Positions 1-64,000 of a DNA stretch of 64,000 nucleotides are shown here, piece after piece; the first letter of the stretch is position 1, and the number at the start of each line of letters is the position of its first letter. Under the pieces are notes generated by a model. It was not told the DNA's origin. It saw nothing but the letters and a program-made list of their open reading frames with translations, and did no database searches. The stretch lies in the sequence record NC_026927.1; one strand, written 5' to 3'. Made by a program: the position numbers and the translations under genes.

Positions 1-930
1 ATGTCATTCGCCAATTTAAAGAAACAGTCCTCCCTTGGTTCTCTCACTGAGAAACTTGTGAAGGAAGTCGAGAAGATGAATAATACACAGTCCGGTGGTG
101 AAGACGACCGTTACTGGAAACTCACATGTGACAAGTCACAGAACGGATATGCAGTTATCCGTTTCCTCCCTGCACCAGACAGTGAGGATATGCCTTTCGT
201 GAAACTATACTCCCACGCCTTCCAATCAAAGGGTGGATGGTTTATCGAAAACAGTCTAACTACACTCAATCAGAAAGATCCTGTATCTGAGTATAACTCT
301 GAACTCTGGAACAACGGAACTGAAGCAGGTAAAGAACAGGCACGTAAGCAGAAACGTAAGCTCACCTATATCGCTAACATCTACGTAGTGAAGGATCCAG
401 CTAACCCCGACAATGAGGGTCGCGTATTCCTCTACAAGTTCGGTAAGAAGATCTTTGACAAACTCATGAGTGCAATGCAACCTGAGTTTGAAGATGAAGA
501 AGCCATCAACCCCTTTGATTTCTGGGAAGGTGCAAACTTCAACCTCAAGGCTAAGAGCGTTGCAGGTTATCGTAACTACGACTCCTCTGGATTCGGTAAG
601 GTTACTGCCCTCAACGATGATGATGAGGTTCTAGAAGGTGTCTGGAAGAAAGAATACTCTCTTGCTGAACTCGTAGCCCCTGATCAGTTCAAGGACTATG
701 AGACACTCAAGAAGCGTATGACTCAAGTTCTAGGACTGAGTGGTACTTCACGTCCCGCTCCACAGGAAGACACTGAAGACGATAACATTGAGTCTCAATT
801 GCGTTCCTCACGTCCTGCATTTGCTAAGGAAGAGTCTTCATACGCAGAACCTGAACTACCTTCTATGAGTTCTAGTGGAGACGATATGGATGAAAGTTTA
901 TCGTATTTTCAATCGTTAGCTTCTGACTGA
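1..930 (+). CDS. gp32: ssDNA-binding protein (T4 gp32-like)
   Basis: MSFANLKK start, GYAVIRFLPAP, KVFLYKFGKKIFDK-like core and acidic C-terminal tail typical of T4-like gp32. Confidence 0.95.
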   Translation: MSFANLKKQSSLGSLTEKLVKEVEKMNNTQSGGEDDRYWKLTCDKSQNGYAVIRFLPAPDSEDMPFVKLYSHAFQSKGGWFIENSLTTLNQKDPVSEYNSELWNNGTEAGKEQARKQKRKLTYIANIYVVKDPANPDNEGRVFLYKFGKKIFDKLMSAMQPEFEDEEAINPFDFWEGANFNLKAKSVAGYRNYDSSGFGKVTALNDDDEVLEGVWKKEYSLAELVAPDQFKDYETLKKRMTQVLGLSGTSRPAPQEDTEDDNIESQLRSSRPAFAKEESSYAEPELPSMSSSGDDMDESLSYFQSLASD

Positions 931-956
931 TATATAACCCAGGAGAATATTTTACT

Positions 957-1280
957 ATGAAAATTGTATTAGCTATTGTAGCTGCTTTCTTTCTTGCACT
1001 TCCTGCTTATGCTGCTGATGTTCAAATGGGTTTCAACGGAAACCTGGTATTTGAACCTAATGAACTCACAATCTCCGCAGGAGATACAGTCCACTTTCTG
1101 AACGATATGCTTCCTCCACATAATATTATTGTGGAGGCTAGACCTGACCTTTCACGAGAGTCGCTTATGTTTAACCCAGGTGAGTCACAAGATATTGTGT
1201 TCGCTGATGTAGGTGACTATGAGTTCTTCTGTGGTCCTCATCAGGGAGCCGGAATGACCGGAGTGATTCACGTTGAGTGA
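957..1280 (+). CDS. petE: Plastocyanin (auxiliary metabolic gene)
   Basis: Signal peptide; Cu ligands PPHNII and FFCGPHQGAGM (H,C,H,M). Confidence 0.95.
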   Translation: MKIVLAIVAAFFLALPAYAADVQMGFNGNLVFEPNELTISAGDTVHFLNDMLPPHNIIVEARPDLSRESLMFNPGESQDIVFADVGDYEFFCGPHQGAGMTGVIHVE

Positions 1281-1661
1281 TCAGTTCTGAACAAGATACT
1301 TTAGAGGTAGAGTCAATGCTGTCTTTACCTCTATAGTTTTTAACTCATAATAAGAAGTTGCACTCTGGTTCCAGTCATACTGACGAACCTTATTCAAGTG
1401 CATATTATATCCAACAAACCCCCAGTTATACACTGCGTTCACCGATGTAATCGGATACTGATCGTAGAGTAGATTGGGGGTTTTTGCGTAGTAATTGTAA
1501 ATATATACCTTTCCTGGTAGGGGGGCGTTGACTTCAGAGTCCTTGAGTCTAGCCATCACCAAGTCCATAATATCATCAGACTTTTCTGTTCCAATTAGGT
1601 TATCTAGAATAGGTTTCAGTCTATTAGAACTCTTCTGTTGAGATATCTTCTTTCTAGCCAT
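1281..1661 (-). CDS. DNA end protector-like protein (T4 gp2-like, short)
   Basis: PGKVYIYNYYAKTPNLLYDQYP and GFVGYNMH resemble the gp2 core; adjacent to gp4. Confidence 0.6.
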   Translation of the reverse strand: MARKKISQQKSSNRLKPILDNLIGTEKSDDIMDLVMARLKDSEVNAPLPGKVYIYNYYAKTPNLLYDQYPITSVNAVYNWGFVGYNMHLNKVRQYDWNQSATSYYELKTIEVKTALTLPLKYLVQN

Positions 1662-2094
1662 TCTTAAATAGATCCTTTTCTGTTAGTATCCTGAACTCTA
1701 ACCCATTATCAAGACAGAACTCTTCTGCCGCCTTCCACTTAGCTGTATTCTGTGCGTAGAGTGACTCAGCAATCATCACATTCTTAGTCCGCTTTGTATA
1801 TTTGGGTGGACTACACTCACGGTGGGGTTTGATTTCAATGAGACACTTCTTAATTCCACCACCCTTCTTTACATACTCAACATAGAAGTCTGGGAAATAC
1901 CTGGCTACCTTTTTCTTCATGGGGTTCCAATACTTGATGGCGATTTCTTCAGAACCCCAACGTTGGACAGTTTCTCTACTATCCAAATAAAGCATGAATT
2001 TTCTTTCCCAGCCTGATCTATACACAATCTGATTGGGATTTCCAATATACTTTTTGGGATTAGAGGGTTTGTAAACACCCTTCATGCTTGCCAT
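1654..2094 (-). CDS. gp4: Head completion nuclease (T4 gp4-like)
   Basis: KGVYKPSNPKKYIGNP, YRSGWERKFM, YFPDF, LIEIKP, KWKAAEEFC. Confidence 0.9.
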   Translation of the reverse strand: MASMKGVYKPSNPKKYIGNPNQIVYRSGWERKFMLYLDSRETVQRWGSEEIAIKYWNPMKKKVARYFPDFYVEYVKKGGGIKKCLIEIKPHRECSPPKYTKRTKNVMIAESLYAQNTAKWKAAEEFCLDNGLEFRILTEKDLFKNG

Positions 2095-2101
2095 ATAAAT
2101 A
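2094..2101 (+). promoter_or_regulatory. T4-type late promoter TATAAATA
   Basis: Exact consensus upstream of tail gene at 2130; a CTAAATA on the minus strand (2119-2125) faces gp4. Confidence 0.7.
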
Positions 2102-2129
2102 ATAATAGTCCCTAGTAGTATTTAGTAGA

Positions 2130-2876
2130 GTGAGAAGAGATCTAACCCTACAGGATGTTCGTCCTCTAATAGGGAACCTATCACGGACAAATATCTACCA
2201 AGTGCAATTTGGTGGATTGAGTCCTGGTCTTATTGGATATCTAGCTTCTAGGAGTGTTGGTTCCCAGTTTATCGCAGATGGTGCTGGTTTGATGTGCTAT
2301 GAAGCTTCCCTACCAGGATCATCACTATCACAAGTTCAGAGTTCTAACTTCCACGGAGTGGTAGAGAACTTTGCACACACAAGAGTATTCACACCCATTA
2401 CCTTATCATTCTATTGTGACAGTGGTTATCAAACACTGAGAATGTTGGAACACTGGATGGAGTATGTTGTCAGTGGAAATGGAACATCAGGAATGGCATA
2501 TGGTGGAAATAACTATAACTATCGTCTAAAGTATCCCAATGACCCATCAGATGGGTATAAGTGTGACTCTACTAGTGTATATAAGTTTGAAGGTGACAGG
2601 GAAAATGGAAGTGTGATGGAGTATTCCTTCATTGGACTGTATCCTTCCAACCTATCCTCAGTCCCTGTTAGATACGGACCCAATAATGAGATTACTAGAG
2701 TAACTTGTAGTTTCTCCTATGATAGGTATGTTGCTGGATCTAAAAGAAGTTTTGATTGGGTTCTTGGTAACTCTAACAATAGAGATCAATCTAACGGTAA
2801 CTTTATTAATCAAACAGTTAGGGATCTTTTGGATGTTGGTGTTGACTTTGTTGGTAACATCCTAAACAGGAGATAA
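2130..2876 (+). CDS. Tail tube initiator / gp19-fold protein (gp54-like)
   Basis: LMCYEASLPG, ITLSFY, HWMEYV, YPSNLSSV, VTCSFSYDRY pattern; position before gp48. Confidence 0.55.
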   Translation: MRRDLTLQDVRPLIGNLSRTNIYQVQFGGLSPGLIGYLASRSVGSQFIADGAGLMCYEASLPGSSLSQVQSSNFHGVVENFAHTRVFTPITLSFYCDSGYQTLRMLEHWMEYVVSGNGTSGMAYGGNNYNYRLKYPNDPSDGYKCDSTSVYKFEGDRENGSVMEYSFIGLYPSNLSSVPVRYGPNNEITRVTCSFSYDRYVAGSKRSFDWVLGNSNNRDQSNGNFINQTVRDLLDVGVDFVGNILNRR

Positions 2877-2884
2877 ATAGTAAT

Positions 2885-3844
2885 ATGGCAAAATCTAAGA
2901 AACAACTAAGATACCCACTTACTAGGATTGAGTCCAACTCCGACTATCTAGCTATTAATGTGTGTAAATATAATCCACCAGGTTTTACTGGGGGTAACAC
3001 TTCTGATACTATGTTCGATATCCCATCCAGCACTAGTATAGGTGGTGGTGGTAACTGCTCAAAGAAATCTATTGAGGGTAATATTTTATTGCCCATGCCT
3101 GATTCAATCGTAGACTCAAATATAACTAACTGGGAGAGTAATGAGATTAATAGTGTAGCTGCTTCTGCCATTGGTAATATCAAACAGGGATTGGAGGAAT
3201 TTACACTAGATAGTATGATAAACAGCCCAGGAGAAGCACTCAAAAAAGGATTGCAAACAGCACAAACTACAGCAAGTAACGCTTTAGACGCCGCAAAGGA
3301 TCCAGCTGTTTCTGCTGCTTTGGAAAACTACTTTATTGGTAATGCTGTTAATCTATTTGGTGCAAACGTAGACGCAACATCACTCCTATCCAGAGAAAAG
3401 GGTTTAGTTCTTAACCCAAACATGGAGTTTCTATTCAAAGGTGTTCAACTTCGATCTTTCGACTTCACCTTTGTCATGAACCCCAGAAGTAGACAGGAGT
3501 CTATGGAGATTAAATCTATCATCAATACCTTCAAGAAGAGAATGGCAGCTAAGAGTAGTGCTGAGGGATCAGGACCTAGAGGGTTATTTGTCAAAGCGCC
3601 TGATGTATTTGAACTCCAATTTAAGAGGGGTTCTTCCAAACATCCTTTCTTATATACTATGAAGACTTGCGCACTCACAAAGATGACTGTAGATTATATG
3701 AGAACTGGTAACTATATCACATATGAGGATAGTACTCCAGTTCAATTAGCAATGGCTTTGAGTTTCACTGAACTCAACCCAATATATGCAGAGGATTATG
3801 ATATGAATAACCTACCTGGTTCAGATGAAGGAGTTGGATTCTAA
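2885..3844 (+). CDS. gp48: Baseplate tail tube cap (gp48-like)
   Basis: ILLPMP, NPNMEFLFKGVQLRSFDFTF, PDVFEL, CALTKMTVDY, LSFTELNPI. Confidence 0.85.
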   Translation: MAKSKKQLRYPLTRIESNSDYLAINVCKYNPPGFTGGNTSDTMFDIPSSTSIGGGGNCSKKSIEGNILLPMPDSIVDSNITNWESNEINSVAASAIGNIKQGLEEFTLDSMINSPGEALKKGLQTAQTTASNALDAAKDPAVSAALENYFIGNAVNLFGANVDATSLLSREKGLVLNPNMEFLFKGVQLRSFDFTFVMNPRSRQESMEIKSIINTFKKRMAAKSSAEGSGPRGLFVKAPDVFELQFKRGSSKHPFLYTMKTCALTKMTVDYMRTGNYITYEDSTPVQLAMALSFTELNPIYAEDYDMNNLPGSDEGVGF

Positions 3845-4503
3845 TGACTTATTTTAGAGAACTACCAAACTTAGAATACGAAAACTTCCTATCAGATTCC
3901 AATGGATCTGGTGATTATATCCTAATGAAGAATATCTTCGTTAGGGGAAAACTTCGTGATGACTTACAAAATGTATTAACTCTATTCAATAAGTATATTA
4001 TTGAAGAGGATGAGAGGCCAGATCAGATTGCTCTGAAACTATATGGTGATCCAGGTTTAGATTGGGTTATTCGTATGGTGGGTGAAATTACTAACATGCC
4101 CAACGATTGGCCAATATCTTCACAACAACTCTATGAGTTCTGTGTGGAAAAGTATGATGGTGAGAAGGGTATGAATGGTGTTAAGTATTATCAAACTACT
4201 GAAGTTAAAGACTCACAGGGTAGAATCTTACTAGCAGGTGGCCTCACAGTTGATAAGAACTTCACAATCCCTGATCCCGATCCAGATCACCAGGGTAATA
4301 TTATTAATCCAACTGAACCAGTTACTAACTACGCATACGAAACCAATCTTAACGATAGTAAGAGGGAACTATATGTATTGAAGAAGTCGTTCATTGGTCA
4401 GTTTGTGAGTGATATGAGAGATATTAATACATATGGATTCAACTCTGAGTTTGTGAATTCTAAAACTCTTCGTGTGGCAAACACTAGGGTAACCAATCCC
4501 TGA
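3844..4503 (+). CDS. gp53: Baseplate wedge subunit (gp53-like)
   Basis: YFRELPNLEY, ERPDQIALKLYGDPGLDWVI, DWP motif. Confidence 0.9.
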   Translation: MTYFRELPNLEYENFLSDSNGSGDYILMKNIFVRGKLRDDLQNVLTLFNKYIIEEDERPDQIALKLYGDPGLDWVIRMVGEITNMPNDWPISSQQLYEFCVEKYDGEKGMNGVKYYQTTEVKDSQGRILLAGGLTVDKNFTIPDPDPDHQGNIINPTEPVTNYAYETNLNDSKRELYVLKKSFIGQFVSDMRDINTYGFNSEFVNSKTLRVANTRVTNP

Positions 4504-4539
4504 TAAATACAGCATACCTTTCTATATTATTCTTACATC

Positions 4540-5250
4540 ATGGCGTTACCTAAGATTGCCAAGATAACCTATGAACTGGTTATTCCTTCCACTGGCAAAA
4601 AGATTAAGTATAGACCTTTTCTAGTTAAAGAAGAGAAAGTTCTTATTCTTGCACAAGAATCTGGTTCCCAAACGGAAATGACCAGAGCTATTAAAGATGT
4701 TATCTCTGCTTGTGTTCAAACTCGTGGATTTAAGGTCGATCAGATGGCAACCTTTGATATTGAGTATGTCTTCTTAAACATTAGGGGGAGATCTGTCGGT
4801 GAATCTGTGGATGTTATCGTCACCTGTCCAGATGACGAAAAGACTACAGTTCCCGTTACTATTTATCTAGATGAAATTGAGGTTATCTTTGATGAAAACC
4901 ACGAGGCAAACATCAAGTTAGATGATACTTACTCTGTACAGATGAAGTATCCCACTATGGAACAGGTCATGGAAGCAGATGCTGACAACATCTCCATCCA
5001 AGAAAGTCTAGAACTGATTGCCAAGTGTATTGATCAGATTTATAGTGAAGAGGAATCTTTCGCCGCTTCTGATTCTTCACTGAAGGAACTTGTATCATGG
5101 GTAGAGGATCTGGAACCTAAACAGTTTACTAAACTAGAGAACTTCTTCACCACCATGCCTAAGTTATCACATACTATTAATGTGATGAACCCAGAAACAG
5201 ATGTTGAGAGTTCTGTCGTATTGGAGGGACTGGGTAGTTTTTTCGCGTAA
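4540..5250 (+). CDS. gp26: Baseplate hub subunit (gp26-like)
   Basis: MALPKI, YRPFLVKEEKVLILA, FDIEYVFLNIRGRSVGE, LEGLGSFF. Confidence 0.9.
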   Translation: MALPKIAKITYELVIPSTGKKIKYRPFLVKEEKVLILAQESGSQTEMTRAIKDVISACVQTRGFKVDQMATFDIEYVFLNIRGRSVGESVDVIVTCPDDEKTTVPVTIYLDEIEVIFDENHEANIKLDDTYSVQMKYPTMEQVMEADADNISIQESLELIAKCIDQIYSEEESFAASDSSLKELVSWVEDLEPKQFTKLENFFTTMPKLSHTINVMNPETDVESSVVLEGLGSFFA

Positions 5251-5252
5251 GT

Positions 5253-5432
5253 ATGGCTCACATGGATCTAGAGTCATACTATAAAACCAACTTTGCATTA
5301 ATGCAACACCACAAGTACAACCTCTCCGATATTGAAGATATGATCCCATGGGAGAGGGACATCTATGTTACTCTACTCAAGAACTGGATTGAGGAAGAGG
5401 AACAACGAATCGCACAACAGCAGAAAGGATGA
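5253..5432 (+). CDS. gp51: Baseplate hub assembly catalyst (gp51-like), 59 aa, absent from ORF track
   Basis: Translated by hand: MAHMDLESYYKTNFALMQHHKYNLSDIEDMIPWERDIYVTLLKNWIEEEE. Confidence 0.88.
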   Translation: MAHMDLESYYKTNFALMQHHKYNLSDIEDMIPWERDIYVTLLKNWIEEEEQRIAQQQKG

Positions 5433-7363
5433 GTTTATTCACCTCCGCTACTTCAGGTGTAGATCCCCAAACAGGATCTTACCTCTCTAAGGAACAAAGA
5501 GTTGCGATGTTCCAATCCTCCCGTGGTCGTGGAGGTGGTGGGAGTGCTACGCCTGAAGGTAAAAGAGGTAAAGTTGCACCACAGAATGCCATTGTTGTAG
5601 CAAACAAGATGGCACAGGTGGTTCAGACACTCCAGACAAATACACAGGAGACTGTTCAAGCTGTTAATGTAAAGGTTCAAGAGAACGCACAGAATATTGA
5701 AAACCTCTACAAATCTGTTCAGAATAACAGATCAGCAGAGGCTAAAGAAGAAAAAGCAGAGACAAAAGATTTAAGAGCAGACAGAGAGAATGCACTAAGA
5801 TCAGGTAAGGAGAAACTTATTGAGGGCATGTCATCAGCTGTTGCTGGTCTTGTCGGTGTAGGTAAGAGGGCAGCTGATGCTGCACTTAAACCCGTTATGG
5901 GTTTCTGGGAAAAGATTAAAGGATTCTTGCTTAATATAGCAGCAGCTTGGGCTATTAAGAATCTCCCAGTTATTATGGGTTATGTTGAAGATTTTGTTAG
6001 TTGGTTAGGTGACTTTAAGAGTTGGTTGCCTAAGTCTCTTACGGGTCTTCGTGGTGTATGGTCTATTGCGGATAATATTATCCGAGCAATGTGGCGCGGT
6101 TTCAGTCGTATTGGCGGCACAATATACCGTATCGCTACATGGTTAACTAGAAAGTTATTTTCACTACTCAAGAGGATATTTGCACCTATTGGTAGATTTG
6201 TTTCAAGAATAGTAGGTGGTATTGTTGACTTCCTGAGACCAATAGTATCTAGAGCACTGAGAGGTTTGGGTGATGCACTTGGTGGAATCGGGAACTCCAT
6301 CAATCGAGCTTTTGGTGGTGGTGGTAGTTCCAGTGGTCTAGGTGGAGTTAAAGGTGGCGCTGGTGTTGAACCTGGTCAGAAGGCAATAGCTGGAGCTGCC
6401 GAAGAAGGTGGAGGTCTTTTGAGTGGCATCAGGAAATTCTTCAAAGGGCTTGGGGATAAAGGCAAGGCTGCTTTTTCTAAAGGTCAAGAGTTATTTGCGA
6501 GTGGTGGTAAAAAGATTCAGCAGGGTATAGGTGCAATACAGGAAACCACCACTGGAGTTAAACCACAACCCGAAAAACATGCGGGATGGCTTAAAAAAGC
6601 ACTAACTCCTATTGGTGACCTTCTTCCCGGTATGAAGGGAGCACTTAGTGGTGTAGGTAAACTAATCAATGGTGTTCTTAAAGTTGTTCCTGGTATTGGT
6701 TTTGCTATTGATTTGGCTCTAAACAAGGGAATCAATGGTGATGACTGGACTACTGCTATTGTAGCCGCTCTTGGTTCCTCTGTCGCTGGTGGTATTGGTA
6801 TTGCTGGTGGTGCTAAGATTGGTGGTGGAGTTGGTTTTGCTCTTGGTACTGCTATTCCTGGTATAGGTAACATTGTTGGTGCCGCTATTGGTGCCGGTCT
6901 TGGTGGTATTATCGGTGGTATTGCTGGTGGTGCTCTTGGTGATACTGCAGCTAGAATGGGTCTGGATGCATTAAATATAGGAGAAAGTGCTCAGTCGGAA
7001 AACAAACCAGCTGATATAGGTTCTCCTGGCGGTGCGATGGATCTTGAGGGTGGTGCTCACGAAACAGTACCTGCTAGTTCTGTGGGAGCTACAACTAACA
7101 ATAACTCAACATCAGGTATGGTTAGTAGTGCAACCAGTGGTAGTAGCACACCAGAAGGTATGTCAGAACCAAACGGTGGTAATACTACTTCTGTTGAAAC
7201 CATTAATCTAGCTCCTAATGTTGTAGATAGTGGTAAGGAGGATAGTTCTGGAAAACTTGAAGTGCCGTCTATGATTGATGATAACCCCTTCTGGCAGACA
7301 GCAGATCCAGCTTCTGATATGTACAGGAGTTTCGCTTCAACTGAATACGAGTTGGTACACTAA
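5429..7363 (+). CDS. Tail hub / tape-measure-like protein with Gly-rich hydrophobic segments
   Basis: Coiled-coil N-terminus, amphipathic helices, GxxxG-rich segments; lies after gp51. Confidence 0.5.
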   Translation: MSLFTSATSGVDPQTGSYLSKEQRVAMFQSSRGRGGGGSATPEGKRGKVAPQNAIVVANKMAQVVQTLQTNTQETVQAVNVKVQENAQNIENLYKSVQNNRSAEAKEEKAETKDLRADRENALRSGKEKLIEGMSSAVAGLVGVGKRAADAALKPVMGFWEKIKGFLLNIAAAWAIKNLPVIMGYVEDFVSWLGDFKSWLPKSLTGLRGVWSIADNIIRAMWRGFSRIGGTIYRIATWLTRKLFSLLKRIFAPIGRFVSRIVGGIVDFLRPIVSRALRGLGDALGGIGNSINRAFGGGGSSSGLGGVKGGAGVEPGQKAIAGAAEEGGGLLSGIRKFFKGLGDKGKAAFSKGQELFASGGKKIQQGIGAIQETTTGVKPQPEKHAGWLKKALTPIGDLLPGMKGALSGVGKLINGVLKVVPGIGFAIDLALNKGINGDDWTTAIVAALGSSVAGGIGIAGGAKIGGGVGFALGTAIPGIGNIVGAAIGAGLGGIIGGIAGGALGDTAARMGLDALNIGESAQSENKPADIGSPGGAMDLEGGAHETVPASSVGATTNNNSTSGMVSSATSGSSTPEGMSEPNGGNTTSVETINLAPNVVDSGKEDSSGKLEVPSMIDDNPFWQTADPASDMYRSFASTEYELVH

Positions 7364-9324
7364 TGGCACAACCACAAATTGCTGCAAACAAAACTAAAGC
7401 TCTGAGGATTGGTCAGAGGTTGATGGTTGGTGCCAAGAGTTTTGGTAAAGGTGTCAGGAATAGTGTTGACACTTCACAACAGGTTATCACTCAGAGTGCT
7501 CGTAAGATCAAATCAGATCAGAAAAGAATCAACGCAGAGAATAAGAAACAAGAAAGGTTTGAAGATGCAGTACGGGAAGAAACAGAGAGAAGACAGAAAT
7601 CCCTAACAAAGGGTGCATATGGTGTTGGTAGTGCTGCCAAGAAGCTAACCGAGAAGGTTATGGTGGATCCAATGAAAGCTATTTGGAACATTATTGCTGC
7701 TTGGGCTATTAAGAATCTCCCAATTATTGTTGATGAAGTTAGAAAATTTGTAAAGAAAGTGAGGATTGTAATAGCTGCTATTAATAACGCGTTTAGAGCA
7801 ACTGGTAACCTATTTAAGGGGTGGTTATCATATGGACAGGCTTGGCTGACAAATATGGTTACCTTTGACTGGGGCGACTCCACAGGTAGGTTGGAAGAAG
7901 CACAGGCTGAAATAGATAATAGTTATGATGAATTAGATGCAAGTTGGAATACTATCTACAATGTATGGGGTAAGGAGGAAGAAGAGTTAGACAAAATGCT
8001 AACTTGGTTGGATAGTGGTAAGACTGTTAAACAGGCTACTGATGCTATTACACAAGGTATTCCATTGCCACAGACACCTGCTTTTGGTGATGGTAGTAGG
8101 GAAGGTGGCGGAGGTTATGGTGGATCAGGCATCCAAATGAGTGCTGATGAGCAACAACTTACAGAGTCATTGATTGCTGGTGAGGAGGGGGTAAGAACCA
8201 AAGCATATCAGGATACTGAAGGTATTTGGACGATTGGTTACGGACAAACTAGAATTAATGGTCGTGCAGTAAGACCAGGTGATACAATAACAAAAGCACA
8301 AGCATTGGGTGGTTTTAGAGGTGCTCTTGCAGAACACCAACAAAGGGCAATCAATCAACTTGGTGAGGAGAGATGGTCACAACTGGACGCAAGATCTAGA
8401 GCAGTTCTCACCTCTATAACATACAACTATGGTAGTATTCCTGGTAGAGTTCTACCTGCTGCTAAAACTGGTAATGCTGAAGACATTGCTGTAGCGATGA
8501 ATAGTTTGTATGGAGATAATAGAGGAGTTCTAAAAGGTAGAAGACAGAGAGAGCAATCTATTCTCAGAGGCGGTACTTCTTCCTACTTAGATAAAGACTT
8601 TATGGCTGGTGGTCAATTTGCAGGCTCTGGTACTGGTCCTCTAGTCATGGGTGGTGGAAATGAATCTACTTCAGGTTCAATATCTTCATCTGGAGGCACA
8701 ACCAACACAACTGCAATGAAGAGAGGTGATATGGTTGGTGGTTTTACTGTTAGTTCTGCATTTGGACGTAGAGCTGCACCTACTGCTGGTGCTAGTTCTA
8801 ATCATGGGGGTCTTGATATTGCTACTCCACAAGGAACATACTTAGCTTTTGATGTTGATGTTGAGATTATGTTCGCTGGTTCAGCTGGTGGATATGGATA
8901 TGTCATTGATGCTTGGTCGGCATCATTAGGAATTCAGTTCCGTTGTGCTCACATGTCAGTATTAATGTGTAACCCAGGACAGAAAGTTCGTGCTGGAACT
9001 GCTGTTGGTAGAACTGGTGGTGCAGTGGGAAGTCGTGGAGCTGGTACATCCACTGGACCTCATCTTCACTTTGAAGTGAGTAATCAGAAGGGTTCTGCTA
9101 ACTATGGTGGTTCAAATAGTGCTAGTATGTTAGCCAGATACGCAAAACACTTAATCCTTAGCTCATCTAAACCACAACCACAGTCACTCAGACCAGCTAC
9201 AGTGAGTTCTTCCTCACAGCAAACCGCTAATCAACTTAACTCTTCTGCTTCCTCCAGAAGAACTAATGGTAGGAGAACTGATCAAAAAATAATACTAATC
9301 AAGGAAAATACTATTATTAAATAA
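7363..9324 (+). CDS. Tail-associated cell-wall hydrolase: GH24 lysozyme + M23 peptidase
   Basis: E-x8-D-x5-T (EGVRTKAYQDTEGIWT) then IGYG; M23 HGGLD and GPHLHFEV. Confidence 0.8.
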   Translation: MAQPQIAANKTKALRIGQRLMVGAKSFGKGVRNSVDTSQQVITQSARKIKSDQKRINAENKKQERFEDAVREETERRQKSLTKGAYGVGSAAKKLTEKVMVDPMKAIWNIIAAWAIKNLPIIVDEVRKFVKKVRIVIAAINNAFRATGNLFKGWLSYGQAWLTNMVTFDWGDSTGRLEEAQAEIDNSYDELDASWNTIYNVWGKEEEELDKMLTWLDSGKTVKQATDAITQGIPLPQTPAFGDGSREGGGGYGGSGIQMSADEQQLTESLIAGEEGVRTKAYQDTEGIWTIGYGQTRINGRAVRPGDTITKAQALGGFRGALAEHQQRAINQLGEERWSQLDARSRAVLTSITYNYGSIPGRVLPAAKTGNAEDIAVAMNSLYGDNRGVLKGRRQREQSILRGGTSSYLDKDFMAGGQFAGSGTGPLVMGGGNESTSGSISSSGGTTNTTAMKRGDMVGGFTVSSAFGRRAAPTAGASSNHGGLDIATPQGTYLAFDVDVEIMFAGSAGGYGYVIDAWSASLGIQFRCAHMSVLMCNPGQKVRAGTAVGRTGGAVGSRGAGTSTGPHLHFEVSNQKGSANYGGSNSASMLARYAKHLILSSSKPQPQSLRPATVSSSSQQTANQLNSSASSRRTNGRRTDQKIILIKENTIIK

Positions 9325-9326
9325 CC

Positions 9327-9334
9327 TATAAATA
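9327..9334 (+). promoter_or_regulatory. Late promoter TATAAATA
   Basis: Exact consensus 25 bp upstream of ORF 9359. Confidence 0.75.
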
Positions 9335-9358
9335 CCTAATATAGGTGTGTAAGGTGTA

Positions 9359-10708
9359 ATGTCTAAGAGACCAGCAATATATAGAAAAGTCTCAGTAGTT
9401 ACTAAAGATGGTTTTAGGGCAGATATTCGTCTTGCTTGTGTGTCAATTGACTTCTTTCAGGATATAATGTCACCTGCACTAACGGCAAAGATTATTATTG
9501 CCAATACTATGACTAATATTGAGGATGATCAGGGTGCCACCGTATCTCTCTATGAAGGATTGAAGTTGCGCGGTGGTGAGGCAGTTGAGATTGAAATAGA
9601 AGCAAATAGTGAAGATAACTTACCTATTGAATTTAATAATCCTGCGTTGTATGTCAGTGGTGTATCTGAAATGAGTAGGAAGTCACTCAAACAGTTCTTC
9701 ACTATCAACTTATACACCAAGGAGGCATATGATAATGAGACTAAGTTCCTAGAGAAAGCATATCCAAAAGAATCTAGAGTGAGTGATCATGTTAGTACTA
9801 TAGTTTCTGAGTCTTTTCCTACAACTACTCTCAATAAGGTAGATACTACCTCAAATACTTATGGTTTTTTGGGTAATCAACTCAAGCCATTCTATGCTCT
9901 TATCAGGTTAGCAAGTAAAGCAGTTCCTGAAGGTGCTGGTAGTGGTGGAAATAGTGCGACAGCTGGTTTCTTCTTCTACCAATCTATGAGTGGATTTAAC
10001 TTTAGATCCATTGATAAAATGATGGGGGAAGAACCAAAGGCACAATATACTTACACTGAAGTTAGTTCATCTGAAGAGACTGGAGATTTTGAAGCTACCC
10101 CAGAACTACCTTCTAATAGGTTTAAGATTGAGAAGTTTCACGTCACTAAAAACCAGAACCTCTTGAAGAACCTTAGTCAAGGTGTATATGCCTCTGCTAA
10201 GAAGTTCTTTAACCCTGTAGATTTTACAGTCACCCCACCACAAGAGTTCTTCAGTGGTGATAAGTACATCAGGGGTGTTAGTAACTTGGGTCAGGCTTTT
10301 GATCCACAAGACATCAGCTTAGTGGGTGATTCTTTGAGTTTCACTAATGTACCATCTAGGATTCTTAATGAGGTATATGATATTGGAACTGTTGAGAAAG
10401 AAGTGAATCAGGAACCCACACAAAACCCTGATGAGTTTCTAGCACAGAGAAAGATGAGGTATAATACATTATTCACTCAAGATGTTTATATTCAAGTTAG
10501 TGTTAATACTAATCTTGAGGCTGGTGATCTTGTTAAATGTCTATTCCCTAAAACTCAAGAGTGTCCTACTGATGATATAGATCAGGATCAGTTAAGTGGT
10601 CTATATATGATTAAGGAAATTAGACATCACTTTGATACTAGGGGTTCTTATTCATCTATGAGACTACTTCGTGACACCTTTGGTTTATATGGAGTGAATA
10701 ACAAATGA
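9359..10708 (+). CDS. Putative baseplate hub protein (gp27-like position)
   Basis: Size, position immediately before gp5, C-terminal SGLYMIKEIRHHF motif. Confidence 0.5.
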   Translation: MSKRPAIYRKVSVVTKDGFRADIRLACVSIDFFQDIMSPALTAKIIIANTMTNIEDDQGATVSLYEGLKLRGGEAVEIEIEANSEDNLPIEFNNPALYVSGVSEMSRKSLKQFFTINLYTKEAYDNETKFLEKAYPKESRVSDHVSTIVSESFPTTTLNKVDTTSNTYGFLGNQLKPFYALIRLASKAVPEGAGSGGNSATAGFFFYQSMSGFNFRSIDKMMGEEPKAQYTYTEVSSSEETGDFEATPELPSNRFKIEKFHVTKNQNLLKNLSQGVYASAKKFFNPVDFTVTPPQEFFSGDKYIRGVSNLGQAFDPQDISLVGDSLSFTNVPSRILNEVYDIGTVEKEVNQEPTQNPDEFLAQRKMRYNTLFTQDVYIQVSVNTNLEAGDLVKCLFPKTQECPTDDIDQDQLSGLYMIKEIRHHFDTRGSYSSMRLLRDTFGLYGVNNK

Positions 10709-12762
10709 CAATTAAACTTGGTAGAATCGCTGACATTGAACCACAAAAGGAACAGGTCGATGGTGGTGGATGGGCGTGGAGATACAAAGTACGCATCCTA
10801 GACAAACACTCACAGGATAAGAATGTTCTTCCTGATGAGGATCTACCGTGGGCACAGGTTATTATGCCTGTCACGGCAGGTTCTGGTGCTGCTAACTATG
10901 CAGTATCGCCTATGATTAACCAGGGTGACACTGTAAGAATTGAGTATTATGATCTAGACGAACAACAACCAGTTATTACAGGTATCCTCCCTAGAACTAA
11001 AAAGGTTTCTACAGGTCCAGTGGGTGAGAATAACGGATATCTACCACACACTGGTTATACAGAGAGGAGAGAGCCAAACTCCAAACAGGTAAAGGATGAG
11101 TCACATGAATCTAATAAGGAGAGTCAAGTATCCACAAGGTCAGATAGGTTCTCCAGTGTTTTTGGTGATACAACAGTTCTAGCAGATAGTTGTGATCCTA
11201 ATGCTTATAAGATTAACGCAGTAACTTCTGCTATCACTAATCTATTCAACCAGATTAATAACTTTGCTAATCAAGCGTCATACATTGAGACTATCACACA
11301 AGCAACTATTGATAGAATTCATGCCATTGTAAATCCATATGTGGGACAAATCTTCAATGGATTGTTTGAGGGATTGGTTCCTATTCTCAACCAGGGTTTG
11401 GCTGCATTATACAAGAAAATATTCGCTCAAGTATTGGCTGCCACTAATGGTAATGTAATTGCTGCCACTGCTGCCGCAGAAGCAGCACTCATCGCACTTA
11501 TGCCAGCTATTATGGCACTACAGGAAGCCATTCAGATGTTGGCATCTCTAACAGTTGAGCAAATGTTAGACGAGATTGATTCCCTAGTTAGGGATGCAGT
11601 TGATAATAATGATGACTTCTCCCGTTGTGCGGCAGAAGACTTCGCTTCTGCTATGATCAACGATATTGTTGATAAGACTGATAATGGTATGCAACCACTA
11701 CTAAACGCAGTCACTATTATTCTAGCACTCGCAAGTGTTGGTAGTGGATTCACCGCTGGTACTGCTATTCGTAGTACTTTGGATGTCCTAAAAGATCTCA
11801 CATCTGCTCTACTTGCACCAGGTCAAAGTGGTGGTGGTAATTGTGGTGGAATCACAAAGGAATATGCATTTGGTATAGGTCCTGTGAAGGATGTGGGTGA
11901 TGTTATGGATGCTCTTCTAGAGTCAGCAAACATAGCAAAGTCACTAGTAGATGAGGCAAAGAAAACACAACAGGAAGTTGATGGTCTCCTAGACACATTT
12001 GGTGACTTCCCATTTATGAGTTCCACTACAAATATTATATCTAATCTAGACAAGTGTTCCACACTAGAACCTACTACTTGTTTTGGTCCTGAAGTTGTAT
12101 TATTTGGTGGTAGAGGTGATGGTGCTGAAGCTCGTGCTATTATTGGCAACACAAAATCAAAATCAGATGATAGAATTGCTGGTAATGCGCAGGGTGGCAT
12201 TGTTGCTATTGAAGTTCTGGATGGTGGTTCAGGTTATGAGTACCCACCATATGTGGATATCAGAGACAATTGTGGTCTAGGTATTGGTGGTGTTGGTAGA
12301 GCAGTCCTAAAGGGTGATAAGGTAGATAAAATCTATATGGTGAATATTGGTGAAGACTATCCTGGAGATGCACCTGGGGACTTTATTGTTGATACTATTA
12401 TCATCGTTGATGGTGGCATAGGATATGAACCAGGTATTACTCCTGGAGGTGAATATGAAGTTATTACTGATCCAGGTGGAACAGTTATTGGTATTATTCC
12501 CACACAACCAGTACCACTCCCTGGTATCCCAAATATAAATATTCCAGATGTATCTCCACCTATTCCACCAGGAGGTAATATCATTGATGGTAATGTTGTA
12601 GATGAGAATGGTAAAGTAATAGCACCCGCTAAGATTGGTACTGGTTTAGTATTCTATCCAGTTATCAAACAGATACCCCCACTTAAGGACCTCCTTGAGG
12701 GTAATGTTCCTGGATTTACACCGGAAGAAGTTGTATTCATTATTGATTGTATTCAGAGTTAG
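10705..12762 (+). CDS. gp5: Baseplate hub / spike protein gp5 N-terminal part (no lysozyme domain)
   Basis: OB-fold region RYKVRILDKH..DEDLPWAQVIMP, QGDTV..DLDEQQPVITG. Confidence 0.75.
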   Translation: MTIKLGRIADIEPQKEQVDGGGWAWRYKVRILDKHSQDKNVLPDEDLPWAQVIMPVTAGSGAANYAVSPMINQGDTVRIEYYDLDEQQPVITGILPRTKKVSTGPVGENNGYLPHTGYTERREPNSKQVKDESHESNKESQVSTRSDRFSSVFGDTTVLADSCDPNAYKINAVTSAITNLFNQINNFANQASYIETITQATIDRIHAIVNPYVGQIFNGLFEGLVPILNQGLAALYKKIFAQVLAATNGNVIAATAAAEAALIALMPAIMALQEAIQMLASLTVEQMLDEIDSLVRDAVDNNDDFSRCAAEDFASAMINDIVDKTDNGMQPLLNAVTIILALASVGSGFTAGTAIRSTLDVLKDLTSALLAPGQSGGGNCGGITKEYAFGIGPVKDVGDVMDALLESANIAKSLVDEAKKTQQEVDGLLDTFGDFPFMSSTTNIISNLDKCSTLEPTTCFGPEVVLFGGRGDGAEARAIIGNTKSKSDDRIAGNAQGGIVAIEVLDGGSGYEYPPYVDIRDNCGLGIGGVGRAVLKGDKVDKIYMVNIGEDYPGDAPGDFIVDTIIIVDGGIGYEPGITPGGEYEVITDPGGTVIGIIPTQPVPLPGIPNINIPDVSPPIPPGGNIIDGNVVDENGKVIAPAKIGTGLVFYPVIKQIPPLKDLLEGNVPGFTPEEVVFIIDCIQS

Positions 12763-13466
12763 ACATGGCAGAACAAAATTGGGAAAGAAGAATACTCCAG
12801 AGTTTTGGTGCTAACTTTCGACTAGATGTTAGTAACCCACAGAAGACTGTTGGTGGTGAAGATGTATATAACTTCTACTCTGTTACAGATGAGGAGAAAG
12901 TATGTCTAATGGGACAACAACAGGATGGTCTCTGGCGCCTCTACAATGATGATAAGGTAGAGATTGTAGGTGGTGCCAAAGTTGTTGAGGATGGTGTATG
13001 TGTAACTATTGTTGGTAAGAACGGTGATGTAGTTATTAACGCTGACAACAATGGGAGGGTTAGAATCCGTGGGCAGAATATCAACCTCCAGGCAGATGAG
13101 GATGTTAATATCACTGCGGGTAGGAATGTTAATATCAAATCTGGTTCTGGTAGAACTCTCCTTGCGGGCAATACCCTGGAGAAAGACGCACTCAAAGGTA
13201 ATCTATTAGACCCAGAGAAACAATGGGCATGGAGAGTATTTGAAGGAACTGGACTACCTGCTGGTATGTTCCCACAACTCATGTCACCCTTCAGTGGTAT
13301 TACAGACCTAGCGGGATCTATTGTTGGTGGAGTTGGGTTCGGTGATGCAATCAGTGGGGCTGTGAGTAGTGCAGTCAGTGGGGCAGTCAGTGGTGCTGTT
13401 GGTGGTGTCGCCGGTGGTGTCGCCGGTGATATTGCTGGTGACGCAATTGGTGGTATTATACCCTGA
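12747..13466 (+). CDS. gp5 C-terminal beta-helix-like spike protein
   Basis: Repeating beta-strand/turn pattern DVVINADNNGRVRIRGQNINLQADEDVNITAGRNVNIKSG. Confidence 0.55.
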   Translation: MYSELDMAEQNWERRILQSFGANFRLDVSNPQKTVGGEDVYNFYSVTDEEKVCLMGQQQDGLWRLYNDDKVEIVGGAKVVEDGVCVTIVGKNGDVVINADNNGRVRIRGQNINLQADEDVNITAGRNVNIKSGSGRTLLAGNTLEKDALKGNLLDPEKQWAWRVFEGTGLPAGMFPQLMSPFSGITDLAGSIVGGVGFGDAISGAVSSAVSGAVSGAVGGVAGGVAGDIAGDAIGGIIP

Positions 13467-13504
13467 TAAATATAAGAAGCACCTATAACTAGCACCTATT
13501 AGTA

Positions 13505-16294
13505 ATGGCAAGCATTCAATTCCCAGCAAATCCGAAAGTTGGTGATACTTACTACGACGTAGATACAAATATAACTTACACCTGGGAGGGTGAATACTGG
13601 TTTGCAACAGGACCAGGCACAGGTATTGGTGCCACTGGAGCAACTGGAGCACAAGGAAATCAAGGTTCTAGTGGTGAAAAGGGTGAGCCAGGAACTCGCG
13701 GAATTAAAGGAGATACTGGATCTACTGGTTCTACCGGTCCCACAGGTCCTGGTGGTTTTATTGGATTAACAGGTGCAACTGGTCCTCAAGGTTCTCCCGG
13801 TGGTGCTACCGGTGCTACAGGTAATATTGGTCCTTTAGGAACTACTGGTGCAACTGGTCCTGATGGTGCTAGTGGTGCTACAGGTATTCAGGGTCCTATT
13901 GGTACTCCAGGTGGTGCAACTGGCGCTACTGGTTTAGCTGGTCCTCCAGGAAATGTTGGTGCTACTGGTCCTCTCGGTCCTAATGGTACTCCAGGTGGTG
14001 CTACTGGTCCTCTTGGTCCTGTTGGTTCTACTGGAGCCACTGGTGCTGGTGCTACTGGCTCTGATGGTGCTACTGGTTCTACAGGTATTCAGGGACTACA
14101 AGGTTCCCCAGGTGGTGCAACTGGTGCTACTGGTATTGATGGTTTACTAGGTCCTATTGGTGCCACAGGTACTACAGGAGCTACCGGTGTTGATGGTCCT
14201 ATTGGTGCCACAGGTACTACAGGTGCCACAGGTGAGACAGGTGATACAGGTTCAACCGGTGCTGCTGGTCCTACCGGTATTCCTGGAGCCACTGGATTTA
14301 CTGGTCCCGAAGGTGCTACGGGTTCCAAAGGTGATGAAGGTTCTACAGGTAGTACAGGTCCTCAAGGTTCTCCAGGTGGTGCCACTGGTGCTACTGGTGT
14401 TGATGGTCCTGTAGGTTCTACAGGTGCCACAGCTGCTACTGGTGCAACTGGTCCTGACGGTCCTACTGGTCCCGCAGGTCCTACAGGTTTATTAGGTGCC
14501 ACTGGTGCTACTGGTGATGATGGTTCTACCGGAGCCACTGGTGCTACTGGTTTTGGTGCTACTGGTGCTGATGGTGCTACTGGTTCTACAGGTTCTACAG
14601 GTCCTGATGGTCCTCTTGGTTCTACTGGTGCCACTGGTATTGCAGGTGGTGTGAGTCATGTATGGTCACCAGATGTTTCTATCCTAACTGCCAACAACTC
14701 TTTCCTATTCACCCATGATGTAGACGAAGATATTAAGATCCTAAAGATCTCCAAGTTTAGTTCAACATTCACCAATGAGGAGGCACTACTTAATAGTTTT
14801 GCAATCGGTGATTCACTTAGACTAACATCAGGTCCAGCAACATTCCAATATACTGTTAGAGCCAATGGTGGACTCACAGTATCATCTGGTGTTGACGTGT
14901 TTATGTTACTCGTCAGTGATGGTTTCTTAGCATCTGGTAGTGGAACACTCAATGGTTCAACAGTTGTTCTTCAACGTCCCACATCATCCACCTTCGCTAC
15001 ATTTAACTTCGGTGTATCCACTATCAACTGGCCTACTACTGATGGTGATGTAACTATTGACTATCCATTCCTAGTAAACAATGGTCCTAGGTATGTTGCA
15101 TTCAATCAGAAGGATCTACTAGGTAGGGATGATGAGCAGTTCTTCTTTGAACCTTTAGTATCTACAGACCTAAACTCATTCCAGTTCCAGGTTAAGACTA
15201 CTAACTTCTTCAAATCAGAAATTGAAGGTGGTTACTACTATAGTGATATTGATGCCTATGTGTATCTAACTGATATCACCGAACTATATTCAGATCCAAG
15301 TAATCCAGTAACCAGTGTGGGTTCACCTTGGAATGTTCAGGTTGTAGGTATTGCCTCCGCCATTCCTGGTGTTGCTGGTTCTCCAGGTGGTGCAACCGGT
15401 GCTACTGGTCCTGCAGGTCCTCCAAGTGGTGCAACTGGTGCTACAGGTGATCTTGGTCCTATTGGTCCCGGTGGTCCTACTGGTCCCGTTGGTGTTAACG
15501 GATCCCCAGGTTCACCCGGTGGTGCCACTGGTGCCACTGGTGCTGATGGTCCTGAAGGTGCTACTGGTTCTACAGGTGCAACAGGTGCATTCGTCACTGG
15601 TAGTAATCTTGTAGCTGGTATTATCACAGCCACCACATTCGATGGTGATGCTACATCATCTGATAAGATTAAGACTAATCGGTCCAGCAGTGCGGCTGTT
15701 AACTATCTAACTTTCGTTTCTGATGATAACACTGGTGGTGCCGTTAGTGAAACCCTCAAGACAAACTTGAATGTAAGTTTCATTCCTTCTTCTGGTGATT
15801 TTATCGCTAGTAGGATTACAGCAAGTAACAACTTCTACCTGGGTGGTACTGAGGTCAATTCTTCAGCATCTGAACTAAATGTGTTGGTTGGTGTTACTGA
15901 CTTCTTAGATGAAGATAATATGGCATCCGATAGTCCTACGGCTATCCCATCACAACAATCAGTTAAGAGGTATGTTGACGCTAACGCTTTCTCTGGTATT
16001 ACTACAGTTAGTATCCTAGTGGGCGCTGGTTCTAGTGATGTATACTTCGCAAGTTCTATTGTTCCAACTACTAATGAGTCTATTGATTTAGGTAGTATTG
16101 ACTATAAGTTCAGAGACCTCTACCTATCAGACACAACCATATATACTAACACTGGTGAACTTAGTGTAGGTTTGAATACCACAGCACCAACCGCAAAGGT
16201 TGTTCTTGGTCCAGCACTACAAACAATTGTTCAACAGTCCACTGATTTTGATGACTTTAAGATCAGAATCGCAGCACAAAGTTGGGGTGGCTAA
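13505..16294 (+). CDS. Collagen-like fibre protein (Gly-X-Y, Thr-rich)
   Basis: Long GAT/GPT/GST triplet runs (~13620-14645 and ~15370-15590); N-terminal [19 protein letters not shown] module; ATAAATA late-like site at 13466. Confidence 0.85.
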
Positions 16295-16297
16295 TTA

Positions 16298-16720
16298 ATG
16301 GGTTATCGTAATGAGAAAGCTCCCCACACTGGGAGCTTATTGGTAGGAACTGGAGGTAGAGTTACTTTTACTGGTAGATCCTCTGGTGATATGAATAAGA
16401 TTGCCACTTGGGGTGAAGAAGGGGGACAGATAGAATCTACCAACTTTTCTGATCTTCTGGCACTATACGAGGAGTCTTTCGCGGTATCTATTGTCAGTGA
16501 AGATGAACCTTCGCTAAGACCTTTGGGTGAAGACCTAAAACTAGGAGATCTGTGGTATAGTACGTCAGAACGGAGACAGTATGTTTTTACAAATGGAATT
16601 GATGACCTTCCAGTCACCTTTAGAGGCTGGACACCTGTTATTTCAGGACTTAGTACGATTGCTAACGGATTTATTGTATCCAATGGTATCATTGTTGGTG
16701 TGGCAGCAACAACTCCATAA
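16298..16720 (+). CDS. Hypothetical fibre-associated protein
   Basis: GDLWYSTSERRQYVF resembles fibre junction modules. Confidence 0.5.
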   Translation: MGYRNEKAPHTGSLLVGTGGRVTFTGRSSGDMNKIATWGEEGGQIESTNFSDLLALYEESFAVSIVSEDEPSLRPLGEDLKLGDLWYSTSERRQYVFTNGIDDLPVTFRGWTPVISGLSTIANGFIVSNGIIVGVAATTP

Positions 16721-16755
16721 TATGGTATAATGGTGGGTAAGTATCTTATACCCAC

Positions 16756-17319
16756 ATGAGCCACGAGCACGAAGATTACGAATTTGAAAAAGATTATTGG
16801 GGTGATTGTTGTAATACCTTCGATGAGGATCAGAAACACTATGTGTATGCCCGTCTAATGGGATTAGAACAGGCACACTATAGTTTTCGTTTGCCTGGTA
16901 TTTCTGTAATTGATATTGGTGGCGGTCCTTCTTCGATGTTATTGAAGACTGAAGGACTTACTAGAGGTTTGGTTGTAGATCCTATTTCATATCCTCAATG
17001 GACTAAAGATAGGTATTCAGTAAAGAATATTGAAGTCCATGTAGATGTTGGTGAGAATGTAACAGAGACAGGATATGATGAGGTGTGGATATACAATTGT
17101 ATGCAACACGCTATTGATCCAGAGAAGATTATTGCTAACGCAAGGGAAGCAGCACCAGTCCTAAGATTGTTTGAGTGGATTGATATTCCAGCACACGATG
17201 GTCACCCCCACGAACTAACAGAGCAATCACTAAATAAGTGGATTGGTCAAACCGGTAGTGTTACATCTCTAGCAGAGAGTGGTTGCTATGGTAAAGCATA
17301 TTATGGAGTATTTGAGTGA
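16756..17319 (+). CDS. Class I SAM-dependent methyltransferase
   Basis: VIDIGGGPSS motif I; YDEVWIYNCMQH. Confidence 0.75.
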   Translation: MSHEHEDYEFEKDYWGDCCNTFDEDQKHYVYARLMGLEQAHYSFRLPGISVIDIGGGPSSMLLKTEGLTRGLVVDPISYPQWTKDRYSVKNIEVHVDVGENVTETGYDEVWIYNCMQHAIDPEKIIANAREAAPVLRLFEWIDIPAHDGHPHELTEQSLNKWIGQTGSVTSLAESGCYGKAYYGVFE

Positions 17320-18407
17320 GTAATAAGTTTCGATTTCATATTCTCGGACTCCCCCATACTGTTACGCATCCAGACTTCTCCGCATGTGCGTACACATCTA
17401 AAGTCTTAAAGTTCGGTAAGATGATGAAGGCACGTGGGCATGAAATCATTCACTATGGACACGAAGATAGTGAGTTGGTTTGTGATGAACATGTTACAGT
17501 AACTACCAACAAAGACTTAGAGATTGCTTATGGTGATTATGACTGGAGAAAGAACTTCTTCAAGTTCAATACATCGGACCACGCATATCAAACCTTCTAC
17601 AAGAATGCTATTGAAGAAGTAGGTAAGCGCAAACAGAAGAATGATTTCATCCTACCTTTCTGGGGTAGTGGTACTCGTCCAGTTTGTGATGCTCACCCAG
17701 AAATGATTTGTGTGGAACCTGGTATTGGTTATGCTGGTGGTCACTGGTCTCAGTGGAAAGTGTTTGAGAGTTATGCCATTCTCCACGCTTATCAGAACCT
17801 AACATCAGTAGGAACCTGTAAACAGAGTTGGTATGAGGTTGTAATCCCTAACTATTTTGACTTAGATGATTTCACCTACGCCCCAGAAACTAAAGAAGAC
17901 TATTTTCTATTCTTGGGGCGCGTATATAGTGGTAAGGGCATTGATATTGCTGTACAGGTTACTGAACACATAGGTGCTAAACTAAAAGTAGCAGGACAGA
18001 ACCCAGAGAATAGAACTTTCCCACCACATGTGGAGTTTGTTGGATATGCTGATATTGAGATGAGACGGGAGTTGATGTCTAAAGCAAAGGCATCCTTTGT
18101 TGCATCACAATACCTAGAACCTTTCGGTGGTGTTCAGGTGGAGAACTTATTATCAGGAACTCCTACTATCACTACAGACTGGGGTGCTTTCGTTGAGAAC
18201 AACCCAGACGGACTAACTGGTTTCCGTTGTCGTACATTCGGTGACTTTGTTGATGCCGCTAATAACATTGACCAGATATCTCCTGCAGTATGTCGCACTT
18301 TCGGTGAGCAGTTTGCACTGGAGAATATTGCTCCCAAGTACGAGAAGTATTTCCAGGATGTTCTCAATGTATATACTGGAAAGGGGTGGTATGAACTAAA
18401 TGAATGA
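17316..18407 (+). CDS. GT-B (GT4-like) glycosyltransferase
   Basis: FLFLGRVYSGKG, EFVGYAD, EPFGGVQVENLLSGTPTITTDWGAF (E-x7-E). Confidence 0.85.
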   Translation: MSNKFRFHILGLPHTVTHPDFSACAYTSKVLKFGKMMKARGHEIIHYGHEDSELVCDEHVTVTTNKDLEIAYGDYDWRKNFFKFNTSDHAYQTFYKNAIEEVGKRKQKNDFILPFWGSGTRPVCDAHPEMICVEPGIGYAGGHWSQWKVFESYAILHAYQNLTSVGTCKQSWYEVVIPNYFDLDDFTYAPETKEDYFLFLGRVYSGKGIDIAVQVTEHIGAKLKVAGQNPENRTFPPHVEFVGYADIEMRRELMSKAKASFVASQYLEPFGGVQVENLLSGTPTITTDWGAFVENNPDGLTGFRCRTFGDFVDAANNIDQISPAVCRTFGEQFALENIAPKYEKYFQDVLNVYTGKGWYELNE

Positions 18408-18993
18408 ACTAATACAAACGATTGATTGTATTACTCAAACTGAAATCAATACAATCAAAGAATATGTCCAAGATGATTGGTGGCAACCTACTACTATCTT
18501 TGGAATGTCTGGTTGTGAAATTAATACAGATGTTAGATCCAATGATAGAATATCTCTCCATGATGATAGTATTGCCGCTCAGATTATTCATACGGGTATG
18601 AATAAGGCACTCCTTGAGTATAGAACACAACTCTATAATGTTGATCCATACTTCAACAATTACCCAGTTCCAGGATCATATAGGACTAATTGTCATAGGG
18701 AAGGTATTCAACTCCTTAGATATAAAGAAGGACAACACTACAACTGGCATCACGATACTGCAGCAGAACGTGCAGTAAATGAGTATCACAGAACGATCTC
18801 TATTGTGTTATACTTATCAGATGACTTTGAGGGTGGTAGAACAGTCTTCCCCCACAGAGCATACAAACCAAAAGCAGGTCAGGCACTAATTTTTCCCTCT
18901 AACTGGTGTTTCCCACATAAGTGTGAACCAATCACAAAGGGTGTGAAGTTAGCATCTGTTTCCTGGTACTATTCACATTATAACTATGACTGA
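18400..18993 (+). CDS. 2OG-Fe(II) oxygenase (prolyl-4-hydroxylase-like)
   Basis: YNWHHD, SIVLYLSDDFEGG, FPSNWCFPH, KLASVSW. Confidence 0.9.
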   Translation: MNELIQTIDCITQTEINTIKEYVQDDWWQPTTIFGMSGCEINTDVRSNDRISLHDDSIAAQIIHTGMNKALLEYRTQLYNVDPYFNNYPVPGSYRTNCHREGIQLLRYKEGQHYNWHHDTAAERAVNEYHRTISIVLYLSDDFEGGRTVFPHRAYKPKAGQALIFPSNWCFPHKCEPITKGVKLASVSWYYSHYNYD

Positions 18994-19162
18994 AAATAAG
19001 ACTACACCACAAACAGTAGAAGAAGCAACTCATGCTGCTTTCACTGGAAAGATGAACATGATCAAGTGTGCAGAACACTGTGGGATGACGATAAAACAGT
19101 TTAAATTAACCTTCCGTGAGTATCTAAAATACCACCCAATAGACGAAAATTATCCTATCTAA
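18986..19162 (+). CDS. Small hypothetical protein, 58 aa (HTH-like)
   Basis: Hand-translated MTENK..MNMIKCAEHCGMTIKQFKLTFREYLKYHP. Confidence 0.65.
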   Translation: MTENKTTPQTVEEATHAAFTGKMNMIKCAEHCGMTIKQFKLTFREYLKYHPIDENYPI

Positions 19163-19165
19163 ATA
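19159..19165 (+). promoter_or_regulatory. Late promoter-like CTAAATA
   Basis: Just upstream of the large fibre gene; CTAAATA variant recurs before other late genes. Confidence 0.6.
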
Positions 19166-19196
19166 TATGTAAGCAAGTATATGATGGTACGGAACA

Positions 19197-22100
19197 TTGC
19201 CCCTTAATAAGTTAGAGAATTTCATTAAGAATACGGATGGACGTACTCTGTATGTTAATCCAAACGATCTTAATGCTACTGATAGTATTACAAACCAAGG
19301 CACTTCCCTTACAGAACCCTTCAGAACTATTCAGAGGGCGTTAATTGAGAGTGCGCGTTTCTCATATGTGCGTGGTGATGATAATGATCTCATCGAGAGA
19401 ACCACCATCATGGTGTATCCCGGTGAGCATCCTATCGATAACCGTCCTGGTTTCGGTATTAAGACAGTAGGTAATAGTCCGGTAGCGGTAACTCCTTCAG
19501 GTGAATTGATTGATCCGTTCCAAGCATTTAACCTGACTGATGCTAGTAACTTTGATATTGAGTCTAGTAATAACGTTCTCTATAGATTTAACAGTATCCA
19601 CGGTGGTGTGATTGTTCCCCGTGGTACTTCTATCGTAGGTATGGATCTACGTAAGACAAAGATTCGTCCGATATATGTTCCCAACCCCACTGATGATTCA
19701 GTAGATTACTCAGCGATCTTCCGTATCACAGGTACTTGCTACTTCTGGCAGTTCACCATCTTCGATGGTAATGAGAATGGTGTAGTATTCACTGATCCAA
19801 GAGATTTCTCTGAGAATAACCAGTCCAGACCCACTTTCTCACACCACAAACTAACAGCATTTGAATACGCTGATGGTGTTAACCCAGCGGTAGAATCAGG
19901 GTTTGAACTTACTGACCTTGCTATGTATTATAGTAAGTTGTCTAACGCATATAATGAAGCATCTGGTCGTCCTATTGATGAGAAGTATCCATCAGATCCT
20001 GGTGGTTTTTCACCACAACGTCCTGAGTTTGAGATTGTTGGTGCATTCGCAACTGACCCAATCAATATCACTCGTTTAATCTCTGGTGATGGTTTTGTCC
20101 CTGATGCTGTCATCACAGTAGATACACAGGTCCCACATGAACTAAACACTGGAACACCAATTAAGATTCGTGGTGTTGCCATCAGTGACTATAATATCTC
20201 TACAAAAGTATCTGCAGTTCTTAGTCCTACTAGGTTTACGTATAACCTATCATTCGTAAGACCTAACCTACCAGCAGAACCTTCAGTATCCTCTGCAACT
20301 GTAACCGTTGAGACTGATACTGTAACAGGTGCTTCACCATACATCTTTAACTGTTCGATGAGATCAGTTTGGGGTATCAATGGAATGCACGCCGATGGTG
20401 CCAAAGCAACTGGATTCCGTTCCATGGTTGTTGCTCAGTTCACCGCGATCTCCCTTCAAAAAGATGATAGATCCTTCGTTACTTATAATAAACAGGCACG
20501 TAGATACGATGGTATCAATGTCAATAAGACTGTAAGGGGTGCTGAACTATCTGCACAGTCATCTTCTACCAACTCAGCAACTGTATACCACCTAGATCCT
20601 GACGCTATCTATCGTCCTGACTGGGGTACAACTCACATCAAGATGAGTAATGATGCAGTCATTCAGATTGTGTCTGTATTCGCTATTGGTTTCAATCAAC
20701 ACTTTGCTTCTATTGGTGGAGCTGATGCATCAATCACAAACTCTAACTCCAACTTTGGTCAGTTTGCACTGAAAGCTGATGGATTCAAGAATGATGCTTT
20801 CCTCAAAGATGATAAAGGTTTCCTAACATCATTTGTTTCTCCTAAGAGTGCGTATAACCCAGAAACTGATGATATTGAGATCATTGACTGGATCAACATT
20901 GACTTTGATCTAACTCGTAGTATTGCCTTTGCTAATCAACTCTATCTGACTGGTTATACTAACGCGGAAGATAAACCACCAGTAGTTAATCAGGGTTTCC
21001 GAATTGGTGCCAACTACAAAGAGAGTCTCATTCAGAGAACAACAGTTGGTGCTGGTGCAGATGTAACCTCATCAGTAAGAATGTGTGATAATATTCTCGG
21101 TCCTGGTAACAATCAAGCCAATGGTAGTAGTGTTGCTAGGAAAGTATATCAAGTTCTAGCAGGACCTATCAACAATACCCTCTCACTGGGTGTTCATGGA
21201 CTACTTAATGGTGAGAGTGTAAGAGTATTCTCATCAACAGGTGACCTACCTGAGAACCTAGAAAGAGGTGCCCTATACTACGCAAATGTGGTTGATGGTG
21301 AGAATATTCGTATTGCTACTTCCGAGTCTAATGCACTCAACAACATCTTCCTCAACATCTATGGTGGTGTTGAACTTCGTGTTGAGTCTAGAGTTAATGA
21401 TAAGGAAGCAGGTGAAAGAGGTCATCCCGTTCAGTATGACTACACTAACCAGAACTGGTTTGTTCATACTGATGCCAATAGTGATATCTATCAGTATATT
21501 GTAGCCAACCCAACCTCTACAGATGGTATTGACTTTGTATCCATATTCAAGAGATTTGGTGATAACAGGGCACTAGAAGACAAACTATATCGCCTCAGGT
21601 ATGTTATTCCTAAGGAGTCAAGGAACGCAAAACCACCTACCCCTGGTTATGTTCTACAAGCATCAGCAACAACAGGTGCTAGGAATAACGATGACTTTAT
21701 CCTACAGGATATTGGTATCAATGACTATGAATATAACAGAAACCCACGTTATGTTGTAAGTTGTACTGTTATTGCTAATGAAGTTGAGGTTCGTAGTGAG
21801 ATTCCACACAACTTGAATGTTGGTGATAAGATTAAAATAGTGAATGTTGCCAGTACAAATAACACTGGCGCATCACAAATCAAAGGTTTCAATGGTGAGT
21901 TCCTAGTTACTAGAGTTATCAACTCTCGTGAGTTTAGGTATGATATTACTGATGTAAATGGTTTTAGTAGAAATCCTGGTACCTTTACCAACAACATCAA
22001 TGAAAGAAACATTCTTCTACCTCGTTTTGAGAGAAAGGATCTACAGAGTAATGTATTCGTATATCGTATTGAAACTATCACTGATTTCCTAGAAGGTGAG

Positions 22101-25064
22101 AGAGATGGTATCTACCATTTATTCCTTCTTAATGGTTCTAACCCAGTAACAGAGACATTCACTGATATCCAATACAATCAACCTGTGGAAGATTTATATC
22201 CACAGATGGATCCTGATAACCTTATTCAGAACCCCCCTGCAACCACAACGTTTGCTAAGAGGGCACCCCTAGGTGATGTTACTATTGATGAACAACAGAA
22301 CTCCATTACTAAAGAGTCTGTTGATAAAATATACAAGACACTTAATGTTGGTATCATTGAGACTGCTACTGATGGCACTGTTGGTGCTGGTGGAACACGT
22401 ACAACCACACTAACATTCCAAAGAGAGCACGAGTTCAACTCTGTGTATAGTTACACCACACTAGTTGGTGGTGGTGGATATACTGATGGTACTTTCTATG
22501 ATGTTAAACTACTCAGTGAGTTTGGCACAGTATGGGGAGGTGCTTCTGCTGTTGTTACTGTTACTGCTGGTACAGTTACCGCAGTTACTATCATGGATCC
22601 TGGTTCAGGTTATTCTGCAGGTCAGACACTATTCATCGATGGAACTACAATTGGTGGTGGTACTAACGCTACTATTAGTATTACTCAGGCAGACTTAGAG
22701 GATAACAAGCATAGTATCCTACAGATTTCTGGTGGTGCTTTGTATAACCCAGATTCATATGTAGTGATGACCAGTGTTGAGGATCAGTCTTCAGTTGGTG
22801 TTGCTAGAACTTCTGGAAGTCCTGCTATTATTCCTGGTATGTACGCATATCCAGCAGATAGTGGAACAGGTATTTCTTCAACTACATATAACTCCGATAC
22901 AGGTTTAACAACACTAGTATCTACAGGTAGTGCTGGTTTTGGTCTTCAGAGAGGTAACACTTTCGTTGTATTCAGTGATAACTATAGTTATCTTGGTAAG
23001 TTCTTTGTATCTAACGTTCCAACTCCTGACACTTTGGAGTTCTACTCATACAGAGATCTTGGAACTGTATCTATTGTAGGTAAGACAGGTTTAGATGTAA
23101 ATGATGCTAACACTGGTTCCTTAGGTGAGAACGTGGGTGTTAGAGCTACACCACTATATGATAACGGTGTATTCTATCTTGAACAGTCTTCAGGTACTGG
23201 AACACAACTAACAGTTAGGGCTGAGGATGGTGGTGTGGCTGGTAATGTAGACTCTAAGATGTACCTAGGAAGATACTTCCAAATGGGTTCTGAGATTATC
23301 AGAGTTGCTAGTAAGAACTTTGATGGAGCCAATAACAATATCGTAACTGTTATCCGTGGTGCTCTTGGTACCGTTGTTAGCAACCTTCCCATTAATACTA
23401 AGGTGAAGGCAATCAGACCTTCCGCACTAGAACTTAGAAGACCTTCTATTCTACGTGCCTCAGGTCACACCTTTGAATATCTTGGTTATGGTCCTGGTAA
23501 CTATTCCACTTCATTACCACAACTACAGGTTAAGCAACTCCCAGATGATGAAATTTACCTAGTACAGGCTCAGGAACTATCCTGTGGTCAGGTTGTTTAT
23601 ACTGGTATGAGTGATAATGGTGACTTCTATATCGGTAATACCAAGTATTCCGCAACCTCAGGAACACAATCAACCTTTGATGTTCCCATCCCAACTGTTG
23701 CTGGTCAACCAGGTAGTTCTAATAATGTTGTGTTTGATGAAGTTATCATCAACCGTCGTCTATTCGTATCTGGTGGTGAAACTAATGAGGTTCAGTCACA
23801 GTTTGATGGTCCTGTTAAGTTTACCCAGTCTGTTACTATTCAGAACAATCTTTTCGTAACTGGTACAACTCAACTCAATAGAATTGAGATCACCAGTACA
23901 GAGAACGCAACCAGTTCTGCTAATGGTGGAGCACTAACTATCAGAGGTGGTGCTGCTATTGGTAAAGACTTCTATGTTGGTGGTGAAATGTACACCAACG
24001 CATATCAAATAGAAGATACAAGTGCAGTTCTTGAAATTGGTACTAACCAGTCATCTAAGGATATCTCTGTTGGTGGTTCAACTGATACAGATAGAGTTGT
24101 TTTTAATACAACTAAACTAGCAACAGGTGAAGGTGCTGAAGAGGTAGTTAACGCAGACGCTGGTGTTGTTGTTGAGGGTGGATTAGTTGTTCGTGATGTT
24201 ATTATCGCGAAAGAGTTTAGAGGTGCTGGAACTGGTGGTGGTCCTGGTACTATCCTACTCTGGGGTGGTTCTACTAGTGCTCTCCCTGACAGATATCTAC
24301 TCTGCAACGGAGCTACTCTCAATAAAAACACATATAACAAACTATTCGAAGCCATTGGTTATATCCATGGTGGTAGTGGTAATAGTTTTAAGTTACCAGA
24401 TTTGAGAAATAGGTTTATCCCTGGTGCTGGTAGTTCTTATGCGGTAGCTGCAAAAGGTGGGGATGATTCAGTTGTACTAACTGAAACGCAGATGCCACGC
24501 CACACGCACTCAACTTCAGCAGTCAACGCACCACATACTCACCCAGTATCGTTTACTAGTGGAGCGGCAAATGCACCACATAAACACCCAGCTGGCACAG
24601 GTGGCGGTGGAAATCATAACCACCCATCAGGTGGCACAGGTGGTGGTGGTAATCACAATCACCCATCAGGTGGCTCTAACAATACAGGCAACCATGGACA
24701 CCCGTATAGTGCTCCGGGGCAATCCAAAACTGATGTTGCTAATTCTAACGAGAAGAATGTAACTAGCAACGTCAATGCCTCAGGTGCAGGAACCGGTGGT
24801 GGTGGAGCACACTCCCACTCTGTTTCAGTTAACAGTACATCCTCAGCTCATAATCACCCAGTAAGTGTCAACTCTGGATCTTCAGCTCATAATCACCCTG
24901 TTAGTGTTAATTCAGCTAATGCACCACATTCCCACCCAATTAGTGGTAATGCAGGTTCTGCAAACGCACCTCACGTTCACCCAATTGGTAATACTGGTGG
25001 TACTGCTTCCTTTGACAATAGACCCAAATACTACGCTCTCTGCTATATTATCCAATCAGAGTGA
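19197..25064 (+). CDS. Long tail fibre, 1955 aa, with tail-collar domain and HxH needle tip
   Basis: PLNKLENFIKN..LYVNPND..PFRTIQRALIESARFSY N-terminus; collar GTILLWGG..YLLCNG..FKLPDLRNRF; 11 HxH motifs; TTG start. Confidence 0.85.
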   Translation: MPLNKLENFIKNTDGRTLYVNPNDLNATDSITNQGTSLTEPFRTIQRALIESARFSYVRGDDNDLIERTTIMVYPGEHPIDNRPGFGIKTVGNSPVAVTPSGELIDPFQAFNLTDASNFDIESSNNVLYRFNSIHGGVIVPRGTSIVGMDLRKTKIRPIYVPNPTDDSVDYSAIFRITGTCYFWQFTIFDGNENGVVFTDPRDFSENNQSRPTFSHHKLTAFEYADGVNPAVESGFELTDLAMYYSKLSNAYNEASGRPIDEKYPSDPGGFSPQRPEFEIVGAFATDPINITRLISGDGFVPDAVITVDTQVPHELNTGTPIKIRGVAISDYNISTKVSAVLSPTRFTYNLSFVRPNLPAEPSVSSATVTVETDTVTGASPYIFNCSMRSVWGINGMHADGAKATGFRSMVVAQFTAISLQKDDRSFVTYNKQARRYDGINVNKTVRGAELSAQSSSTNSATVYHLDPDAIYRPDWGTTHIKMSNDAVIQIVSVFAIGFNQHFASIGGADASITNSNSNFGQFALKADGFKNDAFLKDDKGFLTSFVSPKSAYNPETDDIEIIDWINIDFDLTRSIAFANQLYLTGYTNAEDKPPVVNQGFRIGANYKESLIQRTTVGAGADVTSSVRMCDNILGPGNNQANGSSVARKVYQVLAGPINNTLSLGVHGLLNGESVRVFSSTGDLPENLERGALYYANVVDGENIRIATSESNALNNIFLNIYGGVELRVESRVNDKEAGERGHPVQYDYTNQNWFVHTDANSDIYQYIVANPTSTDGIDFVSIFKRFGDNRALEDKLYRLRYVIPKESRNAKPPTPGYVLQASATTGARNNDDFILQDIGINDYEYNRNPRYVVSCTVIANEVEVRSEIPHNLNVGDKIKIVNVASTNNTGASQIKGFNGEFLVTRVINSREFRYDITDVNGFSRNPGTFTNNINERNILLPRFERKDLQSNVFVYRIETITDFLEGERDGIYHLFLLNGSNPVTETFTDIQYNQPVEDLYPQMDPDNLIQNPPATTTFAKRAPLGDVTIDEQQNSITKESVDKIYKTLNVGIIETATDGTVGAGGTRTTTLTFQREHEFNSVYSYTTLVGGGGYTDGTFYDVKLLSEFGTVWGGASAVVTVTAGTVTAVTIMDPGSGYSAGQTLFIDGTTIGGGTNATISITQADLEDNKHSILQISGGALYNPDSYVVMTSVEDQSSVGVARTSGSPAIIPGMYAYPADSGTGISSTTYNSDTGLTTLVSTGSAGFGLQRGNTFVVFSDNYSYLGKFFVSNVPTPDTLEFYSYRDLGTVSIVGKTGLDVNDANTGSLGENVGVRATPLYDNGVFYLEQSSGTGTQLTVRAEDGGVAGNVDSKMYLGRYFQMGSEIIRVASKNFDGANNNIVTVIRGALGTVVSNLPINTKVKAIRPSALELRRPSILRASGHTFEYLGYGPGNYSTSLPQLQVKQLPDDEIYLVQAQELSCGQVVYTGMSDNGDFYIGNTKYSATSGTQSTFDVPIPTVAGQPGSSNNVVFDEVIINRRLFVSGGETNEVQSQFDGPVKFTQSVTIQNNLFVTGTTQLNRIEITSTENATSSANGGALTIRGGAAIGKDFYVGGEMYTNAYQIEDTSAVLEIGTNQSSKDISVGGSTDTDRVVFNTTKLATGEGAEEVVNADAGVVVEGGLVVRDVIIAKEFRGAGTGGGPGTILLWGGSTSALPDRYLLCNGATLNKNTYNKLFEAIGYIHGGSGNSFKLPDLRNRFIPGAGSSYAVAAKGGDDSVVLTETQMPRHTHSTSAVNAPHTHPVSFTSGAANAPHKHPAGTGGGGNHNHPSGGTGGGGNHNHPSGGSNNTGNHGHPYSAPGQSKTDVANSNEKNVTSNVNASGAGTGGGGAHSHSVSVNSTSSAHNHPVSVNSGSSAHNHPVSVNSANAPHSHPISGNAGSANAPHVHPIGNTGGTASFDNRPKYYALCYIIQSE
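24594..24671 (+). repeat. 39-nt tandem duplication (GTGGGGNHNHPSG x2)
   Basis: 24594-24632 and 24633-24671. Confidence 0.9.
24840..24917 (+). repeat. 39-nt tandem duplication (SSAHNHPVSVNS[G/A] x2)
   Basis: 24840-24878 and 24879-24917. Confidence 0.9.
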
Positions 25065-25067
25065 TGG

Positions 25068-25075
25068 TATAAATA
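25068..25075 (+). promoter_or_regulatory. Late promoter TATAAATA
   Basis: Exact consensus upstream of ORF 25107. Confidence 0.75.
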
Positions 25076-25106
25076 TCTATAAGGTACTCTAACCATTTTA
25101 TAGATA

Positions 25107-27215
25107 ATGGCGAATTTTAATAAGGCGTTTAACTTTAGAGGTGGCTTCCAAGTTGATGAAGACACCTTTTTGGTGCGCGGTTCTAACGTTGGTATCGGAT
25201 CTTCTGTTCCATCAGAAAGACTAGATGTTGACGGTGTTATTAAAGCTCGCGGTTTAATTATTGACTCCACTGATGTTGTTGCCATTACTACCGCATATGT
25301 TGGTGTTGTAAGTGCAACTGAGGTTCAATCCGGTATATTCACTGGAACTCCAAAAAATGGTGGTATTGCTACTTACTATGGTGATGGATCACAACTAATC
25401 AATCTCCCCACATCTCAGTGGGTTGATATTGATGTAGGATTAGGCTTCACTAGTATCTACGCAGCTGGAAATGTTGGTGTTGATACTGTAGATCCTAGGT
25501 ATAAGTTTCAGGTCGGTGGAGTTCCTTTCAAAACCAAAACTGGTCCCCTCTTACAAGCACAAGATGGTGTAGGTGTTGAGGATGGTAACATTTATTTCTC
25601 TGGTATTGCCTCTGCCAGATTCAAACCCGGTCTAGAAAAGCAGGGTTTTGTGGGTTATGGTTCATATATTAATACATTAAATGCAGCTGAACTCACCACT
25701 GGTGATATTCCTTCATATGCATATGGTGATCTTATTATCACCGAAGAAATTATAGCACCTAAACTAACAGGTATTGCATCAACTGCTATCGGTGTTACAA
25801 CTGATGCTCAGTTATCATTTGATACTGCAGTAGCAAACGAACTTAGAGCAAAGAATAGATTTATCAGTACAGAAGGTTATCTTCAGATTGGTACTGATGA
25901 AGATGTTGCTGGTGTAGGTGATATTGAAGTAGTAAAAGATACAGATAACTCCAACATCTATTCAATATCTAATACTCGAGCACAAATTCTGGTGGGTAAT
26001 GAGAGACCCGGTGGATCTAATCGTGGTATTGGTGGAATAAGGAAGGGCACATTTACTAGTGATCCACTCACATCAGCCACTGATGTAGATTTGGTTAACT
26101 ATGATGTCGGTAACCTAAACTTCTATCTCCATAACGGATCTGGTGGTCAGGGTGCAACAACTGGTAAGTTCCGTTGGATATATGGCCAGAGAGATATTTC
26201 AGTTATGGAGCTGGATAAAGATGGTCAATTAGTTCTACCTGATAATGTAGTGGTTACAGGTCCACTCCTAAGTGTTGGTGGAAGTGCATATCTCAAGAAT
26301 GGTGCTCAGTTAGATGGTGATCTAAATGTTACATCAGGTATTGGTTCTTTCGCTAATGATGTTAATATCTTTGGAGAACTCAGTGTAGGTAGTATCTCAA
26401 TATCTGGTGTTGTTACATTTAGTGGTATTGACACAGATATCCTAACTGTAGGATCAGACACAGTTATTCAATCTGGCATTGCAACCATTGCAAGAATTAT
26501 GGTTGTTAATGATACAACCAATTCAGTAGATATCGATGGTTCTCTTGAGTCATCAACATTAGTAACAACTAACGCTAGTTCTTCCACATTAGTATTCTCA
26601 CAGAGTTTAACAGGACCGAATGGTTTCACAGTATCATCTGATGGTAGTGTAACAGCCTCTAGTGTGGATGTATCAGGTAATATAGGTGCTGGTGGGACTT
26701 TTGAAGGTGTTGATATTGTTACAAACACCGGAAGCATCAACGACCTCACTGTTAGTGAATTAATCGGATCTAAAGTCGATGTTAGTGAGGTCGAAACTGA
26801 TAGTCTCAATGTAGCAAACTCATCCACAGTTAATGACCTAAGTGCTACTAGTATTGAGACCACATCCATTCAGGCAGACACCACTGATTTCAATGCCATG
26901 GAAGCAACTGCCGCAAGTGTGGATAGTTTAGGTTCTAAGAGTGGATCAAAAGTAGATATATCTGATGATCTAGACTTACAGAACAACGATATCGATGGAG
27001 TTAATGAGATAAACGTTGAGAACCTCAACGCAAACGATAGGGTTTCTAGCTCCTTTGGGCGCTATGGTATTACTAACAACAACTACGTTTCTATTGATTA
27101 TGGGGACAGAGGTTTCGGTAGTCAAGATCTTCCAGCTATTACTTTCGAGGTGTTTGATGATAACAACGTTTCCCTAGGACAGACATACTTCAAACTATAT
27201 ACCCCTGTCCCCTGA
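25107..27215 (+). CDS. Virion structural / fibre-like protein
   Basis: NVGIGSSVPSERLDV and NVGVDT..P..KFQV fibre repeats; beta-strand-rich C-terminus. Confidence 0.7.
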   Translation: MANFNKAFNFRGGFQVDEDTFLVRGSNVGIGSSVPSERLDVDGVIKARGLIIDSTDVVAITTAYVGVVSATEVQSGIFTGTPKNGGIATYYGDGSQLINLPTSQWVDIDVGLGFTSIYAAGNVGVDTVDPRYKFQVGGVPFKTKTGPLLQAQDGVGVEDGNIYFSGIASARFKPGLEKQGFVGYGSYINTLNAAELTTGDIPSYAYGDLIITEEIIAPKLTGIASTAIGVTTDAQLSFDTAVANELRAKNRFISTEGYLQIGTDEDVAGVGDIEVVKDTDNSNIYSISNTRAQILVGNERPGGSNRGIGGIRKGTFTSDPLTSATDVDLVNYDVGNLNFYLHNGSGGQGATTGKFRWIYGQRDISVMELDKDGQLVLPDNVVVTGPLLSVGGSAYLKNGAQLDGDLNVTSGIGSFANDVNIFGELSVGSISISGVVTFSGIDTDILTVGSDTVIQSGIATIARIMVVNDTTNSVDIDGSLESSTLVTTNASSSTLVFSQSLTGPNGFTVSSDGSVTASSVDVSGNIGAGGTFEGVDIVTNTGSINDLTVSELIGSKVDVSEVETDSLNVANSSTVNDLSATSIETTSIQADTTDFNAMEATAASVDSLGSKSGSKVDISDDLDLQNNDIDGVNEINVENLNANDRVSSSFGRYGITNNNYVSIDYGDRGFGSQDLPAITFEVFDDNNVSLGQTYFKLYTPVP

Positions 27216-27222
27216 AGAATAA

Positions 27223-27290
27223 TGTGACAGTCGACAAACTGGCACAGGGGGGTTGGCAAACCCCCTTTTTTGTGCTATAATAACAGGGTA
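27223..27290 (+). promoter_or_regulatory. Cassette copy 1
   Basis: TGTGACAGT-CGACAA-ACTGGCACA; TTGGCA-17-TATAAT; G6/C5 hairpin + T6. Confidence 0.85.
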
Positions 27291-27314
27291 GTCAAACAGA
27301 GAGGTTAGGTTCTA

Positions 27315-27665
27315 GTGGGTTTCCTGAAGTCTCTGTTTGCTACTGCCTTGGTGGGTATTGTTGGTGTGGTGTCTCCCGCCGAGGCAAGTGTAGGTGGCAA
27401 TATGTCTCCAGTCGTAGAGGGTATGTGTATAAAGTACACACCCTTTGGTGATTTGCCCTGTAAGATTAGAGTATACGATAGTGAAGAACTAGTGTATATT
27501 ACAGATGGTCATAATACTATGACATATACCAAGCACCCATTCATACCATATGCGTGGACAATGTATGTGAATGAACAACGGATATCTAATATGTTATGCT
27601 CCCTAGATAAGTATAACTTCTCTTGTTTCACCTCAATCCAATTTGTTCCTGATTATGAAAACTAA
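27315..27665 (+). CDS. Hypothetical exported protein
   Basis: GTG start, signal peptide ending PAEA. Confidence 0.65.
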   Translation: MGFLKSLFATALVGIVGVVSPAEASVGGNMSPVVEGMCIKYTPFGDLPCKIRVYDSEELVYITDGHNTMTYTKHPFIPYAWTMYVNEQRISNMLCSLDKYNFSCFTSIQFVPDYEN

Positions 27666-27987
27666 ATCATTGATGCTCACCAGTTTGATGGTGGCAACGA
27701 TAACCGCATCACCTGTCATGGCGTACGGATATCGCCAACCATACTATCAACAACCCCCAGTTGTTATTCAACAGCCAGCACCTGTTATCATTCAACAACC
27801 AAGACCCAGTACCCTAGAAACTGTTTTGGGTATTGCAGTTATTGGTGCAGGTTTATACTGGAATAGTCCAGCATATCAGAATGATCATGGATATTATAAT
27901 GGAAATAGAAACCATCATCACAACCAATACCAAGGTGGCAAAACATATGTAATTTGTAATGATTACGGACGGAGGTATTACTGCTGA
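27655..27987 (+). CDS. Hypothetical exported protein
   Basis: Signal peptide MKTKSLML..SPVMA; Q/P/H-rich. Confidence 0.65.
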   Translation: MKTKSLMLTSLMVATITASPVMAYGYRQPYYQQPPVVIQQPAPVIIQQPRPSTLETVLGIAVIGAGLYWNSPAYQNDHGYYNGNRNHHHNQYQGGKTYVICNDYGRRYYC

Positions 27988-28196
27988 TGGATTTTGTGGC
28001 ATTTATGATTGATAAGGAAAACGCCTTATCACTGATACAATCACTTCACGAATCTGCCGATAAGTGTAGTAAAGATGGAAGACGAATTATGGAAGCAAAC
28101 TATACCAAACTAGCAGACATGATGATGGAACAATACCTAGTATCAGAGAGTATCCACAGGAAGAGAAAAAGAAATAACGGAGATTATATCGGCTAA
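27987..28196 (+). CDS. Hypothetical protein
   Basis: Coupled ORF in chain. Confidence 0.55.
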   Translation: MDFVAFMIDKENALSLIQSLHESADKCSKDGRRIMEANYTKLADMMMEQYLVSESIHRKRKRNNGDYIG

Positions 28197-28768
28197 TGAT
28201 TGACTATCTTACCATCCCTAATAGCTTATCAGACAAACTTTGTGACGACATCATTCACAAGTTTGACAGTGATGATAGAGTTGATTATGGTAAAATTAAT
28301 ATGGGAGATGTTGATACTGAGGTCAAAAGATGTAAAGAGTTGTTCATATCAATCCTAGATAACTGGCGAGATCTTGACAATCAGGTATTCAATGCGTCGG
28401 TGAAAGGGTTAAGTCAATACCGTGAGTACATTAATGAGTTATACGATGCCGATTATCTTCTAGGATCAGATAATTCTGATCAAGGTTACCGGGTAAAGAG
28501 ATACGATATTGGTGAAGATTACTTTCATTGGCATCATGATCTACGCATAGATGAAAACCGTAGGATGAGATCAGTTGCCTTCATATGGTATCTAAATGAT
28601 GTGGAAGAGGGTGGTGAAACAGAATTTAGTAATGGTCTAAAGATACGTCCAGAGAAAGGTAAACTACTTCTATTTCCATCTACATGGAACAACGTACACA
28701 GAGGGAATACACCAATAAGTAATACGAAGTATGCTATTACTAGTTTCCTCTATTCCTCCTACGATTAG
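28196..28768 (+). CDS. 2OG-Fe(II) oxygenase (prolyl-4-hydroxylase-like)
   Basis: FHWHHD, IWYLNDVEEGGETEF, FPSTWNNVHRG, KYAITSF. Confidence 0.9.
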   Translation: MIDYLTIPNSLSDKLCDDIIHKFDSDDRVDYGKINMGDVDTEVKRCKELFISILDNWRDLDNQVFNASVKGLSQYREYINELYDADYLLGSDNSDQGYRVKRYDIGEDYFHWHHDLRIDENRRMRSVAFIWYLNDVEEGGETEFSNGLKIRPEKGKLLLFPSTWNNVHRGNTPISNTKYAITSFLYSSYD

Positions 28769-28797
28769 GTGATATATACTAAGTATGGGATACTTCA

Positions 28798-29352
28798 GTG
28801 ACAAAGGGTTATCGAATCAGGGGAGACTTTATTGCAAGTCTCATTAAACAACACGACTGTAAGATTGGTTATGAAATTGGGGTATCCAATGGTGCAACTT
28901 TTGGTAAGATCTTAAAGAAATGTGATAATATTGAGTGGCATGGTGTAGATCCATGGGTTGTATGTTCCGAGTATGATAAACGCCCCAATGGTAAGGGTAA
29001 GTGGAATCATGATGGTAACTATAAGAAAGTTCAGGAGATTGTTAGTAAGTATCCAAAGCGTGCATATACCCACCGCATGACCTCTGTAGAGGCTGCAAAG
29101 GAGGTAGAGGATAGAAGTATTGATATTATCTTTATAGACGGTCTGCACACCTACGAGGGGGTGAAGGAAGATCTAGAGGCTTGGGTGCCAAAGATCAAAA
29201 TAGGTGGTATAATCTCTGGACATGACTATAAAGGTATGAAGAGACATGAGGGTGTGACTATACGAGTGAATGAAGTATTTGGTGAAGAAAACATTACTAC
29301 TGGTCCAGATGTGACCTGGTGGTTATACAAAACGGAGGAACACGATGACTGA
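28798..29352 (+). CDS. SAM-dependent methyltransferase (Methyltransf_24-like)
   Basis: YEIGVSNG, GVDPW, DIIFIDGLHTYEGV, GGIISGHDY. Confidence 0.85.
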   Translation: MTKGYRIRGDFIASLIKQHDCKIGYEIGVSNGATFGKILKKCDNIEWHGVDPWVVCSEYDKRPNGKGKWNHDGNYKKVQEIVSKYPKRAYTHRMTSVEAAKEVEDRSIDIIFIDGLHTYEGVKEDLEAWVPKIKIGGIISGHDYKGMKRHEGVTIRVNEVFGEENITTGPDVTWWLYKTEEHDD

Positions 29353-30106
29353 GGGTTATGTTGTTATTGCACTTGGCGATAAGTATGTTCAACTCGCCAA
29401 GAACTTTGAAGATACACTAAGACAAAACGGTGACAATCGTCCTGTTCATGTTGTCACTGAAGACATGATTGATAAGGATAATGATAAGTACAGGGACTGT
29501 GATGTTCCCAACGAAAGGTATAACTGCTACCCCAAACTTCACTTCAATGAGTATGCGATATTTGATCATAGTATCCTAATCGATGCCGATGTTCTGTGCG
29601 TAGGTGATACCCAACACGTTTGGGATATGTGTAAAGAACAGGAACAGTTTATTCTTCACCGTGGGTGGGGACAAGTTACTAAATGGAATAGAGAACTACA
29701 GAAGAAAGTGTGGGACGTTCATGGGTTCGTACCTCCTCGCATTCACGGAGCTTTCTGTTATCTAAGGAAGGCAGATATCAATGAAGACTTCTTTGAATTT
29801 ATCCAAAATAATGTGTGGTTTCAGTATACTGAATGGTGTACGGAAGATGTCAAAGCAAGACATCACAGGTTAAGTAGATCAGACCAGGTGATATATGCTA
29901 TTGGTTATGGTAAGTTTGATCTCATGCCCTGTCAGTTAATGGAAGTCCCTATTATGACTCATATATTGACAGCGGCACACGTTAATCCTCCATACGATAG
30001 AATCACTTTTAAGGATCAAATTGGACCCGATTTACAACATCCAGTGGCATTTGCCCATATCGAACAACTATTTCAGGAGAGCACCCCAGAAAGTTTTCTA
30101 AGGTGA
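29345..30106 (+). CDS. GT-A (GT8-like) glycosyltransferase
   Basis: YVVIALGDKY N-terminus, SILIDADVL DxD motif, SDQ..YAI. Confidence 0.65.
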   Translation: MTEGYVVIALGDKYVQLAKNFEDTLRQNGDNRPVHVVTEDMIDKDNDKYRDCDVPNERYNCYPKLHFNEYAIFDHSILIDADVLCVGDTQHVWDMCKEQEQFILHRGWGQVTKWNRELQKKVWDVHGFVPPRIHGAFCYLRKADINEDFFEFIQNNVWFQYTEWCTEDVKARHHRLSRSDQVIYAIGYGKFDLMPCQLMEVPIMTHILTAAHVNPPYDRITFKDQIGPDLQHPVAFAHIEQLFQESTPESFLR

Positions 30107-30186
30107 CAGTCCACAAACTGGCACACAGGGCTTGGCAACCCTCCAAAAAGGTGCTATACTATCCAAGTAACCAAAGGAAATGATTT
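30102..30186 (+). promoter_or_regulatory. Cassette copy 2
   Basis: GGTGACAGT-CCACAA-ACTGGCACA; TTGGCA..TGCTATACT. Confidence 0.85.
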
Positions 30187-30408
30187 ATGAAACCAGCAGA
30201 AATTCTCTACGAAATGCAATCCATTCGTAAAGTCTGGCATAATAATAATTTCGTTATCAGTCCCGAACTAAACCGTCGCTATTGTGAACTTCTTAAACTC
30301 CGCCGTGAACGAGTTTCTCAATTCTATAAAGAGGGAAGGGTCGCTACAGGATCACAGACCCCCGACCTCAAAGCCCGAGAAGCAGCCAGACAAGCCGAGG
30401 TTGGTTGA
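30187..30408 (+). CDS. Hypothetical protein
   Basis: First ORF after cassette, AAGGA RBS. Confidence 0.7.
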   Translation: MKPAEILYEMQSIRKVWHNNNFVISPELNRRYCELLKLRRERVSQFYKEGRVATGSQTPDLKAREAARQAEVG

Positions 30409-30412
30409 GCCT

Positions 30413-30652
30413 ATGCAGGAACTTCTAGATACTTTCTATACAACCCCCTATGGTGATTTTGCCATTAGAAAGACTCGTTTCGGTGTTCATACCTCATATG
30501 ATCGAGAGGGAACCGATTTGGTGACAGGTTTAGAGTGGATTGACGTATTCACCACCACACCTTGTCACCTACAATGGGAGAAGGAGGGTTACAAACCCCC
30601 CGAAGGTACAGTTCAAGCAACCTATGATAGTGTAGTCTCTGGAAAACTCTAA
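30413..30652 (+). CDS. Hypothetical protein (start refined from 30284)
   Basis: ATG 4 nt after previous stop. Confidence 0.6.
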   Translation: MQELLDTFYTTPYGDFAIRKTRFGVHTSYDREGTDLVTGLEWIDVFTTTPCHLQWEKEGYKPPEGTVQATYDSVVSGKL

Positions 30653-30999
30653 TGGAAGACCGAAAATCACAACTATACAGCATCATGTATGATGCCATCA
30701 GTGAATTAACTGAGCACGAGAGTGCTGAGGATATCTTTGACAATATTGTAGAGTATTTTGCTCTACGTGTTGAAGAAGCCCGTACTGAGGTTGATACTTA
30801 CACGGATATGTTAAACGTATTCCGCAAAGACAACCCAGTGAGAGACGTTCCTAGTGCAGATCCATACAAGAGAACTGAATGGGAACACGCATTTGGTGAT
30901 ATGGATGACATCAATCAAACATACATGCCATCAAACCAACACATCTGGAACGAGTTTCTTAAGAATATCAAATTCACGGACAATCAAGATACTAAATAA
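30652..30999 (+). CDS. Hypothetical protein
   Basis: Coupled ORF. Confidence 0.65.
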   Translation: MEDRKSQLYSIMYDAISELTEHESAEDIFDNIVEYFALRVEEARTEVDTYTDMLNVFRKDNPVRDVPSADPYKRTEWEHAFGDMDDINQTYMPSNQHIWNEFLKNIKFTDNQDTK

Positions 31000-31019
31000 A
31001 CACTATCAGGAGAAAAGAG

Positions 31020-31217
31020 ATGACTACTGACCCAAACGATAAGTACGCTAAGTTCAAAGTACCATTTGGCACTAATGAACATCACGAAGATGATGAATGG
31101 GATCCCACAACTGAGGGTAAAATCTCTGATTGGCACAACCGACATCAAGATAAACTCTTAGATGAGTTTTGTGACACTCACCCAGGCGCACCCCAGTGTA
31201 AGGTGTTTGACGATTAA
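31020..31217 (+). CDS. CP12-like protein (C-terminal Cx8C domain)
   Basis: Ends LDEFCDTHPGAPQCKVFDD, matching the CP12 C-terminal C-x8-C-[RK]-[VI]-[YF]-DD; AGGAG RBS; CTAAATA at 30992. Confidence 0.65.
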   Translation: MTTDPNDKYAKFKVPFGTNEHHEDDEWDPTTEGKISDWHNRHQDKLLDEFCDTHPGAPQCKVFDD

Positions 31218-31265
31218 CAAAGTGGCACAAGACCACTTGACAGTACCACATTATTAGGTTACAGT
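31206..31265 (+). promoter_or_regulatory. Cassette copy 3 (degenerate left arm)
   Basis: TTTGACGAT-TAACAA-AGTGGCACA; TTGACA-17-TACAGT. Confidence 0.7.
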
Positions 31266-31287
31266 ACATTTGTTCAAGAGGTTTCTC

Positions 31288-31458
31288 ATGACTACCGTTG
31301 TTGATTCAGAGGTTATCTTTGCTGACGCTTTCAGTGAAGATGGTATAGACTACGGAACTGGTTATTATGTAACTAAGTTCTATAGCAATGGTATGACCGA
31401 CCTATTTGGACCATACAATTTTGAGGAAGACGCCCTCAATCTTGCCACTGTTTATTGA
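31288..31458 (+). CDS. Hypothetical protein
   Basis: ATG after GAGG; track start 31270 is TTG. Confidence 0.55.
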   Translation: MTTVVDSEVIFADAFSEDGIDYGTGYYVTKFYSNGMTDLFGPYNFEEDALNLATVY

Positions 31459-31474
31459 TTCCTTCCTTTTTATT

Positions 31475-31603
31475 ATGACTTTTGACACCTACGAAGACGA
31501 AAGTATCTTCACTATTCTCGGTATTGCCGAAGAAGGTGAAGAAGAAACAGAAAACCCCTATTCCACTGAGGATACTAAAACACTAAAAGAATATGGCTAT
31601 TGA
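31475..31603 (+). CDS. Small acidic hypothetical protein
   Basis: Refined start MTFDTYEDE. Confidence 0.45.
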   Translation: MTFDTYEDESIFTILGIAEEGEEETENPYSTEDTKTLKEYGY

Positions 31604-31675
31604 TTTCTCGTTCATTCTAGGTTTAGTTTTCATTTGGTTGGGACTAAATATCCGTATAGTGAGAGAGGTGGAATA

Positions 31676-31963
31676 GTGGATTTCAGGGTAACAGTAAGAA
31701 CACACACCGGGGCAGTTAGAGTTGTCGAGGTGAGCAACATGCCGAACGAGGAGGCAGCCAGAGCGGAAGCTGTTGGTATGACTTTCGGTAGGGTTCTGCA
31801 GGTTGAGTGTTTAGATGAGATCCCAGAACAATCCAAACCTAAAAAGAAAAGAGGACCAGTTCAAGAGATTGAACGAGAACTTAGACCAGGTGAAACCGAA
31901 ACAATTGTAACAGGTTACAATAGCAACCCGTTAGCAGTGTTCTTCACTTTAGATGTTTTTTAG
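31676..31963 (+). CDS. Hypothetical protein
   Basis: GTG after GAGGTGG RBS (track start 31634). Confidence 0.55.
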   Translation: MDFRVTVRTHTGAVRVVEVSNMPNEEAARAEAVGMTFGRVLQVECLDEIPEQSKPKKKRGPVQEIERELRPGETETIVTGYNSNPLAVFFTLDVF

Positions 31964-31995
31964 GGGTTGACACACCCCTTTTTTTGTGCTATACT
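31962..31995 (+). promoter_or_regulatory. Sigma70 promoter inside terminator-like hairpin (no palindrome)
   Basis: AGGGG-TTGACACA-CCCCT-T6; TTGACA(31967)-17-TATACT(31990). Confidence 0.8.
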
Positions 31996-32016
31996 TATAC
32001 CAATCGCAGGAGATCA

Positions 32017-32283
32017 ATGGAAGAAAACATGTCGATTTCGACAGAACTTCTAACCAGCATAAACGACGCCATGTATGTTGCCACTAACAACGCAGCTACT
32101 TACATGCACGGTGATAGAGGTGCTGACGCTATGTGTCTCCTAAACGAGTGGACTACAGAGGATGGTGAATGTTTACTCACACAATATGCAAAGGGTGAAG
32201 TATGTGAGCACATGGGAACTTTCATGTTTATCAACCTAGAAGAAGAAACATGGGGTGAGTTTATTATATCCGATGATGAGTAA
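32017..32283 (+). CDS. Hypothetical protein
   Basis: ATG after AGGAG. Confidence 0.65.
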   Translation: MEENMSISTELLTSINDAMYVATNNAATYMHGDRGADAMCLLNEWTTEDGECLLTQYAKGEVCEHMGTFMFINLEEETWGEFIISDDE

Positions 32284-32530
32284 ACTATATACTACAGACA
32301 ATTATTCAGGTACAATGAACCTAACTGAACATCAAAAGATTCAACTCTCACAATTTATTCATGAGTCGTTCTCTACATTCTATGAGGAGGAACTAAAGTT
32401 TCAAGTAGAAACTCTAAAAGATGATGATAAGTTGGATTGGACTTATACAATCACACCAAGAGACTCAGGGGAGATTTATGATAAGGTTCAGGAATTATTC
32501 ACACTGGAAAGGCGTGTGACAGTCGAATAA
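32273..32530 (+). CDS. Hypothetical protein
   Basis: Ends ..RRVTVE* inside cassette 4. Confidence 0.6.
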   Translation: MMSKLYTTDNYSGTMNLTEHQKIQLSQFIHESFSTFYEEELKFQVETLKDDDKLDWTYTITPRDSGEIYDKVQELFTLERRVTVE

Positions 32531-32596
32531 GTGACACAAGGGGGGTTGGCAAACCCCCTTTTTGCTGCCATAATATACTCATACACACAAAGACCC
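32515..32596 (+). promoter_or_regulatory. Cassette copy 4
   Basis: TGTGACAGT-CGAATA-AGTGACACA; TTGGCA..CATAAT. Confidence 0.85.
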
Positions 32597-32725
32597 ATGA
32601 ACGTCCCCAACTGGCAGAAGCACTCCAAGAAAGACCAGAAGGGTCGCGGAGTGAGCAAGGGTCAGATGAGAGCCCGCAAACAGGCTCTACGTGCCCTGAA
32701 GGCAAAGCTCCTTGTGACAGTCTAG
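32597..32725 (+). CDS. Small basic hypothetical protein, 42 aa
   Basis: MNVPNWQKHSKK..RARKQALRALK; starts at cassette ATG. Confidence 0.7.
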   Translation: MNVPNWQKHSKKDQKGRGVSKGQMRARKQALRALKAKLLVTV

Positions 32726-32795
32726 GAAGTGGCACAAGCCCCCTAGGCAAGACCCCCAAACCCTGCTATACTAAACACATACAAAGGAAACCACC
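32713..32795 (+). promoter_or_regulatory. Cassette copy 5
   Basis: TGTGACAGT-CTAGGA-AGTGGCACA. Confidence 0.9.
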
Positions 32796-33206
32796 ATGGC
32801 TCGTCACTCTGAAGTTCTCATCCAAGGCACCGAGGTTCCCGGTCTTCGTATGATCGTAACCGTTCCAGTCGATCACACCTGGGCATCAGAAACCGCCCGT
32901 AGCATCTACGGATTCGGTGGCAACACCCAATACATCTGGCGGAAGTCTTGGGAGACTAACAAACCCGCTCCCCGTGGTGGTGGTGGTTCCCCCTCCTCCT
33001 CTGGCATGGGTCCTGGAGCTATCCTGATGGGGATGATTGGTCTTATCCTGGTTGCTGGTATTGGTTCCGCCTTCGAGGGTAACGACACCCCCTCAGCTCC
33101 TTCCTATGACGCTCCCGCACCTGTTGAGAGGTCATACGTTCCACAGGCACCCGCAGCCTCCTATGACAATGGCCCTTGTCTCACCGCTAACTTCGAACCT
33201 TGTTAA
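32796..33206 (+). CDS. Hypothetical membrane protein
   Basis: One TM segment GAILMGMIGLILVAGIG. Confidence 0.7.
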   Translation: MARHSEVLIQGTEVPGLRMIVTVPVDHTWASETARSIYGFGGNTQYIWRKSWETNKPAPRGGGGSPSSSGMGPGAILMGMIGLILVAGIGSAFEGNDTPSAPSYDAPAPVERSYVPQAPAASYDNGPCLTANFEPC

Positions 33207-33207
33207 T

Positions 33208-33381
33208 ATGAATGACTTTCGCCCCCCGCATCACACCACTACTAAAGAAGAGTGGGAGTTTATTTTCCAAACACAGATACATAACTGCGCCCAACTAAAG
33301 AACACAGAACTCCAACGTTTTGTGTGTGTAGATAGTACGGGCAACAAAACTACCAAATATGTTATAGAATACAATGACTGA
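33208..33381 (+). CDS. Hypothetical protein
   Basis: Refined start MNDFRPP. Confidence 0.55.
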   Translation: MNDFRPPHHTTTKEEWEFIFQTQIHNCAQLKNTELQRFVCVDSTGNKTTKYVIEYND

Positions 33382-33664
33382 AAAAGAAGTAGAGCTACAC
33401 TTTGGGAGTGAGTATGAGGCTGGCATTGACTATGGGGATAGTGATGATTCAGACATTTTAGACTACACCAAAGAAGTAAGTGTCACACTAACCCGTTCAG
33501 ATTGGAATTGGTTTGTTACACTGATGTCAGACTCCGTTAATAAGATGGAGGCTGCAGTTTCTGCACAAGGTATGGATGCTGAGTCCTTCCTTTCTATTGA
33601 TGTTCTTCGCACTATTCGTAATGAAATCGCAACTCAGAGTGGGCTCACTCAATACATTGATTGA
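33374..33664 (+). CDS. Hypothetical protein
   Basis: Coupled ORF. Confidence 0.65.
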   Translation: MTEKEVELHFGSEYEAGIDYGDSDDSDILDYTKEVSVTLTRSDWNWFVTLMSDSVNKMEAAVSAQGMDAESFLSIDVLRTIRNEIATQSGLTQYID

Positions 33665-33665
33665 G

Positions 33666-33938
33666 ATGCCAGTAGTGGCACCTAAAGGTTATCACTATGA
33701 GGCAGTAGAACACAAACAAAACGTAGTGGCTATTTGGTTATGTGGAGGTCCAACATACCTCTACAAGATGGGAGAAACTGCTAGAACTATTCACTCCTTC
33801 TATAATATTAAGAAGAAAACCTGGTATGCACCTATCAACTGCAAGAAGCCAGGTAAGGAGGTATCAGTGGATAAGATACGACCTTACACATCAATGCAAC
33901 TGAACTACAACCCTCTGGAGATGCTACTATATGGCTAA
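33666..33938 (+). CDS. Hypothetical protein
   Basis: Refined start MPVVAPKGYHYE. Confidence 0.65.
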   Translation: MPVVAPKGYHYEAVEHKQNVVAIWLCGGPTYLYKMGETARTIHSFYNIKKKTWYAPINCKKPGKEVSVDKIRPYTSMQLNYNPLEMLLYG

Positions 33939-33973
33939 ATATATGTTATAATATCATAACATATATCACGAAT

Positions 33974-34195
33974 ATGAAGTCCAAAGACCAATACAAGAAA
34001 GAGTTTCAATTCACACTGAATACATCTGATGATAAGATCGCGGAAGAGAATATTCTTCACGATTTCGCCAGAGAGGTTTCAGTTATTGATGCTTTCCTAC
34101 AAGGTGGGAAGGTATCACTAAAGGAGGCAAAACAACGTATCAAAGATGTATACAAAGTGTGGAAGAACTCACTGAAAAACAACAACCAAATGTAA
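33974..34195 (+). CDS. Hypothetical protein
   Basis: TGTTATAAT extended -10 at ~33944 upstream. Confidence 0.6.
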   Translation: MKSKDQYKKEFQFTLNTSDDKIAEENILHDFAREVSVIDAFLQGGKVSLKEAKQRIKDVYKVWKNSLKNNNQM

Positions 34196-34582
34196 ATGGA
34201 ACCTTTCCTGCTAATGGCTGTTGATGTAGCTGAATCTTCACCTTCTAGAAAGAAGGTTGGAGCTGTTCTAATGAATAAGAACAAAGTTATAGCAACAGCC
34301 ACAAATCATGATTGTAAATCACACCCTCTACAAGCAAAGTGGGCAGAACGTGTGGGACTATCTGAAAAGATATATCTACACGCTGAAATGTCAGCAATGA
34401 TCAAAGCTCGTGATGACTCAGACAAAATCGTTGTAGTTAGACTAGGAGGACATTCTGGTCACGAACTACGACAATCTCGTCCTTGTCCTATATGTGAATC
34501 ATACCTGAAACATTCAGGCATTGAACATGTATATTATTCCACTGGGAATAACAAATTTACCTATGAATACTGGGGGAAATGA
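34196..34582 (+). CDS. Zn-dependent cytidine/dCMP deaminase-like protein
   Basis: KVGAVL, LHAE, SRPCPIC. Confidence 0.85.
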   Translation: MEPFLLMAVDVAESSPSRKKVGAVLMNKNKVIATATNHDCKSHPLQAKWAERVGLSEKIYLHAEMSAMIKARDDSDKIVVVRLGGHSGHELRQSRPCPICESYLKHSGIEHVYYSTGNNKFTYEYWGK

Positions 34583-34779
34583 TGGAAACGTTCACAGCAA
34601 CTTGTCCCAAAGACTACGACAGACATCACTATTCAGTTGTCAACAAAGACGGCACGAATAGGATGTTTAGTAGTTGGGAACTCGCACAGAGTTACTGGTG
34701 GCATACTAACAAACTTGGCACACTATCACACATCGATGTGATAGACTATAAAGAACAATCAAGAGGTTTTGGAGCATGA
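34579..34779 (+). CDS. Hypothetical protein
   Basis: Coupled ORF. Confidence 0.6.
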   Translation: MMETFTATCPKDYDRHHYSVVNKDGTNRMFSSWELAQSYWWHTNKLGTLSHIDVIDYKEQSRGFGA

Positions 34780-34994
34780 ACATGTTGGGTAAACAATCAG
34801 AGACTGGGATGAAAGTAACCTTTCTTGGTTATATCCCAGAACAAGTGAAGTTCGCAGGATCTGACACACCAGACAAACTGAATACCACTACAACATATAC
34901 CATTGAACAGGTAAAACGATTCAACTCGTATACCAAGATCAAACTAGTTGGTGATGATCTGTGGTATAATTCAGTTCACTTTAGAGTTACTTAA
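34776..34994 (+). CDS. Hypothetical protein
   Basis: Coupled ORF. Confidence 0.6.
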   Translation: MNMLGKQSETGMKVTFLGYIPEQVKFAGSDTPDKLNTTTTYTIEQVKRFNSYTKIKLVGDDLWYNSVHFRVT

Positions 34995-35194
34995 TGGATA
35001 ACATCTATGGGCGTGAGTATCACAGACATGCTGTTGATTACGCTCTGATGATAGGTGAGTTAGAAGGAACTTACACTCACCTGAAACGAATGTCTTACTT
35101 TGAGGATGCTGCTATCCTTGAAGAAATGAAGAAACGTTACTACAAGATCTACTTCCGTACCTTACGTGAAGAAAGAGAAAAAGCAGAAAACTAA
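34994..35194 (+). CDS. Hypothetical protein
   Basis: Coupled ORF. Confidence 0.6.
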   Translation: MDNIYGREYHRHAVDYALMIGELEGTYTHLKRMSYFEDAAILEEMKKRYYKIYFRTLREEREKAEN

Positions 35195-35212
35195 CCTAAT
35201 TGAGGATTTTGA

Positions 35213-35521
35213 ATGGTGTTAACTTGGACCGACGAAGAGAAAGTAAACCTAACCCGTGCAGAGGTTAGTATTCATGGGGAGAATATCACTCCAGATAAAC
35301 TAGACAACAAAACTCTACCAACAGATATTCATGTCATTGAATATGAGATGGAAGGTGTAACTTACTACGACGCGGTTCGTGCCTACAAAATGGTTAGCAT
35401 CTTTGATGTATATCACGATAAGCTAAAAGGTGGTGGTAAAGTTGTTAGAATCACCAATGGGTATGGTAGCATTAGACCTAACCTGTGGAACAACAATAAG
35501 AGTGAGAAAGGTGATGAGTGA
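35213..35521 (+). CDS. Hypothetical protein
   Basis: GAGG RBS. Confidence 0.65.
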   Translation: MVLTWTDEEKVNLTRAEVSIHGENITPDKLDNKTLPTDIHVIEYEMEGVTYYDAVRAYKMVSIFDVYHDKLKGGGKVVRITNGYGSIRPNLWNNNKSEKGDE

Positions 35522-35693
35522 GAGGAAGGCAGAGGACTGGATTAGTGAGTGGAAAGGAATGAATGATGAGTTCATTGAAGAAGACACTATGTTCAGACTT
35601 GACATTCCTTCCACTGAAAAGACACAAGAATGGATGGATAGAGAACCATTAATCTTAAAAGTAGATCACTCGAAGTATTATTTTGATGACTGA
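35514..35693 (+). CDS. Hypothetical protein
   Basis: Refined start MSERKAEDW. Confidence 0.55.
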   Translation: MSERKAEDWISEWKGMNDEFIEEDTMFRLDIPSTEKTQEWMDREPLILKVDHSKYYFDD

Positions 35694-35889
35694 AGAAGAT
35701 CCAATGATCAACTGGAAACAGAAGATGATGAAACATTGCACCCACGATTGGGAAAAGCAACTATTACGTGAAGGTGCCACATCATCTGTGACAGCAATGG
35801 GTATAATGTCACTAAAGAAACGATACAAAAGGATTATGGGTATTGATGATGATCCAAAGCCACCTGTAGTTCAGCACGCCTCCTATTGA
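35683..35889 (+). CDS. Hypothetical protein
   Basis: Coupled ORF. Confidence 0.6.
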   Translation: MMTEEDPMINWKQKMMKHCTHDWEKQLLREGATSSVTAMGIMSLKKRYKRIMGIDDDPKPPVVQHASY

Positions 35890-35895
35890 CACTTT

Positions 35896-36300
35896 ATGAA
35901 CAAGAACAAGCACAATGAGACTGTAGGATCTACAGTAGAAAGATCAGACGAGAGGATCAAAGACACTGGGGAGGTATTCACTCCCCTAGAACTGTGTCGT
36001 GAGATGGTGAACGAGATCCCTGAATCTACCCTACAAGATCCCAACTCCACCTTTTTAGATAATTCTGCTGGCTGTGGTAACTTCCTCATCGCCCTCAGGG
36101 ACCGGCTATTGGAATATCATGAGTTATCACATATCGTAGACAATATGATCTACTGTGTGGAACTTATGGAGGATAATCATAGGGAAATCTGTAAGACAAT
36201 GGGGGTATCTACCGATCATCCACACTATGTAAGGGCAAATGCACTGGAATACGATTATAGCTTCGGCAACCCCGTTGGGTTGGAAGGTTTCTTCGTGTGA
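35896..36300 (+). CDS. SAM-binding half of an N6-adenine DNA methyltransferase (134 aa)
   Basis: TGEVFTP (motif X), FLDNSAGCGNFL (motif I), YCVELMED; no NPPY. Confidence 0.8.
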   Translation: MNKNKHNETVGSTVERSDERIKDTGEVFTPLELCREMVNEIPESTLQDPNSTFLDNSAGCGNFLIALRDRLLEYHELSHIVDNMIYCVELMEDNHREICKTMGVSTDHPHYVRANALEYDYSFGNPVGLEGFFV

Positions 36301-36379
36301 CACCTGAATAACTGGCACAAGGGGGGTAGACGCCCCCCTGTTTTTGTGCCATAATATATCCATACCTAAGAAACCACCC
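36296..36379 (+). promoter_or_regulatory. Cassette copy 6
   Basis: TGTGACACC-TGAATA-ACTGGCACA; TAGACG..CATAAT. Confidence 0.85.
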
Positions 36380-36982
36380 ATGAGACTCACTCATAAATTT
36401 ACCAGAAGAGCCACAGATGAGGAGAAACTAGCCATTGCATCTGCTGGTTCTCTGTCTGCAATGGTTAAAGTTATTGCTATACTATCGGAGAAGAAAGATC
36501 CCAACAGATATAAACCGGACAATTTTAAGGGTGATGCCTTTGAGTGGTTTGCTGAGTTCTTCTTCAAGACATTTGGTAATGATAATTTCTTCTTAAATGT
36601 GAATGGATATCAACCCATCAAAGGTGCAGATTATGGTGTTGATGGATTTGGCAAGTACTCTAAGGACACTACTAAAACAGTAGCTGTTCAGATTAAATAC
36701 AAATCAAATCTCACTAAGGTATTGTCTTCCGCCGAGGATAATCTTTCCAACTTTGGACTCCACGCTAATGCTAAGTATGGGGTAGAGATTGATGATAAGT
36801 ATTTGATTGTATTCACTTCGGGTAAGGGTATTGCACAAACTACCCAGAAAGGCATCTTTAATGATAAAGTGACTTGTATCAATGGTGAAATTATCAAACG
36901 ATATATTGACACCAATGAATCATTTTGGGAGGAGTTTCAGAAGAGGGCTGTGACAGTTAAGAAAGTGGCACAAGGGGTCTAG
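36380..36982 (+). CDS. PD-(D/E)xK (Mrr-like) restriction endonuclease domain protein
   Basis: GDAFEWFAE, ADYGVDG, VAVQIKY; start refined to cassette ATG. Confidence 0.65.
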   Translation: MRLTHKFTRRATDEEKLAIASAGSLSAMVKVIAILSEKKDPNRYKPDNFKGDAFEWFAEFFFKTFGNDNFFLNVNGYQPIKGADYGVDGFGKYSKDTTKTVAVQIKYKSNLTKVLSSAEDNLSNFGLHANAKYGVEIDDKYLIVFTSGKGIAQTTQKGIFNDKVTCINGEIIKRYIDTNESFWEEFQKRAVTVKKVAQGV

Positions 36983-37030
36983 GCACAACCCCCTCTATAC
37001 CCTATACTATATTCATACCAAAGGAACCCA
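36949..37030 (+). promoter_or_regulatory. Cassette copy 7
   Basis: TGTGACAGT-TAAGAA-AGTGGCACA. Confidence 0.9.
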
Positions 37031-38212
37031 ATGAACCAAAAACTCATCGATCTCACTAATGTTATTCGAGAGAAGTTCAAAGGCGAAAGGCATCGCCCAG
37101 TATCCGAAGATCTCGCAATTCAGATGACAGAGAACATCAACCCTGATGCAATTGTTGGGTTATTTGATGCTGGTTGTGTTATTGCTATTACTCTGATTGC
37201 TAGAGGACATGATCCCGCTAAGATTCATGTGATAGAGAAGTCGCAAGATAAATGTTATAATGAGTTCAGTAAGTCCATGGCAAAGAAGATGGGGTTCAAT
37301 CAAATTGTACCCCCTATGGGTAACCTCAACAGGATTGATATGAAGTTTGATGTAGTTATCGGCAATCCACCCTATCAGCGCGATACTAAAGGTGATCGCG
37401 GTGGCTCCTCCAGCAATCCTCTCTGGTGGGAATTCTCTAACATCGCATTCAATCTTGTTAAGGAAGGTGGTGTTGTTTCTCTCATTACCCCCGACAATAT
37501 TATGAGTGGTGGAGAGCAATTCACTTCCTTACTTATTGGAAACAAAGCAAAGTATGATCTCAAATTGATTGACTTCTCCGCAGATGATCATTTTTCTGTG
37601 GGAATCAAAGTTTGTCGTTGGGTTGCAATAAAGGGCAATCCAACTGGCGAAGCAACTAATAATGGCATTACATTCGATCCAACTAAAGTTGGTGTTGTTT
37701 TTAGTTCCCCCGAATTAAACTCAATCATCACCACTATGTGTGGTTATGAGTCCGATAAGTTAAACTTCAACACTTCCAATCGTTGGGATAAGGCTCCTAT
37801 CACTAACAAAGTTAAGAAACAAGGTAACGATATTGCTCTTGCTGATCTTAAGAATGATTCCTCGGAGTTGTACCCCCACGCTGTTATGAATAACGATAAG
37901 ATTAAGTATTCACATTTTGCATCCAAAGATGTTGGGGTTTGGCGTGTGTTTGTTCCCCAGTTCTCAACAAAGACCAAGTTCTTTGTTGATGATACTATGG
38001 CAGCAACTGCCTCAACATGGACTCATCGATGCAATAGCAAAGAGGAAGCCGAGAAGATCAAAGATATTGTTAGTGATTCTCGTTATGTTTGGATTATTGA
38101 TCAACTGAAAGTTAGCAAGCGTATCTCCTCTTCCATACGTTATCTTCCAATTGTTCCCATTGAAGAAGTCTTGGATGGGGATCAACTAGAGTACATTCAA
38201 TCTCAACTTTGA
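37031..38212 (+). CDS. Eco57I-like amino-methyltransferase with target-recognition region
   Basis: KFDVVIGNPPYQ (motif IV), LWWEF, GVVSLITP; degenerate motif I (GLFDAGC). Confidence 0.8.
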   Translation: MNQKLIDLTNVIREKFKGERHRPVSEDLAIQMTENINPDAIVGLFDAGCVIAITLIARGHDPAKIHVIEKSQDKCYNEFSKSMAKKMGFNQIVPPMGNLNRIDMKFDVVIGNPPYQRDTKGDRGGSSSNPLWWEFSNIAFNLVKEGGVVSLITPDNIMSGGEQFTSLLIGNKAKYDLKLIDFSADDHFSVGIKVCRWVAIKGNPTGEATNNGITFDPTKVGVVFSSPELNSIITTMCGYESDKLNFNTSNRWDKAPITNKVKKQGNDIALADLKNDSSELYPHAVMNNDKIKYSHFASKDVGVWRVFVPQFSTKTKFFVDDTMAATASTWTHRCNSKEEAEKIKDIVSDSRYVWIIDQLKVSKRISSSIRYLPIVPIEEVLDGDQLEYIQSQL

Positions 38213-38296
38213 TGTGACAGTTGGAGAAGTGGCACAAGGGGGCTAGGCAAGCCCCCTTTGTCGTGCTATACTATATTCATACCAAAGGAACCAACC
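38213..38296 (+). promoter_or_regulatory. Cassette copy 8
   Basis: TGTGACAGT-TGGAGA-AGTGGCACA; TAGGCA-17-TATACT. Confidence 0.9.
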
Positions 38297-38415
38297 ATGA
38301 TCAAACCATATCACCATCAGGAAGTGGCACAAGGGGGCTAGGCAAGCCCCCTTTGTCGTGCTATACTATATTCATACCAAAGGAACCAACCATGATCAAA
38401 CCATATCACCATCAG
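38226..38415 (+). repeat. Perfect 95-bp tandem duplication
   Basis: 38226-38320 identical to 38321-38415 (right arm, promoter, RBS, first 8 helicase codons). Confidence 0.95.
38321..38391 (+). promoter_or_regulatory. Cassette copy 9 (half site from duplication)
   Basis: Right arm AGTGGCACA only. Confidence 0.9.
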
Positions 38416-39843
38416 CAGAAAGCCCTAGACTCTATGGAGTCTGCCGATAAAGGCATGGTTGTTATACCCACTGGAGGTGGTAAGACTAATGTTATGGGTT
38501 GGGATATCCTCCGCAATCTTCCCACCTCTCAGGTGACTTTAGTTGTTACTCCTCGTATTCTCTTGACTGGACAACTCTCCAAAGAGATTGATTCTTTGAT
38601 TGGTGGATCTGCTACTTATATCCCTTTATTTGTTTATAGTGGTGAGGCTATCGAACGTGAGGAAGAATCCCTAGAATCTGAACAGATCTTAGATGTTTCG
38701 TTCTCTACTACCAGCCCATCAAAAGTAAGGTCTGAGTATGATCGTTCTGTTGAGACTGGTGAGTCTTTGATTATCTTCACCACTTATCATTCTCTCGATC
38801 GTGTTATATCATCCGATATTCCTGTAGATAGAGCATATCTAGATGAGGCACATAACGCTTGTGCTATCTCATTCTCATCAACAGTTGCTAAATTGAGTGA
38901 GGTTGTTGGATCTATGTTCTCATTCACAGCCACACCCAAACGCGGCGATTCCGCTGGTGGTAGGGGCAACAATAACATTGATGTATTTGGTGAGGTTATC
39001 TGTGATATTACAGCCGACGAGTTAGTTAAATCCGGTGTTATTGTTCCCCCTATGATATCCACATTGTATAGTGGCATTGAACGTGGAGATACCGAAGAAA
39101 CTAAACTTTCCAGAGATGTAATCAAACAAACAATCTTACACTATGAGGAAGTCCATGGTGATTGTAACCATAAAGTCTTAGTTGCAGCCGATGGAACTAA
39201 CACCATCTTCGAAATGACTACCCAGACCGATTTGATTTCCTGGTTGAATGATAGGGGCTACGATGTGTTCCATACCACCTCTAAGTATGGTGATTGGTAT
39301 AACGATCTTCGCATCAAAGATCGCAATGAGTTTCTAAGTTTATTGCAACAGGTTGGTTCCAACCCTAGTAAGAAGATGGTAGTTATTCATTACTCTATTC
39401 TCTCCGAGGGTATTGATATCCCTGGTCTGACTGGAGCACTTATTCTCCGCAATATGAATGACACTATTCTAACCCAGACAATTGGGCGTGTGTTGAGGAT
39501 GCTTCCCTCGGATCGTCGTGACATTCTAGAGGGTAGTATTGGAGCTGGTGATATCTCCAACTACCGGAAAGGGTATGGTATCGTTACCGTACCCATTCAC
39601 AAAGATGATGGAGATGACACTTTGGATAAAGTAATTCAACTGTACCAAGCTTGCTTTGTTATGGGTATGACTCATGAATATATTCTCAATGTAGAGAATG
39701 TTCGAGGAAGTGATTATCTTGAACTCCCAGAAGAGATTGAGGATAAACTTCGTCAGAAAATCACAGAGATTGAGGCACAATGGGAATGGGTTTATCGTAA
39801 GGACGAACTTACCGCTCTGTTTCCAGAGTTGGATCTACTTTGA
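38392..39843 (+). CDS. SF2 DEAH helicase (restriction-enzyme Res-like)
   Basis: PTGGGKT, DEAHN, FTATP, SILSEGIDIP, QTIGRVLR; start refined from 38221. Confidence 0.88.
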   Translation: MIKPYHHQQKALDSMESADKGMVVIPTGGGKTNVMGWDILRNLPTSQVTLVVTPRILLTGQLSKEIDSLIGGSATYIPLFVYSGEAIEREEESLESEQILDVSFSTTSPSKVRSEYDRSVETGESLIIFTTYHSLDRVISSDIPVDRAYLDEAHNACAISFSSTVAKLSEVVGSMFSFTATPKRGDSAGGRGNNNIDVFGEVICDITADELVKSGVIVPPMISTLYSGIERGDTEETKLSRDVIKQTILHYEEVHGDCNHKVLVAADGTNTIFEMTTQTDLISWLNDRGYDVFHTTSKYGDWYNDLRIKDRNEFLSLLQQVGSNPSKKMVVIHYSILSEGIDIPGLTGALILRNMNDTILTQTIGRVLRMLPSDRRDILEGSIGAGDISNYRKGYGIVTVPIHKDDGDDTLDKVIQLYQACFVMGMTHEYILNVENVRGSDYLELPEEIEDKLRQKITEIEAQWEWVYRKDELTALFPELDLL

Positions 39844-39920
39844 CACTTGAATAACTGGCACAGGGGGGCTAGGCACAGCCCCCTATACCTGCTATACTAA
39901 ACACATACCAAACCAATACT
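39839..39920 (+). promoter_or_regulatory. Cassette copy 10
   Basis: TTTGACACT-TGAATA-ACTGGCACA. Confidence 0.9.
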
Positions 39921-40097
39921 ATGTTTGAATTGATGTTATTGGCGGGGGTGGCATTCACACCTCTTCAAGGATCAGAAACTATCAACCAATTTTGTTCTGA
40001 AGTTGTTGGTATCCCATACGCCAGTGATAACTTCACTGATGAAGAATGGGAACGTTTTACTTATTGTCGTGAATCTATCAAGGTACCTCAAAAATGA
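39921..40097 (+). CDS. Small hypothetical exported protein, 58 aa
   Basis: Hand-translated MFELMLLAGVAF..CSEVVGIPY..YCRES. Confidence 0.7.
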   Translation: MFELMLLAGVAFTPLQGSETINQFCSEVVGIPYASDNFTDEEWERFTYCRESIKVPQK

Positions 40098-40381
40098 AAG
40101 AATCAATTATCTCTGGCATCAAAGGTGGTTTAATAGGCACAGGTTCTGCACTCGTTGTGTTTGCTGGAATTGAGTTCTTCTTCCCTACCCCAGATACATA
40201 TACAATCGATCTCAACAAAAGAGAAACTATCTCCCTAAAGATGTCTGTTATTCGCACACCCTGTGGATATGATTATTGTTTCATTCCTGCTATCAAGGAA
40301 GGAGAAGCAATTGAGATTGAAACACATAACCCAAACCCTGAGCCCGGTTTCCTTCGCCCTGTAGAATCTACTGATTATTGA
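40094..40381 (+). CDS. Hypothetical membrane protein
   Basis: N-terminal hydrophobic segment. Confidence 0.6.
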   Translation: MKESIISGIKGGLIGTGSALVVFAGIEFFFPTPDTYTIDLNKRETISLKMSVIRTPCGYDYCFIPAIKEGEAIEIETHNPNPEPGFLRPVESTDY

Positions 40382-40382
40382 T

Positions 40383-40592
40383 ATGGATTATCAACCCCCA
40401 ACTCTCTGTATTCGGAGTATTGAACCCGCTGCAACTCCCGGTAGGTTCTTGTTAGATATGCCTTCACTTTGGAGAGAACCAGGAGCATTAGAGGTGGATC
40501 AATATACCATCGATTATGTTACTGGTGGGAAATATGAGGTTCCTAAATGTCCCCCAGGTTATCCAAATCCACCAACCCCTGATACACAATGA
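40383..40592 (+). CDS. Hypothetical protein
   Basis: Coupled ORF. Confidence 0.6.
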   Translation: MDYQPPTLCIRSIEPAATPGRFLLDMPSLWREPGALEVDQYTIDYVTGGKYEVPKCPPGYPNPPTPDTQ

Positions 40593-40705
40593 CACCCGAA
40601 GAATTTGAAGAAAATGCAAGAATCATCACGGGCGACCCAACATGGTCGCTAGATGATGATGTGACAGTTGAGGAAGTGGCACACACTTCCCCGCAAACAC
40701 CCTGA
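40589..40705 (+). CDS. Small hypothetical protein, 38 aa, reading into cassette 11
   Basis: MTPEEFEEN..DVTVEEVAHTSPQTP. Confidence 0.4.
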   Translation: MTPEEFEENARIITGDPTWSLDDDVTVEEVAHTSPQTP

Positions 40706-40778
40706 AACCTGTTATCTTATAGGAGTGGGAGAGATACACCCCCCACACCAAACAAACCCCTTACAACCCCTTCTAAGT
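40660..40778 (+). promoter_or_regulatory. Cassette copy 11
   Basis: TGTGACAGT-TGAGGA-AGTGGCACA; -10 TATCTT. Confidence 0.85.
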
Positions 40779-41129
40779 ATGAATCTCAAGGCACTGGCAC
40801 TCACTTCCGTTCTCGCCGTTGGTGGCATCTTTGGATCAGTTGCACCAGCATCAGCTGGCACCTGTTGGTTTGAAAACTACAGTGGTAGTTTGTCTCCAAC
40901 ATATTGTTCCACATATGTTAGGACTAACGCTAACGGACACAGGGTTGTGGATGTTGTTGACTATGAAGGAACCGCGATGACGTTAGTATTCTGGACTGAT
41001 AGTTCAGTTGAGATTCTCTACACTAACGGACAATACAATGGTAACCGAGTTGTGGCAACTTGGTACTTCGATGATGATGGTGACCGTCGCATCTATGTTG
41101 GTGACTTTGAAATGAGTCTCCGAGTTTGA
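40779..41129 (+). CDS. Hypothetical exported protein
   Basis: Signal peptide MNLKALALTS..APASA; start refined. Confidence 0.75.
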   Translation: MNLKALALTSVLAVGGIFGSVAPASAGTCWFENYSGSLSPTYCSTYVRTNANGHRVVDVVDYEGTAMTLVFWTDSSVEILYTNGQYNGNRVVATWYFDDDGDRRIYVGDFEMSLRV

Positions 41130-41136
41130 TAACACT

Positions 41137-41161
41137 GGAGGGTTATAAACCCTCCTTTTTT
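41137..41161 (+). terminator. Rho-independent terminator
   Basis: GGAGGGTT-ATA-AACCCTCC-T6. Confidence 0.85.
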
Positions 41162-41169
41162 ATGCCATG

Positions 41170-41198
41170 TTGCCACTACAGTGAATATGTGTTATAAT
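41170..41198 (+). promoter_or_regulatory. Sigma70-type promoter
   Basis: TTGCCA-17-TATAAT with TG extension. Confidence 0.75.
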
Positions 41199-41223
41199 AC
41201 CTTTGTCAGGATCAGTAGGGATT

Positions 41224-41490
41224 ATGAAACGCAAAGCAACCAGGAACTTCGACCTTAGAATAAGGTTAGACGGCAACAAGTGGAAGGTAGTTCAGTTAGA
41301 AGAAGGTAAGATTATTACCCCAGCTAAGTTGAAAGAACTGAACGCTAGACAGATAAGAGATTATACAGAAGAAGTTAAAGAGGTTGACTTAAGTTTTCTA
41401 TCACCAGAAGATAAGCGTTACTACCGTAAACATAAGTCTAATCCAGATATGGATTGGGCTCTAGATATTCTCTCCTACCCCCCCAACTAA
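41224..41490 (+). CDS. Hypothetical protein
   Basis: ATG after AGGG; track start is TTG 41203. Confidence 0.65.
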   Translation: MKRKATRNFDLRIRLDGNKWKVVQLEEGKIITPAKLKELNARQIRDYTEEVKEVDLSFLSPEDKRYYRKHKSNPDMDWALDILSYPPN

Positions 41491-41655
41491 ATGAAAAGCA
41501 AGTATGTAGAGCTTATGTCCTTATGGAAAAGAGCTATGTCAATGAACAACAAAGAGGAAGCATTCCGTCTAAAGAGTGAGGCTAACCAACTCATTATAGA
41601 AGGGAAGGTAACAGATAGGGAGATAACAGCAGGTAAGTTTATTGGTTGGCGTTGA
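41491..41655 (+). CDS. Small hypothetical protein, 54 aa
   Basis: Hand-translated MKSKYVELMSLWKRA. Confidence 0.6.
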   Translation: MKSKYVELMSLWKRAMSMNNKEEAFRLKSEANQLIIEGKVTDREITAGKFIGWR

Positions 41656-41719
41656 TTGATATAAACTGATTTTCTCATATTCAGGGAGCACGGGGTGACC
41701 TGTTCTCCCTTTCTTTATG

Positions 41720-41827
41720 CCGATATGGTTTTTTATGAGTTTGGGTCTAGTGCCTGACTGGGTTCTCAGGGGGCAACAAACCCCATATCACCCTGATACC
41801 ACCCCCCTACACAAAACCACAAACCAT
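41720..41827 (+). repeat. Second non-coding element, copy A
   Basis: CCGATATGG..GTCTAGTG..ACTGGGTTCTCAG shared with 51549-51655 at identical spacing. Confidence 0.75.
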
Positions 41828-41933
41828 TGTGCCAGTTGGACTAGTGGCACAACCCCCCTAGGCAAGACCCCCCCTATCGTGTATTGTATAGAAGTGGAGG
41901 GGAAACCCACCACACAAACCATTCACCAAAACA
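41828..41933 (+). promoter_or_regulatory. Cassette copy 12
   Basis: TGTGCCAGT-TGGACT-AGTGGCACA; -10 TATTGT. Confidence 0.85.
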
Positions 41934-42125
41934 ATGACTGAGATTTACACACAACCAACATTCTCAGTTCATTACTCAAGTGATGAACACGATCAAATCT
42001 TAACTGAAACTGATTCTCTCTTTGAAGCAACTTGTGAGTACTACGAGATGATCGAAGATTTAGAAGATGATGAATGGATTTCAATCTACAATGAAGATTA
42101 CAAAATCCTCAAGATTTCAGAATGA
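41934..42125 (+). CDS. Hypothetical acidic protein
   Basis: First ORF after cassette. Confidence 0.65.
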   Translation: MTEIYTQPTFSVHYSSDEHDQILTETDSLFEATCEYYEMIEDLEDDEWISIYNEDYKILKISE

Positions 42126-42160
42126 GGGGAAACCCACCACACAAACCACTAACTAACCAA

Positions 42161-42343
42161 ATGAACCGCATCCAAATCAACAAAGAACTCACACAACTTC
42201 GCGAAGAACGTGAAAAAGCACAGCGTGAAGTTGATAACATCCAGGCATGTATGAATGAGTTGATGAGGAAGCGAAATGAGTTGGATATGGAACAAGAAGA
42301 GCGTTCAGGTCAGATGTTATTCGACCAGATGTTCGGAGGTTGA
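42161..42343 (+). CDS. Hypothetical coiled-coil protein
   Basis: Leader GAGGGGAAACCCACCACACAAACCA duplicated from cassette 12 leader. Confidence 0.65.
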   Translation: MNRIQINKELTQLREEREKAQREVDNIQACMNELMRKRNELDMEQEERSGQMLFDQMFGG

Positions 42344-42372
42344 GTTAGTAACACAAACTATTCACTAAAACA

Positions 42373-42618
42373 ATGAACACAACAACAATCAACATTCTCA
42401 AATCACTGGACATTCTTTCCACTTTGATTCAAGCATTCTATGAGATTGGATATGAACTTGGCACCTTCTATCGCAACCATCTTCATTCACATGTGAAGTT
42501 TGCTATTGAATACTCTGGTCTTGTTATTCGTGAGACCTATGGTAACCGTCAAGAGTATTTCACAAAACTGAATAACTTCCGCAACCAAGCTGGTTCATAC
42601 TTTGTCTATAGCGTGTGA
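42373..42618 (+). CDS. Hypothetical protein
   Basis: Stop inside left arm of cassette 13. Confidence 0.65.
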   Translation: MNTTTINILKSLDILSTLIQAFYEIGYELGTFYRNHLHSHVKFAIEYSGLVIRETYGNRQEYFTKLNNFRNQAGSYFVYSV

Positions 42619-42698
42619 CAGTTGAGGAAGTGGCACAACCCCCCTTGGCAAACCCCTCAGGGGGTGCTATACTATATTCATACCAAAGGGAACCACCC
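42614..42698 (+). promoter_or_regulatory. Cassette copy 13
   Basis: TGTGACAGT-TGAGGA-AGTGGCACA. Confidence 0.9.
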
Positions 42699-42941
42699 AT
42701 GACTCACCTTTCCTTCACTCAGACCACACAAAACGCACTCCGTGAGTTAGATCGTTTAGAGGGAATTAAAGTTAGACTCGCTGGTCTGATTGTTGATCTT
42801 AAAGAGACACCATCAGCTAACTCTGAGACTTGGGTCAGGATGTATACTGACCGCCTCGTTTCTAATGTTATCCCAGCCATCAAGGAAGTTAAAGAATATC
42901 TCACTAGTCAGGATGCACTAGTTACCAAAGCATCCAACTGA
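42699..42941 (+). CDS. Hypothetical protein
   Basis: Start refined to cassette ATG. Confidence 0.7.
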   Translation: MTHLSFTQTTQNALRELDRLEGIKVRLAGLIVDLKETPSANSETWVRMYTDRLVSNVIPAIKEVKEYLTSQDALVTKASN

Positions 42942-42944
42942 CAA

Positions 42945-43018
42945 ACTGGCACACAGGGGGTTGGCAAGACCCCCCAAAACCCCTATACTAAACACATACC
43001 AAACAAAGGGAACAACCC
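42945..43018 (+). promoter_or_regulatory. Cassette copy 14 (half site)
   Basis: ACTGGCACA only; left arm replaced by coding sequence. Confidence 0.85.
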
Positions 43019-43270
43019 ATGGCTCAACAAATCAAAATGAGAACACGAGTTTATTCTGATGTGACAGTACGAGATCCACAGAAATATTATGATAGTGTGT
43101 TTCAGGGTTATAATGAGTACTGGACACTATTAGATTCAGAAGATCCACAATGTATCTTAGTTGAGACTACAGCACAATATGATCTAAACCCAGAGGGTTT
43201 GGATAACTTATACGACTTGATTACTCCTGAAATGTATCAGTCAACATCAAGGACTTATGTGAAAGTATAA
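43019..43270 (+). CDS. Hypothetical protein
   Basis: Cassette ATG. Confidence 0.7.
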   Translation: MAQQIKMRTRVYSDVTVRDPQKYYDSVFQGYNEYWTLLDSEDPQCILVETTAQYDLNPEGLDNLYDLITPEMYQSTSRTYVKV

Positions 43271-43272
43271 GG

Positions 43273-43352
43273 TGTGACAGTTGGAGAAGTGGCACACGCT
43301 TCCCCGCAAACCACCCCACACCTGCTATACTATATTCATACCAAAGGAACCA
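43273..43352 (+). promoter_or_regulatory. Cassette copy 15
   Basis: TGTGACAGT-TGGAGA-AGTGGCACA. Confidence 0.9.
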
Positions 43353-43520
43353 ATGTTTAAGTCACAAGTTCAGCGAATCGTCCGCGACACTGTTATTGGT
43401 CAGAGTGCTTCACTCACACGCGAAGAGAAGTGGTCCGTGTTCATCCAAGTCTGTGATGGTCTCTACAGTGACGGTCGCATCACACTCAAGCAACATGAAA
43501 GTTGGACATCCCCTTTCTGA
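43353..43520 (+). CDS. Small hypothetical protein, 55 aa
   Basis: EEKWSVF..CDGLYSDGRIT..W..PF. Confidence 0.7.
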   Translation: MFKSQVQRIVRDTVIGQSASLTREEKWSVFIQVCDGLYSDGRITLKQHESWTSPF

Positions 43521-43529
43521 TCACCCTGA

Positions 43530-43613
43530 TGTGACAGTTGGACTAGTGGCACAAACCCCCTAGGCAAACCCCTCCACACCTGCTATACTATATTCATACC
43601 AAAGGAACCCAAC
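43530..43613 (+). promoter_or_regulatory. Cassette copy 16
   Basis: TGTGACAGT-TGGACT-AGTGGCACA. Confidence 0.9.
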
Positions 43614-43811
43614 ATGGTTATCGACACTGACAACTATTTCACCACTGACAACGATCTTCTTCAGGCAGTATCACAATTCATTCTCTCACTGAATAACAAA
43701 CTTATCAGTCAGAATGAGAACTTCCAGAGAGATACTGGTATCACTACTCTTGATAGTTTCAATGAGTGTCTTATCGCTGAATGTGAAGAATACAAGTGTT
43801 ATGATGTATAA
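43614..43811 (+). CDS. Hypothetical protein
   Basis: Cassette ATG. Confidence 0.7.
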   Translation: MVIDTDNYFTTDNDLLQAVSQFILSLNNKLISQNENFQRDTGITTLDSFNECLIAECEEYKCYDV

Positions 43812-43948
43812 TGAGATTACTTATTCTCTTCTTGTTTGTCACTGGGTTTCTAGTCCTTAGATTCGGAGTTGTCCCCCATGACAACTACGTATTCGATTGT
43901 GACAACATCCCACAAACAACAATCAACACCATCGCCTGTGGTGGTTAA
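43811..43948 (+). CDS. Small membrane protein, 45 aa
   Basis: Hand-translated MRLLILFLFVTGFLVLRFG. Confidence 0.5.
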   Translation: MRLLILFLFVTGFLVLRFGVVPHDNYVFDCDNIPQTTINTIACGG

Positions 43949-43971
43949 CACTCAACCTCAACTATTTCATC

Positions 43972-44481
43972 ATGACTGATACTAACAAGGCTCAAACAAT
44001 TGAAGAGCTGAAAGCTGAAGTTTCTGAACTGAAGGCAGCTAGGAAGGAAGAACTTCTGGCACAGGCAGAACAACGAAAGCAAGATGAGGAACTTCGTTCA
44101 CTCGAACTTCAGAAACAAGCTCTAGAAAGTGGTTCCCTCCCCTCCCCCACAGGCACACCCCAGTCACTACAACGTAGGATGACTGATGTTGAAAACGCAC
44201 GAGTTCGCACCTGGGCATATGCACTAGGAGCTTATTTCACTGGTCCTATCATGCCAGCTGTGGTGGCTAATCGTACTAAGAATTGGACACCTTTCTGGGC
44301 TGGATTGGGTCTTGGCATTGTATCTCTCCCCCTAGCATTTGCTGACCTTGGTATCATCTCCTCTGTCCCTGCAGCTGCTTTAGGAACTGTACTTCAGGCT
44401 CAGAAATCCAACAAGAAGCGTGAGGAGTTGGGTATTGTTTCCCCTGAGGAAGCTGACCTCCTCCGGTTCAAACAGTTCTGA
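43972..44481 (+). CDS. Hypothetical coiled-coil + membrane protein
   Basis: Charged helix then 2-3 hydrophobic segments. Confidence 0.7.
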   Translation: MTDTNKAQTIEELKAEVSELKAARKEELLAQAEQRKQDEELRSLELQKQALESGSLPSPTGTPQSLQRRMTDVENARVRTWAYALGAYFTGPIMPAVVANRTKNWTPFWAGLGLGIVSLPLAFADLGIISSVPAAALGTVLQAQKSNKKREELGIVSPEEADLLRFKQF

Positions 44482-44578
44482 TTAAGTTACATCTCTGACC
44501 TCCTCAGTTTATACTGACGACTAAACCAACCGAGAGCGCTGGTCCCCTCTCACAACTCACCTTATCTAACTATCTACT

Positions 44579-45124
44579 ATGGCTATTTTCTCCGAAGAGT
44601 TCACCAACAGCATCAAGTCTAAAGTTGATTCAGCAAAGAACAAAATCTCTAACATCAACATTGGGAAACAGAGTGTCCTTGCTATTGTGGGAGGTACTTT
44701 AGTATTCTCAACCCTCGCAGTTGGTGCAGTTGGTGCTACAGTTCGTCAGGTTGTTGGTTCTAACATTGGCAAAGAATGTAATGTGGCTGTTGGTGACTAT
44801 GTGAGGTTGGCTGAAGTTCAAGAGACACAACTACTCAAGGCTAATGGATATATTCAATCGGTTCTAGAAAACCCTTGGAGCGCCCTAGTCCTTGGTGCTA
44901 GGATGTCTGAGATGGCAGACGAGATGAGTGCTCGTTGGGATGAGATTGGTGAAGCTGATGACACTTACCTTGAATCATGTGTTCTTGATGGTGACTTCAA
45001 GCGTTGGGTATTTGGTGGATATGTTCAAGAGGATCGTGAAGTGAAGTGGGAAGCTCAAGCTAACCTAGAGGAAACTCGTCAGGTTACAGTTAAACTCTCT
45101 GAGCAACTAGATAGCCGGTACTGA
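44579..45124 (+). CDS. Hypothetical membrane-anchored protein
   Basis: TM segment VLAIVGGTLVFSTLAVGAVGA. Confidence 0.7.
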   Translation: MAIFSEEFTNSIKSKVDSAKNKISNINIGKQSVLAIVGGTLVFSTLAVGAVGATVRQVVGSNIGKECNVAVGDYVRLAEVQETQLLKANGYIQSVLENPWSALVLGARMSEMADEMSARWDEIGEADDTYLESCVLDGDFKRWVFGGYVQEDREVKWEAQANLEETRQVTVKLSEQLDSRY

Positions 45125-45208
45125 TGTGACAGTTGAATAAGTGGCACAAGGGGGGTTCGCAACCCTCCTTTTTTATGCTATACTATATTCATACCAAAGG
45201 AACCACAC
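45125..45208 (+). promoter_or_regulatory. Cassette copy 17
   Basis: TGTGACAGT-TGAATA-AGTGGCACA; hairpin + T6. Confidence 0.9.
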
Positions 45209-45460
45209 ATGCCCAACCCTTTCGAGTCACTGACCTCTGAGGAGTTTTCGTTTCTATCTGACGCATGTGCCCTCTCTGAGCAAATGTGGAGGGAGCGCTC
45301 CCGTTCTATAAAAGCAGGGGAGCCACGTTGGTTTCTAGATGGTGAGCCCATGTTCACTGAAGAGGAATGTCGCTCAGAAATGAAACGATACCGTGAGCTA
45401 CAGAAGCGAGTTTCCTGGTTCTCCCTCACACCAGAAGAGATGGAGCGTGTGACAGTCTAG
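45209..45460 (+). CDS. Hypothetical protein
   Basis: Ends ..ERVTV* in cassette 18. Confidence 0.7.
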   Translation: MPNPFESLTSEEFSFLSDACALSEQMWRERSRSIKAGEPRWFLDGEPMFTEEECRSEMKRYRELQKRVSWFSLTPEEMERVTV

Positions 45461-45529
45461 AAACTGGCACAAGCCCCCTAGGCAAACCCCTCCTTTTCTG
45501 CTATACTATTCACATACAGACAAAACACT
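45448..45529 (+). promoter_or_regulatory. Cassette copy 18
   Basis: TGTGACAGT-CTAGAA-ACTGGCACA. Confidence 0.9.
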
Positions 45530-46435
45530 ATGGCTAAGAATCTCCACCTAGAACACCCAGAAGACCAGCTCCTCACTGGTGATGATAGTGTCATCAGTTG
45601 GTTCTATGCAACCTCTAGTTCCTCTGTGAAGATGGATGGTAGTCCTGCAATAGTTTGGGGAACTAACCCAGAAAATGGTGAGTTCTTTGTGGGAACTAAG
45701 TCAGTCTTCAATAAGAAGAAGATCAAGATATGTTATACCCAGAAAGATATTACAACCTTATATGGTCATCAACCTAATGTGGTTGCTATCCTTACCGCCT
45801 GTTTGGCATACCTCCCCCGCACTGATGTAGTGTATCAGGGTGACTTTATTGGGTTTGGTGGTGATGATACCTACACCCCAAATACTGTCACCTATGTGTT
45901 CCCTGAGGTTATTCAGGAACGTGTTATCATGGCACCCCATACTTTCTATGTGGGTGAGAAGATGACTGAGATGGATGCCTTCCCTATCTTATCCACTCTA
46001 GATGAATCACGTCATGTTCACTTTGTTCAACCCACTGTAGATATCTACAACGATAAGGCAAACTGGGAAGAGTTTCAGCGTTGTTATGATGAAGTGAAAG
46101 AGGTAGATGGTTTCCTAGGTATCAAGAGAGCCGCAGAGGCAAAGATCATCATCAACCAGTTACTTCGTAACAACAAGTATCTCAGTATCCCACTATTGAC
46201 TGAGATCTTTGGTACTAAAGAGATGGCTATTCTGTACACCTTCGCACTACATGAGAAGTTCAGAATCCTTGAGGATGCTATCTACTACGATGGTCCTCAG
46301 TGTTTGTTAGATGGTGATGATGTAGAGTCTGAGGGTATTGTTAGAACCAATCAGTTTGGTTCTATGAAACTCGTCAATCGTTACATCTTCAGTGTAGCAA
46401 ACTTCAACAACAGCAAGTTCAGAGAGGTGAAGTAA
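45530..46435 (+). CDS. Ligase-fold nucleotidyltransferase-like protein
   Basis: KNLHLEHPED, SVKMDGSP (KxDG), EGIV, MKLVNR. Confidence 0.6.
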   Translation: MAKNLHLEHPEDQLLTGDDSVISWFYATSSSSVKMDGSPAIVWGTNPENGEFFVGTKSVFNKKKIKICYTQKDITTLYGHQPNVVAILTACLAYLPRTDVVYQGDFIGFGGDDTYTPNTVTYVFPEVIQERVIMAPHTFYVGEKMTEMDAFPILSTLDESRHVHFVQPTVDIYNDKANWEEFQRCYDEVKEVDGFLGIKRAAEAKIIINQLLRNNKYLSIPLLTEIFGTKEMAILYTFALHEKFRILEDAIYYDGPQCLLDGDDVESEGIVRTNQFGSMKLVNRYIFSVANFNNSKFREVK

Positions 46436-46629
46436 TGATTGACTTCGATACTCTAACTCACGAAGAACTAGAGAGACTATCTGATGACTGTGAAGACTTT
46501 CTTCTTCATAGAAATATACCTCTAAGGTCACATTCCTATGAGAATATCATCAGACATGCTATCTTGGAAGGATACCAACTCTCTCGGTATCCTGGTGTGA
46601 CACCTGGGAAACTGGCACAAGACCCCTAG
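46435..46629 (+). CDS. Hypothetical protein
   Basis: Reads through cassette 19 palindrome. Confidence 0.6.
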   Translation: MIDFDTLTHEELERLSDDCEDFLLHRNIPLRSHSYENIIRHAILEGYQLSRYPGVTPGKLAQDP

Positions 46630-46679
46630 ACAAACCAGACCACACCTGCTATACTATATTCATACCAAACAAACAACCC
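46596..46679 (+). promoter_or_regulatory. Cassette copy 19
   Basis: TGTGACACC-TGGGAA-ACTGGCACA; -35 TAGACA. Confidence 0.9.
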
Positions 46680-46937
46680 ATGCAACTCACAGCACAACAC
46701 GCAAACATCGTTGTTGATTTCTACCCTGTAAAGTATTCTGATGGTACTATCAGTGAGCGTCTAATGTATAAAACAGTGAAGTTCGTTGGTTCACCCCCAT
46801 CCAAGTCATATATCAACAAAGAATCCTTCGAAAAGGAAGTTGATTCCCGTGTTTATGGTTTTGGTTATGAGGTGACTGCTCTACATACAGAGCCACAACT
46901 CTTCAACTCTGCACTTGTTCAAACTCGCTGGTCATAA
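46680..46937 (+). CDS. Hypothetical protein
   Basis: Cassette ATG. Confidence 0.7.
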   Translation: MQLTAQHANIVVDFYPVKYSDGTISERLMYKTVKFVGSPPSKSYINKESFEKEVDSRVYGFGYEVTALHTEPQLFNSALVQTRWS

Positions 46938-46939
46938 GT

Positions 46940-47131
46940 ATGAATTACACACAACGGTTGTATGAAGCTGAACAACTCTCCACTATGTGTTACCTCCAGG
47001 ATATTGATCTAATGGATTGTATCATGGAGGTACGTGATTATCTAGAGTTGGGTTATAATGAAAGTAAAGATATTGCCTCAGGTACATATAAAGTTCTCTC
47101 ATCAATGAATCCCAATGAGCCTATCAAATGA
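46940..47131 (+). CDS. Hypothetical protein
   Basis: Coupled ORF. Confidence 0.6.
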   Translation: MNYTQRLYEAEQLSTMCYLQDIDLMDCIMEVRDYLELGYNESKDIASGTYKVLSSMNPNEPIK

Positions 47132-47486
47132 ATCAATGAAGAAACTTGTGGAAAACGTTGGACCTGATGTTTTCCATCTAATTGCTTCTGACCCATACTA
47201 TACTGAGACCTTTATGAACCTATTACCTGGTGCAATCACTGAGGTTATTGGTGACACTTCCCCTGAACTTATTGGTGCTTTGGGTATCAGTATCATGAAC
47301 AGAATTGAGTTTGTTGGTGACGATGATGGTGGTGATAATAAAGCCGCTAAAGTATGGGAGGAGAGATATAGATCTCTGTTTCGTTATGTCAAAAACACAT
47401 ACGCATCAGAGTATGTTGATGGGGCAGAATATGGTCAGATGGGTACAATGTATGGAGATTTTACTAGTACCTCGGAGTTAGACTGA
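47115..47486 (+). CDS. Hypothetical protein
   Basis: Coupled ORF. Confidence 0.65.
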   Translation: MSLSNESMKKLVENVGPDVFHLIASDPYYTETFMNLLPGAITEVIGDTSPELIGALGISIMNRIEFVGDDDGGDNKAAKVWEERYRSLFRYVKNTYASEYVDGAEYGQMGTMYGDFTSTSELD

Positions 47487-47689
47487 TGCCATCATTTACA
47501 CCCTATGGTAGATACCAACTAACATCAGTTCAGGTAGATTTGATCCTACACTGCATGAGTGAGTATAAAGGACTCACCACACAGGAAGATAACGAGAGGA
47601 GAAAGATTGTAGAAGAACTTAGCAACTCTTTTGCTGATACTGACCCATCAGATCCTTACCTAGATCATTACTATACTTGTGACTATTGA
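47486..47689 (+). CDS. Hypothetical protein
   Basis: Coupled ORF. Confidence 0.6.
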   Translation: MPSFTPYGRYQLTSVQVDLILHCMSEYKGLTTQEDNERRKIVEELSNSFADTDPSDPYLDHYYTCDY

Positions 47690-48063
47690 TGAATGAACTC
47701 TTTCCTTTTCCTGGTTTCCAGTATAGGCTAGACTATACAGATAACGGAACTCCAAAGCTATGTTGGTTTGAATGTGAGGATCATTTAGCCAAACATATAT
47801 CTAGATACAAACTAACAAAGAAAACTCACAGGGCAAAGATCCAAACCCCTCGCGGTGTGAAGTTGGCGAAAGACCCGCTATCCACCAAACCAGCCAGGAA
47901 ACGGAAAACCACCCCCCAGAAACCCAGTGATACCAAGGGTTCTAAAGTATCAAAAACACAAAAATCCATAACGAAGGGCAAGAAGGTAGAAACACCCACC
48001 CCCTCCCGTAGGAAAGCGAAGAAATCAGTTTTTAGTACCGTGGAGGACTTCTTTACCAAATGA
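47686..48063 (+). CDS. Hypothetical protein with basic K/T-rich tail
   Basis: FPFPGFQYRLDY..CWFECEDHLAKHISRYKL. Confidence 0.65.
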   Translation: MMNELFPFPGFQYRLDYTDNGTPKLCWFECEDHLAKHISRYKLTKKTHRAKIQTPRGVKLAKDPLSTKPARKRKTTPQKPSDTKGSKVSKTQKSITKGKKVETPTPSRRKAKKSVFSTVEDFFTK

Positions 48064-48251
48064 TTGTACCTAACGAATCAGAATTGCTTCACCTAAAGAT
48101 ACAAGCAGCAATGAGGGAGAATGCTTTTCCTCACAATCAGTTGATGTATCTGGGTGAGAGAGAAGATCAACACTGGTATCTAATAGCAGGAAAACATGAA
48201 GTGCCAGTAACAATGTTAGAAGGATTTGAGAGGATTGATGATGAAGAATGA
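48060..48251 (+). CDS. Hypothetical protein
   Basis: Coupled ORF. Confidence 0.6.
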   Translation: MIVPNESELLHLKIQAAMRENAFPHNQLMYLGEREDQHWYLIAGKHEVPVTMLEGFERIDDEE

Positions 48252-48393
48252 TAAACTAAAGACATATCACCTAAAGGTAAAGTTTATGGATGAACTAACC
48301 TATGGTCAGTTTATTACAGCACCCAGTGAAGAGGAAGCCATGAGACTTTTCATTGAGGAGTATATCTACATCGCGTCTGAGAGAGAAACATGA
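48241..48393 (+). CDS. Small hypothetical protein, 50 aa
   Basis: Hand-translated MKNDKLKTYHLKVKF; fills gap with overlaps at both ends. Confidence 0.55.
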   Translation: MKNDKLKTYHLKVKFMDELTYGQFITAPSEEEAMRLFIEEYIYIASERET

Positions 48394-48581
48394 ACTATAA
48401 TAAGGTGGCTGAGGCTCTTCACGAAGAAGTAACTGATTATATCTTTAAGAACCATTATCACCATATCAAATCAGTTTATACTGATGTTGTTGAGGAATAC
48501 ATAGAGAGGGAAGTGGGTCCTCTAACTGAGAAGAACCACAAACAACTAGTTAAACAACTCGTTAAATTCTACATCTCCTGA
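48390..48581 (+). CDS. Hypothetical protein
   Basis: Coupled ORF. Confidence 0.6.
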   Translation: MNYNKVAEALHEEVTDYIFKNHYHHIKSVYTDVVEEYIEREVGPLTEKNHKQLVKQLVKFYIS

Positions 48582-48595
48582 TTGAGCTTTTCGTT

Positions 48596-48805
48596 ATGTC
48601 TTCACCATCAGCATTCACACCAGCATTAGGTCTAGAAGTTGAATACAGGGGCTTTGTGGGTTATATCAAGTTTATAGATGAAGAATATTTAACAGTGTGT
48701 GTGAAGAAGAAAGAGCACCAAATGTTTGGTGATGTTTGTATGGTTGTGTATCCAAGTCAGTGGGAACACATTAAACTAATGGGCGGACCTCACAGAGACC
48801 GCTAG
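48596..48805 (+). CDS. Hypothetical protein
   Basis: GYIKFIDEEYLTVCV; stop is first codon of cassette 20. Confidence 0.65.
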   Translation: MSSPSAFTPALGLEVEYRGFVGYIKFIDEEYLTVCVKKKEHQMFGDVCMVVYPSQWEHIKLMGGPHRDR

Positions 48806-48889
48806 GACAGCTGAGGAAGTGGCACAAGGGGGCTAGGCAAGCCCCCTTTGTCGTGCTATACTATATTCATACCAAAGGGAACCACCCCC
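48803..48889 (+). promoter_or_regulatory. Cassette copy 20
   Basis: TAGGACAGC-TGAGGA-AGTGGCACA; downstream part identical to copy 8. Confidence 0.9.
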
Positions 48890-49036
48890 ATGACTATCAA
48901 CCTCAAAAGTCTATTCATCACCACTTGTGTGGGTCTCACCCTAATACTAGGGAGCTTCGCTTTTACCAGTGATTATGGTACTGAGACCGGGCGTGGCGAA
49001 CAGACTGAGAGCCCTTACTACGGACCCGCTTTCTAA
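48890..49036 (+). CDS. Small exported/membrane protein, 48 aa
   Basis: Hydrophobic N-terminus. Confidence 0.65.
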   Translation: MTINLKSLFITTCVGLTLILGSFAFTSDYGTETGRGEQTESPYYGPAF

Positions 49037-49104
49037 AGTGGCACAAGGGGGGTTGGCAAGACCCTCTACACCTGCTATACTAAACACATACCAAACAAAG
49101 AACC
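49037..49104 (+). promoter_or_regulatory. Cassette copy 21 (half site)
   Basis: AGTGGCACA directly after stop TAA. Confidence 0.85.
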
Positions 49105-49281
49105 ATGTTCAAACTTCAACTCAAGTGGCAGAAAGAAGGTGAGTGGATTGATACAGTATACGCTCCTACAGAATACGCAACAGCTTTCTTTCGTTGGAGA
49201 CAGTACCAAGAGCTTTGGGGTGATACTCACACCTATCGCCTCCTCGATGTGACACCTCAGGAAGTGGCACAAGCCTCCTAG
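49105..49281 (+). CDS. Small hypothetical protein, 58 aa
   Basis: Hand-translated MFKLQLKWQKEGEW..DVTPQEVAQAS. Confidence 0.65.
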   Translation: MFKLQLKWQKEGEWIDTVYAPTEYATAFFRWRQYQELWGDTHTYRLLDVTPQEVAQAS

Positions 49282-49330
49282 GCAAACCACCCCACACCTG
49301 CTATACTAAACACATACCAAACAAAGAACC
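49248..49330 (+). promoter_or_regulatory. Cassette copy 22
   Basis: TGTGACACC-TCAGGA-AGTGGCACA. Confidence 0.9.
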
Positions 49331-49612
49331 ATGAATTTCAAGTCCTTCCTTCTTTCCTCACTCATCGTCACCACCGGGCTAGTAGCCTCAGCACCAGGAG
49401 CCAAAGCCGCTGAATGTTTCATGGGTGATGGCTATCGGGTTTGTATGGAGAGCTTAGGCATGAATCGTTGGGAAGTATCCTTCGAGAACAACCATGGCTC
49501 AGAGTTTATGGAGGTTCAGTGTATTGGCAAGAGTGTGAGTGATTGGACATCACGAGGTGATTTGAGTCAGTCTGAGGCAAACTATCTCGCAGAACAGTTC
49601 TGTTCCTGGTAA
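49331..49612 (+). CDS. Exported 4-Cys small protein
   Basis: Signal peptide; paralog-like to 53018. Confidence 0.75.
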   Translation: MNFKSFLLSSLIVTTGLVASAPGAKAAECFMGDGYRVCMESLGMNRWEVSFENNHGSEFMEVQCIGKSVSDWTSRGDLSQSEANYLAEQFCSW

Positions 49613-49645
49613 GATATAACAACTAACCAACTCTACACTATTATC

Positions 49646-49804
49646 ATGTTTGTATCCTTCACTGAAATCCAAGACTACATTCGCGAAGATCAATACACAT
49701 ATAGTGAGCGCCAGTTCCGCTCACGCAAGTATAAAAAGAACGAACGTCGTTATCAGCGTCGTCAGAAGCAACAACAAAGAGAACGCAACTACGATAGCGT
49801 GTGA
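49646..49804 (+). CDS. Small basic hypothetical protein, 52 aa
   Basis: Hand-translated MFVSFTEIQDY..RRYQRRQKQQQRE. Confidence 0.6.
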   Translation: MFVSFTEIQDYIREDQYTYSERQFRSRKYKKNERRYQRRQKQQQRERNYDSV

Positions 49805-49883
49805 CAGTTGGAGAAGTGGCACACACTTCTCCGCAAACCCCCTAGGGGGTGCTATACTATATTCATACCAAAGGGAACCACCC
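49800..49883 (+). promoter_or_regulatory. Cassette copy 23
   Basis: TGTGACAGT-TGGAGA-AGTGGCACA. Confidence 0.9.
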
Positions 49884-50108
49884 ATGACCACCACCACTCC
49901 AAACCTCTACAACGAAGCTATCCGTCGTTTGGCTGACGGTTTCTCCTCAGAGTTCGCTGAGTTCTGTGCAGGAGACGAGAGGGTTCACGAGATCATGATG
50001 GACCTCGCTAGTGAGTTTGTAGAAACCAATATCCCTGTAGTGAGTGAGGAGAGCCAAACCGATGTGGCATCTGAGCTCCTCATGAGTATCACAGTCACCA
50101 AGGTGTGA
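49884..50108 (+). CDS. Hypothetical protein
   Basis: Start refined to cassette ATG. Confidence 0.7.
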   Translation: MTTTTPNLYNEAIRRLADGFSSEFAEFCAGDERVHEIMMDLASEFVETNIPVVSEESQTDVASELLMSITVTKV

Positions 50109-50188
50109 CAGTCTAGGAACTGGCACAAGGGGGGTTGGCAAGACCCCCCAAAACCTCTATACTAAACACATACCAAACAACCCAGACC
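50104..50188 (+). promoter_or_regulatory. Cassette copy 24
   Basis: TGTGACAGT-CTAGGA-ACTGGCACA. Confidence 0.9.
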
Positions 50189-50737
50189 ATGAACTTCAAG
50201 AAACTCCTCCTTTCCACCCTCGCACTTGGTTCAGTTGTAGCCCCTTCAGCAAACGCTGGTTATACCTATGAGGGTTACCACTTGATGGATGGTTCTGACT
50301 TTCCTGGTTATGAGAGAGTGGCAACCCCAATGATTCAGGCTCTCAATGAAATGGGTGTTCCTGTTGTTGATGGTGGTAAGAATAACGTAGAAATGTGTAT
50401 TCCTGAAGAGGAGAAGATGACTCTTGGTTTCTATGTTCCAGCATCCAATGTGATGGTTATCTGCACCAAGTCTATCCCAGGTTGGCTCCAGATGGAGACA
50501 CTTACCCACGAAACAGTTCATGTTATCCAAGACGCAAGAGCTGGTATTGATAACGGAGATTTGGGAGAGGCACCAACCGATCACCTTATCACCCTCGCTA
50601 ATGAGATGGATCCCGATAAGATGAATATCATCTACAGCCTCTACGATGAGTCTGATTACGCAGTAGAGATTGAAGCTTTCTACTTTGAAACAGAACCCCA
50701 GGTGGTTATGAATGAGATCCAACGTTGGGCATTCTGA
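50189..50737 (+). CDS. Exported zincin-like metallopeptidase
   Basis: Signal peptide; THETVHVIQD (HExxH) and distal EIEA. Confidence 0.7.
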   Translation: MNFKKLLLSTLALGSVVAPSANAGYTYEGYHLMDGSDFPGYERVATPMIQALNEMGVPVVDGGKNNVEMCIPEEEKMTLGFYVPASNVMVICTKSIPGWLQMETLTHETVHVIQDARAGIDNGDLGEAPTDHLITLANEMDPDKMNIIYSLYDESDYAVEIEAFYFETEPQVVMNEIQRWAF

Positions 50738-50779
50738 TACACTAAGTAACACTCACCAAACACACTAACTAACAACATC

Positions 50780-51166
50780 ATGGGCACACGTTCACGCATC
50801 GGTTATCAACTTCCAACTGGCAATATCGTTTCTGTGTATCATCATTGGGATTCCTATCCTACGTGGTTGGGTAAGAGACTCACCAAAAACTATATCACTG
50901 ATAAAACTATCACCGAACTGATTGATGGTGGCGATATGTCATCTATCGAGAGTAATCGCGACTGGGATCTTAATGAAGTTGCCCCACATGTTCAGTATTA
51001 TTCACAACGTGGTGACACTGGATGTGAACCTCTCCTTCACAAAAACCAAAGAGAGTTTATCAAAACCACTGTAGACTGTTGGGGTGAGTATTCCTACCTA
51101 TACAGGAATGGACGTTGGTTCTGTTATGATGAGAAGGGTAAGTCTGTTTCACTGAAGAACTTATGA
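50780..51166 (+). CDS. Conserved phage hypothetical protein
   Basis: MGTRSRIG..SVYHHWDSYP..LG. Confidence 0.75.
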   Translation: MGTRSRIGYQLPTGNIVSVYHHWDSYPTWLGKRLTKNYITDKTITELIDGGDMSSIESNRDWDLNEVAPHVQYYSQRGDTGCEPLLHKNQREFIKTTVDCWGEYSYLYRNGRWFCYDEKGKSVSLKNL

Positions 51167-51498
51167 TTAGCAAACTGTTTTCACTATCTCTTGTTCTTGC
51201 GGGTTCTATCTTACCCGCACAGGCATACCCTAATATCATATATTGGGAACGCATTGATTGTAACCTCATCACCGAAACTATCCAGAAGTGTGATAGGTAC
51301 AATGGGCAGAATGGAGTTTTCATCGAATCATACTACCTGGACATATACACAAACGAACATAGCTTTATAGATCCACGAGGACCTGAAATAGTTGTACCTG
51401 ATGTAATAGAAGAAGAGACACTAGATGATATCCAACCTGATGTAGAATACAACGAACCGATAACAACAACAGACCCACTCCTGAATGATAGTTACTGA
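51163..51498 (+). CDS. Hypothetical exported protein
   Basis: Signal peptide ending PAQA. Confidence 0.65.
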   Translation: MISKLFSLSLVLAGSILPAQAYPNIIYWERIDCNLITETIQKCDRYNGQNGVFIESYYLDIYTNEHSFIDPRGPEIVVPDVIEEETLDDIQPDVEYNEPITTTDPLLNDSY

Positions 51499-51548
51499 TT
51501 TTTCCATATTCCTGTCGGCAACCACCTCCTACCATACCCCCTGCCAAA

Positions 51549-51655
51549 CCGATATGGATTTTTCACCTTTTCCGTCTAGTGACTCACTGGGTTCTCAGTG
51601 GGACCAAAATGAGAATCCACCCCCATACCCCCAGACAGAGCAAAACTCATAACCA
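51549..51655 (+). repeat. Second non-coding element, copy B
   Basis: Shares three blocks and spacing with 41720-41827. Confidence 0.75.
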
Positions 51656-51736
51656 TGTGACAGTTGGATTAGTGGCACACGAAAGCCCGCAAACCCCTCA
51701 GGGGGTGCTATACTAAACCCATACACAACAAAACCA
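51656..51736 (+). promoter_or_regulatory. Cassette copy 25
   Basis: TGTGACAGT-TGGATT-AGTGGCACA. Confidence 0.9.
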
Positions 51737-52093
51737 ATGATCTACTCTATCACTCACCAGGAGACTGGCATTACGTATTCAGTTAGCACTGAAGATATTC
51801 GTAAAGTTGCTAACATCCTCCCAATGAACTCTGAGGAGTTGGCTGACATGATGACAGGTCTGAATTGTGACTCATATGCAGATATGGCAGAAGAGTATAT
51901 TGAAGAAGTTGCGGATATGTATGATGATGTGGCACTGGCAACTGATAAGTTTATGAGTAGCACTGATGAAAGGGCACAAACAACGTTCGCCTACTATCGT
52001 ATCATGAACTGTGATAACTCTGATGAAGTGACTACACAATATTGGCGTGATGACGCTATGGCTATGATCACTGACTACAATGATCGCAAATGA
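51737..52093 (+). CDS. Hypothetical acidic protein
   Basis: Cassette ATG. Confidence 0.7.
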   Translation: MIYSITHQETGITYSVSTEDIRKVANILPMNSEELADMMTGLNCDSYADMAEEYIEEVADMYDDVALATDKFMSSTDERAQTTFAYYRIMNCDNSDEVTTQYWRDDAMAMITDYNDRK

Positions 52094-52401
52094 AACGCTA
52101 CGGACTTTATTGGCTGAGAGCTATCACCCTAGGTGCTGGTCTAAACTTTGTTCTGACTGGTTATCTCATGGGTCACCAAAAGTGGAAGTTTCAACATGCA
52201 GCTCCACTCTCAGCGTTTATCTGTGTGAATCTATCGTATGTGGCGGATCGTCTTATCTTTGGTGATAAGAAGGAACCTGAAGATTTAGATCCAGATACTA
52301 TTGTTATATCAACCCCACACTGTTGCCCCGTATGTTCAGAGTATCCTTGCACTTGTGACACTTGGGAAAGTGGCACAACCCCCCTAGGCAACACCCTCTG
52401 A
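52090..52401 (+). CDS. Hypothetical membrane protein with Cys-rich tail
   Basis: Two hydrophobic segments; CCPVCSEYPCTC; reads through cassette 26. Confidence 0.6.
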   Translation: MKRYGLYWLRAITLGAGLNFVLTGYLMGHQKWKFQHAAPLSAFICVNLSYVADRLIFGDKKEPEDLDPDTIVISTPHCCPVCSEYPCTCDTWESGTTPLGNTL

Positions 52402-52437
52402 ACCTGCTATACTAAACACATACCAAAGGAACCAACC
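52354..52437 (+). promoter_or_regulatory. Cassette copy 26
   Basis: TGTGACACT-TGGGAA-AGTGGCACA. Confidence 0.9.
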
Positions 52438-52635
52438 ATGAAAGTCTCTCAGGAAGTTTTCAAGAGTTACATTCAGATACTGGATGAAAACACACAAACA
52501 TCATGGGATATCCTAAATGTTTTGAATGATATTGTTAGAGGTGACTGGGATAACTCAGTCCAGTATTGTTTGGAAAATCCATCAGGCGACCCTATGGATG
52601 ATTTCAACTACGCAGGCAGTCGCCACCACTATTGA
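52438..52635 (+). CDS. Hypothetical protein
   Basis: Cassette ATG; DDFNYAGSRHHY end. Confidence 0.7.
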   Translation: MKVSQEVFKSYIQILDENTQTSWDILNVLNDIVRGDWDNSVQYCLENPSGDPMDDFNYAGSRHHY

Positions 52636-52664
52636 TCACTAACTCACCACACTAACTAACAACT

Positions 52665-52949
52665 ATGACACGCACTCCAATGACAGTCACCCTCAAGCGT
52701 AGCGACTGGGAATGTTATACAGACACCCCCGATACTATCATCGAAACTATCAACTCATACTTCTCTTATGTGTTATCAACTAAAGATAACGCGTTTGATG
52801 CACAGTCTGAGATATTCAAGTTTCTGAATATGTTTAGTGAGTTTGGGTTTATGGATAGTGAGTGCCTAGAATGTGCAACTAGAGTTATCAATCGTTACTT
52901 TGATTCATATCTTTCCCGCTGGAGTCAGGTGGGTGATGTGACAGTCTAG
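52665..52949 (+). CDS. Hypothetical protein
   Basis: Ends ..DVTV* in cassette 27. Confidence 0.7.
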   Translation: MTRTPMTVTLKRSDWECYTDTPDTIIETINSYFSYVLSTKDNAFDAQSEIFKFLNMFSEFGFMDSECLECATRVINRYFDSYLSRWSQVGDVTV

Positions 52950-53017
52950 GAACTGGCACACGCTTCTCCGCAAACCCCTCAGGGGGTGCTATACTATATT
53001 CATACCAAAGGAACCAA
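52937..53017 (+). promoter_or_regulatory. Cassette copy 27
   Basis: TGTGACAGT-CTAGGA-ACTGGCACA. Confidence 0.9.
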
Positions 53018-53335
53018 ATGAATTTCAGAACACTAGCACTCACCACCACCCTGGCTCTCTCCACTGTCCTAGGTGGTTTGGCTCCTGAAGCTAAGTCAGC
53101 TGACTTTTGTGACAACATCCCCGGCAACTCGGGATACGTTTGTGTTACCATGGGTCTCTGGTTCGACTTGGTTGAGGCAGACATACCCGCCTTTGGTGGT
53201 AAAGAGTCATTACACATCACCTGTGACAATGGTTGGTCATACCGATCTAATGGTAACTGGAACAAAGACGCCGCTTCCCTTGTGGCTAAGGAGTACTGTG
53301 AAGGTGCTGGCTGGAACAGCCACTCCGAGGTGTGA
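53018..53335 (+). CDS. Exported 4-Cys small protein
   Basis: Signal peptide; paralog-like to 49331. Confidence 0.75.
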   Translation: MNFRTLALTTTLALSTVLGGLAPEAKSADFCDNIPGNSGYVCVTMGLWFDLVEADIPAFGGKESLHITCDNGWSYRSNGNWNKDAASLVAKEYCEGAGWNSHSEV

Positions 53336-53414
53336 CAGTCTAGGAAGTGGCACAAGCCCCCTAGGCAAGACCCCTCGGGTCTGCTATACTATATTCATAC
53401 CAAACAAAGAAACC
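53331..53414 (+). promoter_or_regulatory. Cassette copy 28
   Basis: TGTGACAGT-CTAGGA-AGTGGCACA. Confidence 0.9.
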
Positions 53415-53687
53415 ATGTTTCCACACCTCCACATCTCTGAATCCAACCTCGGACCTCACACCTCCACGTTTTTCAAAGTATCATCACAACCACAAGATGA
53501 GTGGCAGAATGGCATTTTCCATAACTCACCTTATGGCATCTTTCACCTTCATTCTGAGAAAGGTGTTTATAAGTTGGAACTATCTTCCTCAGGTTTGAAT
53601 ACGCCGAAATTCAGGAAATGTAAGTGTGAAGATGAACTCACCGCACTCACTAAGATTCGTAAGTGGATGGATTCTTTCACCAACTGA
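53415..53687 (+). CDS. Hypothetical protein
   Basis: Start refined to cassette ATG. Confidence 0.7.
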   Translation: MFPHLHISESNLGPHTSTFFKVSSQPQDEWQNGIFHNSPYGIFHLHSEKGVYKLELSSSGLNTPKFRKCKCEDELTALTKIRKWMDSFTN

Positions 53688-53698
53688 TGTTATAATAA

Positions 53699-53722
53699 GA
53701 GGAGAATAACTCCTCTTTTTTT
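53699..53722 (+). terminator. Terminator-like hairpin directly before HNH gene
   Basis: GAGGAG-AATAA-CTCCTC-T7, preceded by TGTTATAAT. Confidence 0.6.
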
Positions 53723-54118
53723 ATGCCTAAGACCACGCACGGGATGTATGGAACACTGACATATAATAGTTGGGTTTCTATGAAATCAAGATGTAAGACC
53801 CAAGAGTGTTACAAAGGCGTGACAATATGTGAGAGTTGGCAAACATTTGAAGGGTTCTATTCTGATATGGGAGTGAGACCATCTAAGCAACATACACTGG
53901 ATAGGATAGACAATAGCAAAGGTTATACTCCATCCAATGTAAGATGGGCGACCAAGAAAGAACAGATAGACAATAGAACAATAGCAGTAACACTTACCAT
54001 TGATGGTGTTACTAAACCTCTACAAGACTGGTGCGATGAGTATAACCTAAACTACTGGACTTGCTGGAGCAGATTGAAACAATACAACTACACTGATAGA
54101 CAAGTTTTAGGGTTGTGA
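53723..54118 (+). CDS. HNH homing-endonuclease-like protein
   Basis: THG..YNSWVSMKSRC, TLDRIDNSKGYTPSNVRWAT. Confidence 0.85.
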   Translation: MPKTTHGMYGTLTYNSWVSMKSRCKTQECYKGVTICESWQTFEGFYSDMGVRPSKQHTLDRIDNSKGYTPSNVRWATKKEQIDNRTIAVTLTIDGVTKPLQDWCDEYNLNYWTCWSRLKQYNYTDRQVLGL

Positions 54119-54198
54119 CAGTTGGAGAAGTGGCACAACCCCCCTAGGCAAGACCCTTCACACCTGCTATACTATATTCATACCAAACAACCACACCA
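54114..54198 (+). promoter_or_regulatory. Cassette copy 29
   Basis: TGTGACAGT-TGGAGA-AGTGGCACA. Confidence 0.9.
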
Positions 54199-54372
54199 AT
54201 GAACCGACTAGAACTACTGACCCAACGTGAACAACTGATGGAGAGGATTGACTCTATCTGTGATGAATTCTTTTATAAGAACTATAATGGAGATACGTCA
54301 GAAGCAGATGAATTAGTTCGTATTCTATGTGATGCTGTTTGTGAAACCATAGACCCAGCGGGCATGGTGTGA
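54199..54372 (+). CDS. Small hypothetical protein, 57 aa
   Basis: Hand-translated MNRLELLTQREQLMERIDSI..ILCDAVCE. Confidence 0.7.
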   Translation: MNRLELLTQREQLMERIDSICDEFFYKNYNGDTSEADELVRILCDAVCETIDPAGMV

Positions 54373-54452
54373 CAGTTGGAGAAGTGGCACAAGCCCCCTA
54401 GGCAAACCCCTCCGTACCTGCTATACTATATTCATACCAAAGGAAACCGACC
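54368..54452 (+). promoter_or_regulatory. Cassette copy 30
   Basis: TGTGACAGT-TGGAGA-AGTGGCACA. Confidence 0.9.
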
Positions 54453-54716
54453 ATGTTCCAAGTCTGTACCGAAGACGCTCTAGATCACCGCTACACAATT
54501 GATGAGTTTGAGACACTGGAAGAAGCCCAATCTTGTTATAACGAGTGTGTGAAGGTTGGAGCTGAGGGTTATGAGATTTCGGTTGAGTTAGAGGAAATCA
54601 TTGGCGATCATGATGATTACGTTTCCATCGAGTTCACCGAGTGGTTTACACAAGAGAGTTGGGAGGAAGCTCATCCCTGGAATGAGAAGGAAGGAGTATG
54701 GGAAAACATAGACTGA
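54453..54716 (+). CDS. Hypothetical acidic protein
   Basis: Cassette ATG. Confidence 0.7.
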   Translation: MFQVCTEDALDHRYTIDEFETLEEAQSCYNECVKVGAEGYEISVELEEIIGDHDDYVSIEFTEWFTQESWEEAHPWNEKEGVWENID

Positions 54717-54803
54717 TGTGACAGTTGGAGAAGTGGCACAAGCCCCCTAGGCAAACCCCCCCATACCTGCTATACTAAACACATACCAAACAAAGGAAAC
54801 CAC
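54717..54803 (+). promoter_or_regulatory. Cassette copy 31
   Basis: TGTGACAGT-TGGAGA-AGTGGCACA. Confidence 0.9.
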
Positions 54804-55145
54804 ATGACCACCACCCAAACCAAAACCGAGTTCCTCACCGAGGCAATGATCGAACAGGTGAACAACCTCTGGAAGGTTTATAACGTGGAGTCAGGTCACA
54901 CCATCACCCCACTTCTTAAGTATGAAGTGGCTAAGAAGTACATCAAGGTCTATCGTTTAGACGTTGTGAATGGTGAGATTCGTGACGGTCGTTCAGTGTT
55001 TATGTTTATCGATAAGGAGACTGGTGCAGTTCTGAAACCAGCCTCATGGAGAGCACCCGCTAAGGGTATCCGGTTCTACATTGAGTCGTTGGCTGAGAAT
55101 CCTGAGCTGGTTGATCAGTATGGTAGTTTCCTCTACCGTCGCTGA
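54804..55145 (+). CDS. Conserved phage hypothetical protein
   Basis: KYIKV..SVFMFIDKETGAVLKPASWRAPAKGIRF. Confidence 0.75.
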   Translation: MTTTQTKTEFLTEAMIEQVNNLWKVYNVESGHTITPLLKYEVAKKYIKVYRLDVVNGEIRDGRSVFMFIDKETGAVLKPASWRAPAKGIRFYIESLAENPELVDQYGSFLYRR

Positions 55146-55227
55146 TGTGACAGCCACCAAGGTGGCACAGGGGGGCTAGGCAGCTCCCCTTCTTTATGCT
55201 ATACTATATTCATACCAAAGGACCCCG
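55146..55227 (+). promoter_or_regulatory. Cassette copy 32
   Basis: TGTGACAGC-CACCAA-GGTGGCACA. Confidence 0.88.
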
Positions 55228-56481
55228 ATGACCCTCACTCTCCGCCCCCACCAACTAGAAGCACTTCAGGTGATGGCTGAGACTCGTCTTGGTCAGATAT
55301 TAGTTCCTACTGGTGGTGGTAAGACCCTTATCGCTATCATGGACGTTGTGAGGACTCTGGAGAACGCAGGAACCCCTCAGACCATCGTTGTGGTGGCACC
55401 TAGGATATTGTTAGCCCAGCAACTCTGTAGTGAGTATATGGAGGTTCTGAGTGATAGGTTCGCCAACGTTATCCCCGCCCATATCCATTCAGGTCATACA
55501 CCCCACTTCTCTACCACTAACATTCAGAAGATTCATCTCTTTGAGAAGATGATGGATACCGCCAACCTCCACCGCATATATTTCACCACATACAACTCAC
55601 TTCCACGTTTAGCAGAAGCAGGTGTGAGTGTCGATACTATTATGTTTGATGAGGCACATAACTCTACTCGTAATGACTTCTATCCCGCTACCAAGTATTT
55701 CTCACAGACCGCTAGTCGTTGTTACTACTTTACAGCAACTCCCCGTCACTCTGTAACATCCAAGAGACACGGAATGAACGAGTCTGATGTATATGGTCAG
55801 GTCATCTATAATGTTCCCGCTCCTACACTTGTACAGGGTGGGTTCATCATCCCCCCACAGGTTCGTGTTAAAGAGATGGAGTTTGTAGCTAAACATGAAC
55901 TCATCTCACAGCGTGATACAAACCACCTCATCTCCTGTATTGATGACAACCACACGAGCAAAGTTCTAGTTTGTGCTAAGTCAGTCAAACAGATCATGCG
56001 TATGTTTAGTGAGACCGATATCAGCCAACAACTTGATGATCGTGGTTTCTCCTATATGTACATCTCAGCTAAGACTGGTGGTGTTATCAATGGTAAGAAA
56101 GTATCACGTACTATGTTCTTCGATACTCTAAACGAGTGGGGTAAGGATAACAACAAGAAGTTCATTGTACTTCATCATTCTATTCTCTCTGAGGGTATCA
56201 ATGTAAGTGGTCTAGAGTCCGCTATCTTCTTACGTACTATGGATCATATCACTATCAGTCAAACGATTGGAAGAGTAATAAGATTACATAAGGATGATGC
56301 CCAAGGTATGAGAGATGGTTCGATTCGCCCTGGTGACTTATCATCCTATACTAAGTCCTTTGGTTTGTGTATTGTTCCAGTTTATTCGAAGACACAACAA
56401 ACAGTTGCCAAGTCTCTTCAGGCAGTTGTTAATACCGTCTTTGTGGAAGGTGAAGCAGCAACCACAGTTGTGAGGCGTTAG
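55228..56481 (+). CDS. SF2 DEAH helicase (Res-like), paralog of 38392
   Basis: PTGGGKT, FDEAHN, FTATP, SILSEGINV, QTIGRVIR. Confidence 0.9.
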   Translation: MTLTLRPHQLEALQVMAETRLGQILVPTGGGKTLIAIMDVVRTLENAGTPQTIVVVAPRILLAQQLCSEYMEVLSDRFANVIPAHIHSGHTPHFSTTNIQKIHLFEKMMDTANLHRIYFTTYNSLPRLAEAGVSVDTIMFDEAHNSTRNDFYPATKYFSQTASRCYYFTATPRHSVTSKRHGMNESDVYGQVIYNVPAPTLVQGGFIIPPQVRVKEMEFVAKHELISQRDTNHLISCIDDNHTSKVLVCAKSVKQIMRMFSETDISQQLDDRGFSYMYISAKTGGVINGKKVSRTMFFDTLNEWGKDNNKKFIVLHHSILSEGINVSGLESAIFLRTMDHITISQTIGRVIRLHKDDAQGMRDGSIRPGDLSSYTKSFGLCIVPVYSKTQQTVAKSLQAVVNTVFVEGEAATTVVRR

Positions 56482-56482
56482 T

Positions 56483-56611
56483 ATGAATTATCAAAACCAA
56501 GCTCTTGTGATACTTCTAGGTCTAATGTTCATAGCTGGTATTAACGTACTTCACTATGAACAACAATGGCAATGTAGGATGCATCAAACCTATTGTTTTG
56601 TTTCTGAATAA
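56483..56611 (+). CDS. Small membrane protein, 42 aa
   Basis: Hand-translated MNYQNQALVILLGLMFIAGI; convergent overlap with GIY-YIG gene. Confidence 0.45.
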   Translation: MNYQNQALVILLGLMFIAGINVLHYEQQWQCRMHQTYCFVSE

Positions 56612-57300
56612 TACCATAGGTAACCCTTCCAACGCGAACCCCATTTGATAGAAGTACAGATACCTTTCCCACGATCCTCCTCATTAAAGGATCTCATCGC
56701 ATCACTAATAGAGTCAAAGACGGGAGTAACATGACCAGTCTTATGAACTCCATAGACTTGTTTCTTATTCTTAGCGTGTTTATGAATCCACCATTTGTAA
56801 CCATATGCCGAACCCTCTCTTGTGATACTTCTCCTGATATTTGATGGCCTACCATCCACAAACTCAGCGGCAGCAACCCAACCATGAAAGGTCTTAATCT
56901 TACCCGTTTCCAAGCACCTACACTTGATGACGTTCTTATCATGTTTCTTAGGTTTCTTCTTTCGTTGATAACCCCAACGCCTATCCCCTTTATGATATGA
57001 CTCTTTATTATTCAGCTTCCTGGTAGTATGTTCTAACACCAAATTGTTATACTCAGGGTTATACTTATTCATCCAATATTCCACTCGTTCAGTAAGCTTA
57101 TTCTCATTCACTTCTTCTAGTATACGTATAGTGAAGTCATCGGAGTTATAGTAAGATAAGGCATTCGACAGTGGAGTATTTTCCTCCTTATGATTTTCCA
57201 ATATCCCAGCCCAAACTTTATTCAGGGGAAGCGTATCATAACCGATGTATTTGTGAGAGGTTTGTCTATTCAAGATGATGTAGATGTTTGTGATGCTCAC
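56590..57300 (-). CDS. GIY-YIG homing endonuclease with NUMOD1-like C-terminal repeats
   Basis: NIYIILNRQTSHKYIG, FTIRILEE, E..W...YN; FHGWVAAAEF..GSAYGYKW and FDSISDAMR..WKGYLWYY. Confidence 0.8.
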   Translation of the reverse strand: MSITNIYIILNRQTSHKYIGYDTLPLNKVWAGILENHKEENTPLSNALSYYNSDDFTIRILEEVNENKLTERVEYWMNKYNPEYNNLVLEHTTRKLNNKESYHKGDRRWGYQRKKKPKKHDKNVIKCRCLETGKIKTFHGWVAAAEFVDGRPSNIRRSITREGSAYGYKWWIHKHAKNKKQVYGVHKTGHVTPVFDSISDAMRSFNEEDRGKGICTSIKWGSRWKGYLWYYSETKQ

Positions 57301-57385
57301 GGGAAATAGTCTCTATTCTGGTTGTATATATAAACATTATCTTTTTTTATCACATGTGCCTGTTTATCTCCCTTATGGATGTTAT

Positions 57386-57541
57386 AATAGAAAGGAAGAG
57401 ATCAATGTATATAACCAATGGAATTACCTAGGTAAGGATGAATAGAATAACCAATAGATTAACCTAGTAAGAAGTGATCTAATAGAAGGTAATCATATAG
57501 AGGAAGGTGAATAGAAAGCCCTATAGAAAGACCCAATAGAA
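57386..57541. repeat. AATAGAA heptamer cluster in long intergenic region
   Basis: Exact copies at 57386, 57441, 57481, 57510, 57535 plus 3 one/two-mismatch variants; palindrome TTACCTAGGTAA 57424-57435. Confidence 0.7.
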
Positions 57542-57614
57542 TGTAATCTAATCCATTGTAATCACCTATAGGATAGTATCATATAACGAGGTCTTTACAT
57601 CTCACTAAGCTCTT

Positions 57615-57673
57615 CCTAAACTCCACTGCCCGTTGAGCCTAAACCTCTCTGCCCGTTGCAACCTAAGCCCGTT
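57615..57673. repeat. ~23-bp tandem repeat (CCTAA..GCCCGTT x3)
   Basis: CCTAA at 57615/57638/57662; GCCCGTT at 57628/57651/57667. Confidence 0.7.
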
Positions 57674-57734
57674 ATAACACGGGACTTCGGAAAAGTCAAG
57701 GGATCTCCGAAAAACTTAATATTTCCGAGACACC

Positions 57735-57823
57735 CCAGACACCCACGGAACTGGCACAAACCCCCTTGGCAAACCCCCCGAAATGGCATATACTATATTC
57801 ATACAAACAAAGGGAACCGACCC
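57735..57823 (+). promoter_or_regulatory. Cassette copy 33 (degenerate left arm)
   Basis: CCAGACACC-CACGGA-ACTGGCACA; TTGGCA..TATACT. Confidence 0.85.
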
Positions 57824-58057
57824 ATGGAATTCATCCAAACTGACTACCCCGCTAACATGGCTCCCAATGTTATGGAGAGGAACTATGGTCGGGGTATCAT
57901 CCTGACTCAGGTCAATGAGGATGGTGTCATCCCATTCTCAGTATTCAATTTCAAAAAAGAGGATTGGAACTGGGGAGCTGACTACTACATGACCGAGCAT
58001 AACTTCTATACACTAGAGGAGGCAGAGGCGGTAGTGACTCAGCTCGTAGCCAGCTGA
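57824..58057 (+). CDS. Hypothetical protein
   Basis: Start refined to cassette ATG. Confidence 0.7.
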   Translation: MEFIQTDYPANMAPNVMERNYGRGIILTQVNEDGVIPFSVFNFKKEDWNWGADYYMTEHNFYTLEEAEAVVTQLVAS

Positions 58058-58131
58058 ACCACTGGCACATGGGGGCTAGGCACAGCCCCCTCTATACCCT
58101 ATACTATATTCATACACAAGGGAACCACCCC
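58046..58131 (+). promoter_or_regulatory. Cassette copy 34 (degenerate left arm)
   Basis: GTAGCCAGC-TGAACC-ACTGGCACA. Confidence 0.85.
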
Positions 58132-58290
58132 ATGACCAAAGCAACTCAGAGACCTTCCACCCAGAGCCGTTACACCAGTCAGGTAGCCCGGGACCGTAAG
58201 GCAGCAGCACTCCAGAGGGCAGAGGAGCGTCGCCTCACTGGCTCATGTGGAGAGGATCAGGTGAACCGCCTCTACACTGTGACACTCTGA
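58132..58290 (+). CDS. Small basic hypothetical protein, 52 aa
   Basis: Cassette ATG; ends ..YTVTL* in cassette 35. Confidence 0.65.
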   Translation: MTKATQRPSTQSRYTSQVARDRKAAALQRAEERRLTGSCGEDQVNRLYTVTL

Positions 58291-58361
58291 TAACTGGTAC
58301 ACAGGGGGTTGACAATACACCCCCATGGCTCTATACTACACTCATACACAGATCCAACCCC
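58278..58361 (+). promoter_or_regulatory. Cassette copy 35
   Basis: TGTGACACT-CTGATA-ACTGGTACA; TTGACA..TATACT. Confidence 0.88.
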
Positions 58362-58523
58362 ATGAACAGCCAACAGCATCTAGACTCCCTGGTATCCTCA
58401 CTAGCCCAGGACGGTTGCCAAGAGATCGCAGTTATCAAGCTCCCTTCCCAAGCGAAGAGGAACCACAAGACCCTGTTCAGCCCACCTAATAGAAAGGGAC
58501 CGCGGGCTAAGGTATCCGCCTAG
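58362..58523 (+). CDS. Small hypothetical protein, 53 aa
   Basis: Cassette ATG. Confidence 0.6.
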   Translation: MNSQQHLDSLVSSLAQDGCQEIAVIKLPSQAKRNHKTLFSPPNRKGPRAKVSA

Positions 58524-58966
58524 TCAGCCCACCGATACCCGTAGAGGATAGGGGCGGCGGAACCAAAGGGGATAGAGAACCGAGAGGCAACCTCCTCGAC
58601 GGTAACACCTCCCCCCCTATACAACTCCCTCATCTCTCGAGCTTTCTCTAAGGTCATCCCTTTCACGTTCCTCCCCTTCCTGATGTTGTCCCTCTGGCTC
58701 AGCCATTGAAGATTCTCCACTCTGTTATCGTATCCATCTCCATTGATATGATCGATCACATAGGAGGGATCAGGGCAGGGGGCTCCATACAGATCCATCA
58801 CCAGGCGATGAACTCTATGAGAACGGCTCTCACTAGTTACCACTCTCATGTATCCCCTTTGCTTCCACCCGATACACCGATGGCTCATCTCACTATACAC
58901 TGAGCCATCAGCACCCACGAGCAGGTGAGAGTCTTTCCATCTTCTCCTCATTCCATCTGAACACAC
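58520..58966 (-). CDS. HNH homing endonuclease (HNH_3-like) with C-terminal HTH
   Basis: RVHRLV, VIDHINGDGYDNRVENLQWLSQRDN; start may be ATG at 58951. Confidence 0.88.
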   Translation of the reverse strand: MCSDGMRRRWKDSHLLVGADGSVYSEMSHRCIGWKQRGYMRVVTSESRSHRVHRLVMDLYGAPCPDPSYVIDHINGDGYDNRVENLQWLSQRDNIRKGRNVKGMTLEKAREMRELYRGGGVTVEEVASRFSIPFGSAAPILYGYRWAD

Positions 58967-58986
58967 TACCCCCCATTATAACACAC

Positions 58987-59178
58987 ATGAACAACATCGA
59001 CAATCTCGCCATGGATCGTCTAGACCAATTGGCTTCCATGGTTATCCATCACACGGCGAATGGAAACGAATCACTCGCTGAACTCTGTGACCAGGAGGCA
59101 CGGGACCTACTGAACGAACTGGAATCCGAGGACTACACTTTCTGGGTAATGCAGGACCTCAGCGGGCTGGAAGCCTAG
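58987..59178 (+). CDS. Hypothetical protein
   Basis: Plausible acidic ORF. Confidence 0.55.
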   Translation: MNNIDNLAMDRLDQLASMVIHHTANGNESLAELCDQEARDLLNELESEDYTFWVMQDLSGLEA

Positions 59179-59400
59179 GGACAGGTTAGGGGGCTAACCG
59201 ACAGTCCCCCGTTTCGACAGTTGTTGGCGGCGGTACCCCGATACCCCCGGATCGCGATACCAAAAGCAATAGGGGACCCAACTCACAACCTACAAACGTT
59301 TCCCAGCGGGCTATAATTATCGATATCAATTTATTTTTCCCAGGTAGAAACCCCCCTACCCCCAATTTTTTTCCCAGGTAAAATTGTGCCACAAACCCCG

Positions 59401-59823
59401 CTAGGGGTTTCTCTTTGTATGAACTCCGAGATCCACCAAGTGTTTCCACACGGTCTTGAAGGGTCTCCCATACTCCTCCGATATCTCCCTGATACTCTTA
59501 CCTTCCCTATAGAGGTTTCCCCAGGTCTCCAAAACCTCCGAGCTAATACAATATCTTCTGTTTCTCTGTTGCGTAGTCGCCGACGCCCACCGGCAGTTAT
59601 CCTTTGTGTAACCTCGGTTATTGTCGATACGGTCCAGGGAGTAACCTTGAGGACACTCTCCCATATCTGATATAAAGTTTTCTACAGAGAACCAGAGAGG
59701 GTCTTCAATAACTATCCCCCGTTCATAGTATCTCTCTGAGAAGGGGGAGGTTGGTGAAGTCCTACTGAGCATGTGTCTCCATATCTTATACTCTCTGGTG
59801 TGGGACAGTCCGTGGGTCTTCAT
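59401..59823 (-). CDS. HNH homing-endonuclease-like protein with C-terminal HTH
   Basis: KTHGLS..EYKIWRHMLSR, YSLDRIDNNRGYTKDNCRWAS, GKSIREISEEYG. Confidence 0.88.
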   Translation of the reverse strand: MKTHGLSHTREYKIWRHMLSRTSPTSPFSERYYERGIVIEDPLWFSVENFISDMGECPQGYSLDRIDNNRGYTKDNCRWASATTQQRNRRYCISSEVLETWGNLYREGKSIREISEEYGRPFKTVWKHLVDLGVHTKRNP

Positions 59824-59904
59824 ATTATACTTACCTACACACTACCTATTATAACATAGAAAAGTGGTATAATGCTATATACAACAGTTGTTACCCCTAT
59901 ATGA

Positions 59905-60069
59905 ATGAAAAAGGAAAACACGTTTATCACTGAGTTACAAGAGAATGTCTCCACGGGAGATCTAATGGCTTCTATTCCCCCACAGGTCCTCTCAGAGATG
60001 GGATGGTATGAGGGCACAGAGTTACGTTGGGTCATCGATGGAAACGAGTTAGTTCTTATGGAGTCTTAG
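59905..60069 (+). CDS. AbrB/MazE/SpoVT-like DNA-binding protein, 54 aa, absent from ORF track
   Basis: Hand-translated ..GDLMASIPPQVLSEMGWYEGTELRWVIDGNELVLMES; TGGTATAAT at ~59864. Confidence 0.7.
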   Translation: MKKENTFITELQENVSTGDLMASIPPQVLSEMGWYEGTELRWVIDGNELVLMES

Positions 60070-60080
60070 AGACTAAAAAA

Positions 60081-60272
60081 ATGGCACAAAAAACATCCCT
60101 GTATCATATCTACGTCAACAAAGAGCCCATCTATGTCAATCTAGATGAGGATGATTTTAAGCGAGAATATAGTTACCTGTTGGGGTTTTTGGAGTTGACT
60201 AATCTAAAGAAAGATGCTACAATAGAGTATGAGGAATGTGAGACTATTCTTGGTTTAGAATCGTCTTACTAA
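60081..60272 (+). CDS. Hypothetical protein
   Basis: Start refined MAQKTSLYHIY. Confidence 0.65.
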   Translation: MAQKTSLYHIYVNKEPIYVNLDEDDFKREYSYLLGFLELTNLKKDATIEYEECETILGLESSY

Positions 60273-60313
60273 TCCTCTACATACTAGTATGAACACATTA
60301 ATGGAGTATTGAA

Positions 60314-61081
60314 ATGGCAAAGGGTTTCACCGTGAAGGCGAAGACACCCCCTAAAGGAACCGAAGCTAAAAAGGCATCGGAATGGGATTATGATAAGGCT
60401 AAGGAGATTATGCGTGGTAAGAGCGTAGTATTCTGTCTCCCTGGTCGTGGCGTTAGTTATACGTATCTAAAGAACTTCGTTCAACTATGCTTTGACTTAG
60501 TTCAAATGGGAGCTTCGATTCAGATCTCTCAAGACTACAGTTCAATGGTTAACTTTGCACGTTGTAAGTGCTTAGGTGCCAACGTCCTACGGGGTCCTGA
60601 TCAGATTCCATGGGATGGTCGACTTAAGTACGATTACCAACTCTGGATTGATAGTGATATCGTATTCAACACTGAGAAGTTCCTACAACTTGTTCTAATG
60701 GACAAGGACATCGCTTCTGGTTGGTATTGTACTGAAGACGGACGTACCTCCTCTGTAGCCCACTGGCTAGAGGAAGATGACTTTGCCAAGAATGGTGGTG
60801 TCATGAACCATGAGAACCTAGAAACAATGGCTAAGCGTAAGAAGCCTTTCACGGTTGATTACACTGGCTTCGGTTGGGTTCTTATCAAGAATGGTGTATT
60901 CGAACATCCTGAGATGAAGTATCCATGGTTCGCACCTAAGATGCAGATCTTTGAATCTGGTGATGTACAGGATATGTGTGGTGAAGACGTTAGCTTCTGT
61001 TTAGATGCTATCGAAGCTGGATTTGAGATCTGGTGCGACCCTCGTATCCGTGTTGGACATGAGAAGTCACGAGTGATCTAA
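60314..61081 (+). CDS. GT-A fold glycosyltransferase-like protein
   Basis: VVFCLPG, NFARCKCLG, YQLWIDSDIVF (DxD), GEDVSFC, DPRIRVGHEK. Confidence 0.8.
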   Translation: MAKGFTVKAKTPPKGTEAKKASEWDYDKAKEIMRGKSVVFCLPGRGVSYTYLKNFVQLCFDLVQMGASIQISQDYSSMVNFARCKCLGANVLRGPDQIPWDGRLKYDYQLWIDSDIVFNTEKFLQLVLMDKDIASGWYCTEDGRTSSVAHWLEEDDFAKNGGVMNHENLETMAKRKKPFTVDYTGFGWVLIKNGVFEHPEMKYPWFAPKMQIFESGDVQDMCGEDVSFCLDAIEAGFEIWCDPRIRVGHEKSRVI

Positions 61082-61245
61082 TGGACCACTTGTATGATAT
61101 AATCATAGAAGGTCAGGTAGTTCATAAGGGAGTATGTGAAGAGGAGTTTCTAGACCTTATGGATATCTTCTCTTCCAACTATTATGAATGTGGGTTCCCC
61201 CACCCTGACACCATCTCACACAAAATGTATAGTAAGGAGAACTAA
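61081..61245 (+). CDS. Small hypothetical protein, 54 aa
   Basis: Hand-translated MDHLYDIIIEG..EEEFLDLMD. Confidence 0.6.
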   Translation: MDHLYDIIIEGQVVHKGVCEEEFLDLMDIFSSNYYECGFPHPDTISHKMYSKEN

Positions 61246-61376
61246 TGTACGGAAACACTAAGACTCAGGATGCGGCAAGACCTAAGAGAACCTCTCAAGG
61301 TCGTTCAGCAAACACTAAGATGAGTGCTACCTCACGAAACTCTCGTAAGAAGCGCTACAAAGGTCAGGGGAAGTGA
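61245..61376 (+). CDS. Small basic protein, 43 aa
   Basis: PKRTSQG..TKMSATSRNSRKKRYKGQGK. Confidence 0.65.
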   Translation: MYGNTKTQDAARPKRTSQGRSANTKMSATSRNSRKKRYKGQGK

Positions 61377-61834
61377 TCCACTACGGACACTTATCTAATG
61401 GTAGGATGTCTCCAAAGAATGTTTTGGAGCGTCTTATCATTAACTCTGTTGGTGAAACTGATGAAGAGTGTTGGGAGACCACACTAAAAAGTGGTGGTGG
61501 TTTCGGGCACACAAGAATAAGGTTAGATGATGGAACTAGAATGATGGTACATCGTCTTTCGTGGGAAGCACATAACGCTGAACCTATTCCTGATGGGATG
61601 TTAGTATTACATAAGTGTGATAATCCTAAATGTTTCAATCCTCATCATCTATTCTTAGGGACACAAACAGACAATATGAGAGATAAGGTAGATAAGGGTA
61701 GAGCAAACTTCTACTCTAAACTAACCCCAGAGCAGAGAGTTCTTATTAGACACTCTACAGAGGATAATAAGACACTCTCACGAAAGTTTGGAGTTACTAC
61801 CGCTCGTATTAGACAACTAAAACAAGGTAGATAA
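61373..61834 (+). CDS. HNH homing endonuclease
   Basis: ECW, VHRLSW, VLHKCDNPKCFNPHHLFLGTQTDNMRDKVDKGR. Confidence 0.9.
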   Translation: MIHYGHLSNGRMSPKNVLERLIINSVGETDEECWETTLKSGGGFGHTRIRLDDGTRMMVHRLSWEAHNAEPIPDGMLVLHKCDNPKCFNPHHLFLGTQTDNMRDKVDKGRANFYSKLTPEQRVLIRHSTEDNKTLSRKFGVTTARIRQLKQGR

Positions 61835-61886
61835 GATATCTAACCACCTCTAAATACTAGGGGTGGTTTTTTAGTGCTATTTCTTT

Positions 61887-62495
61887 ATGGAAGTGTTGCA
61901 TGAGTTTTTGAATGTACATCCAGATGACATGTGGGTGTATAATAAACTACAACTTTGTCGTAAGTTGGAGTATATCTGTGGACCTCTAGGGGCACCAGTA
62001 CCCTTTCCTGGTTGGTATATCCTTAAGCCTGCTATAAACTTCCTTGGTATGGGAAGGAACTCAAGAAAGATATGGTTAACTCCTGAAGATAAGACAGAAA
62101 ACTTTGGAATACCGGGTGAGTTTTGGTCTGAGTTCTTTGTAGGGGAACATATTAGTATAGATTATCACAAAAGACATCAGATATTAACTGTCAAGGGATA
62201 CCCAGAGGATAAGAAACACATCTCTGAGTGCTCTAGATGGAAGAAGTGGACTAAAGTTGATAGAGAAGTACCATTCCCAGAAGTATTAGGGGATGTATGG
62301 AGGAACTATGCTACTATTAACATTGAATGCATTGGTGGGAATATGATTGAAGCCCATGTTAGGGGTAACCCTGACTTTGTTTGGGGTAATGAAGAGGCTA
62401 TTCCAGTGTGGAAAGGTGATAGAATAGATCCACCGGATGGTTATACATATGTCAAGAGTCCAGATTACGAAAGAGTTGGGTTCTACATCAAGTAA
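61887..62495 (+). CDS. Hypothetical protein, possibly ATP-grasp-like
   Basis: YILKPAINFLGMG, FWSEFFVGEHISIDY, NIECIGGNMIE; CTAAATA upstream. Confidence 0.55.
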   Translation: MEVLHEFLNVHPDDMWVYNKLQLCRKLEYICGPLGAPVPFPGWYILKPAINFLGMGRNSRKIWLTPEDKTENFGIPGEFWSEFFVGEHISIDYHKRHQILTVKGYPEDKKHISECSRWKKWTKVDREVPFPEVLGDVWRNYATINIECIGGNMIEAHVRGNPDFVWGNEEAIPVWKGDRIDPPDGYTYVKSPDYERVGFYIK

Positions 62496-62562
62496 ATAAA
62501 GTATCAGGGGATAGAAACCCCCTTAAAAGTTCTATAACTGTTGTTTTTAGGACTATAGTACT

Positions 62563-62700
62563 ATGGGAAGACCAGTAGATCGTTCAGAAGGAGTTCTTTT
62601 AGTCACCGATTATGGTGCTCTTGAGTGGGCATTGAAGAAAAAGAAGGAAATGTCTAAGAGATGTCCGTCATGTTCTTGTCAGACAAAGGCAACTTCCTGA
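62563..62700 (+). CDS. Small hypothetical protein, 45 aa
   Basis: Hand-translated MGRPVDRSEGVLLVTDYG. Confidence 0.45.
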   Translation: MGRPVDRSEGVLLVTDYGALEWALKKKKEMSKRCPSCSCQTKATS

Positions 62701-62707
62701 TAATACA

Positions 62708-62724
62708 CTAAATACAACTAAATA
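62708..62724 (+). promoter_or_regulatory. Tandem late promoter-like CTAAATA x2
   Basis: 62708-62714 and 62718-62724 upstream of gp25. Confidence 0.65.
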
Positions 62725-62734
62725 CGCAACAATA

Positions 62735-63139
62735 ATGGCAGAAGTCACACGTATTTCTAGGGCATTTAAGGACATTAGTCTCTCGTTCAAACCTCATCCG
62801 GTTACGGGAGATATTTCTGTGCTCAAAAACGAGAGAGCGATCAACAAATCTGTACAGAATATCGTCGAAACCATTCCTGGTGAGAAGTTTTTCAATCCTA
62901 ACTTTGGTTCTGACGTTAGATCAATGCTTTTTGAGTTAGTTGACTTTGGTAGTTCCGCATTAATTGAGGATCAGATCCTAACTTCCATTAATAACTACGA
63001 ACCAAGAGTTAATAAAGTAAAAGTATCGGTAGATCCGAGACCTGATACTAATGAATTCGAGGTTACTGTTAATTATGAAATCATAGGACAACCATTTCCT
63101 TCCCAAACATTCACATTCATCTTAGAGGCAACTAGGTAA
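62735..63139 (+). CDS. gp25: Baseplate wedge subunit gp25
   Basis: FKDISLSFKPHP, NERAINKSVQNIV..PGEKFFNPNFGS, NYEPRV. Confidence 0.92.
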   Translation: MAEVTRISRAFKDISLSFKPHPVTGDISVLKNERAINKSVQNIVETIPGEKFFNPNFGSDVRSMLFELVDFGSSALIEDQILTSINNYEPRVNKVKVSVDPRPDTNEFEVTVNYEIIGQPFPSQTFTFILEATR

Positions 63140-64000
63140 TGGCATTTACTAAGTTCACTAACCTAGATTACGACCAGATTAAGGCGTCTATTAAGGATTA
63201 TCTAAGAGCAAACTCAGATTTCACTGGGTTTGACTTTGATGGTTCTAACTTTTCTGTGCTAATTGATACTTTAGCATACAACGCCTACATCAACTCAGTA
63301 AATGCCAACATGATTGTCAATGAATCCTTTTTGGATTCAGCAGTCGTTAGGAGAAACGTGGTTTCTCTTGCTGGAAATATCGGATATCTACCAAGATCAA
63401 AGAAAGCAGCACAAGCAAAGATTACACTTACTATTGCAACCGCCTCAGATACTCCTACGCTCACCCTGAAGGCGGGTTTGGTGTGTGTTGGGGCACAAGA
63501 TAACACAAACTATGTGTTCTCCATTCCAGAGGATATTACGACACTAGTAAATGATGGGGTTGCTCAGTTTGGAACTACTGAAGATCCCATTACTGTCTAC
63601 CAAGGAACATATTTACAGAACTCCTTTACCTATGATGGGTCCTTAGATCAGAGATTCATCATTACCAACTCCAATATGGACTACAGTACCCTTGTGGTGC
63701 GTGTTAAAGATCAAAATGAACAGACTCCTGGTAAAGTCTGGAACAGGGTAGAGAATATTATCAAGATCAATAGGGATAGTGAGATATATTTCTTAGCAGA
63801 AGTTGAAAAGGAGTACTATGAACTCCTATTTGGTGATGGAATCTTTGGTAAGAAGCTAAAACAGGGACAACAACCTGTTGCGAGTTACATTTTGACTGAT
63901 GGGTCATCAGGAAATGGACCTTCTAAGTTCAGTTATTCGGGTTCTGTGGTTAGTTCGACTGGTGGAGTGATAATCCCTACCAATACCATCGTTATAACCA
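63139..64000 (+). CDS. gp6: Baseplate wedge subunit gp6 (partial, runs off window)
   Basis: Hand-translated MAFTKFTNLDYDQIKASIKDYLRANSDFTGFDFDGSNFSVLIDTLAYNAYINSVNANMIVNESFLDSA. Confidence 0.93.
   Translation, partial: MAFTKFTNLDYDQIKASIKDYLRANSDFTGFDFDGSNFSVLIDTLAYNAYINSVNANMIVNESFLDSAVVRRNVVSLAGNIGYLPRSKKAAQAKITLTIATASDTPTLTLKAGLVCVGAQDNTNYVFSIPEDITTLVNDGVAQFGTTEDPITVYQGTYLQNSFTYDGSLDQRFIITNSNMDYSTLVVRVKDQNEQTPGKVWNRVENIIKINRDSEIYFLAEVEKEYYELLFGDGIFGKKLKQGQQPVASYILTDGSSGNGPSKFSYSGSVVSSTGGVIIPTNTIVIT

Follow-up and report, generated by a model that had tools for sequence, protein, structure and literature searches.

Composite promoter modules with a conserved dyad in the hyperplastic region of cyanophage ACG-2014f: probable sites of PeSL-like gene exchange

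We propose that the repeats that stud a hyperplastic small-ORF region of Synechococcus phage ACG-2014f, a marine T4-like cyanomyovirus, are composite promoter modules with a factor-binding dyad, and that they also provide portable homology for general recombination in a PeSL-like manner. We hold this reading to be probable. The window is the whole stretch of DNA analysed, bases 1-64000 of the phage genome. To the left of the array lie tail-fibre and tail protein genes, ending at 27215; to its right, from 62735, comes the gp25/gp6 baseplate module.

The palindrome TGTGACAGT-N6-ASTGGCACA has 18 exact matches on the + strand of the 64-kb window (0.00 expected, 100 shuffles). With up to three mismatches there are 56 matches against 0.21 expected, a figure that takes in both strands of the near-palindrome. 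At up to four mismatches, 30 copies lie on the + strand between 27223 and 58278, and no independent - strand copy is found in the window at that threshold. An nhmmer profile built from the 30 copies recovers 36 modules, all on the + strand within 27223-58364, with none in 1-27000 or 58400-64000. Five of the six copies found by the profile only have a truncated or degenerate left arm (38319, 42937, 49030, 57738, 58051), and the sixth, 31964, lacks the palindrome. The count of 35 in the initial annotation is therefore essentially right, and its description of the copies as co-oriented and absent from the structural region holds for all 36. Annotation assigns 1 to 13 ORFs to a module, many shorter than 60 aa, in keeping with the one to about a dozen noticed earlier. 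The features are as follows.

27223..58364, + strand: whole array, 36 co-oriented promoter modules and ~83 annotated + strand ORFs
27223..27317, + strand: module 1, exact dyad, -10 TGCTATAAT, heads gp023-gp028
30102..30189, + strand: module 2, 1 mismatch; gp028 stop is the TGA in GGTGA of the dyad
31206..31290, + strand: module 3, degenerate, 3 mismatches
31964..32019, + strand: promoter-only module without dyad; GGGG/CCCC hairpin with T7 run; TGCTATACT
32515..32599, + strand: module, 1 mismatch; terminator-like hairpin around -35
32713..32798, + strand: module, exact dyad; 13 ORFs downstream, gp039-gp051
36296..36382, + strand: module, left border of the gp052-054 variable slot
36949..37033, + strand: module, exact dyad; heads gp053, an Eco57I-type methyltransferase
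38213..38299, + strand: module, exact dyad; first copy of 95-bp tandem duplication
38319..38394, + strand: partial duplicate module, starting at the right arm; gp054 (ResIII/DEAD helicase) downstream
39839..39923, + strand: module, right border of the gp052-054 variable slot
40660..40781, + strand: module, exact dyad; CCGCAA subclass, weak -10, long leader
41828..41936, + strand: module, left arm TGTGCCAGT, giving a near-perfect dyad
42614..42701, + strand: module, exact dyad; left junction of the 2.76-kb KJ019148 deletion
42937..43021, + strand: module, left arm degenerate
43273..43355, + strand: module, exact dyad; left junction of gp067 deletion (4 relatives)
43530..43616, + strand: module, exact dyad; right junction of gp067 deletion
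45125..45211, + strand: module, exact dyad; itself present or absent among isolates
45448..45532, + strand: module, exact dyad; heads gp073 (DUF6267); right junction of KJ019148 deletion
46596..46682, + strand: module, 2 mismatches; 9 ORFs downstream, gp075-gp083
48803..48892, + strand: module, 3 mismatches; KJ019151 has an extra 621-bp cassette here
49030..49107, + strand: module, left arm degenerate
49248..49333, + strand: module, 2 mismatches
49800..49886, + strand: module, exact dyad; CCGCAA subclass
50104..50191, + strand: module, exact dyad; strong hairpin around -35
51656..51739, + strand: module, exact dyad; missing along with gp092 in 4 relatives
52354..52440, + strand: module, 1 mismatch
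52937..53020, + strand: module, exact dyad; gp096 replacement slot begins at its ATG
53331..53417, + strand: module, exact dyad; closes the gp096 replacement slot on the right
54114..54201, + strand: module, exact dyad; found only with gp098, in the ACG-2014f isolate only
54368..54455, + strand: module, exact dyad
54717..54806, + strand: module, exact dyad; relatives hold two different extra cassettes here
55146..55230, + strand: module, 2 mismatches; heads gp102, a ResIII/DEAD helicase
57738..57826, + strand: module, left arm degenerate; left junction of gp104 deletion
58051..58134, + strand: module, left arm degenerate; right junction of gp104 deletion
58278..58364, + strand: last module, 2 mismatches; extra 450-540-bp cassettes here in relatives

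A module spans ~100-105 nt, starts with the conserved 24-bp dyad and is near-identical from copy to copy. The order of elements is the stop codon of the upstream ORF, dyad, -35, TGCTATACT, leader and ATG, the stop often being the TGA inside TGTGA or a TAG or TAA in the dyad spacer. As described initially, this spacer is constant in length, 6 nt in 30/30 full copies, and variable in sequence. The palindrome is followed by 7 nt, T[A/T]GGCA (or CCGCAA in a subclass), 17 nt and TGCTATACT, and then by a leader of ~25 nt, of a ATATTCATACCAAAGGAACC or an AAACACATACCAAAC class, with a Shine-Dalgarno sequence and the ATG at +80 to +89. The promoter layout first predicted is thus present, together with the CCGCAA subclass, and a sigma-70 consensus scan run independently chose the same hexamers; the anatomy argues for promoter-type modules heading gene cassettes, as supposed earlier. 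Reckoned from the -10, the palindrome lies at about -66 to -43 with its centre near -55, in agreement with the position originally given. In about half of the copies the -35 sits inside the loop of a G5-6/C5-6 hairpin, and ~8 of the G/C hairpins around the -35 carry a T-run and look like terminators, among them that of module 1 (27223; TTGGCA inside a G6/C5 hairpin with a T6 run). Transcription starts, their early timing and termination at the hairpins are predicted from the consensus. The extended -10 TGCTATACT is strongly constrained and the -35 poorly: divergence per site among isolates is 0.66% in the extended -10, 0.9% in the right arm, 1.3% in the leader, 1.9% in the left arm, 2.4-2.6% in coding sequence and 5-8% in the dyad spacer and in the -35 hexamer with its neighbouring positions.

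What happens to genes at the modules? The ACG-2014f window was compared with nine sister genomes (ten isolates), and ~20 distinct indel or replacement events were found in the array among the nine relatives. Both junctions lie within modules in at least 13 of them, with overlapping homology of 40-95 nt, and the excess of junctions at modules has P = 5e-18 for random positions and P = 7.5e-6 for a null of gene boundaries only. Gene gain, loss and replacement at modules therefore run far above chance in the ten isolates, as expected from the initial proposal that genes are acquired at the repeats, and breakpoints between relatives concentrate there. Because only viable genomes survive, selection too would place junctions preferentially at the borders of genes, a bias for which the gene-boundary null is a partial control. 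The slot at 36.3-39.8 kb occurs in three states, holding the Eco57I-type methyltransferase and helicase, a different restriction-modification-like gene pair, or nothing; the module-poor 27.2-35.9 kb shows no indels among the isolates compared. In four relatives without the 45125 module, gp071 and gp072 are translationally coupled. The term self-contained cassettes does not fit, because most modules head several ORFs and what is exchanged is usually the ORF or ORFs that two modules enclose, rather than one module together with its ORF. No cassette occupies a changed slot in any of the ten genomes, so the shuffling once envisaged is limited in this sample to gain, loss and allelic replacement.

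It might be argued that the modules are promoters only, and that indels associate with them as a by-product of selection, gene-boundary junctions surviving and new genes needing a promoter, without recombination between repeats. Any viable indel does have to respect ORFs, several homing-endonuclease insertions lie off modules or touch one side of a module (41664, 53672, 58522, 59344, 61358), and one module has been gained or lost alone, without a flanking repeat. Three to four events fall away from modules (an HNH insertion at 41664, gp070, a 207-bp insertion near 52650, gp062) and 3-4 further ones meet a module on one side only. We nevertheless regard a promoter-only role as unlikely: the junction excess persists under the gene-boundary null, the near-identity between paired junctions is a signature of homologous exchange, hybrid modules combine stretches of both parental copies, and a module is present as a 95-bp tandem duplication (38213/38319; absent from KJ019102, KJ019145 and KJ019097).

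The dyad itself invites two further interpretations. The first is an RNA-level hairpin closing the upstream transcript at its 3' end (a terminator, stabiliser or processing site, the stem-loop half of PeSL): the palindrome abuts or contains the upstream stop codon; it is foldable, with dG of about -3 to -6.6 kcal/mol (one copy -10.9), and the stem-loops of PeSL are terminators (PMC2839356). However, among 479 independent copies there is no base-pair covariation between the arms: at positions 5/20 CG occurs 188 times, AG 154, CT 85 and AT 38, at positions 8/17 GG 162, CC 128, GC 118 and CG 19, pairing being under-represented at the latter and Watson-Crick combinations not in excess. Two internal mismatches mark the commonest version, the palindrome is not followed by a U-run, a Rfam search returned no family match, and the terminator-like structure here is the other hairpin, the G/C one around the -35. 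The palindrome keeps a fixed distance from the -10 downstream, but its offset from the upstream stop ranges from -96 to +45. An RNA hairpin is thus very unlikely, and the lack of covariation makes the dyad read as a double-stranded protein-binding site. Least credible, and disfavoured, is a site-specific recombination core of integron or dif/lox type that moves cassettes, with 9-bp arms and a 6-bp crossover spacer, although the 9-6-9 geometry is akin to tyrosine-recombinase core sites, cassette junctions do coincide with modules, and the stop inside the palindrome makes it a marker of the cassette end. Crossovers inferred from hybrid modules are scattered over the right arm, the -35/-10 spacer, the -10/leader and the first codons, outside the 6-nt spacer; recombining copies have unlike spacers, and annotation of the whole 228-kb genome contains no integrase or recombinase. 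The fixed distance from dyad to -10 extends to many unrelated contigs, and the dyad also precedes single genes outside arrays, e.g. psbA and cobS. The earlier suggestion of a recombination core is accordingly not supported, and scattered crossovers without an annotated recombinase argue for general homologous recombination between repeats rather than an integron-like core. Its companion, a site for a dimeric factor, fares better: both half-sites follow the degenerate consensus TGTG[A/C]CA[G/C]T, and with no covariation and a fixed distance to the -10 the dyad behaves like one. The half-site cores are separated by ~14-15 bp, a spacing uncommon for a simple helix-turn-helix dimer.

How might a composite module work? 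Host RNA polymerase holoenzyme would initiate at the modules soon after infection, with the dyad as operator of a symmetric DNA-binding factor acting at a fixed distance from the -10. An activator of this kind may come from the host or be carried in the virion; a factor that shuts off early transcription may instead be encoded by the phage. Since the modules are co-oriented, closely spaced and near-identical over ~100 nt, they provide portable homology for general recombination, presumably through the phage's own UvsX/UvsY/gp46-47 system; UvsX, UvsY, UvsW and gp46/47 are present in the genome. ORFs between two modules are deleted, inserted or exchanged for unrelated ones, and an incoming ORF automatically receives stop, promoter, leader and start signals.

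A mechanism like the one proposed here has been described for the promoter early stem-loop (PeSL) elements of the T4-like phages RB49/phi1, T4/PST and KVP40/nt-1 (Arbiol et al. 2010, PMC2839356; Comeau et al. 2014, PMC4122927). On its predicted features the ACG-2014f array is a cyanophage counterpart of these repeats, and the comparison made initially was apt. Both have repeated co-oriented modules with a sigma-70-type early promoter, Shine-Dalgarno sequence, ATG and stem-loop; both cluster in hyperplastic regions of a T4-like genome, are rare in structural modules, and show insertions, deletions and replacements at the repeats between close relatives without a dedicated recombinase. The Gn-loop-Cn stem-loop of RB49 is matched by about half of the ACG-2014f copies. 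In contrast, the ACG-2014f clade is cyanomyoviral, and the sole cyanophage remark on PeSL found is that they are sparse in S-PM2 (PMC4503421). The G/C hairpin of the ACG-2014f modules is built around the -35, where in PeSL it lies upstream; half of the copies have none, and the -35 is poorly constrained. The 24-bp dyad at about -55, with the extended -10 among the most constrained parts of the module, is absent from published PeSL descriptions.

Integrons consist of intI, attI and attC cassettes with a single Pc promoter. The analogy drawn initially stands for ordered, co-oriented short cassettes with imperfect-palindrome borders and a content variable between close relatives; it fails in that the phage has no annotated integrase and many promoters, its palindrome is conserved in sequence and not in folded structure, crossovers are not site-specific, and cassettes keep their position. 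Class I/II activator sites of bacterial promoters, of the CRP/NtcA family, have the form TGTGA-N6-TCACA or GTA-N8-TAC. The dyad shares with them the outer TGTG...CACA and a constant placement ahead of a promoter whose -35 is weak, but its outer TGTG/CACA lie 16 bp apart and not 6-8 bp, and its centre is near -55, not at -41.5 or -61.5, so that we see a resemblance only.

Beyond ACG-2014f, the dyad occurs in at least 120 environmental viral contigs of IMG/VR (1.1 Mb; 141 distinct exact copies and 479 near copies), with a -10 at 29-30 nt past it in ~70% of copies and ACG-2014f homologues, including gp25/gp6, encoded at 102/120 loci. The exact motif is not enriched in bacterial genomes. S-CAM7 carries an array in the same slot as ACG-2014f with a degenerate left arm; as five window copies share this state, a full dimer site may not be needed. 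gp098, annotated as an HNH endonuclease, has no Pfam match. In Syn9 the same architecture lies upstream of gp61, 63, 68, 73 and 75, small genes beside a helicase. Doron et al. reportedly described in 2016 an early-gene regulatory element of T4-like cyanophages, in Syn9 and P-TIM40, a non-canonical element before early genes that is described as common and conserved, both in genomes of T4-like cyanophages and in metagenomes. That claim is not known to extend to a role in the gain and loss of genes. We take the ACG-2014f dyad to be probably this early-gene element of Syn9 and other T4-like cyanophages: its occurrence before small Syn9 genes and in the viral contigs agrees with the reported account, and the weak constraint on the -35 fits an element that is 'not a host-like promoter'.

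Megablast matches the window at 100% identity to bases 1-64000 of isolate Syn7803C90 (KJ019059 / NC_026927) of Synechococcus phage ACG-2014f, a T4-like cyanomyovirus (Kyanoviridae, Atlauavirus) with a 228-kb genome. The array of repeated modules and intervening ORFs (27223-58364, plus strand) is flanked by tail-fibre and tail protein genes, which end at 27215, and by the gp25/gp6 baseplate module, which begins at 62735; it holds ~83 small plus-strand ORFs, mostly hypothetical by annotation. Each module, named here by its start coordinate, is headed by a dyad, a 24-bp near-palindrome of two 9-nt arms and a 6-nt spacer. The form TGTGACAGT-N6-A[C/G]TGGCACA occurs in 18 exact copies in the window against 0 expected, and with up to four mismatches 30 copies are found from 27223 to 58278, on the plus strand without exception. 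A profile built from these 30 copies returns 36 modules, all on the plus strand and within 27223-58352, and none in the structural genes that occupy the 27 kb before the array or in the 5.6 kb after it. The initial annotation had counted 35 copies and placed none in the structural region, and it was essentially correct on both points as well as on the layout. Downstream of the palindrome follow 7 nt, T[A/T]GGCA (CCGCAA in a minority), 17 nt, TGCTATACT and a ~25-nt leader carrying an AAGGA Shine-Dalgarno sequence, with the ATG at +80 to +89 relative to the palindrome's first base. An independent scan with a generic sigma-70 consensus lands on the same hexamers as the predicted -35 and -10. The stop codon of the upstream ORF mostly lies in or against the palindrome (TGA within TGTGA, TAG or TAA in the spacer, or directly before it), so that stop, dyad, promoter, leader and start all belong to the module, and bare ORF is what remains between modules. 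In the whole genome 36 of ~40 dyad promoters fall within the 31-kb array. The ~4 outside it, at NC_026927 116374, 118599, 159674 and 174204, lie upstream of a peptidase gene, cobS, gp220 and psbA, and the copy at 116374 has Syn9-type arms (GTGGACA...TGTCCAC).

What happens at these modules when isolates diverge? The array region of nine sister isolates was compared with the window by chaining BLAST alignments and listing every break. Across the ten isolates gene order is collinear, and ~20 distinct indel or replacement events distinguish the nine from the window inside the array. In at least 13 of these ~20 events both junctions lie within modules, and the flanking alignments overlap by 40-95 nt, which is the signature of exchange inside shared sequence. 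As modules cover 14% of the region and 36 of 83 gene boundaries carry one, this excess has P = 5e-18 against random positions and P = 7.5e-6 against a null confined to gene boundaries. Indels are absent from the first 9 kb of the array, which is poor in modules; in the module-free DNA past 58.4 kb they are of homing-endonuclease size. Three or four events have a module at one junction only, and three or four lie away from modules (an HNH insertion at 41664, gp070, a 207-bp insertion near 52650, and gp062). The initial annotation had named collinear order with breakpoints unrelated to the repeats as the pattern that speaks against cassettes; order is indeed collinear, but the breakpoints are mostly at modules.

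Variable segments at modules of the array (plus strand)
Modules 36296 to 39839: 3.5-kb block gp052-054, encoding a protein of unknown function, an Eco57I-type methyltransferase and a ResIII/DEAD helicase
38213-38394: tandem duplication, 95 bp, of module 38213, in the window
Modules 42614 to 45448: 2.76 kb deletion in KJ019148
Modules 43273 to 43530: gp067 deletion in four isolates
Modules 48803, 54717 (two different) and 58278: extra cassettes
Exactly the ATG of module 52937 to the start of module 53331: replacement of gp096 by two different ORFs

The slot at 36296-39923, that is, the site of variable ORFs that holds gp052-054 in the window, occurs in three states: the window set, an unrelated gene pair, or empty, the last in KJ019143, from which gp052-054 is missing. 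In KJ019151 and KJ019146 the block is replaced by an unrelated 3.1-kb pair encoding proteins of 691 and 337 aa, the latter weakly Eco57I-like; the pair resembles an S-CAM7 gene annotated as the restriction subunit of a type II restriction-modification system. This slot looks like a site at which defence or counter-defence functions are swapped. The 95-bp duplicate takes in 24 nt from the beginning of the helicase ORF and is single copy in KJ019102, KJ019145 and KJ019097; the ATG of the first copy (38297) and the helicase gene (38392) are in different reading frames. Inserted sequences were also sought at other slots in the ten genomes and none was found there, and cassette translocation was accordingly rejected: gain, loss and allelic replacement are seen, not reordering. 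The platform for acquiring and shuffling genes that had been proposed at the outset is thus borne out by the junction statistics in so far as promoter modules bound exchangeable cassettes, and loses its shuffling component. As judged from these alignments, module-bounded exchange explains the entry points of restriction-modification-like and other accessory genes.

How might the modules recombine? At the junctions hybrid modules are found in which the switch from one parent to the other differs by event, falling in the right arm, the -35/-10 spacer, between -10 and leader, or in the first codons. No switch point lies within the 6-nt spacer of the palindrome, and the recombining modules carry different spacers. 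No integrase or recombinase is present in the whole-genome annotation, and none emerged from Pfam scans of 16 selected window or genome proteins and the two KJ019151 cassette proteins. Spread crossovers, differing spacers and the lack of an annotated recombinase fit general homologous recombination over the ~100-nt repeats, and this fit argues against the palindrome as a recombination core, an option that the initial annotation had kept open. Site-specific recombination was rejected on the same grounds, with crossover points spread over the module and no recombinase annotated. UvsX, UvsY, UvsW and gp46/47 are all encoded in the genome. The stretch 24-50 nt after the palindrome start diverges between isolates 2-3 times as much as coding sequence, which suggests that modules exchange patches by frequent conversion. 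Modules fall into subclasses in this stretch (compare 54392-54420 with 38237-38260): in some a G-run and a C-run form a hairpin around the -35, in others two C-runs leave no hairpin, and in others again a CCGCAA -35 is combined with a C5-TCA-G5 hairpin ahead of the -10. Two leader types also occur among modules.

What is the dyad itself? In its general form it reads TGTG[A/C]CA[G/C]T-N6-A[C/G]TG[G/T]CACA, so both half-sites have one common degenerate consensus. A structured RNA or terminator would be expected to preserve pairing. Among the IMG/VR copies listed, positions 5/20 (CG 188, AG 154, CT 85, AT 38) are nearly independent, and at positions 8/17 (GG 162, CC 128, GC 118, CG 19) pairing combinations are depleted; neither is there a U-run after the stem or an Rfam match for the palindrome. 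Its own hairpin is weak in most copies (dG -3 to -6.6 kcal/mol), and on pair statistics and folding energies together the palindrome-as-hairpin reading was rejected. The distance from the palindrome to the downstream -10 is fixed and that to the upstream stop is variable. As the sequence is conserved without conserving pairing, and is spaced from the -10 and not from the stop, we take the palindrome to be a site that a symmetric factor would bind in double-stranded DNA, predicted to lie at about -66 to -43. Divergence within the module is unevenly distributed.

Per-site divergence across the ten isolates
Extended -10: 0.66%
Right arm: 0.9%
Leader: 1.3%
Left arm: 1.9%
Flanking coding sequence: 2.4-2.6%
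Spacer of the dyad, -35 hexamer and positions next to it: 5-8%

Given the low divergence of the -10 and the arms against the high divergence at the -35, the predicted promoter appears to rest on the extended -10 and the dyad, not on the -35. A sigma-54 promoter, for which TGGCAC is the candidate element, was rejected on inspection of the sequence, since the spacing to a GC element is wrong and cyanobacteria are not known to have sigma-54. By logic, an activator of immediate-early genes would need to be host-encoded or virion-delivered, and a shut-off factor might be phage-encoded. We put forward as a speculative and rather unlikely possibility that the dyad is a putative operator of a host-encoded or virion factor, defining a -35-independent immediate-early promoter class, and that the module has been co-opted as a universal linker of stop, operator, promoter, leader and start, which would turn any ORF recombined between two linkers into an expressed early gene. 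If the operator reading were true, ~40 copies entering the cell at once could titrate the factor off host promoters. The genome also encodes, outside the window, a sigma-70-family protein of 230 aa (NC_026927 142082-142774; 28082-28774 of locus L170) in which Pfam recognises region 2 (E = 8e-13) and region 4 (E = 5e-7), alongside the T4-type late factors gp55 and gp33; this protein could have a bearing on the middle or early programme.

The dyad is abundant and conserved in T4-like cyanophage genomes and metagenomes. It occurs exactly in at least 120 IMG/VR contigs (1.1 Mb examined), whose G+C ranges from 33 to 59%, and is not a private, homogenised repeat. Among the listed contigs there are at least 141 distinct exact copies and at least 479 further copies at up to four mismatches. 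A -10 (TAnnnT) follows 29-30 nt past the palindrome in ~70% of the exact copies listed, with a -35-like cTTG at +7, and no sequence is conserved upstream of the palindrome among them. A near-palindrome matches both strands, which makes a strand-bias count unreliable, and the count for the IMG/VR copies was not used. In 102 of the 120 listed loci there are genes for homologues of ACG-2014f proteins, frequently gp25/gp6 or, from the array, gp073 (DUF6267), so these loci come from relatives sharing the layout; the helicase protein gp054, used as an IMG/VR seed, returned no relatives. Syn9 (Ormenosvirus) has the same architecture before gp61, 63, 68, 73 and the helicase gene gp75, at Syn9 positions 44774, 46289, 47204, 48558 and 49078, with a right arm that is mostly AGTGTCCAC. 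S-CAM7 (Mazuvirus) has an array in the matching genomic slot with very similar promoter, hairpin and leader, in which the right arm is kept and the left arm is often degenerate. A site borrowed from the host should be enriched in bacterial genomes. The exact motif yields 37 matches in 596 Gb of such genomes against ~35 expected by chance by our own calculation, and gives no sign of a marine picocyanobacterial regulon. Of the 37, five sit in phage-like promoter contexts on MAG contigs, and another five belong to a single orthologous locus in five Nodularia-type genomes (L135, L143, L150, L163, L165), where the exact arms, with spacers that vary, are found 22 nt beyond the purH stop on the opposite strand. 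The Nodularia copies adjoin a conserved terminator-like sequence and are the only conserved cellular copy seen; they are probably one inherited chance occurrence, not a regulon. With no enrichment and a single inherited occurrence of the exact motif, the host-site hypothesis was not supported for that form of the site.

How does the array compare with known systems? In 2016, Doron et al. reportedly described a new regulatory element, distinct from host-like promoters, that drives Syn9 early genes and is plentiful among T4-like cyanophages. The dyad is probably this element, as it fits the description and occurs in Syn9. Papers that cite Doron et al. or treat cyanophage transcription gave no sequence for their motif, a literature search with the letters of the dyad returned unrelated primer matches only, and we found no published description of the array or of module-bounded cassette turnover in ACG-2014f isolates. 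For the promoter-early stem-loop elements (PeSLs) of RB49/phi1, T4/PST and KVP40/nt-1, the same mechanism, homologous recombination between repeats, has been proposed, and recombination of neighbours into mini-circles, detectable in infected cells and virions, is a partial demonstration (PMC2839356, PMC4122927). The only statement on cyanophage PeSLs that we found is that their density in S-PM2 is low (PMC4503421). Like PeSLs, the modules carry a predicted sigma-70-type promoter, a Shine-Dalgarno sequence and an ATG, are concentrated in the hyperplastic region of a T4-like genome and lacking from the flanking structural genes, and coincide with most insertion, deletion and replacement junctions of relatives. 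Unlike PeSLs, only about half of them have a predicted stem-loop: a strong G5-6/C5-6 hairpin (dG -11 to -17 kcal/mol) with the -35 hexamer in its loop is found in ~17 of 36 modules, with a T-run after it, as in an intrinsic terminator, in ~8 of these ~17, and in the remaining modules a C-run in place of the left G-run leaves no hairpin. On sequence grounds, the array appears to show four of the five defining features of PeSLs, one of them, the putative terminator stem-loop, only partly; the fifth is the formation of mini-circles. The analogy with an integron is weaker, in that three defining features are lacking: no integrase is annotated in the genome, crossovers are scattered along the module instead of falling at a fixed point, and 36 promoter-type modules lie inside the array in place of promoterless cassettes under one common promoter. 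We class the array as a cyanophage representative of the PeSLs that uses a predicted cyanophage-type early promoter with a conserved dyad; as an example it is clean and well populated, its coordinates can be tested, and it does not make a new category.

Among the viruses that infect the ocean's main primary producers, T4-like cyanophages rank with the most abundant, and their early genes are mostly of unknown function. The 45 closely related ACG-2014f-type records deposited, including a few RefSeq copies of GenBank entries, amount to a natural experiment in which the early region is rebuilt through exchange at one repeated promoter module. The PeSL model is thereby extended to cyanophages, and cassette slots gain exact coordinates. 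Since the 24-mer dyad is sharply defined, is conserved in different genera and keeps a fixed distance from the -10, the start and stop control of cyanophage early transcription becomes directly testable.

Variation of another kind accompanies this turnover. Genes with an HNH or homing-endonuclease annotation, along with other segments the size of an insert, vary in presence or length between isolates, and their junctions are not at modules, which points to a second, homing-type source of variation beside the module-mediated one.

Variable insert-sized segments
53672-54199
56590-57300, minus strand
59344-59875
61358-61822
14158-14731 of locus L007 in KJ019148

The gene gp098, annotated as HNH and without a Pfam match, arrived together with module 54114, which lies downstream of it, and carries a TGTTATAAT promoter-like box of its own as well as a terminator-like hairpin. 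Between gp103 (minus strand, endonuclease-like) and module 57738, ~520 nt (57300-57824) have no annotated gene; tRNA and Rfam scans of the window gave no match, this interval included. The interval 58-60 kb has the highest G+C of the window (50.5%). An unannotated ORF of 148 aa at 58520-58966 (minus strand) encodes an HNH_3 endonuclease domain (E = 1.4e-10), at a site where RefSeq has only a 29-aa ORF, gp106; the 464-bp segment that contains it (58522-58987) is present in the window isolate only and missing in nine of the nine relatives compared.

Follow-up and report, generated by a model that had tools for sequence, protein, structure and literature searches.

Four adjacent genes of a lytic marine cyanophage, encoding a split-methyltransferase subunit (gp051) and a mobile cassette of nuclease, methyltransferase and helicase (gp052–gp054), together most likely represent a multi-subunit counterpart of the single-chain Type ISP enzymes, an explanation which is held here with somewhat more belief than doubt. 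The window, a stretch of 64,000 nt which was analysed as a whole, proved to be bases 1–64000 of Synechococcus phage ACG-2014f (NC_026927). The four open reading frames and their motifs, read in an earlier note from the letters, are real and agree in their coordinates, all on the plus strand, with gp051–gp054 of the GenBank annotation of NC_026927:

gp051, 35896..36300, plus strand: 134 aa, predicted AdoMet-binding half of an N6-adenine DNA methyltransferase (Pfam N6_Mtase, PHROG 4376)
gp052, 36380..36982, plus strand: 200 aa, predicted Mrr-family PD-(D/E)xK nuclease (family motifs and AlphaFold/Foldseek)
gp053, 37031..38212, plus strand: 393 aa, predicted gamma-class Eco57I-type N6-adenine methyltransferase with a C-terminal target-recognition domain (Pfam, alignment, AlphaFold)
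gp054, 38392..39843, plus strand: 483 aa, predicted SF2 DEAH helicase (Pfam ResIII, DEAD, Helicase_C)

The predicted set of an Mrr-type nuclease, an SF2 helicase, a gamma-type methyltransferase with target-recognition domain and an extra AdoMet-binding half bears out the ISP-like architecture suggested in the earlier note and equals the domain list of Type ISP enzymes (PMC4666363). From that reading the domain set, the synteny and a complementarity at the profile level could be retained, but not the view of gp051 as a fragment, the simple complementation of gp053 or the Res-like helicase. PADLOC and NCBIfam models of known systems yielded no match above threshold in the region, and no relatives of the system were found in bacteria or archaea among 185,579 species genomes.

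Residues 19–95 of gp051 match positions 20–90 of the Pfam N6_Mtase profile, and the protein covers the entire profile of PHROG 4376. Motifs X, I, II and III are present, and NPPY is absent. The motifs X, I and II without NPPY had led to the view of a methyltransferase fragment peculiar to the four-gene system. This has to be given up: gp051 belongs to a very large family of conserved length (130–141 aa, identity 60–78%) with 2443 clusters at 90% identity and 1282 representatives at 50% identity, and its clearest partner, gp191, lies outside the window. Motifs X, I, and II are invariant in the family, and its invariant columns are E26, F28, T29, D55, G59, G61, F63, and E89. The protein is small and stand-alone, and its basic N-terminus is conserved. 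That gp051 ends where motif IV would start, and that hhalign matches its tail to motif IV of gp053, could suggest a methyltransferase pseudogene in decay. This idea can practically be dismissed, however, because thousands of relatives share the length and the invariant AdoMet motifs, and gp051 is 97–100% conserved across the ACG-2014f isolates which carry the gene. That the tail is a decayed NPPY motif is likewise doubtful in spite of the alignment with gp053, as the residue at the position of the NPPY asparagine is asparagine in no more than 5 of the 20 family rows and glutamate in 12, and in a fused relative of gamma order (P0290) an intact motif IV of its own comes after the segment equivalent to the tail.

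Judged by its sequence, gp051 is a separately encoded AdoMet-binding subunit of a two-piece N6-adenine methyltransferase which is common in marine cyanomyoviruses and is presumably active. The second piece would carry the motifs from IV (NPPY) to VIII along with the part for target recognition. For the majority of phages this would be a headless gene overlapping the start of the gp051-like gene, and for ACG-2014f it would be gp191, encoded about 100 kb from gp051. The N-termini of gp191 and of PSSM2_036 start at IGNPPY, that is at motif IV, hence the term headless. At 34 of 50 scorable loci selected for gp051 the stretch upstream of GNPPY can hold 27 codons at the most, and the headless reading frame overlaps the start of the gp051-like gene by 7–43 nt. 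The motif sets of the two subunits are complementary and do not overlap (X, I, II, III versus IV onward). The relationship of the two halves was established by gene fusion: since fused relatives exist, the gp051-like half and the headless NPPY half are taken to form one enzyme. Three of these relatives (P0285, P0376, P0408) begin at NPPY and end in the gp051-like half; these and P0359 have their parts in beta order, and P0290, in which the split falls between motifs III and IV, has them in gamma order. Among 45 ACG-2014f records gp051 and gp191 both occur in the same 26 and neither in the other 19, a count from a related, clade-structured sample which may reflect one or two events. All cyanophage records with an Eco57I-type NPPY gene, again related to each other, also belong to the gp051-bearing set. 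A role of gp051 on its own, in binding or sequestering AdoMet as for instance an anti-defence decoy rather than as a methyltransferase subunit, would suit its small, stand-alone form with the conserved basic N-terminus and its very high conservation (60–78% identity) compared to its variable neighbours. It is nevertheless very improbable in view of the fusions of both halves in both possible orders, the overlap with headless NPPY genes and the strict co-occurrence with Eco57I-type NPPY genes. Two-part DNA methyltransferases of this kind make up a large family, hitherto unrecognised, to which gp051 belongs.

The presumed second partner, encoded within the cassette, is of a different kind. As the earlier note had seen, gp053 combines an intact NPPY motif (residues 112–115, invariant in its family) and a target-recognition domain with an atypical motif I, and it matches Pfam Eco57I with an E value of 4.8e-16. 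The FxGxG signature of motif I is missing: none of the 22 family rows contains G-x-G, and the aromatic residue and the glycine loop are absent from all 22. Alignment of the gp053 and gp051 families by hhalign yielded a gap of seven columns exactly at the motif I glycine loop, which is invariant in gp051. Conserved in the gp053 family are D46 and E69, at the acidic positions of motifs I and II, and P23 in the N-terminal half. The AlphaFold model (pLDDT 87.3) displays a complete Rossmann fold with strands beta1–beta7 and a confident N-terminal half, and its top Foldseek matches are M.BseCI, CamA, M.TaqI, and BrxX. By sequence and model gp053 is thus a gamma-class methyltransferase of complete fold with a deleted motif I glycine loop. 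The proposal that gp051 and gp053 are complementary halves therefore holds for the motifs only. As the modelled fold already has all seven strands, gp051 cannot simply supply missing ones, and a scheme in which two halves make one domain fits gp191 but, going by the model, does not fit gp053 in its simple form. Given the conserved D46 and E69, gp053 might even bind AdoMet on its own. A weak match was obtained to phrog_1685, a PHROG of 2278 positions which we take to be DarB-like.

The nuclease assignment of gp052 rests on motifs and fold. Family motifs F54-E55, D84-x-G86-V87-D88, and Q104-x-K106 are invariant or nearly so and agree with those described for Mrr and LlaGI (PMC2790908). The adjoining G89 is invariant in the family as well. 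The AlphaFold model (pLDDT 89) found MspJI, Card1, EcoO109I, EndoMS, and Ecl18kI as top Foldseek matches, in agreement with the PD-(D/E)xK fold which had been proposed for gp052 from its motifs. The match of gp052 to Pfam Mrr_cat (PF04471) stayed below the curated threshold (13 bits versus a cut-off of 21 bits, E 0.12). Among 20 relatives, eight matched Mrr_cat weakly (best E 0.024) and four matched Mrr_cat_2 (best E 0.0054). Sequence and model together indicate an Mrr-type nuclease. For gp054, the DEAH motif, a GGGKT motif and matches to Pfam ResIII, DEAD, and Helicase_C uphold the helicase part of the former description as Res-like; the nearest relatives, however, are UvsW-like helicases of cyanophages and not Res subunits. 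Identity to the core helicases of more than 400 cyanophage records is 33–40% over 87% of the length, and weak sequence matches in the PDB were to XPB/Rad25 and T4 UvsW. In a tree the cassette helicases, which have about 60 additional aa at the C-terminus, form a clade of their own, next to its sister clade of UvsW-like core helicases from cyanomyoviruses. gp054 is accordingly classified, by sequence, as a UvsW-related SF2 helicase. That its closest relatives are recombination-type helicases and not restriction motors counts against the Type ISP counterpart.

The association of the four genes is not limited to this phage. From 37 distinct nuclease loci 34 contain all four genes, two are cut by a contig end and one clade lacks the gp051-like gene, so that the four are linked in 34 of the 35 nuclease-bearing loci which can be scored, a clearly positive result for the synteny survey proposed in the earlier note. 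Five gene orders are represented: HMNg, NMHg, NHMg, HNMg, and, in the window, gNMH (H helicase, M methyltransferase, N nuclease, g gp051-like gene). Two of the sets come from contigs with 27% GC of AT-rich phages unrelated to cyanomyoviruses. When loci were selected for the methyltransferase, the gp051-like gene was found directly downstream in 21 of 22, at identities down to 32–41%. In phage Bellamy the single Eco57I-type NPPY gene is gene 86, which is of the gp053 type; no headless partner showed up, and gene 86 is therefore the only candidate partner of the gp051-like gene there. The AT-rich clade L118–L120 possesses the nuclease, the helicase and a methyltransferase whose motif I is degenerate in the same way, and no gp051-like gene was found in the approximately 1 kb available downstream.

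In ACG-2014f the three genes gp052–gp054 behave as an accessory cassette bounded by promoter/stem-loop repeats (PeSLs), which have been described as mobile regulatory cassettes of T4-type phages (PMC2839356, PMC4122927). The repeat unit consists of a G5-loop-C5 stem-loop and a TAGGCA-17-TATACT promoter. It is placed before gp052, before gp053 and twice before gp054, in accordance with the claim that three of the four genes have their own cassette promoter, and also after gp054. Its 12-nt core occurs in 16 copies in the window, all on the plus strand, compared to 0.33 expected by chance. The copies at the cassette are:

PeSL copy 1, 36306..36379, plus strand: stem-loop 36320–36339, promoter-like element 36327–36355; upstream of gp052, left recombination boundary
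PeSL copy 2, 36960..37030, plus strand: core at 36966, promoter-like element 36980–37008, weak stem-loop; upstream of gp053, overlapping the end of gp052
95-bp perfect tandem duplication, 38226..38415, plus strand: 2.0 copies, comprising PeSL copies 3a and 3b (promoter-like elements 38244–38272 and 38339–38367) as well as the initial 24 nt of the helicase reading frame
PeSL copy 4, 39844..39920, plus strand: core at 39856, promoter-like element 39870–39898; upstream of gp055, right recombination boundary

At the site of the duplication the remaining records which carry the cassette have about 95 bp less. In an isolate with an empty slot the junction is a hybrid, with copy 1 in its 5' part and copy 4 in its 3' part, which shows that the cassette is gained and lost by recombination between PeSL repeats. 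At least five alternative contents are found at this hot spot. The cassette is present in 14 of the 45 ACG-2014f records and gp051 in 26. As 12 records have gp051 without the cassette, gp051 does not depend on it.

In the machine proposed here the four proteins would associate physically. gp053 would read the DNA site and, together with gp051, methylate the phage DNA; at unmethylated sites the gp054 helicase would drive ATP-dependent movement along the DNA, and gp052 would cut. Likely targets would be the host chromosome or co-infecting phages; the earlier note had, besides, named a decoy for host restriction-modification as a possible role. Each of the cassette genes stands behind its own early-type PeSL and would be expressed early. 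Alternatively, gp051 and the cassette may be neighbours rather than partners, with gp051 serving only gp191, a self-sufficient restriction-modification-like gp052–gp054 in which gp053 binds AdoMet through its variant motif I, and an adjacency due to a shared recombination hot spot near uvsW. The complete fold of the gp053 model and the conserved D46, E69, and P23 speak for such an independence, as do the 12 records with gp051 alone, the clade L118–L120 and the varied contents between the PeSL repeats. It is still considered unlikely, since the gp051-like gene accompanies the cassette in 34 of 35 scorable loci and in five gene orders, including contigs of 27% GC whose linkage a cyanophage hot spot cannot explain as they are unrelated to cyanomyoviruses. 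Moreover, no headless partner of the gp051-like gene is seen in Bellamy-type phages, and the glycine loop with the motif I aromatic residue is missing from every one of the 22 gp053 family rows.

Phage P1 has the methyltransferase-helicase protein DarB, which presumably protects or processes the DNA of the phage itself. In a similar way the methyltransferase and helicase studied here could protect or process phage DNA, with the nuclease acting in recombination or repair beside a UvsW-type helicase, and restriction would have no part. The 33–40% identity of gp054 to core UvsW-like helicases would agree with this, and so would the fusion of helicase and methyltransferase into one protein of 1074 aa in MA01-type phages, the weak match of gp053 to the presumably DarB-like phrog_1685 and the label "DarB-like anti-restriction" which one phAPEC8-type record gives to a protein related to the headless half. 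The Mrr signature of gp052 is, however, typical of restriction enzymes, the structures matched by Foldseek are endonucleases of restriction, defence and repair, the domain set equals that of Type ISP, and the genes lie behind early-type promoters and not among virion genes, all of which makes a purely protective role improbable. Returning to the Type ISP counterpart, a more far-reaching version can be put forward tentatively, as a possibility with less in its favour than the counterpart as such: the well-conserved, separate gp051-type subunit of cyanomyoviruses would be a common plug-in for many interchangeable catalytic and recognition subunits (headless, with a minimal N-terminal extension, or full-fold with a dead AdoMet loop), around which an ISP-like motor-nuclease machine would have been built from phage parts including a UvsW paralogue. 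If true, a lytic phage would use such a machine to distinguish its own DNA from that of host or rivals.

Methyltransferases made from two separately encoded polypeptides, as proposed for gp051 and its NPPY piece, are known from M.AquI and M.EcoHK31I (PMC3404938). These are C5-cytosine enzymes cut near motifs VIII–X, whereas the gp051 system is of the N6-adenine type and its break comes between motifs III and IV, where strands beta1 and beta4 form the central seam. Furthermore, unlike in M.AquI and M.EcoHK31I, the small subunit would be common to many different catalytic and recognition subunits. Amino-methyltransferases of the permuted class beta differ in that the sequences of the gp051 system and the gp053 model resemble the gamma class (Eco57I, M.TaqI, CamA, M.BseCI) instead, and in the gp051 system the permuted form is cut into two proteins. 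Chloroviruses and Marseilleviridae provide further examples of lytic viruses with a methyltransferase and a nuclease (PMC7248222, PMC7253447), although theirs are simple Type II pairs and not four genes as in ACG-2014f. In Marseilleviridae the host DNA stayed undegraded, thus the role of virus-encoded restriction-modification is not uniform.

The PeSLs of ACG-2014f resemble those of T4-type phages in their G-rich stem-loop with an early promoter, their repeated occurrence among the small genes of a hyperplastic region and their position at indel junctions, but had earlier been described for T4 relatives among coliphages and vibriophages. For the cyanophage S-PM2 it was judged unlikely that PeSLs explain the acquisition of reading frames (PMC4503421); in ACG-2014f, in contrast, they lie densely, and an indel is demonstrably bounded by them. 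Compared to the Type ISP enzymes LlaGI and LlaBIII, finally, gp052 provides the nuclease motifs and the PD-(D/E)xK fold, gp054 the SF2 helicase-like ATPase and gp053 the gamma-type N6-adenine methyltransferase with its recognition domain. Type ISP enzymes are one chain, whereas the phage system consists of four polypeptides, the last three each with their own promoter and stem-loop, and because of the four separate reading frames gp051–gp054 is only a functional look-alike and not a member of Type ISP. No coupler domain was identified in the phage system. Its AdoMet binding seems to be left to a small protein encoded on its own, its helicase is nearest to phage UvsW-like helicases, and it is encoded by a lytic phage.

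The sequence of the window is identical to nucleotides 1-64000 of Synechococcus phage ACG-2014f isolate Syn7803C90 (KJ019059 / NC_026927), a T4-like cyanomyovirus (Kyanoviridae, Atlauavirus). The four open reading frames in which the earlier note had seen a restriction-modification-like machine correspond in the annotation to gp051-gp054, and as domain matches and annotation agree with them, this observation is confirmed. In a domain search, the 134 amino acid protein gp051 matched the N-terminal part of N6_Mtase, the 200 amino acid protein gp052 weakly matched Mrr_cat, the 393 amino acid protein gp053 strongly matched Eco57I, and the 483 amino acid protein gp054 matched ResIII, DEAD and Helicase_C. 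In PHROGs, gp051 and gp052 each span their own family of unknown function from end to end.

Linkage of the four genes was tested both ways, with loci fetched by the nuclease family and by the gp053 family. Among 37 distinct nuclease loci, helicase, NPPY methyltransferase, nuclease and gp051-like gene adjoin in 34. Two of the remaining loci end at a contig edge and one is an AT-rich clade (L118-L120), in the available sequence of which no gp051-like gene was found. In the very AT-rich phages of L118 and L120 (20% GC), the nuclease, a helicase of 508 amino acids and a methyltransferase of 288 amino acids, the motif I of which is degenerate in the same way, take up about 6 kb together with additional open reading frames that separate them. 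Of 22 gp053-fetched loci, 21 have a gp051-like gene immediately downstream, among them pairs with no more than 25-41% identity to the window proteins.

Gene orders found (H helicase, M methyltransferase, N nuclease, g gp051-like gene)
HMNg: Bellamy type, 29 loci
NMHg: S-CAM7 0910SB42 type
NHMg: L115/L116 and L144 (L115 has 27% GC)
HNMg: L179
gNMH: the window

As the four genes are kept together in five arrangements, also outside the cyanophage lineage, the linkage argues for a functional unit and not for a shared hot spot. In the phage Bellamy a single Eco57I-type NPPY gene is seen, gene 86 of the gp053 type, which is therefore the sole candidate partner for its gp051-like gene.

Relatives of gp051 number 2443 at the 90% cluster level (1282 representatives at the 50% level), nearly all of them 130-141 amino acids long and 60-78% identical. 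In bacterial genome scans, gp051-like genes occurred on two MAG contigs only. An alignment of 20 rows from six phage genera and metagenomes showed E26, F28 and T29 of motif X, D55, G59, G61 and F63 of motif I, and the motif II acid E89 to be invariant, and the motif III position to be aspartate in 11 and asparagine in 9 rows. A PDB sequence search gave a weak match of gp051 to the N-terminus of CamA. In 34 of 50 scorable gp051-fetched loci the gene directly 5' of the gp051-like gene has its GNPPY at most 27 codons from the preceding stop codon, and these same 34 headless genes, i.e., methyltransferase pieces starting at motif IV, overlap the start of the gp051-like gene by 7-43 nt. The type case is gene 036 of P-SSM2 (PSSM2_036), a headless NPPY half. 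A headless gene is also found in the phage under study:

Genome 140238-141143, outside the window: gp191, headless Eco57I-type protein of 301 amino acids beginning at motif IV

It is present in exactly the 26 ACG-2014f records which carry gp051 and in none of the 19 others. Single-chain relatives also exist: P0285, P0376 and P0408 start at NPPY and finish with the gp051-like half, and P0290 has the gp051-like half first, followed by a short linker and motif IV. The split point of the two-piece methyltransferase lies between motifs III and IV, where, according to a description of amino-methyltransferases (PMC7544214), the seven-stranded sheet has its central seam, with beta1 on one side and beta4 on the other. 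With fair confidence gp051 can be regarded as that subunit of a two-piece methyltransferase which binds AdoMet, and simple complementation by it fits gp191 and the P-SSM2-type pairs well. If this is true, a very abundant gene family of marine phages, now called hypothetical protein, would encode the cofactor subunit of an adenine methyltransferase that is naturally in two pieces.

A diverged homologue of the nuclease was another reading considered for PSSM2_036, the 193 amino acid gene that in most phages precedes the gp051-like one; this reading was rejected, BLASTP detecting no similarity. The gene gp191 is part of a methyltransferase cluster (nucleotides 134000-143000 of NC_026927, outside the window) with the D12-class adenine methyltransferases gp188 and gp192, which adjoins a protein of 892 amino acids annotated as cytidylyltransferase.

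The gp053 family comprises about 60 close clusters with an invariant motif IV, and G-x-G at motif I is absent in 22 of 22 rows. When aligned with the gp051 family profile (E 5.8e-5, probability 66%), it shows a seven-column gap exactly at the glycine loop. The gp053 model (pLDDT 87.3) consists of a complete Rossmann fold and a second domain, with structure matches to M.BseCI, CamA, M.TaqI and BrxX; a PDB sequence search with gp053 yielded chance matches only. The glycine-loop gap favours the earlier proposal of complementary methyltransferase halves, and the complete Rossmann fold speaks against simple complementation in gp053. From the constant linkage of the two genes we infer that gp051 supplies AdoMet to gp053. 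As strands beta1-beta3 are already present in the gp053 model, however, and its family keeps acidic residues where motifs I and II lie, gp053 may bind AdoMet unaided, and gp051 may have another role, e.g., regulation, or may serve headless partners only.

The nuclease family is small (62 clusters). Invariant are F54-E55, G86-V87-D88-G89 and Q104/K106, with aspartate or glutamate at position 84 in most rows, and these conserved residues are those of the Mrr signature dissected by mutagenesis in the Type ISP enzyme LlaGI (PMC2790908). All structure matches of the AlphaFold model of gp052 (pLDDT 89) are PD-(D/E)xK nucleases, namely MspJI, Card1, EcoO109I, EndoMS, Ecl18kI and Can2, at marginal E-values of 1e-3 to 0.1. 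Pfam matches of gp052 remain below threshold, a PDB sequence search gave nothing for gp052 alone and an aminopeptidase at chance level only for the family profile, and a pattern-based scan of 185,579 species genomes found no relative of the family. The helicase gp054 carries SF2 motifs and shares 33-40% identity with the UvsW-like core helicase that occurs in more than 400 cyanophage records; of the latter helicase the phage has its own copy:

Window 55228-56481: core UvsW-like helicase

The cassette helicases form a clade of their own.

Forty-five database records of ACG-2014f, corresponding to 41 isolates after dropping RefSeq copies, were compared for the presence of these genes. The cassette gp052-054 occurs in 14 of the 45 records (98.9-100% identity) and gp051 in 26; the other 19 lack both, which rules out that gp051 is universal in ACG-2014f. 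Counted by isolate, 13 have the cassette, 11 have gp051 and gp191 but no cassette, and 17 have none of these genes.

Contents of the slot after gp051 (26 records)
Cassette gp052-054: 14 records
Empty: 4 records
Gene pair of 178 and 125 amino acids: 5 records
Helicase-like protein of 691 and NPPY protein of 337 amino acids: 2 records
Gene of 125 amino acids alone: 1 record

With contents so varied, gp051 and the cassette segregate separately in the ACG-2014f population. In the 19 records without gp051 a gene of 125 amino acids fills its position (L121 1471-1848, KJ019085). A 125 amino acid gene likewise placed in L004 (5505-5882, PHROG 5752) and L122 (1483-1860), probably the same one, adjoins gp051 in some other isolates.

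Other modules were seen beside gp051-like genes, one made up of a helicase-like protein of 691-704 amino acids and an NPPY protein of 337-348 amino acids, another a recurrent pair of 319 and 448 amino acids without Pfam or PHROG match, found with an NPPY subunit and a gp051-like gene:

L003 5881-8966 (KJ019146): helicase-like and NPPY module
L006 1171-4324 (S-CAM7 0910CC49): helicase-like and NPPY module
L008 528-3752 (MA01): helicase-like and NPPY module
L011 820-3127 (S-CAM7 0809CC03): pair of 319 and 448 amino acids; also in L013, L014, L017, L135, L138 and L145

At the N-terminus the helicase-like proteins share a conserved domain, about 100 amino acids long, which no library recognised. 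In MA01 helicase-like and NPPY proteins are fused into a single protein of 1074 amino acids, and in the 337 amino acid NPPY protein of KJ019146 (L003 7953-8966) the domain after NPPY is internally duplicated. One locus holds three different modules in three S-CAM7 isolates. A DUF6267 gene often lies beside the module, on either side (L005 5252-6163 and many loci).

The cassette promoters noted earlier were recovered as a repeated promoter/stem-loop element of about 70 nt between the genes, which consists of TGGCACARGGGG, a G5-loop-C5 stem-loop with the hexamer TAGGCA inside its loop, 17 nt, TATACT, and the start codon. Folding is stable in three of the four stem-loops (-16 to -21 kcal/mol) and weak in the copy after gp052. 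The 12-nt core TGGCACARGGGG has 16 sites in the window versus 0.33 expected, all on the plus strand, and these form a dense array of promoter/stem-loop cassettes over the early region (5610-58074). A promoter scan of the region showed no excess over chance (13 found, 13.0 expected), and weight was given only to the repeated sites. The repeat is of the PeSL kind, a composite promoter/stem-loop cassette described as driving modular shuffling in T4-type phages (PMC2839356, PMC4122927). In isolate C7, where the slot is empty, the junction is a hybrid, its 5' part being the PeSL after gp051 and its 3' part the PeSL after gp054; the cassette has therefore been gained or lost through recombination inside PeSL repeats. 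If this reading holds, the locus is a clear natural case of PeSL repeats shuttling a functional multigene module between otherwise near-identical genomes, and such movement would account for some of the differences between isolates of this well-sampled population. One copy of the element is also duplicated:

Window 38226-38415: perfect tandem duplication (95 bp x 2) of the PeSL before the helicase and the first 24 nt of the helicase reading frame

This duplication, which yields two tandem promoters and a mini reading frame of 14 codons, is confined to the present isolate; other cassette-bearing isolates lack it.

In the most likely working model gp051-054 would be a multi-subunit analogue of the Type ISP enzymes. 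Methyltransferase gp053 would recognise the site and flip the adenine, methyl transfer would rely on AdoMet held by gp051 or proceed with its help, and unmodified sites would license helicase movement on DNA and cutting by the Mrr nuclease. Judged from sequence, such a machine might restrict host DNA or rival phages, or else protect or process phage DNA; the virus-encoded restriction-modification systems described so far differ in their roles (PMC7248222, PMC7253447). The interpretation of the earlier note is in part supported, and sharpened: the domain set of its ISP-like system split over four genes is that of Type ISP, and its working from separate subunits is what the model proposes. If true, a restriction-modification-type machine of Type ISP content would be carried as separate subunits by lytic phages rather than bacteria, which bears on the means by which cyanophages, with no modified bases like those of T4, break down host DNA or keep out competitors.

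No known system fitted in PADLOC and NCBIfam: models of BREX, DISARM, Dnd/Pbe, Dpd, Hachiman and Types I-IV all remained below threshold, with only weak domain matches to methyltransferase II/IIG, MADS2, PbeA, DpdF and Dnd restriction. The single-chain Type ISP enzymes have the same domain set (PMC4666363), but their likeness to gp051-054 is one of domain content; being separate subunits, the four proteins lack the single chain that defines Type ISP and therefore are not a member of it. In the literature searched no paper was found that deals with the module or with cyanophage genes of the Eco57I type, nor an N6-adenine two-piece methyltransferase or a report of the gp051 family. Natural two-piece methyltransferases are known among C5-cytosine enzymes (M.AquI and M.EcoHK31I, PMC3404938), few cases which the gp051 family would resemble in being two-piece, whereas the latter would be of the N6-adenine type and split at the seam.
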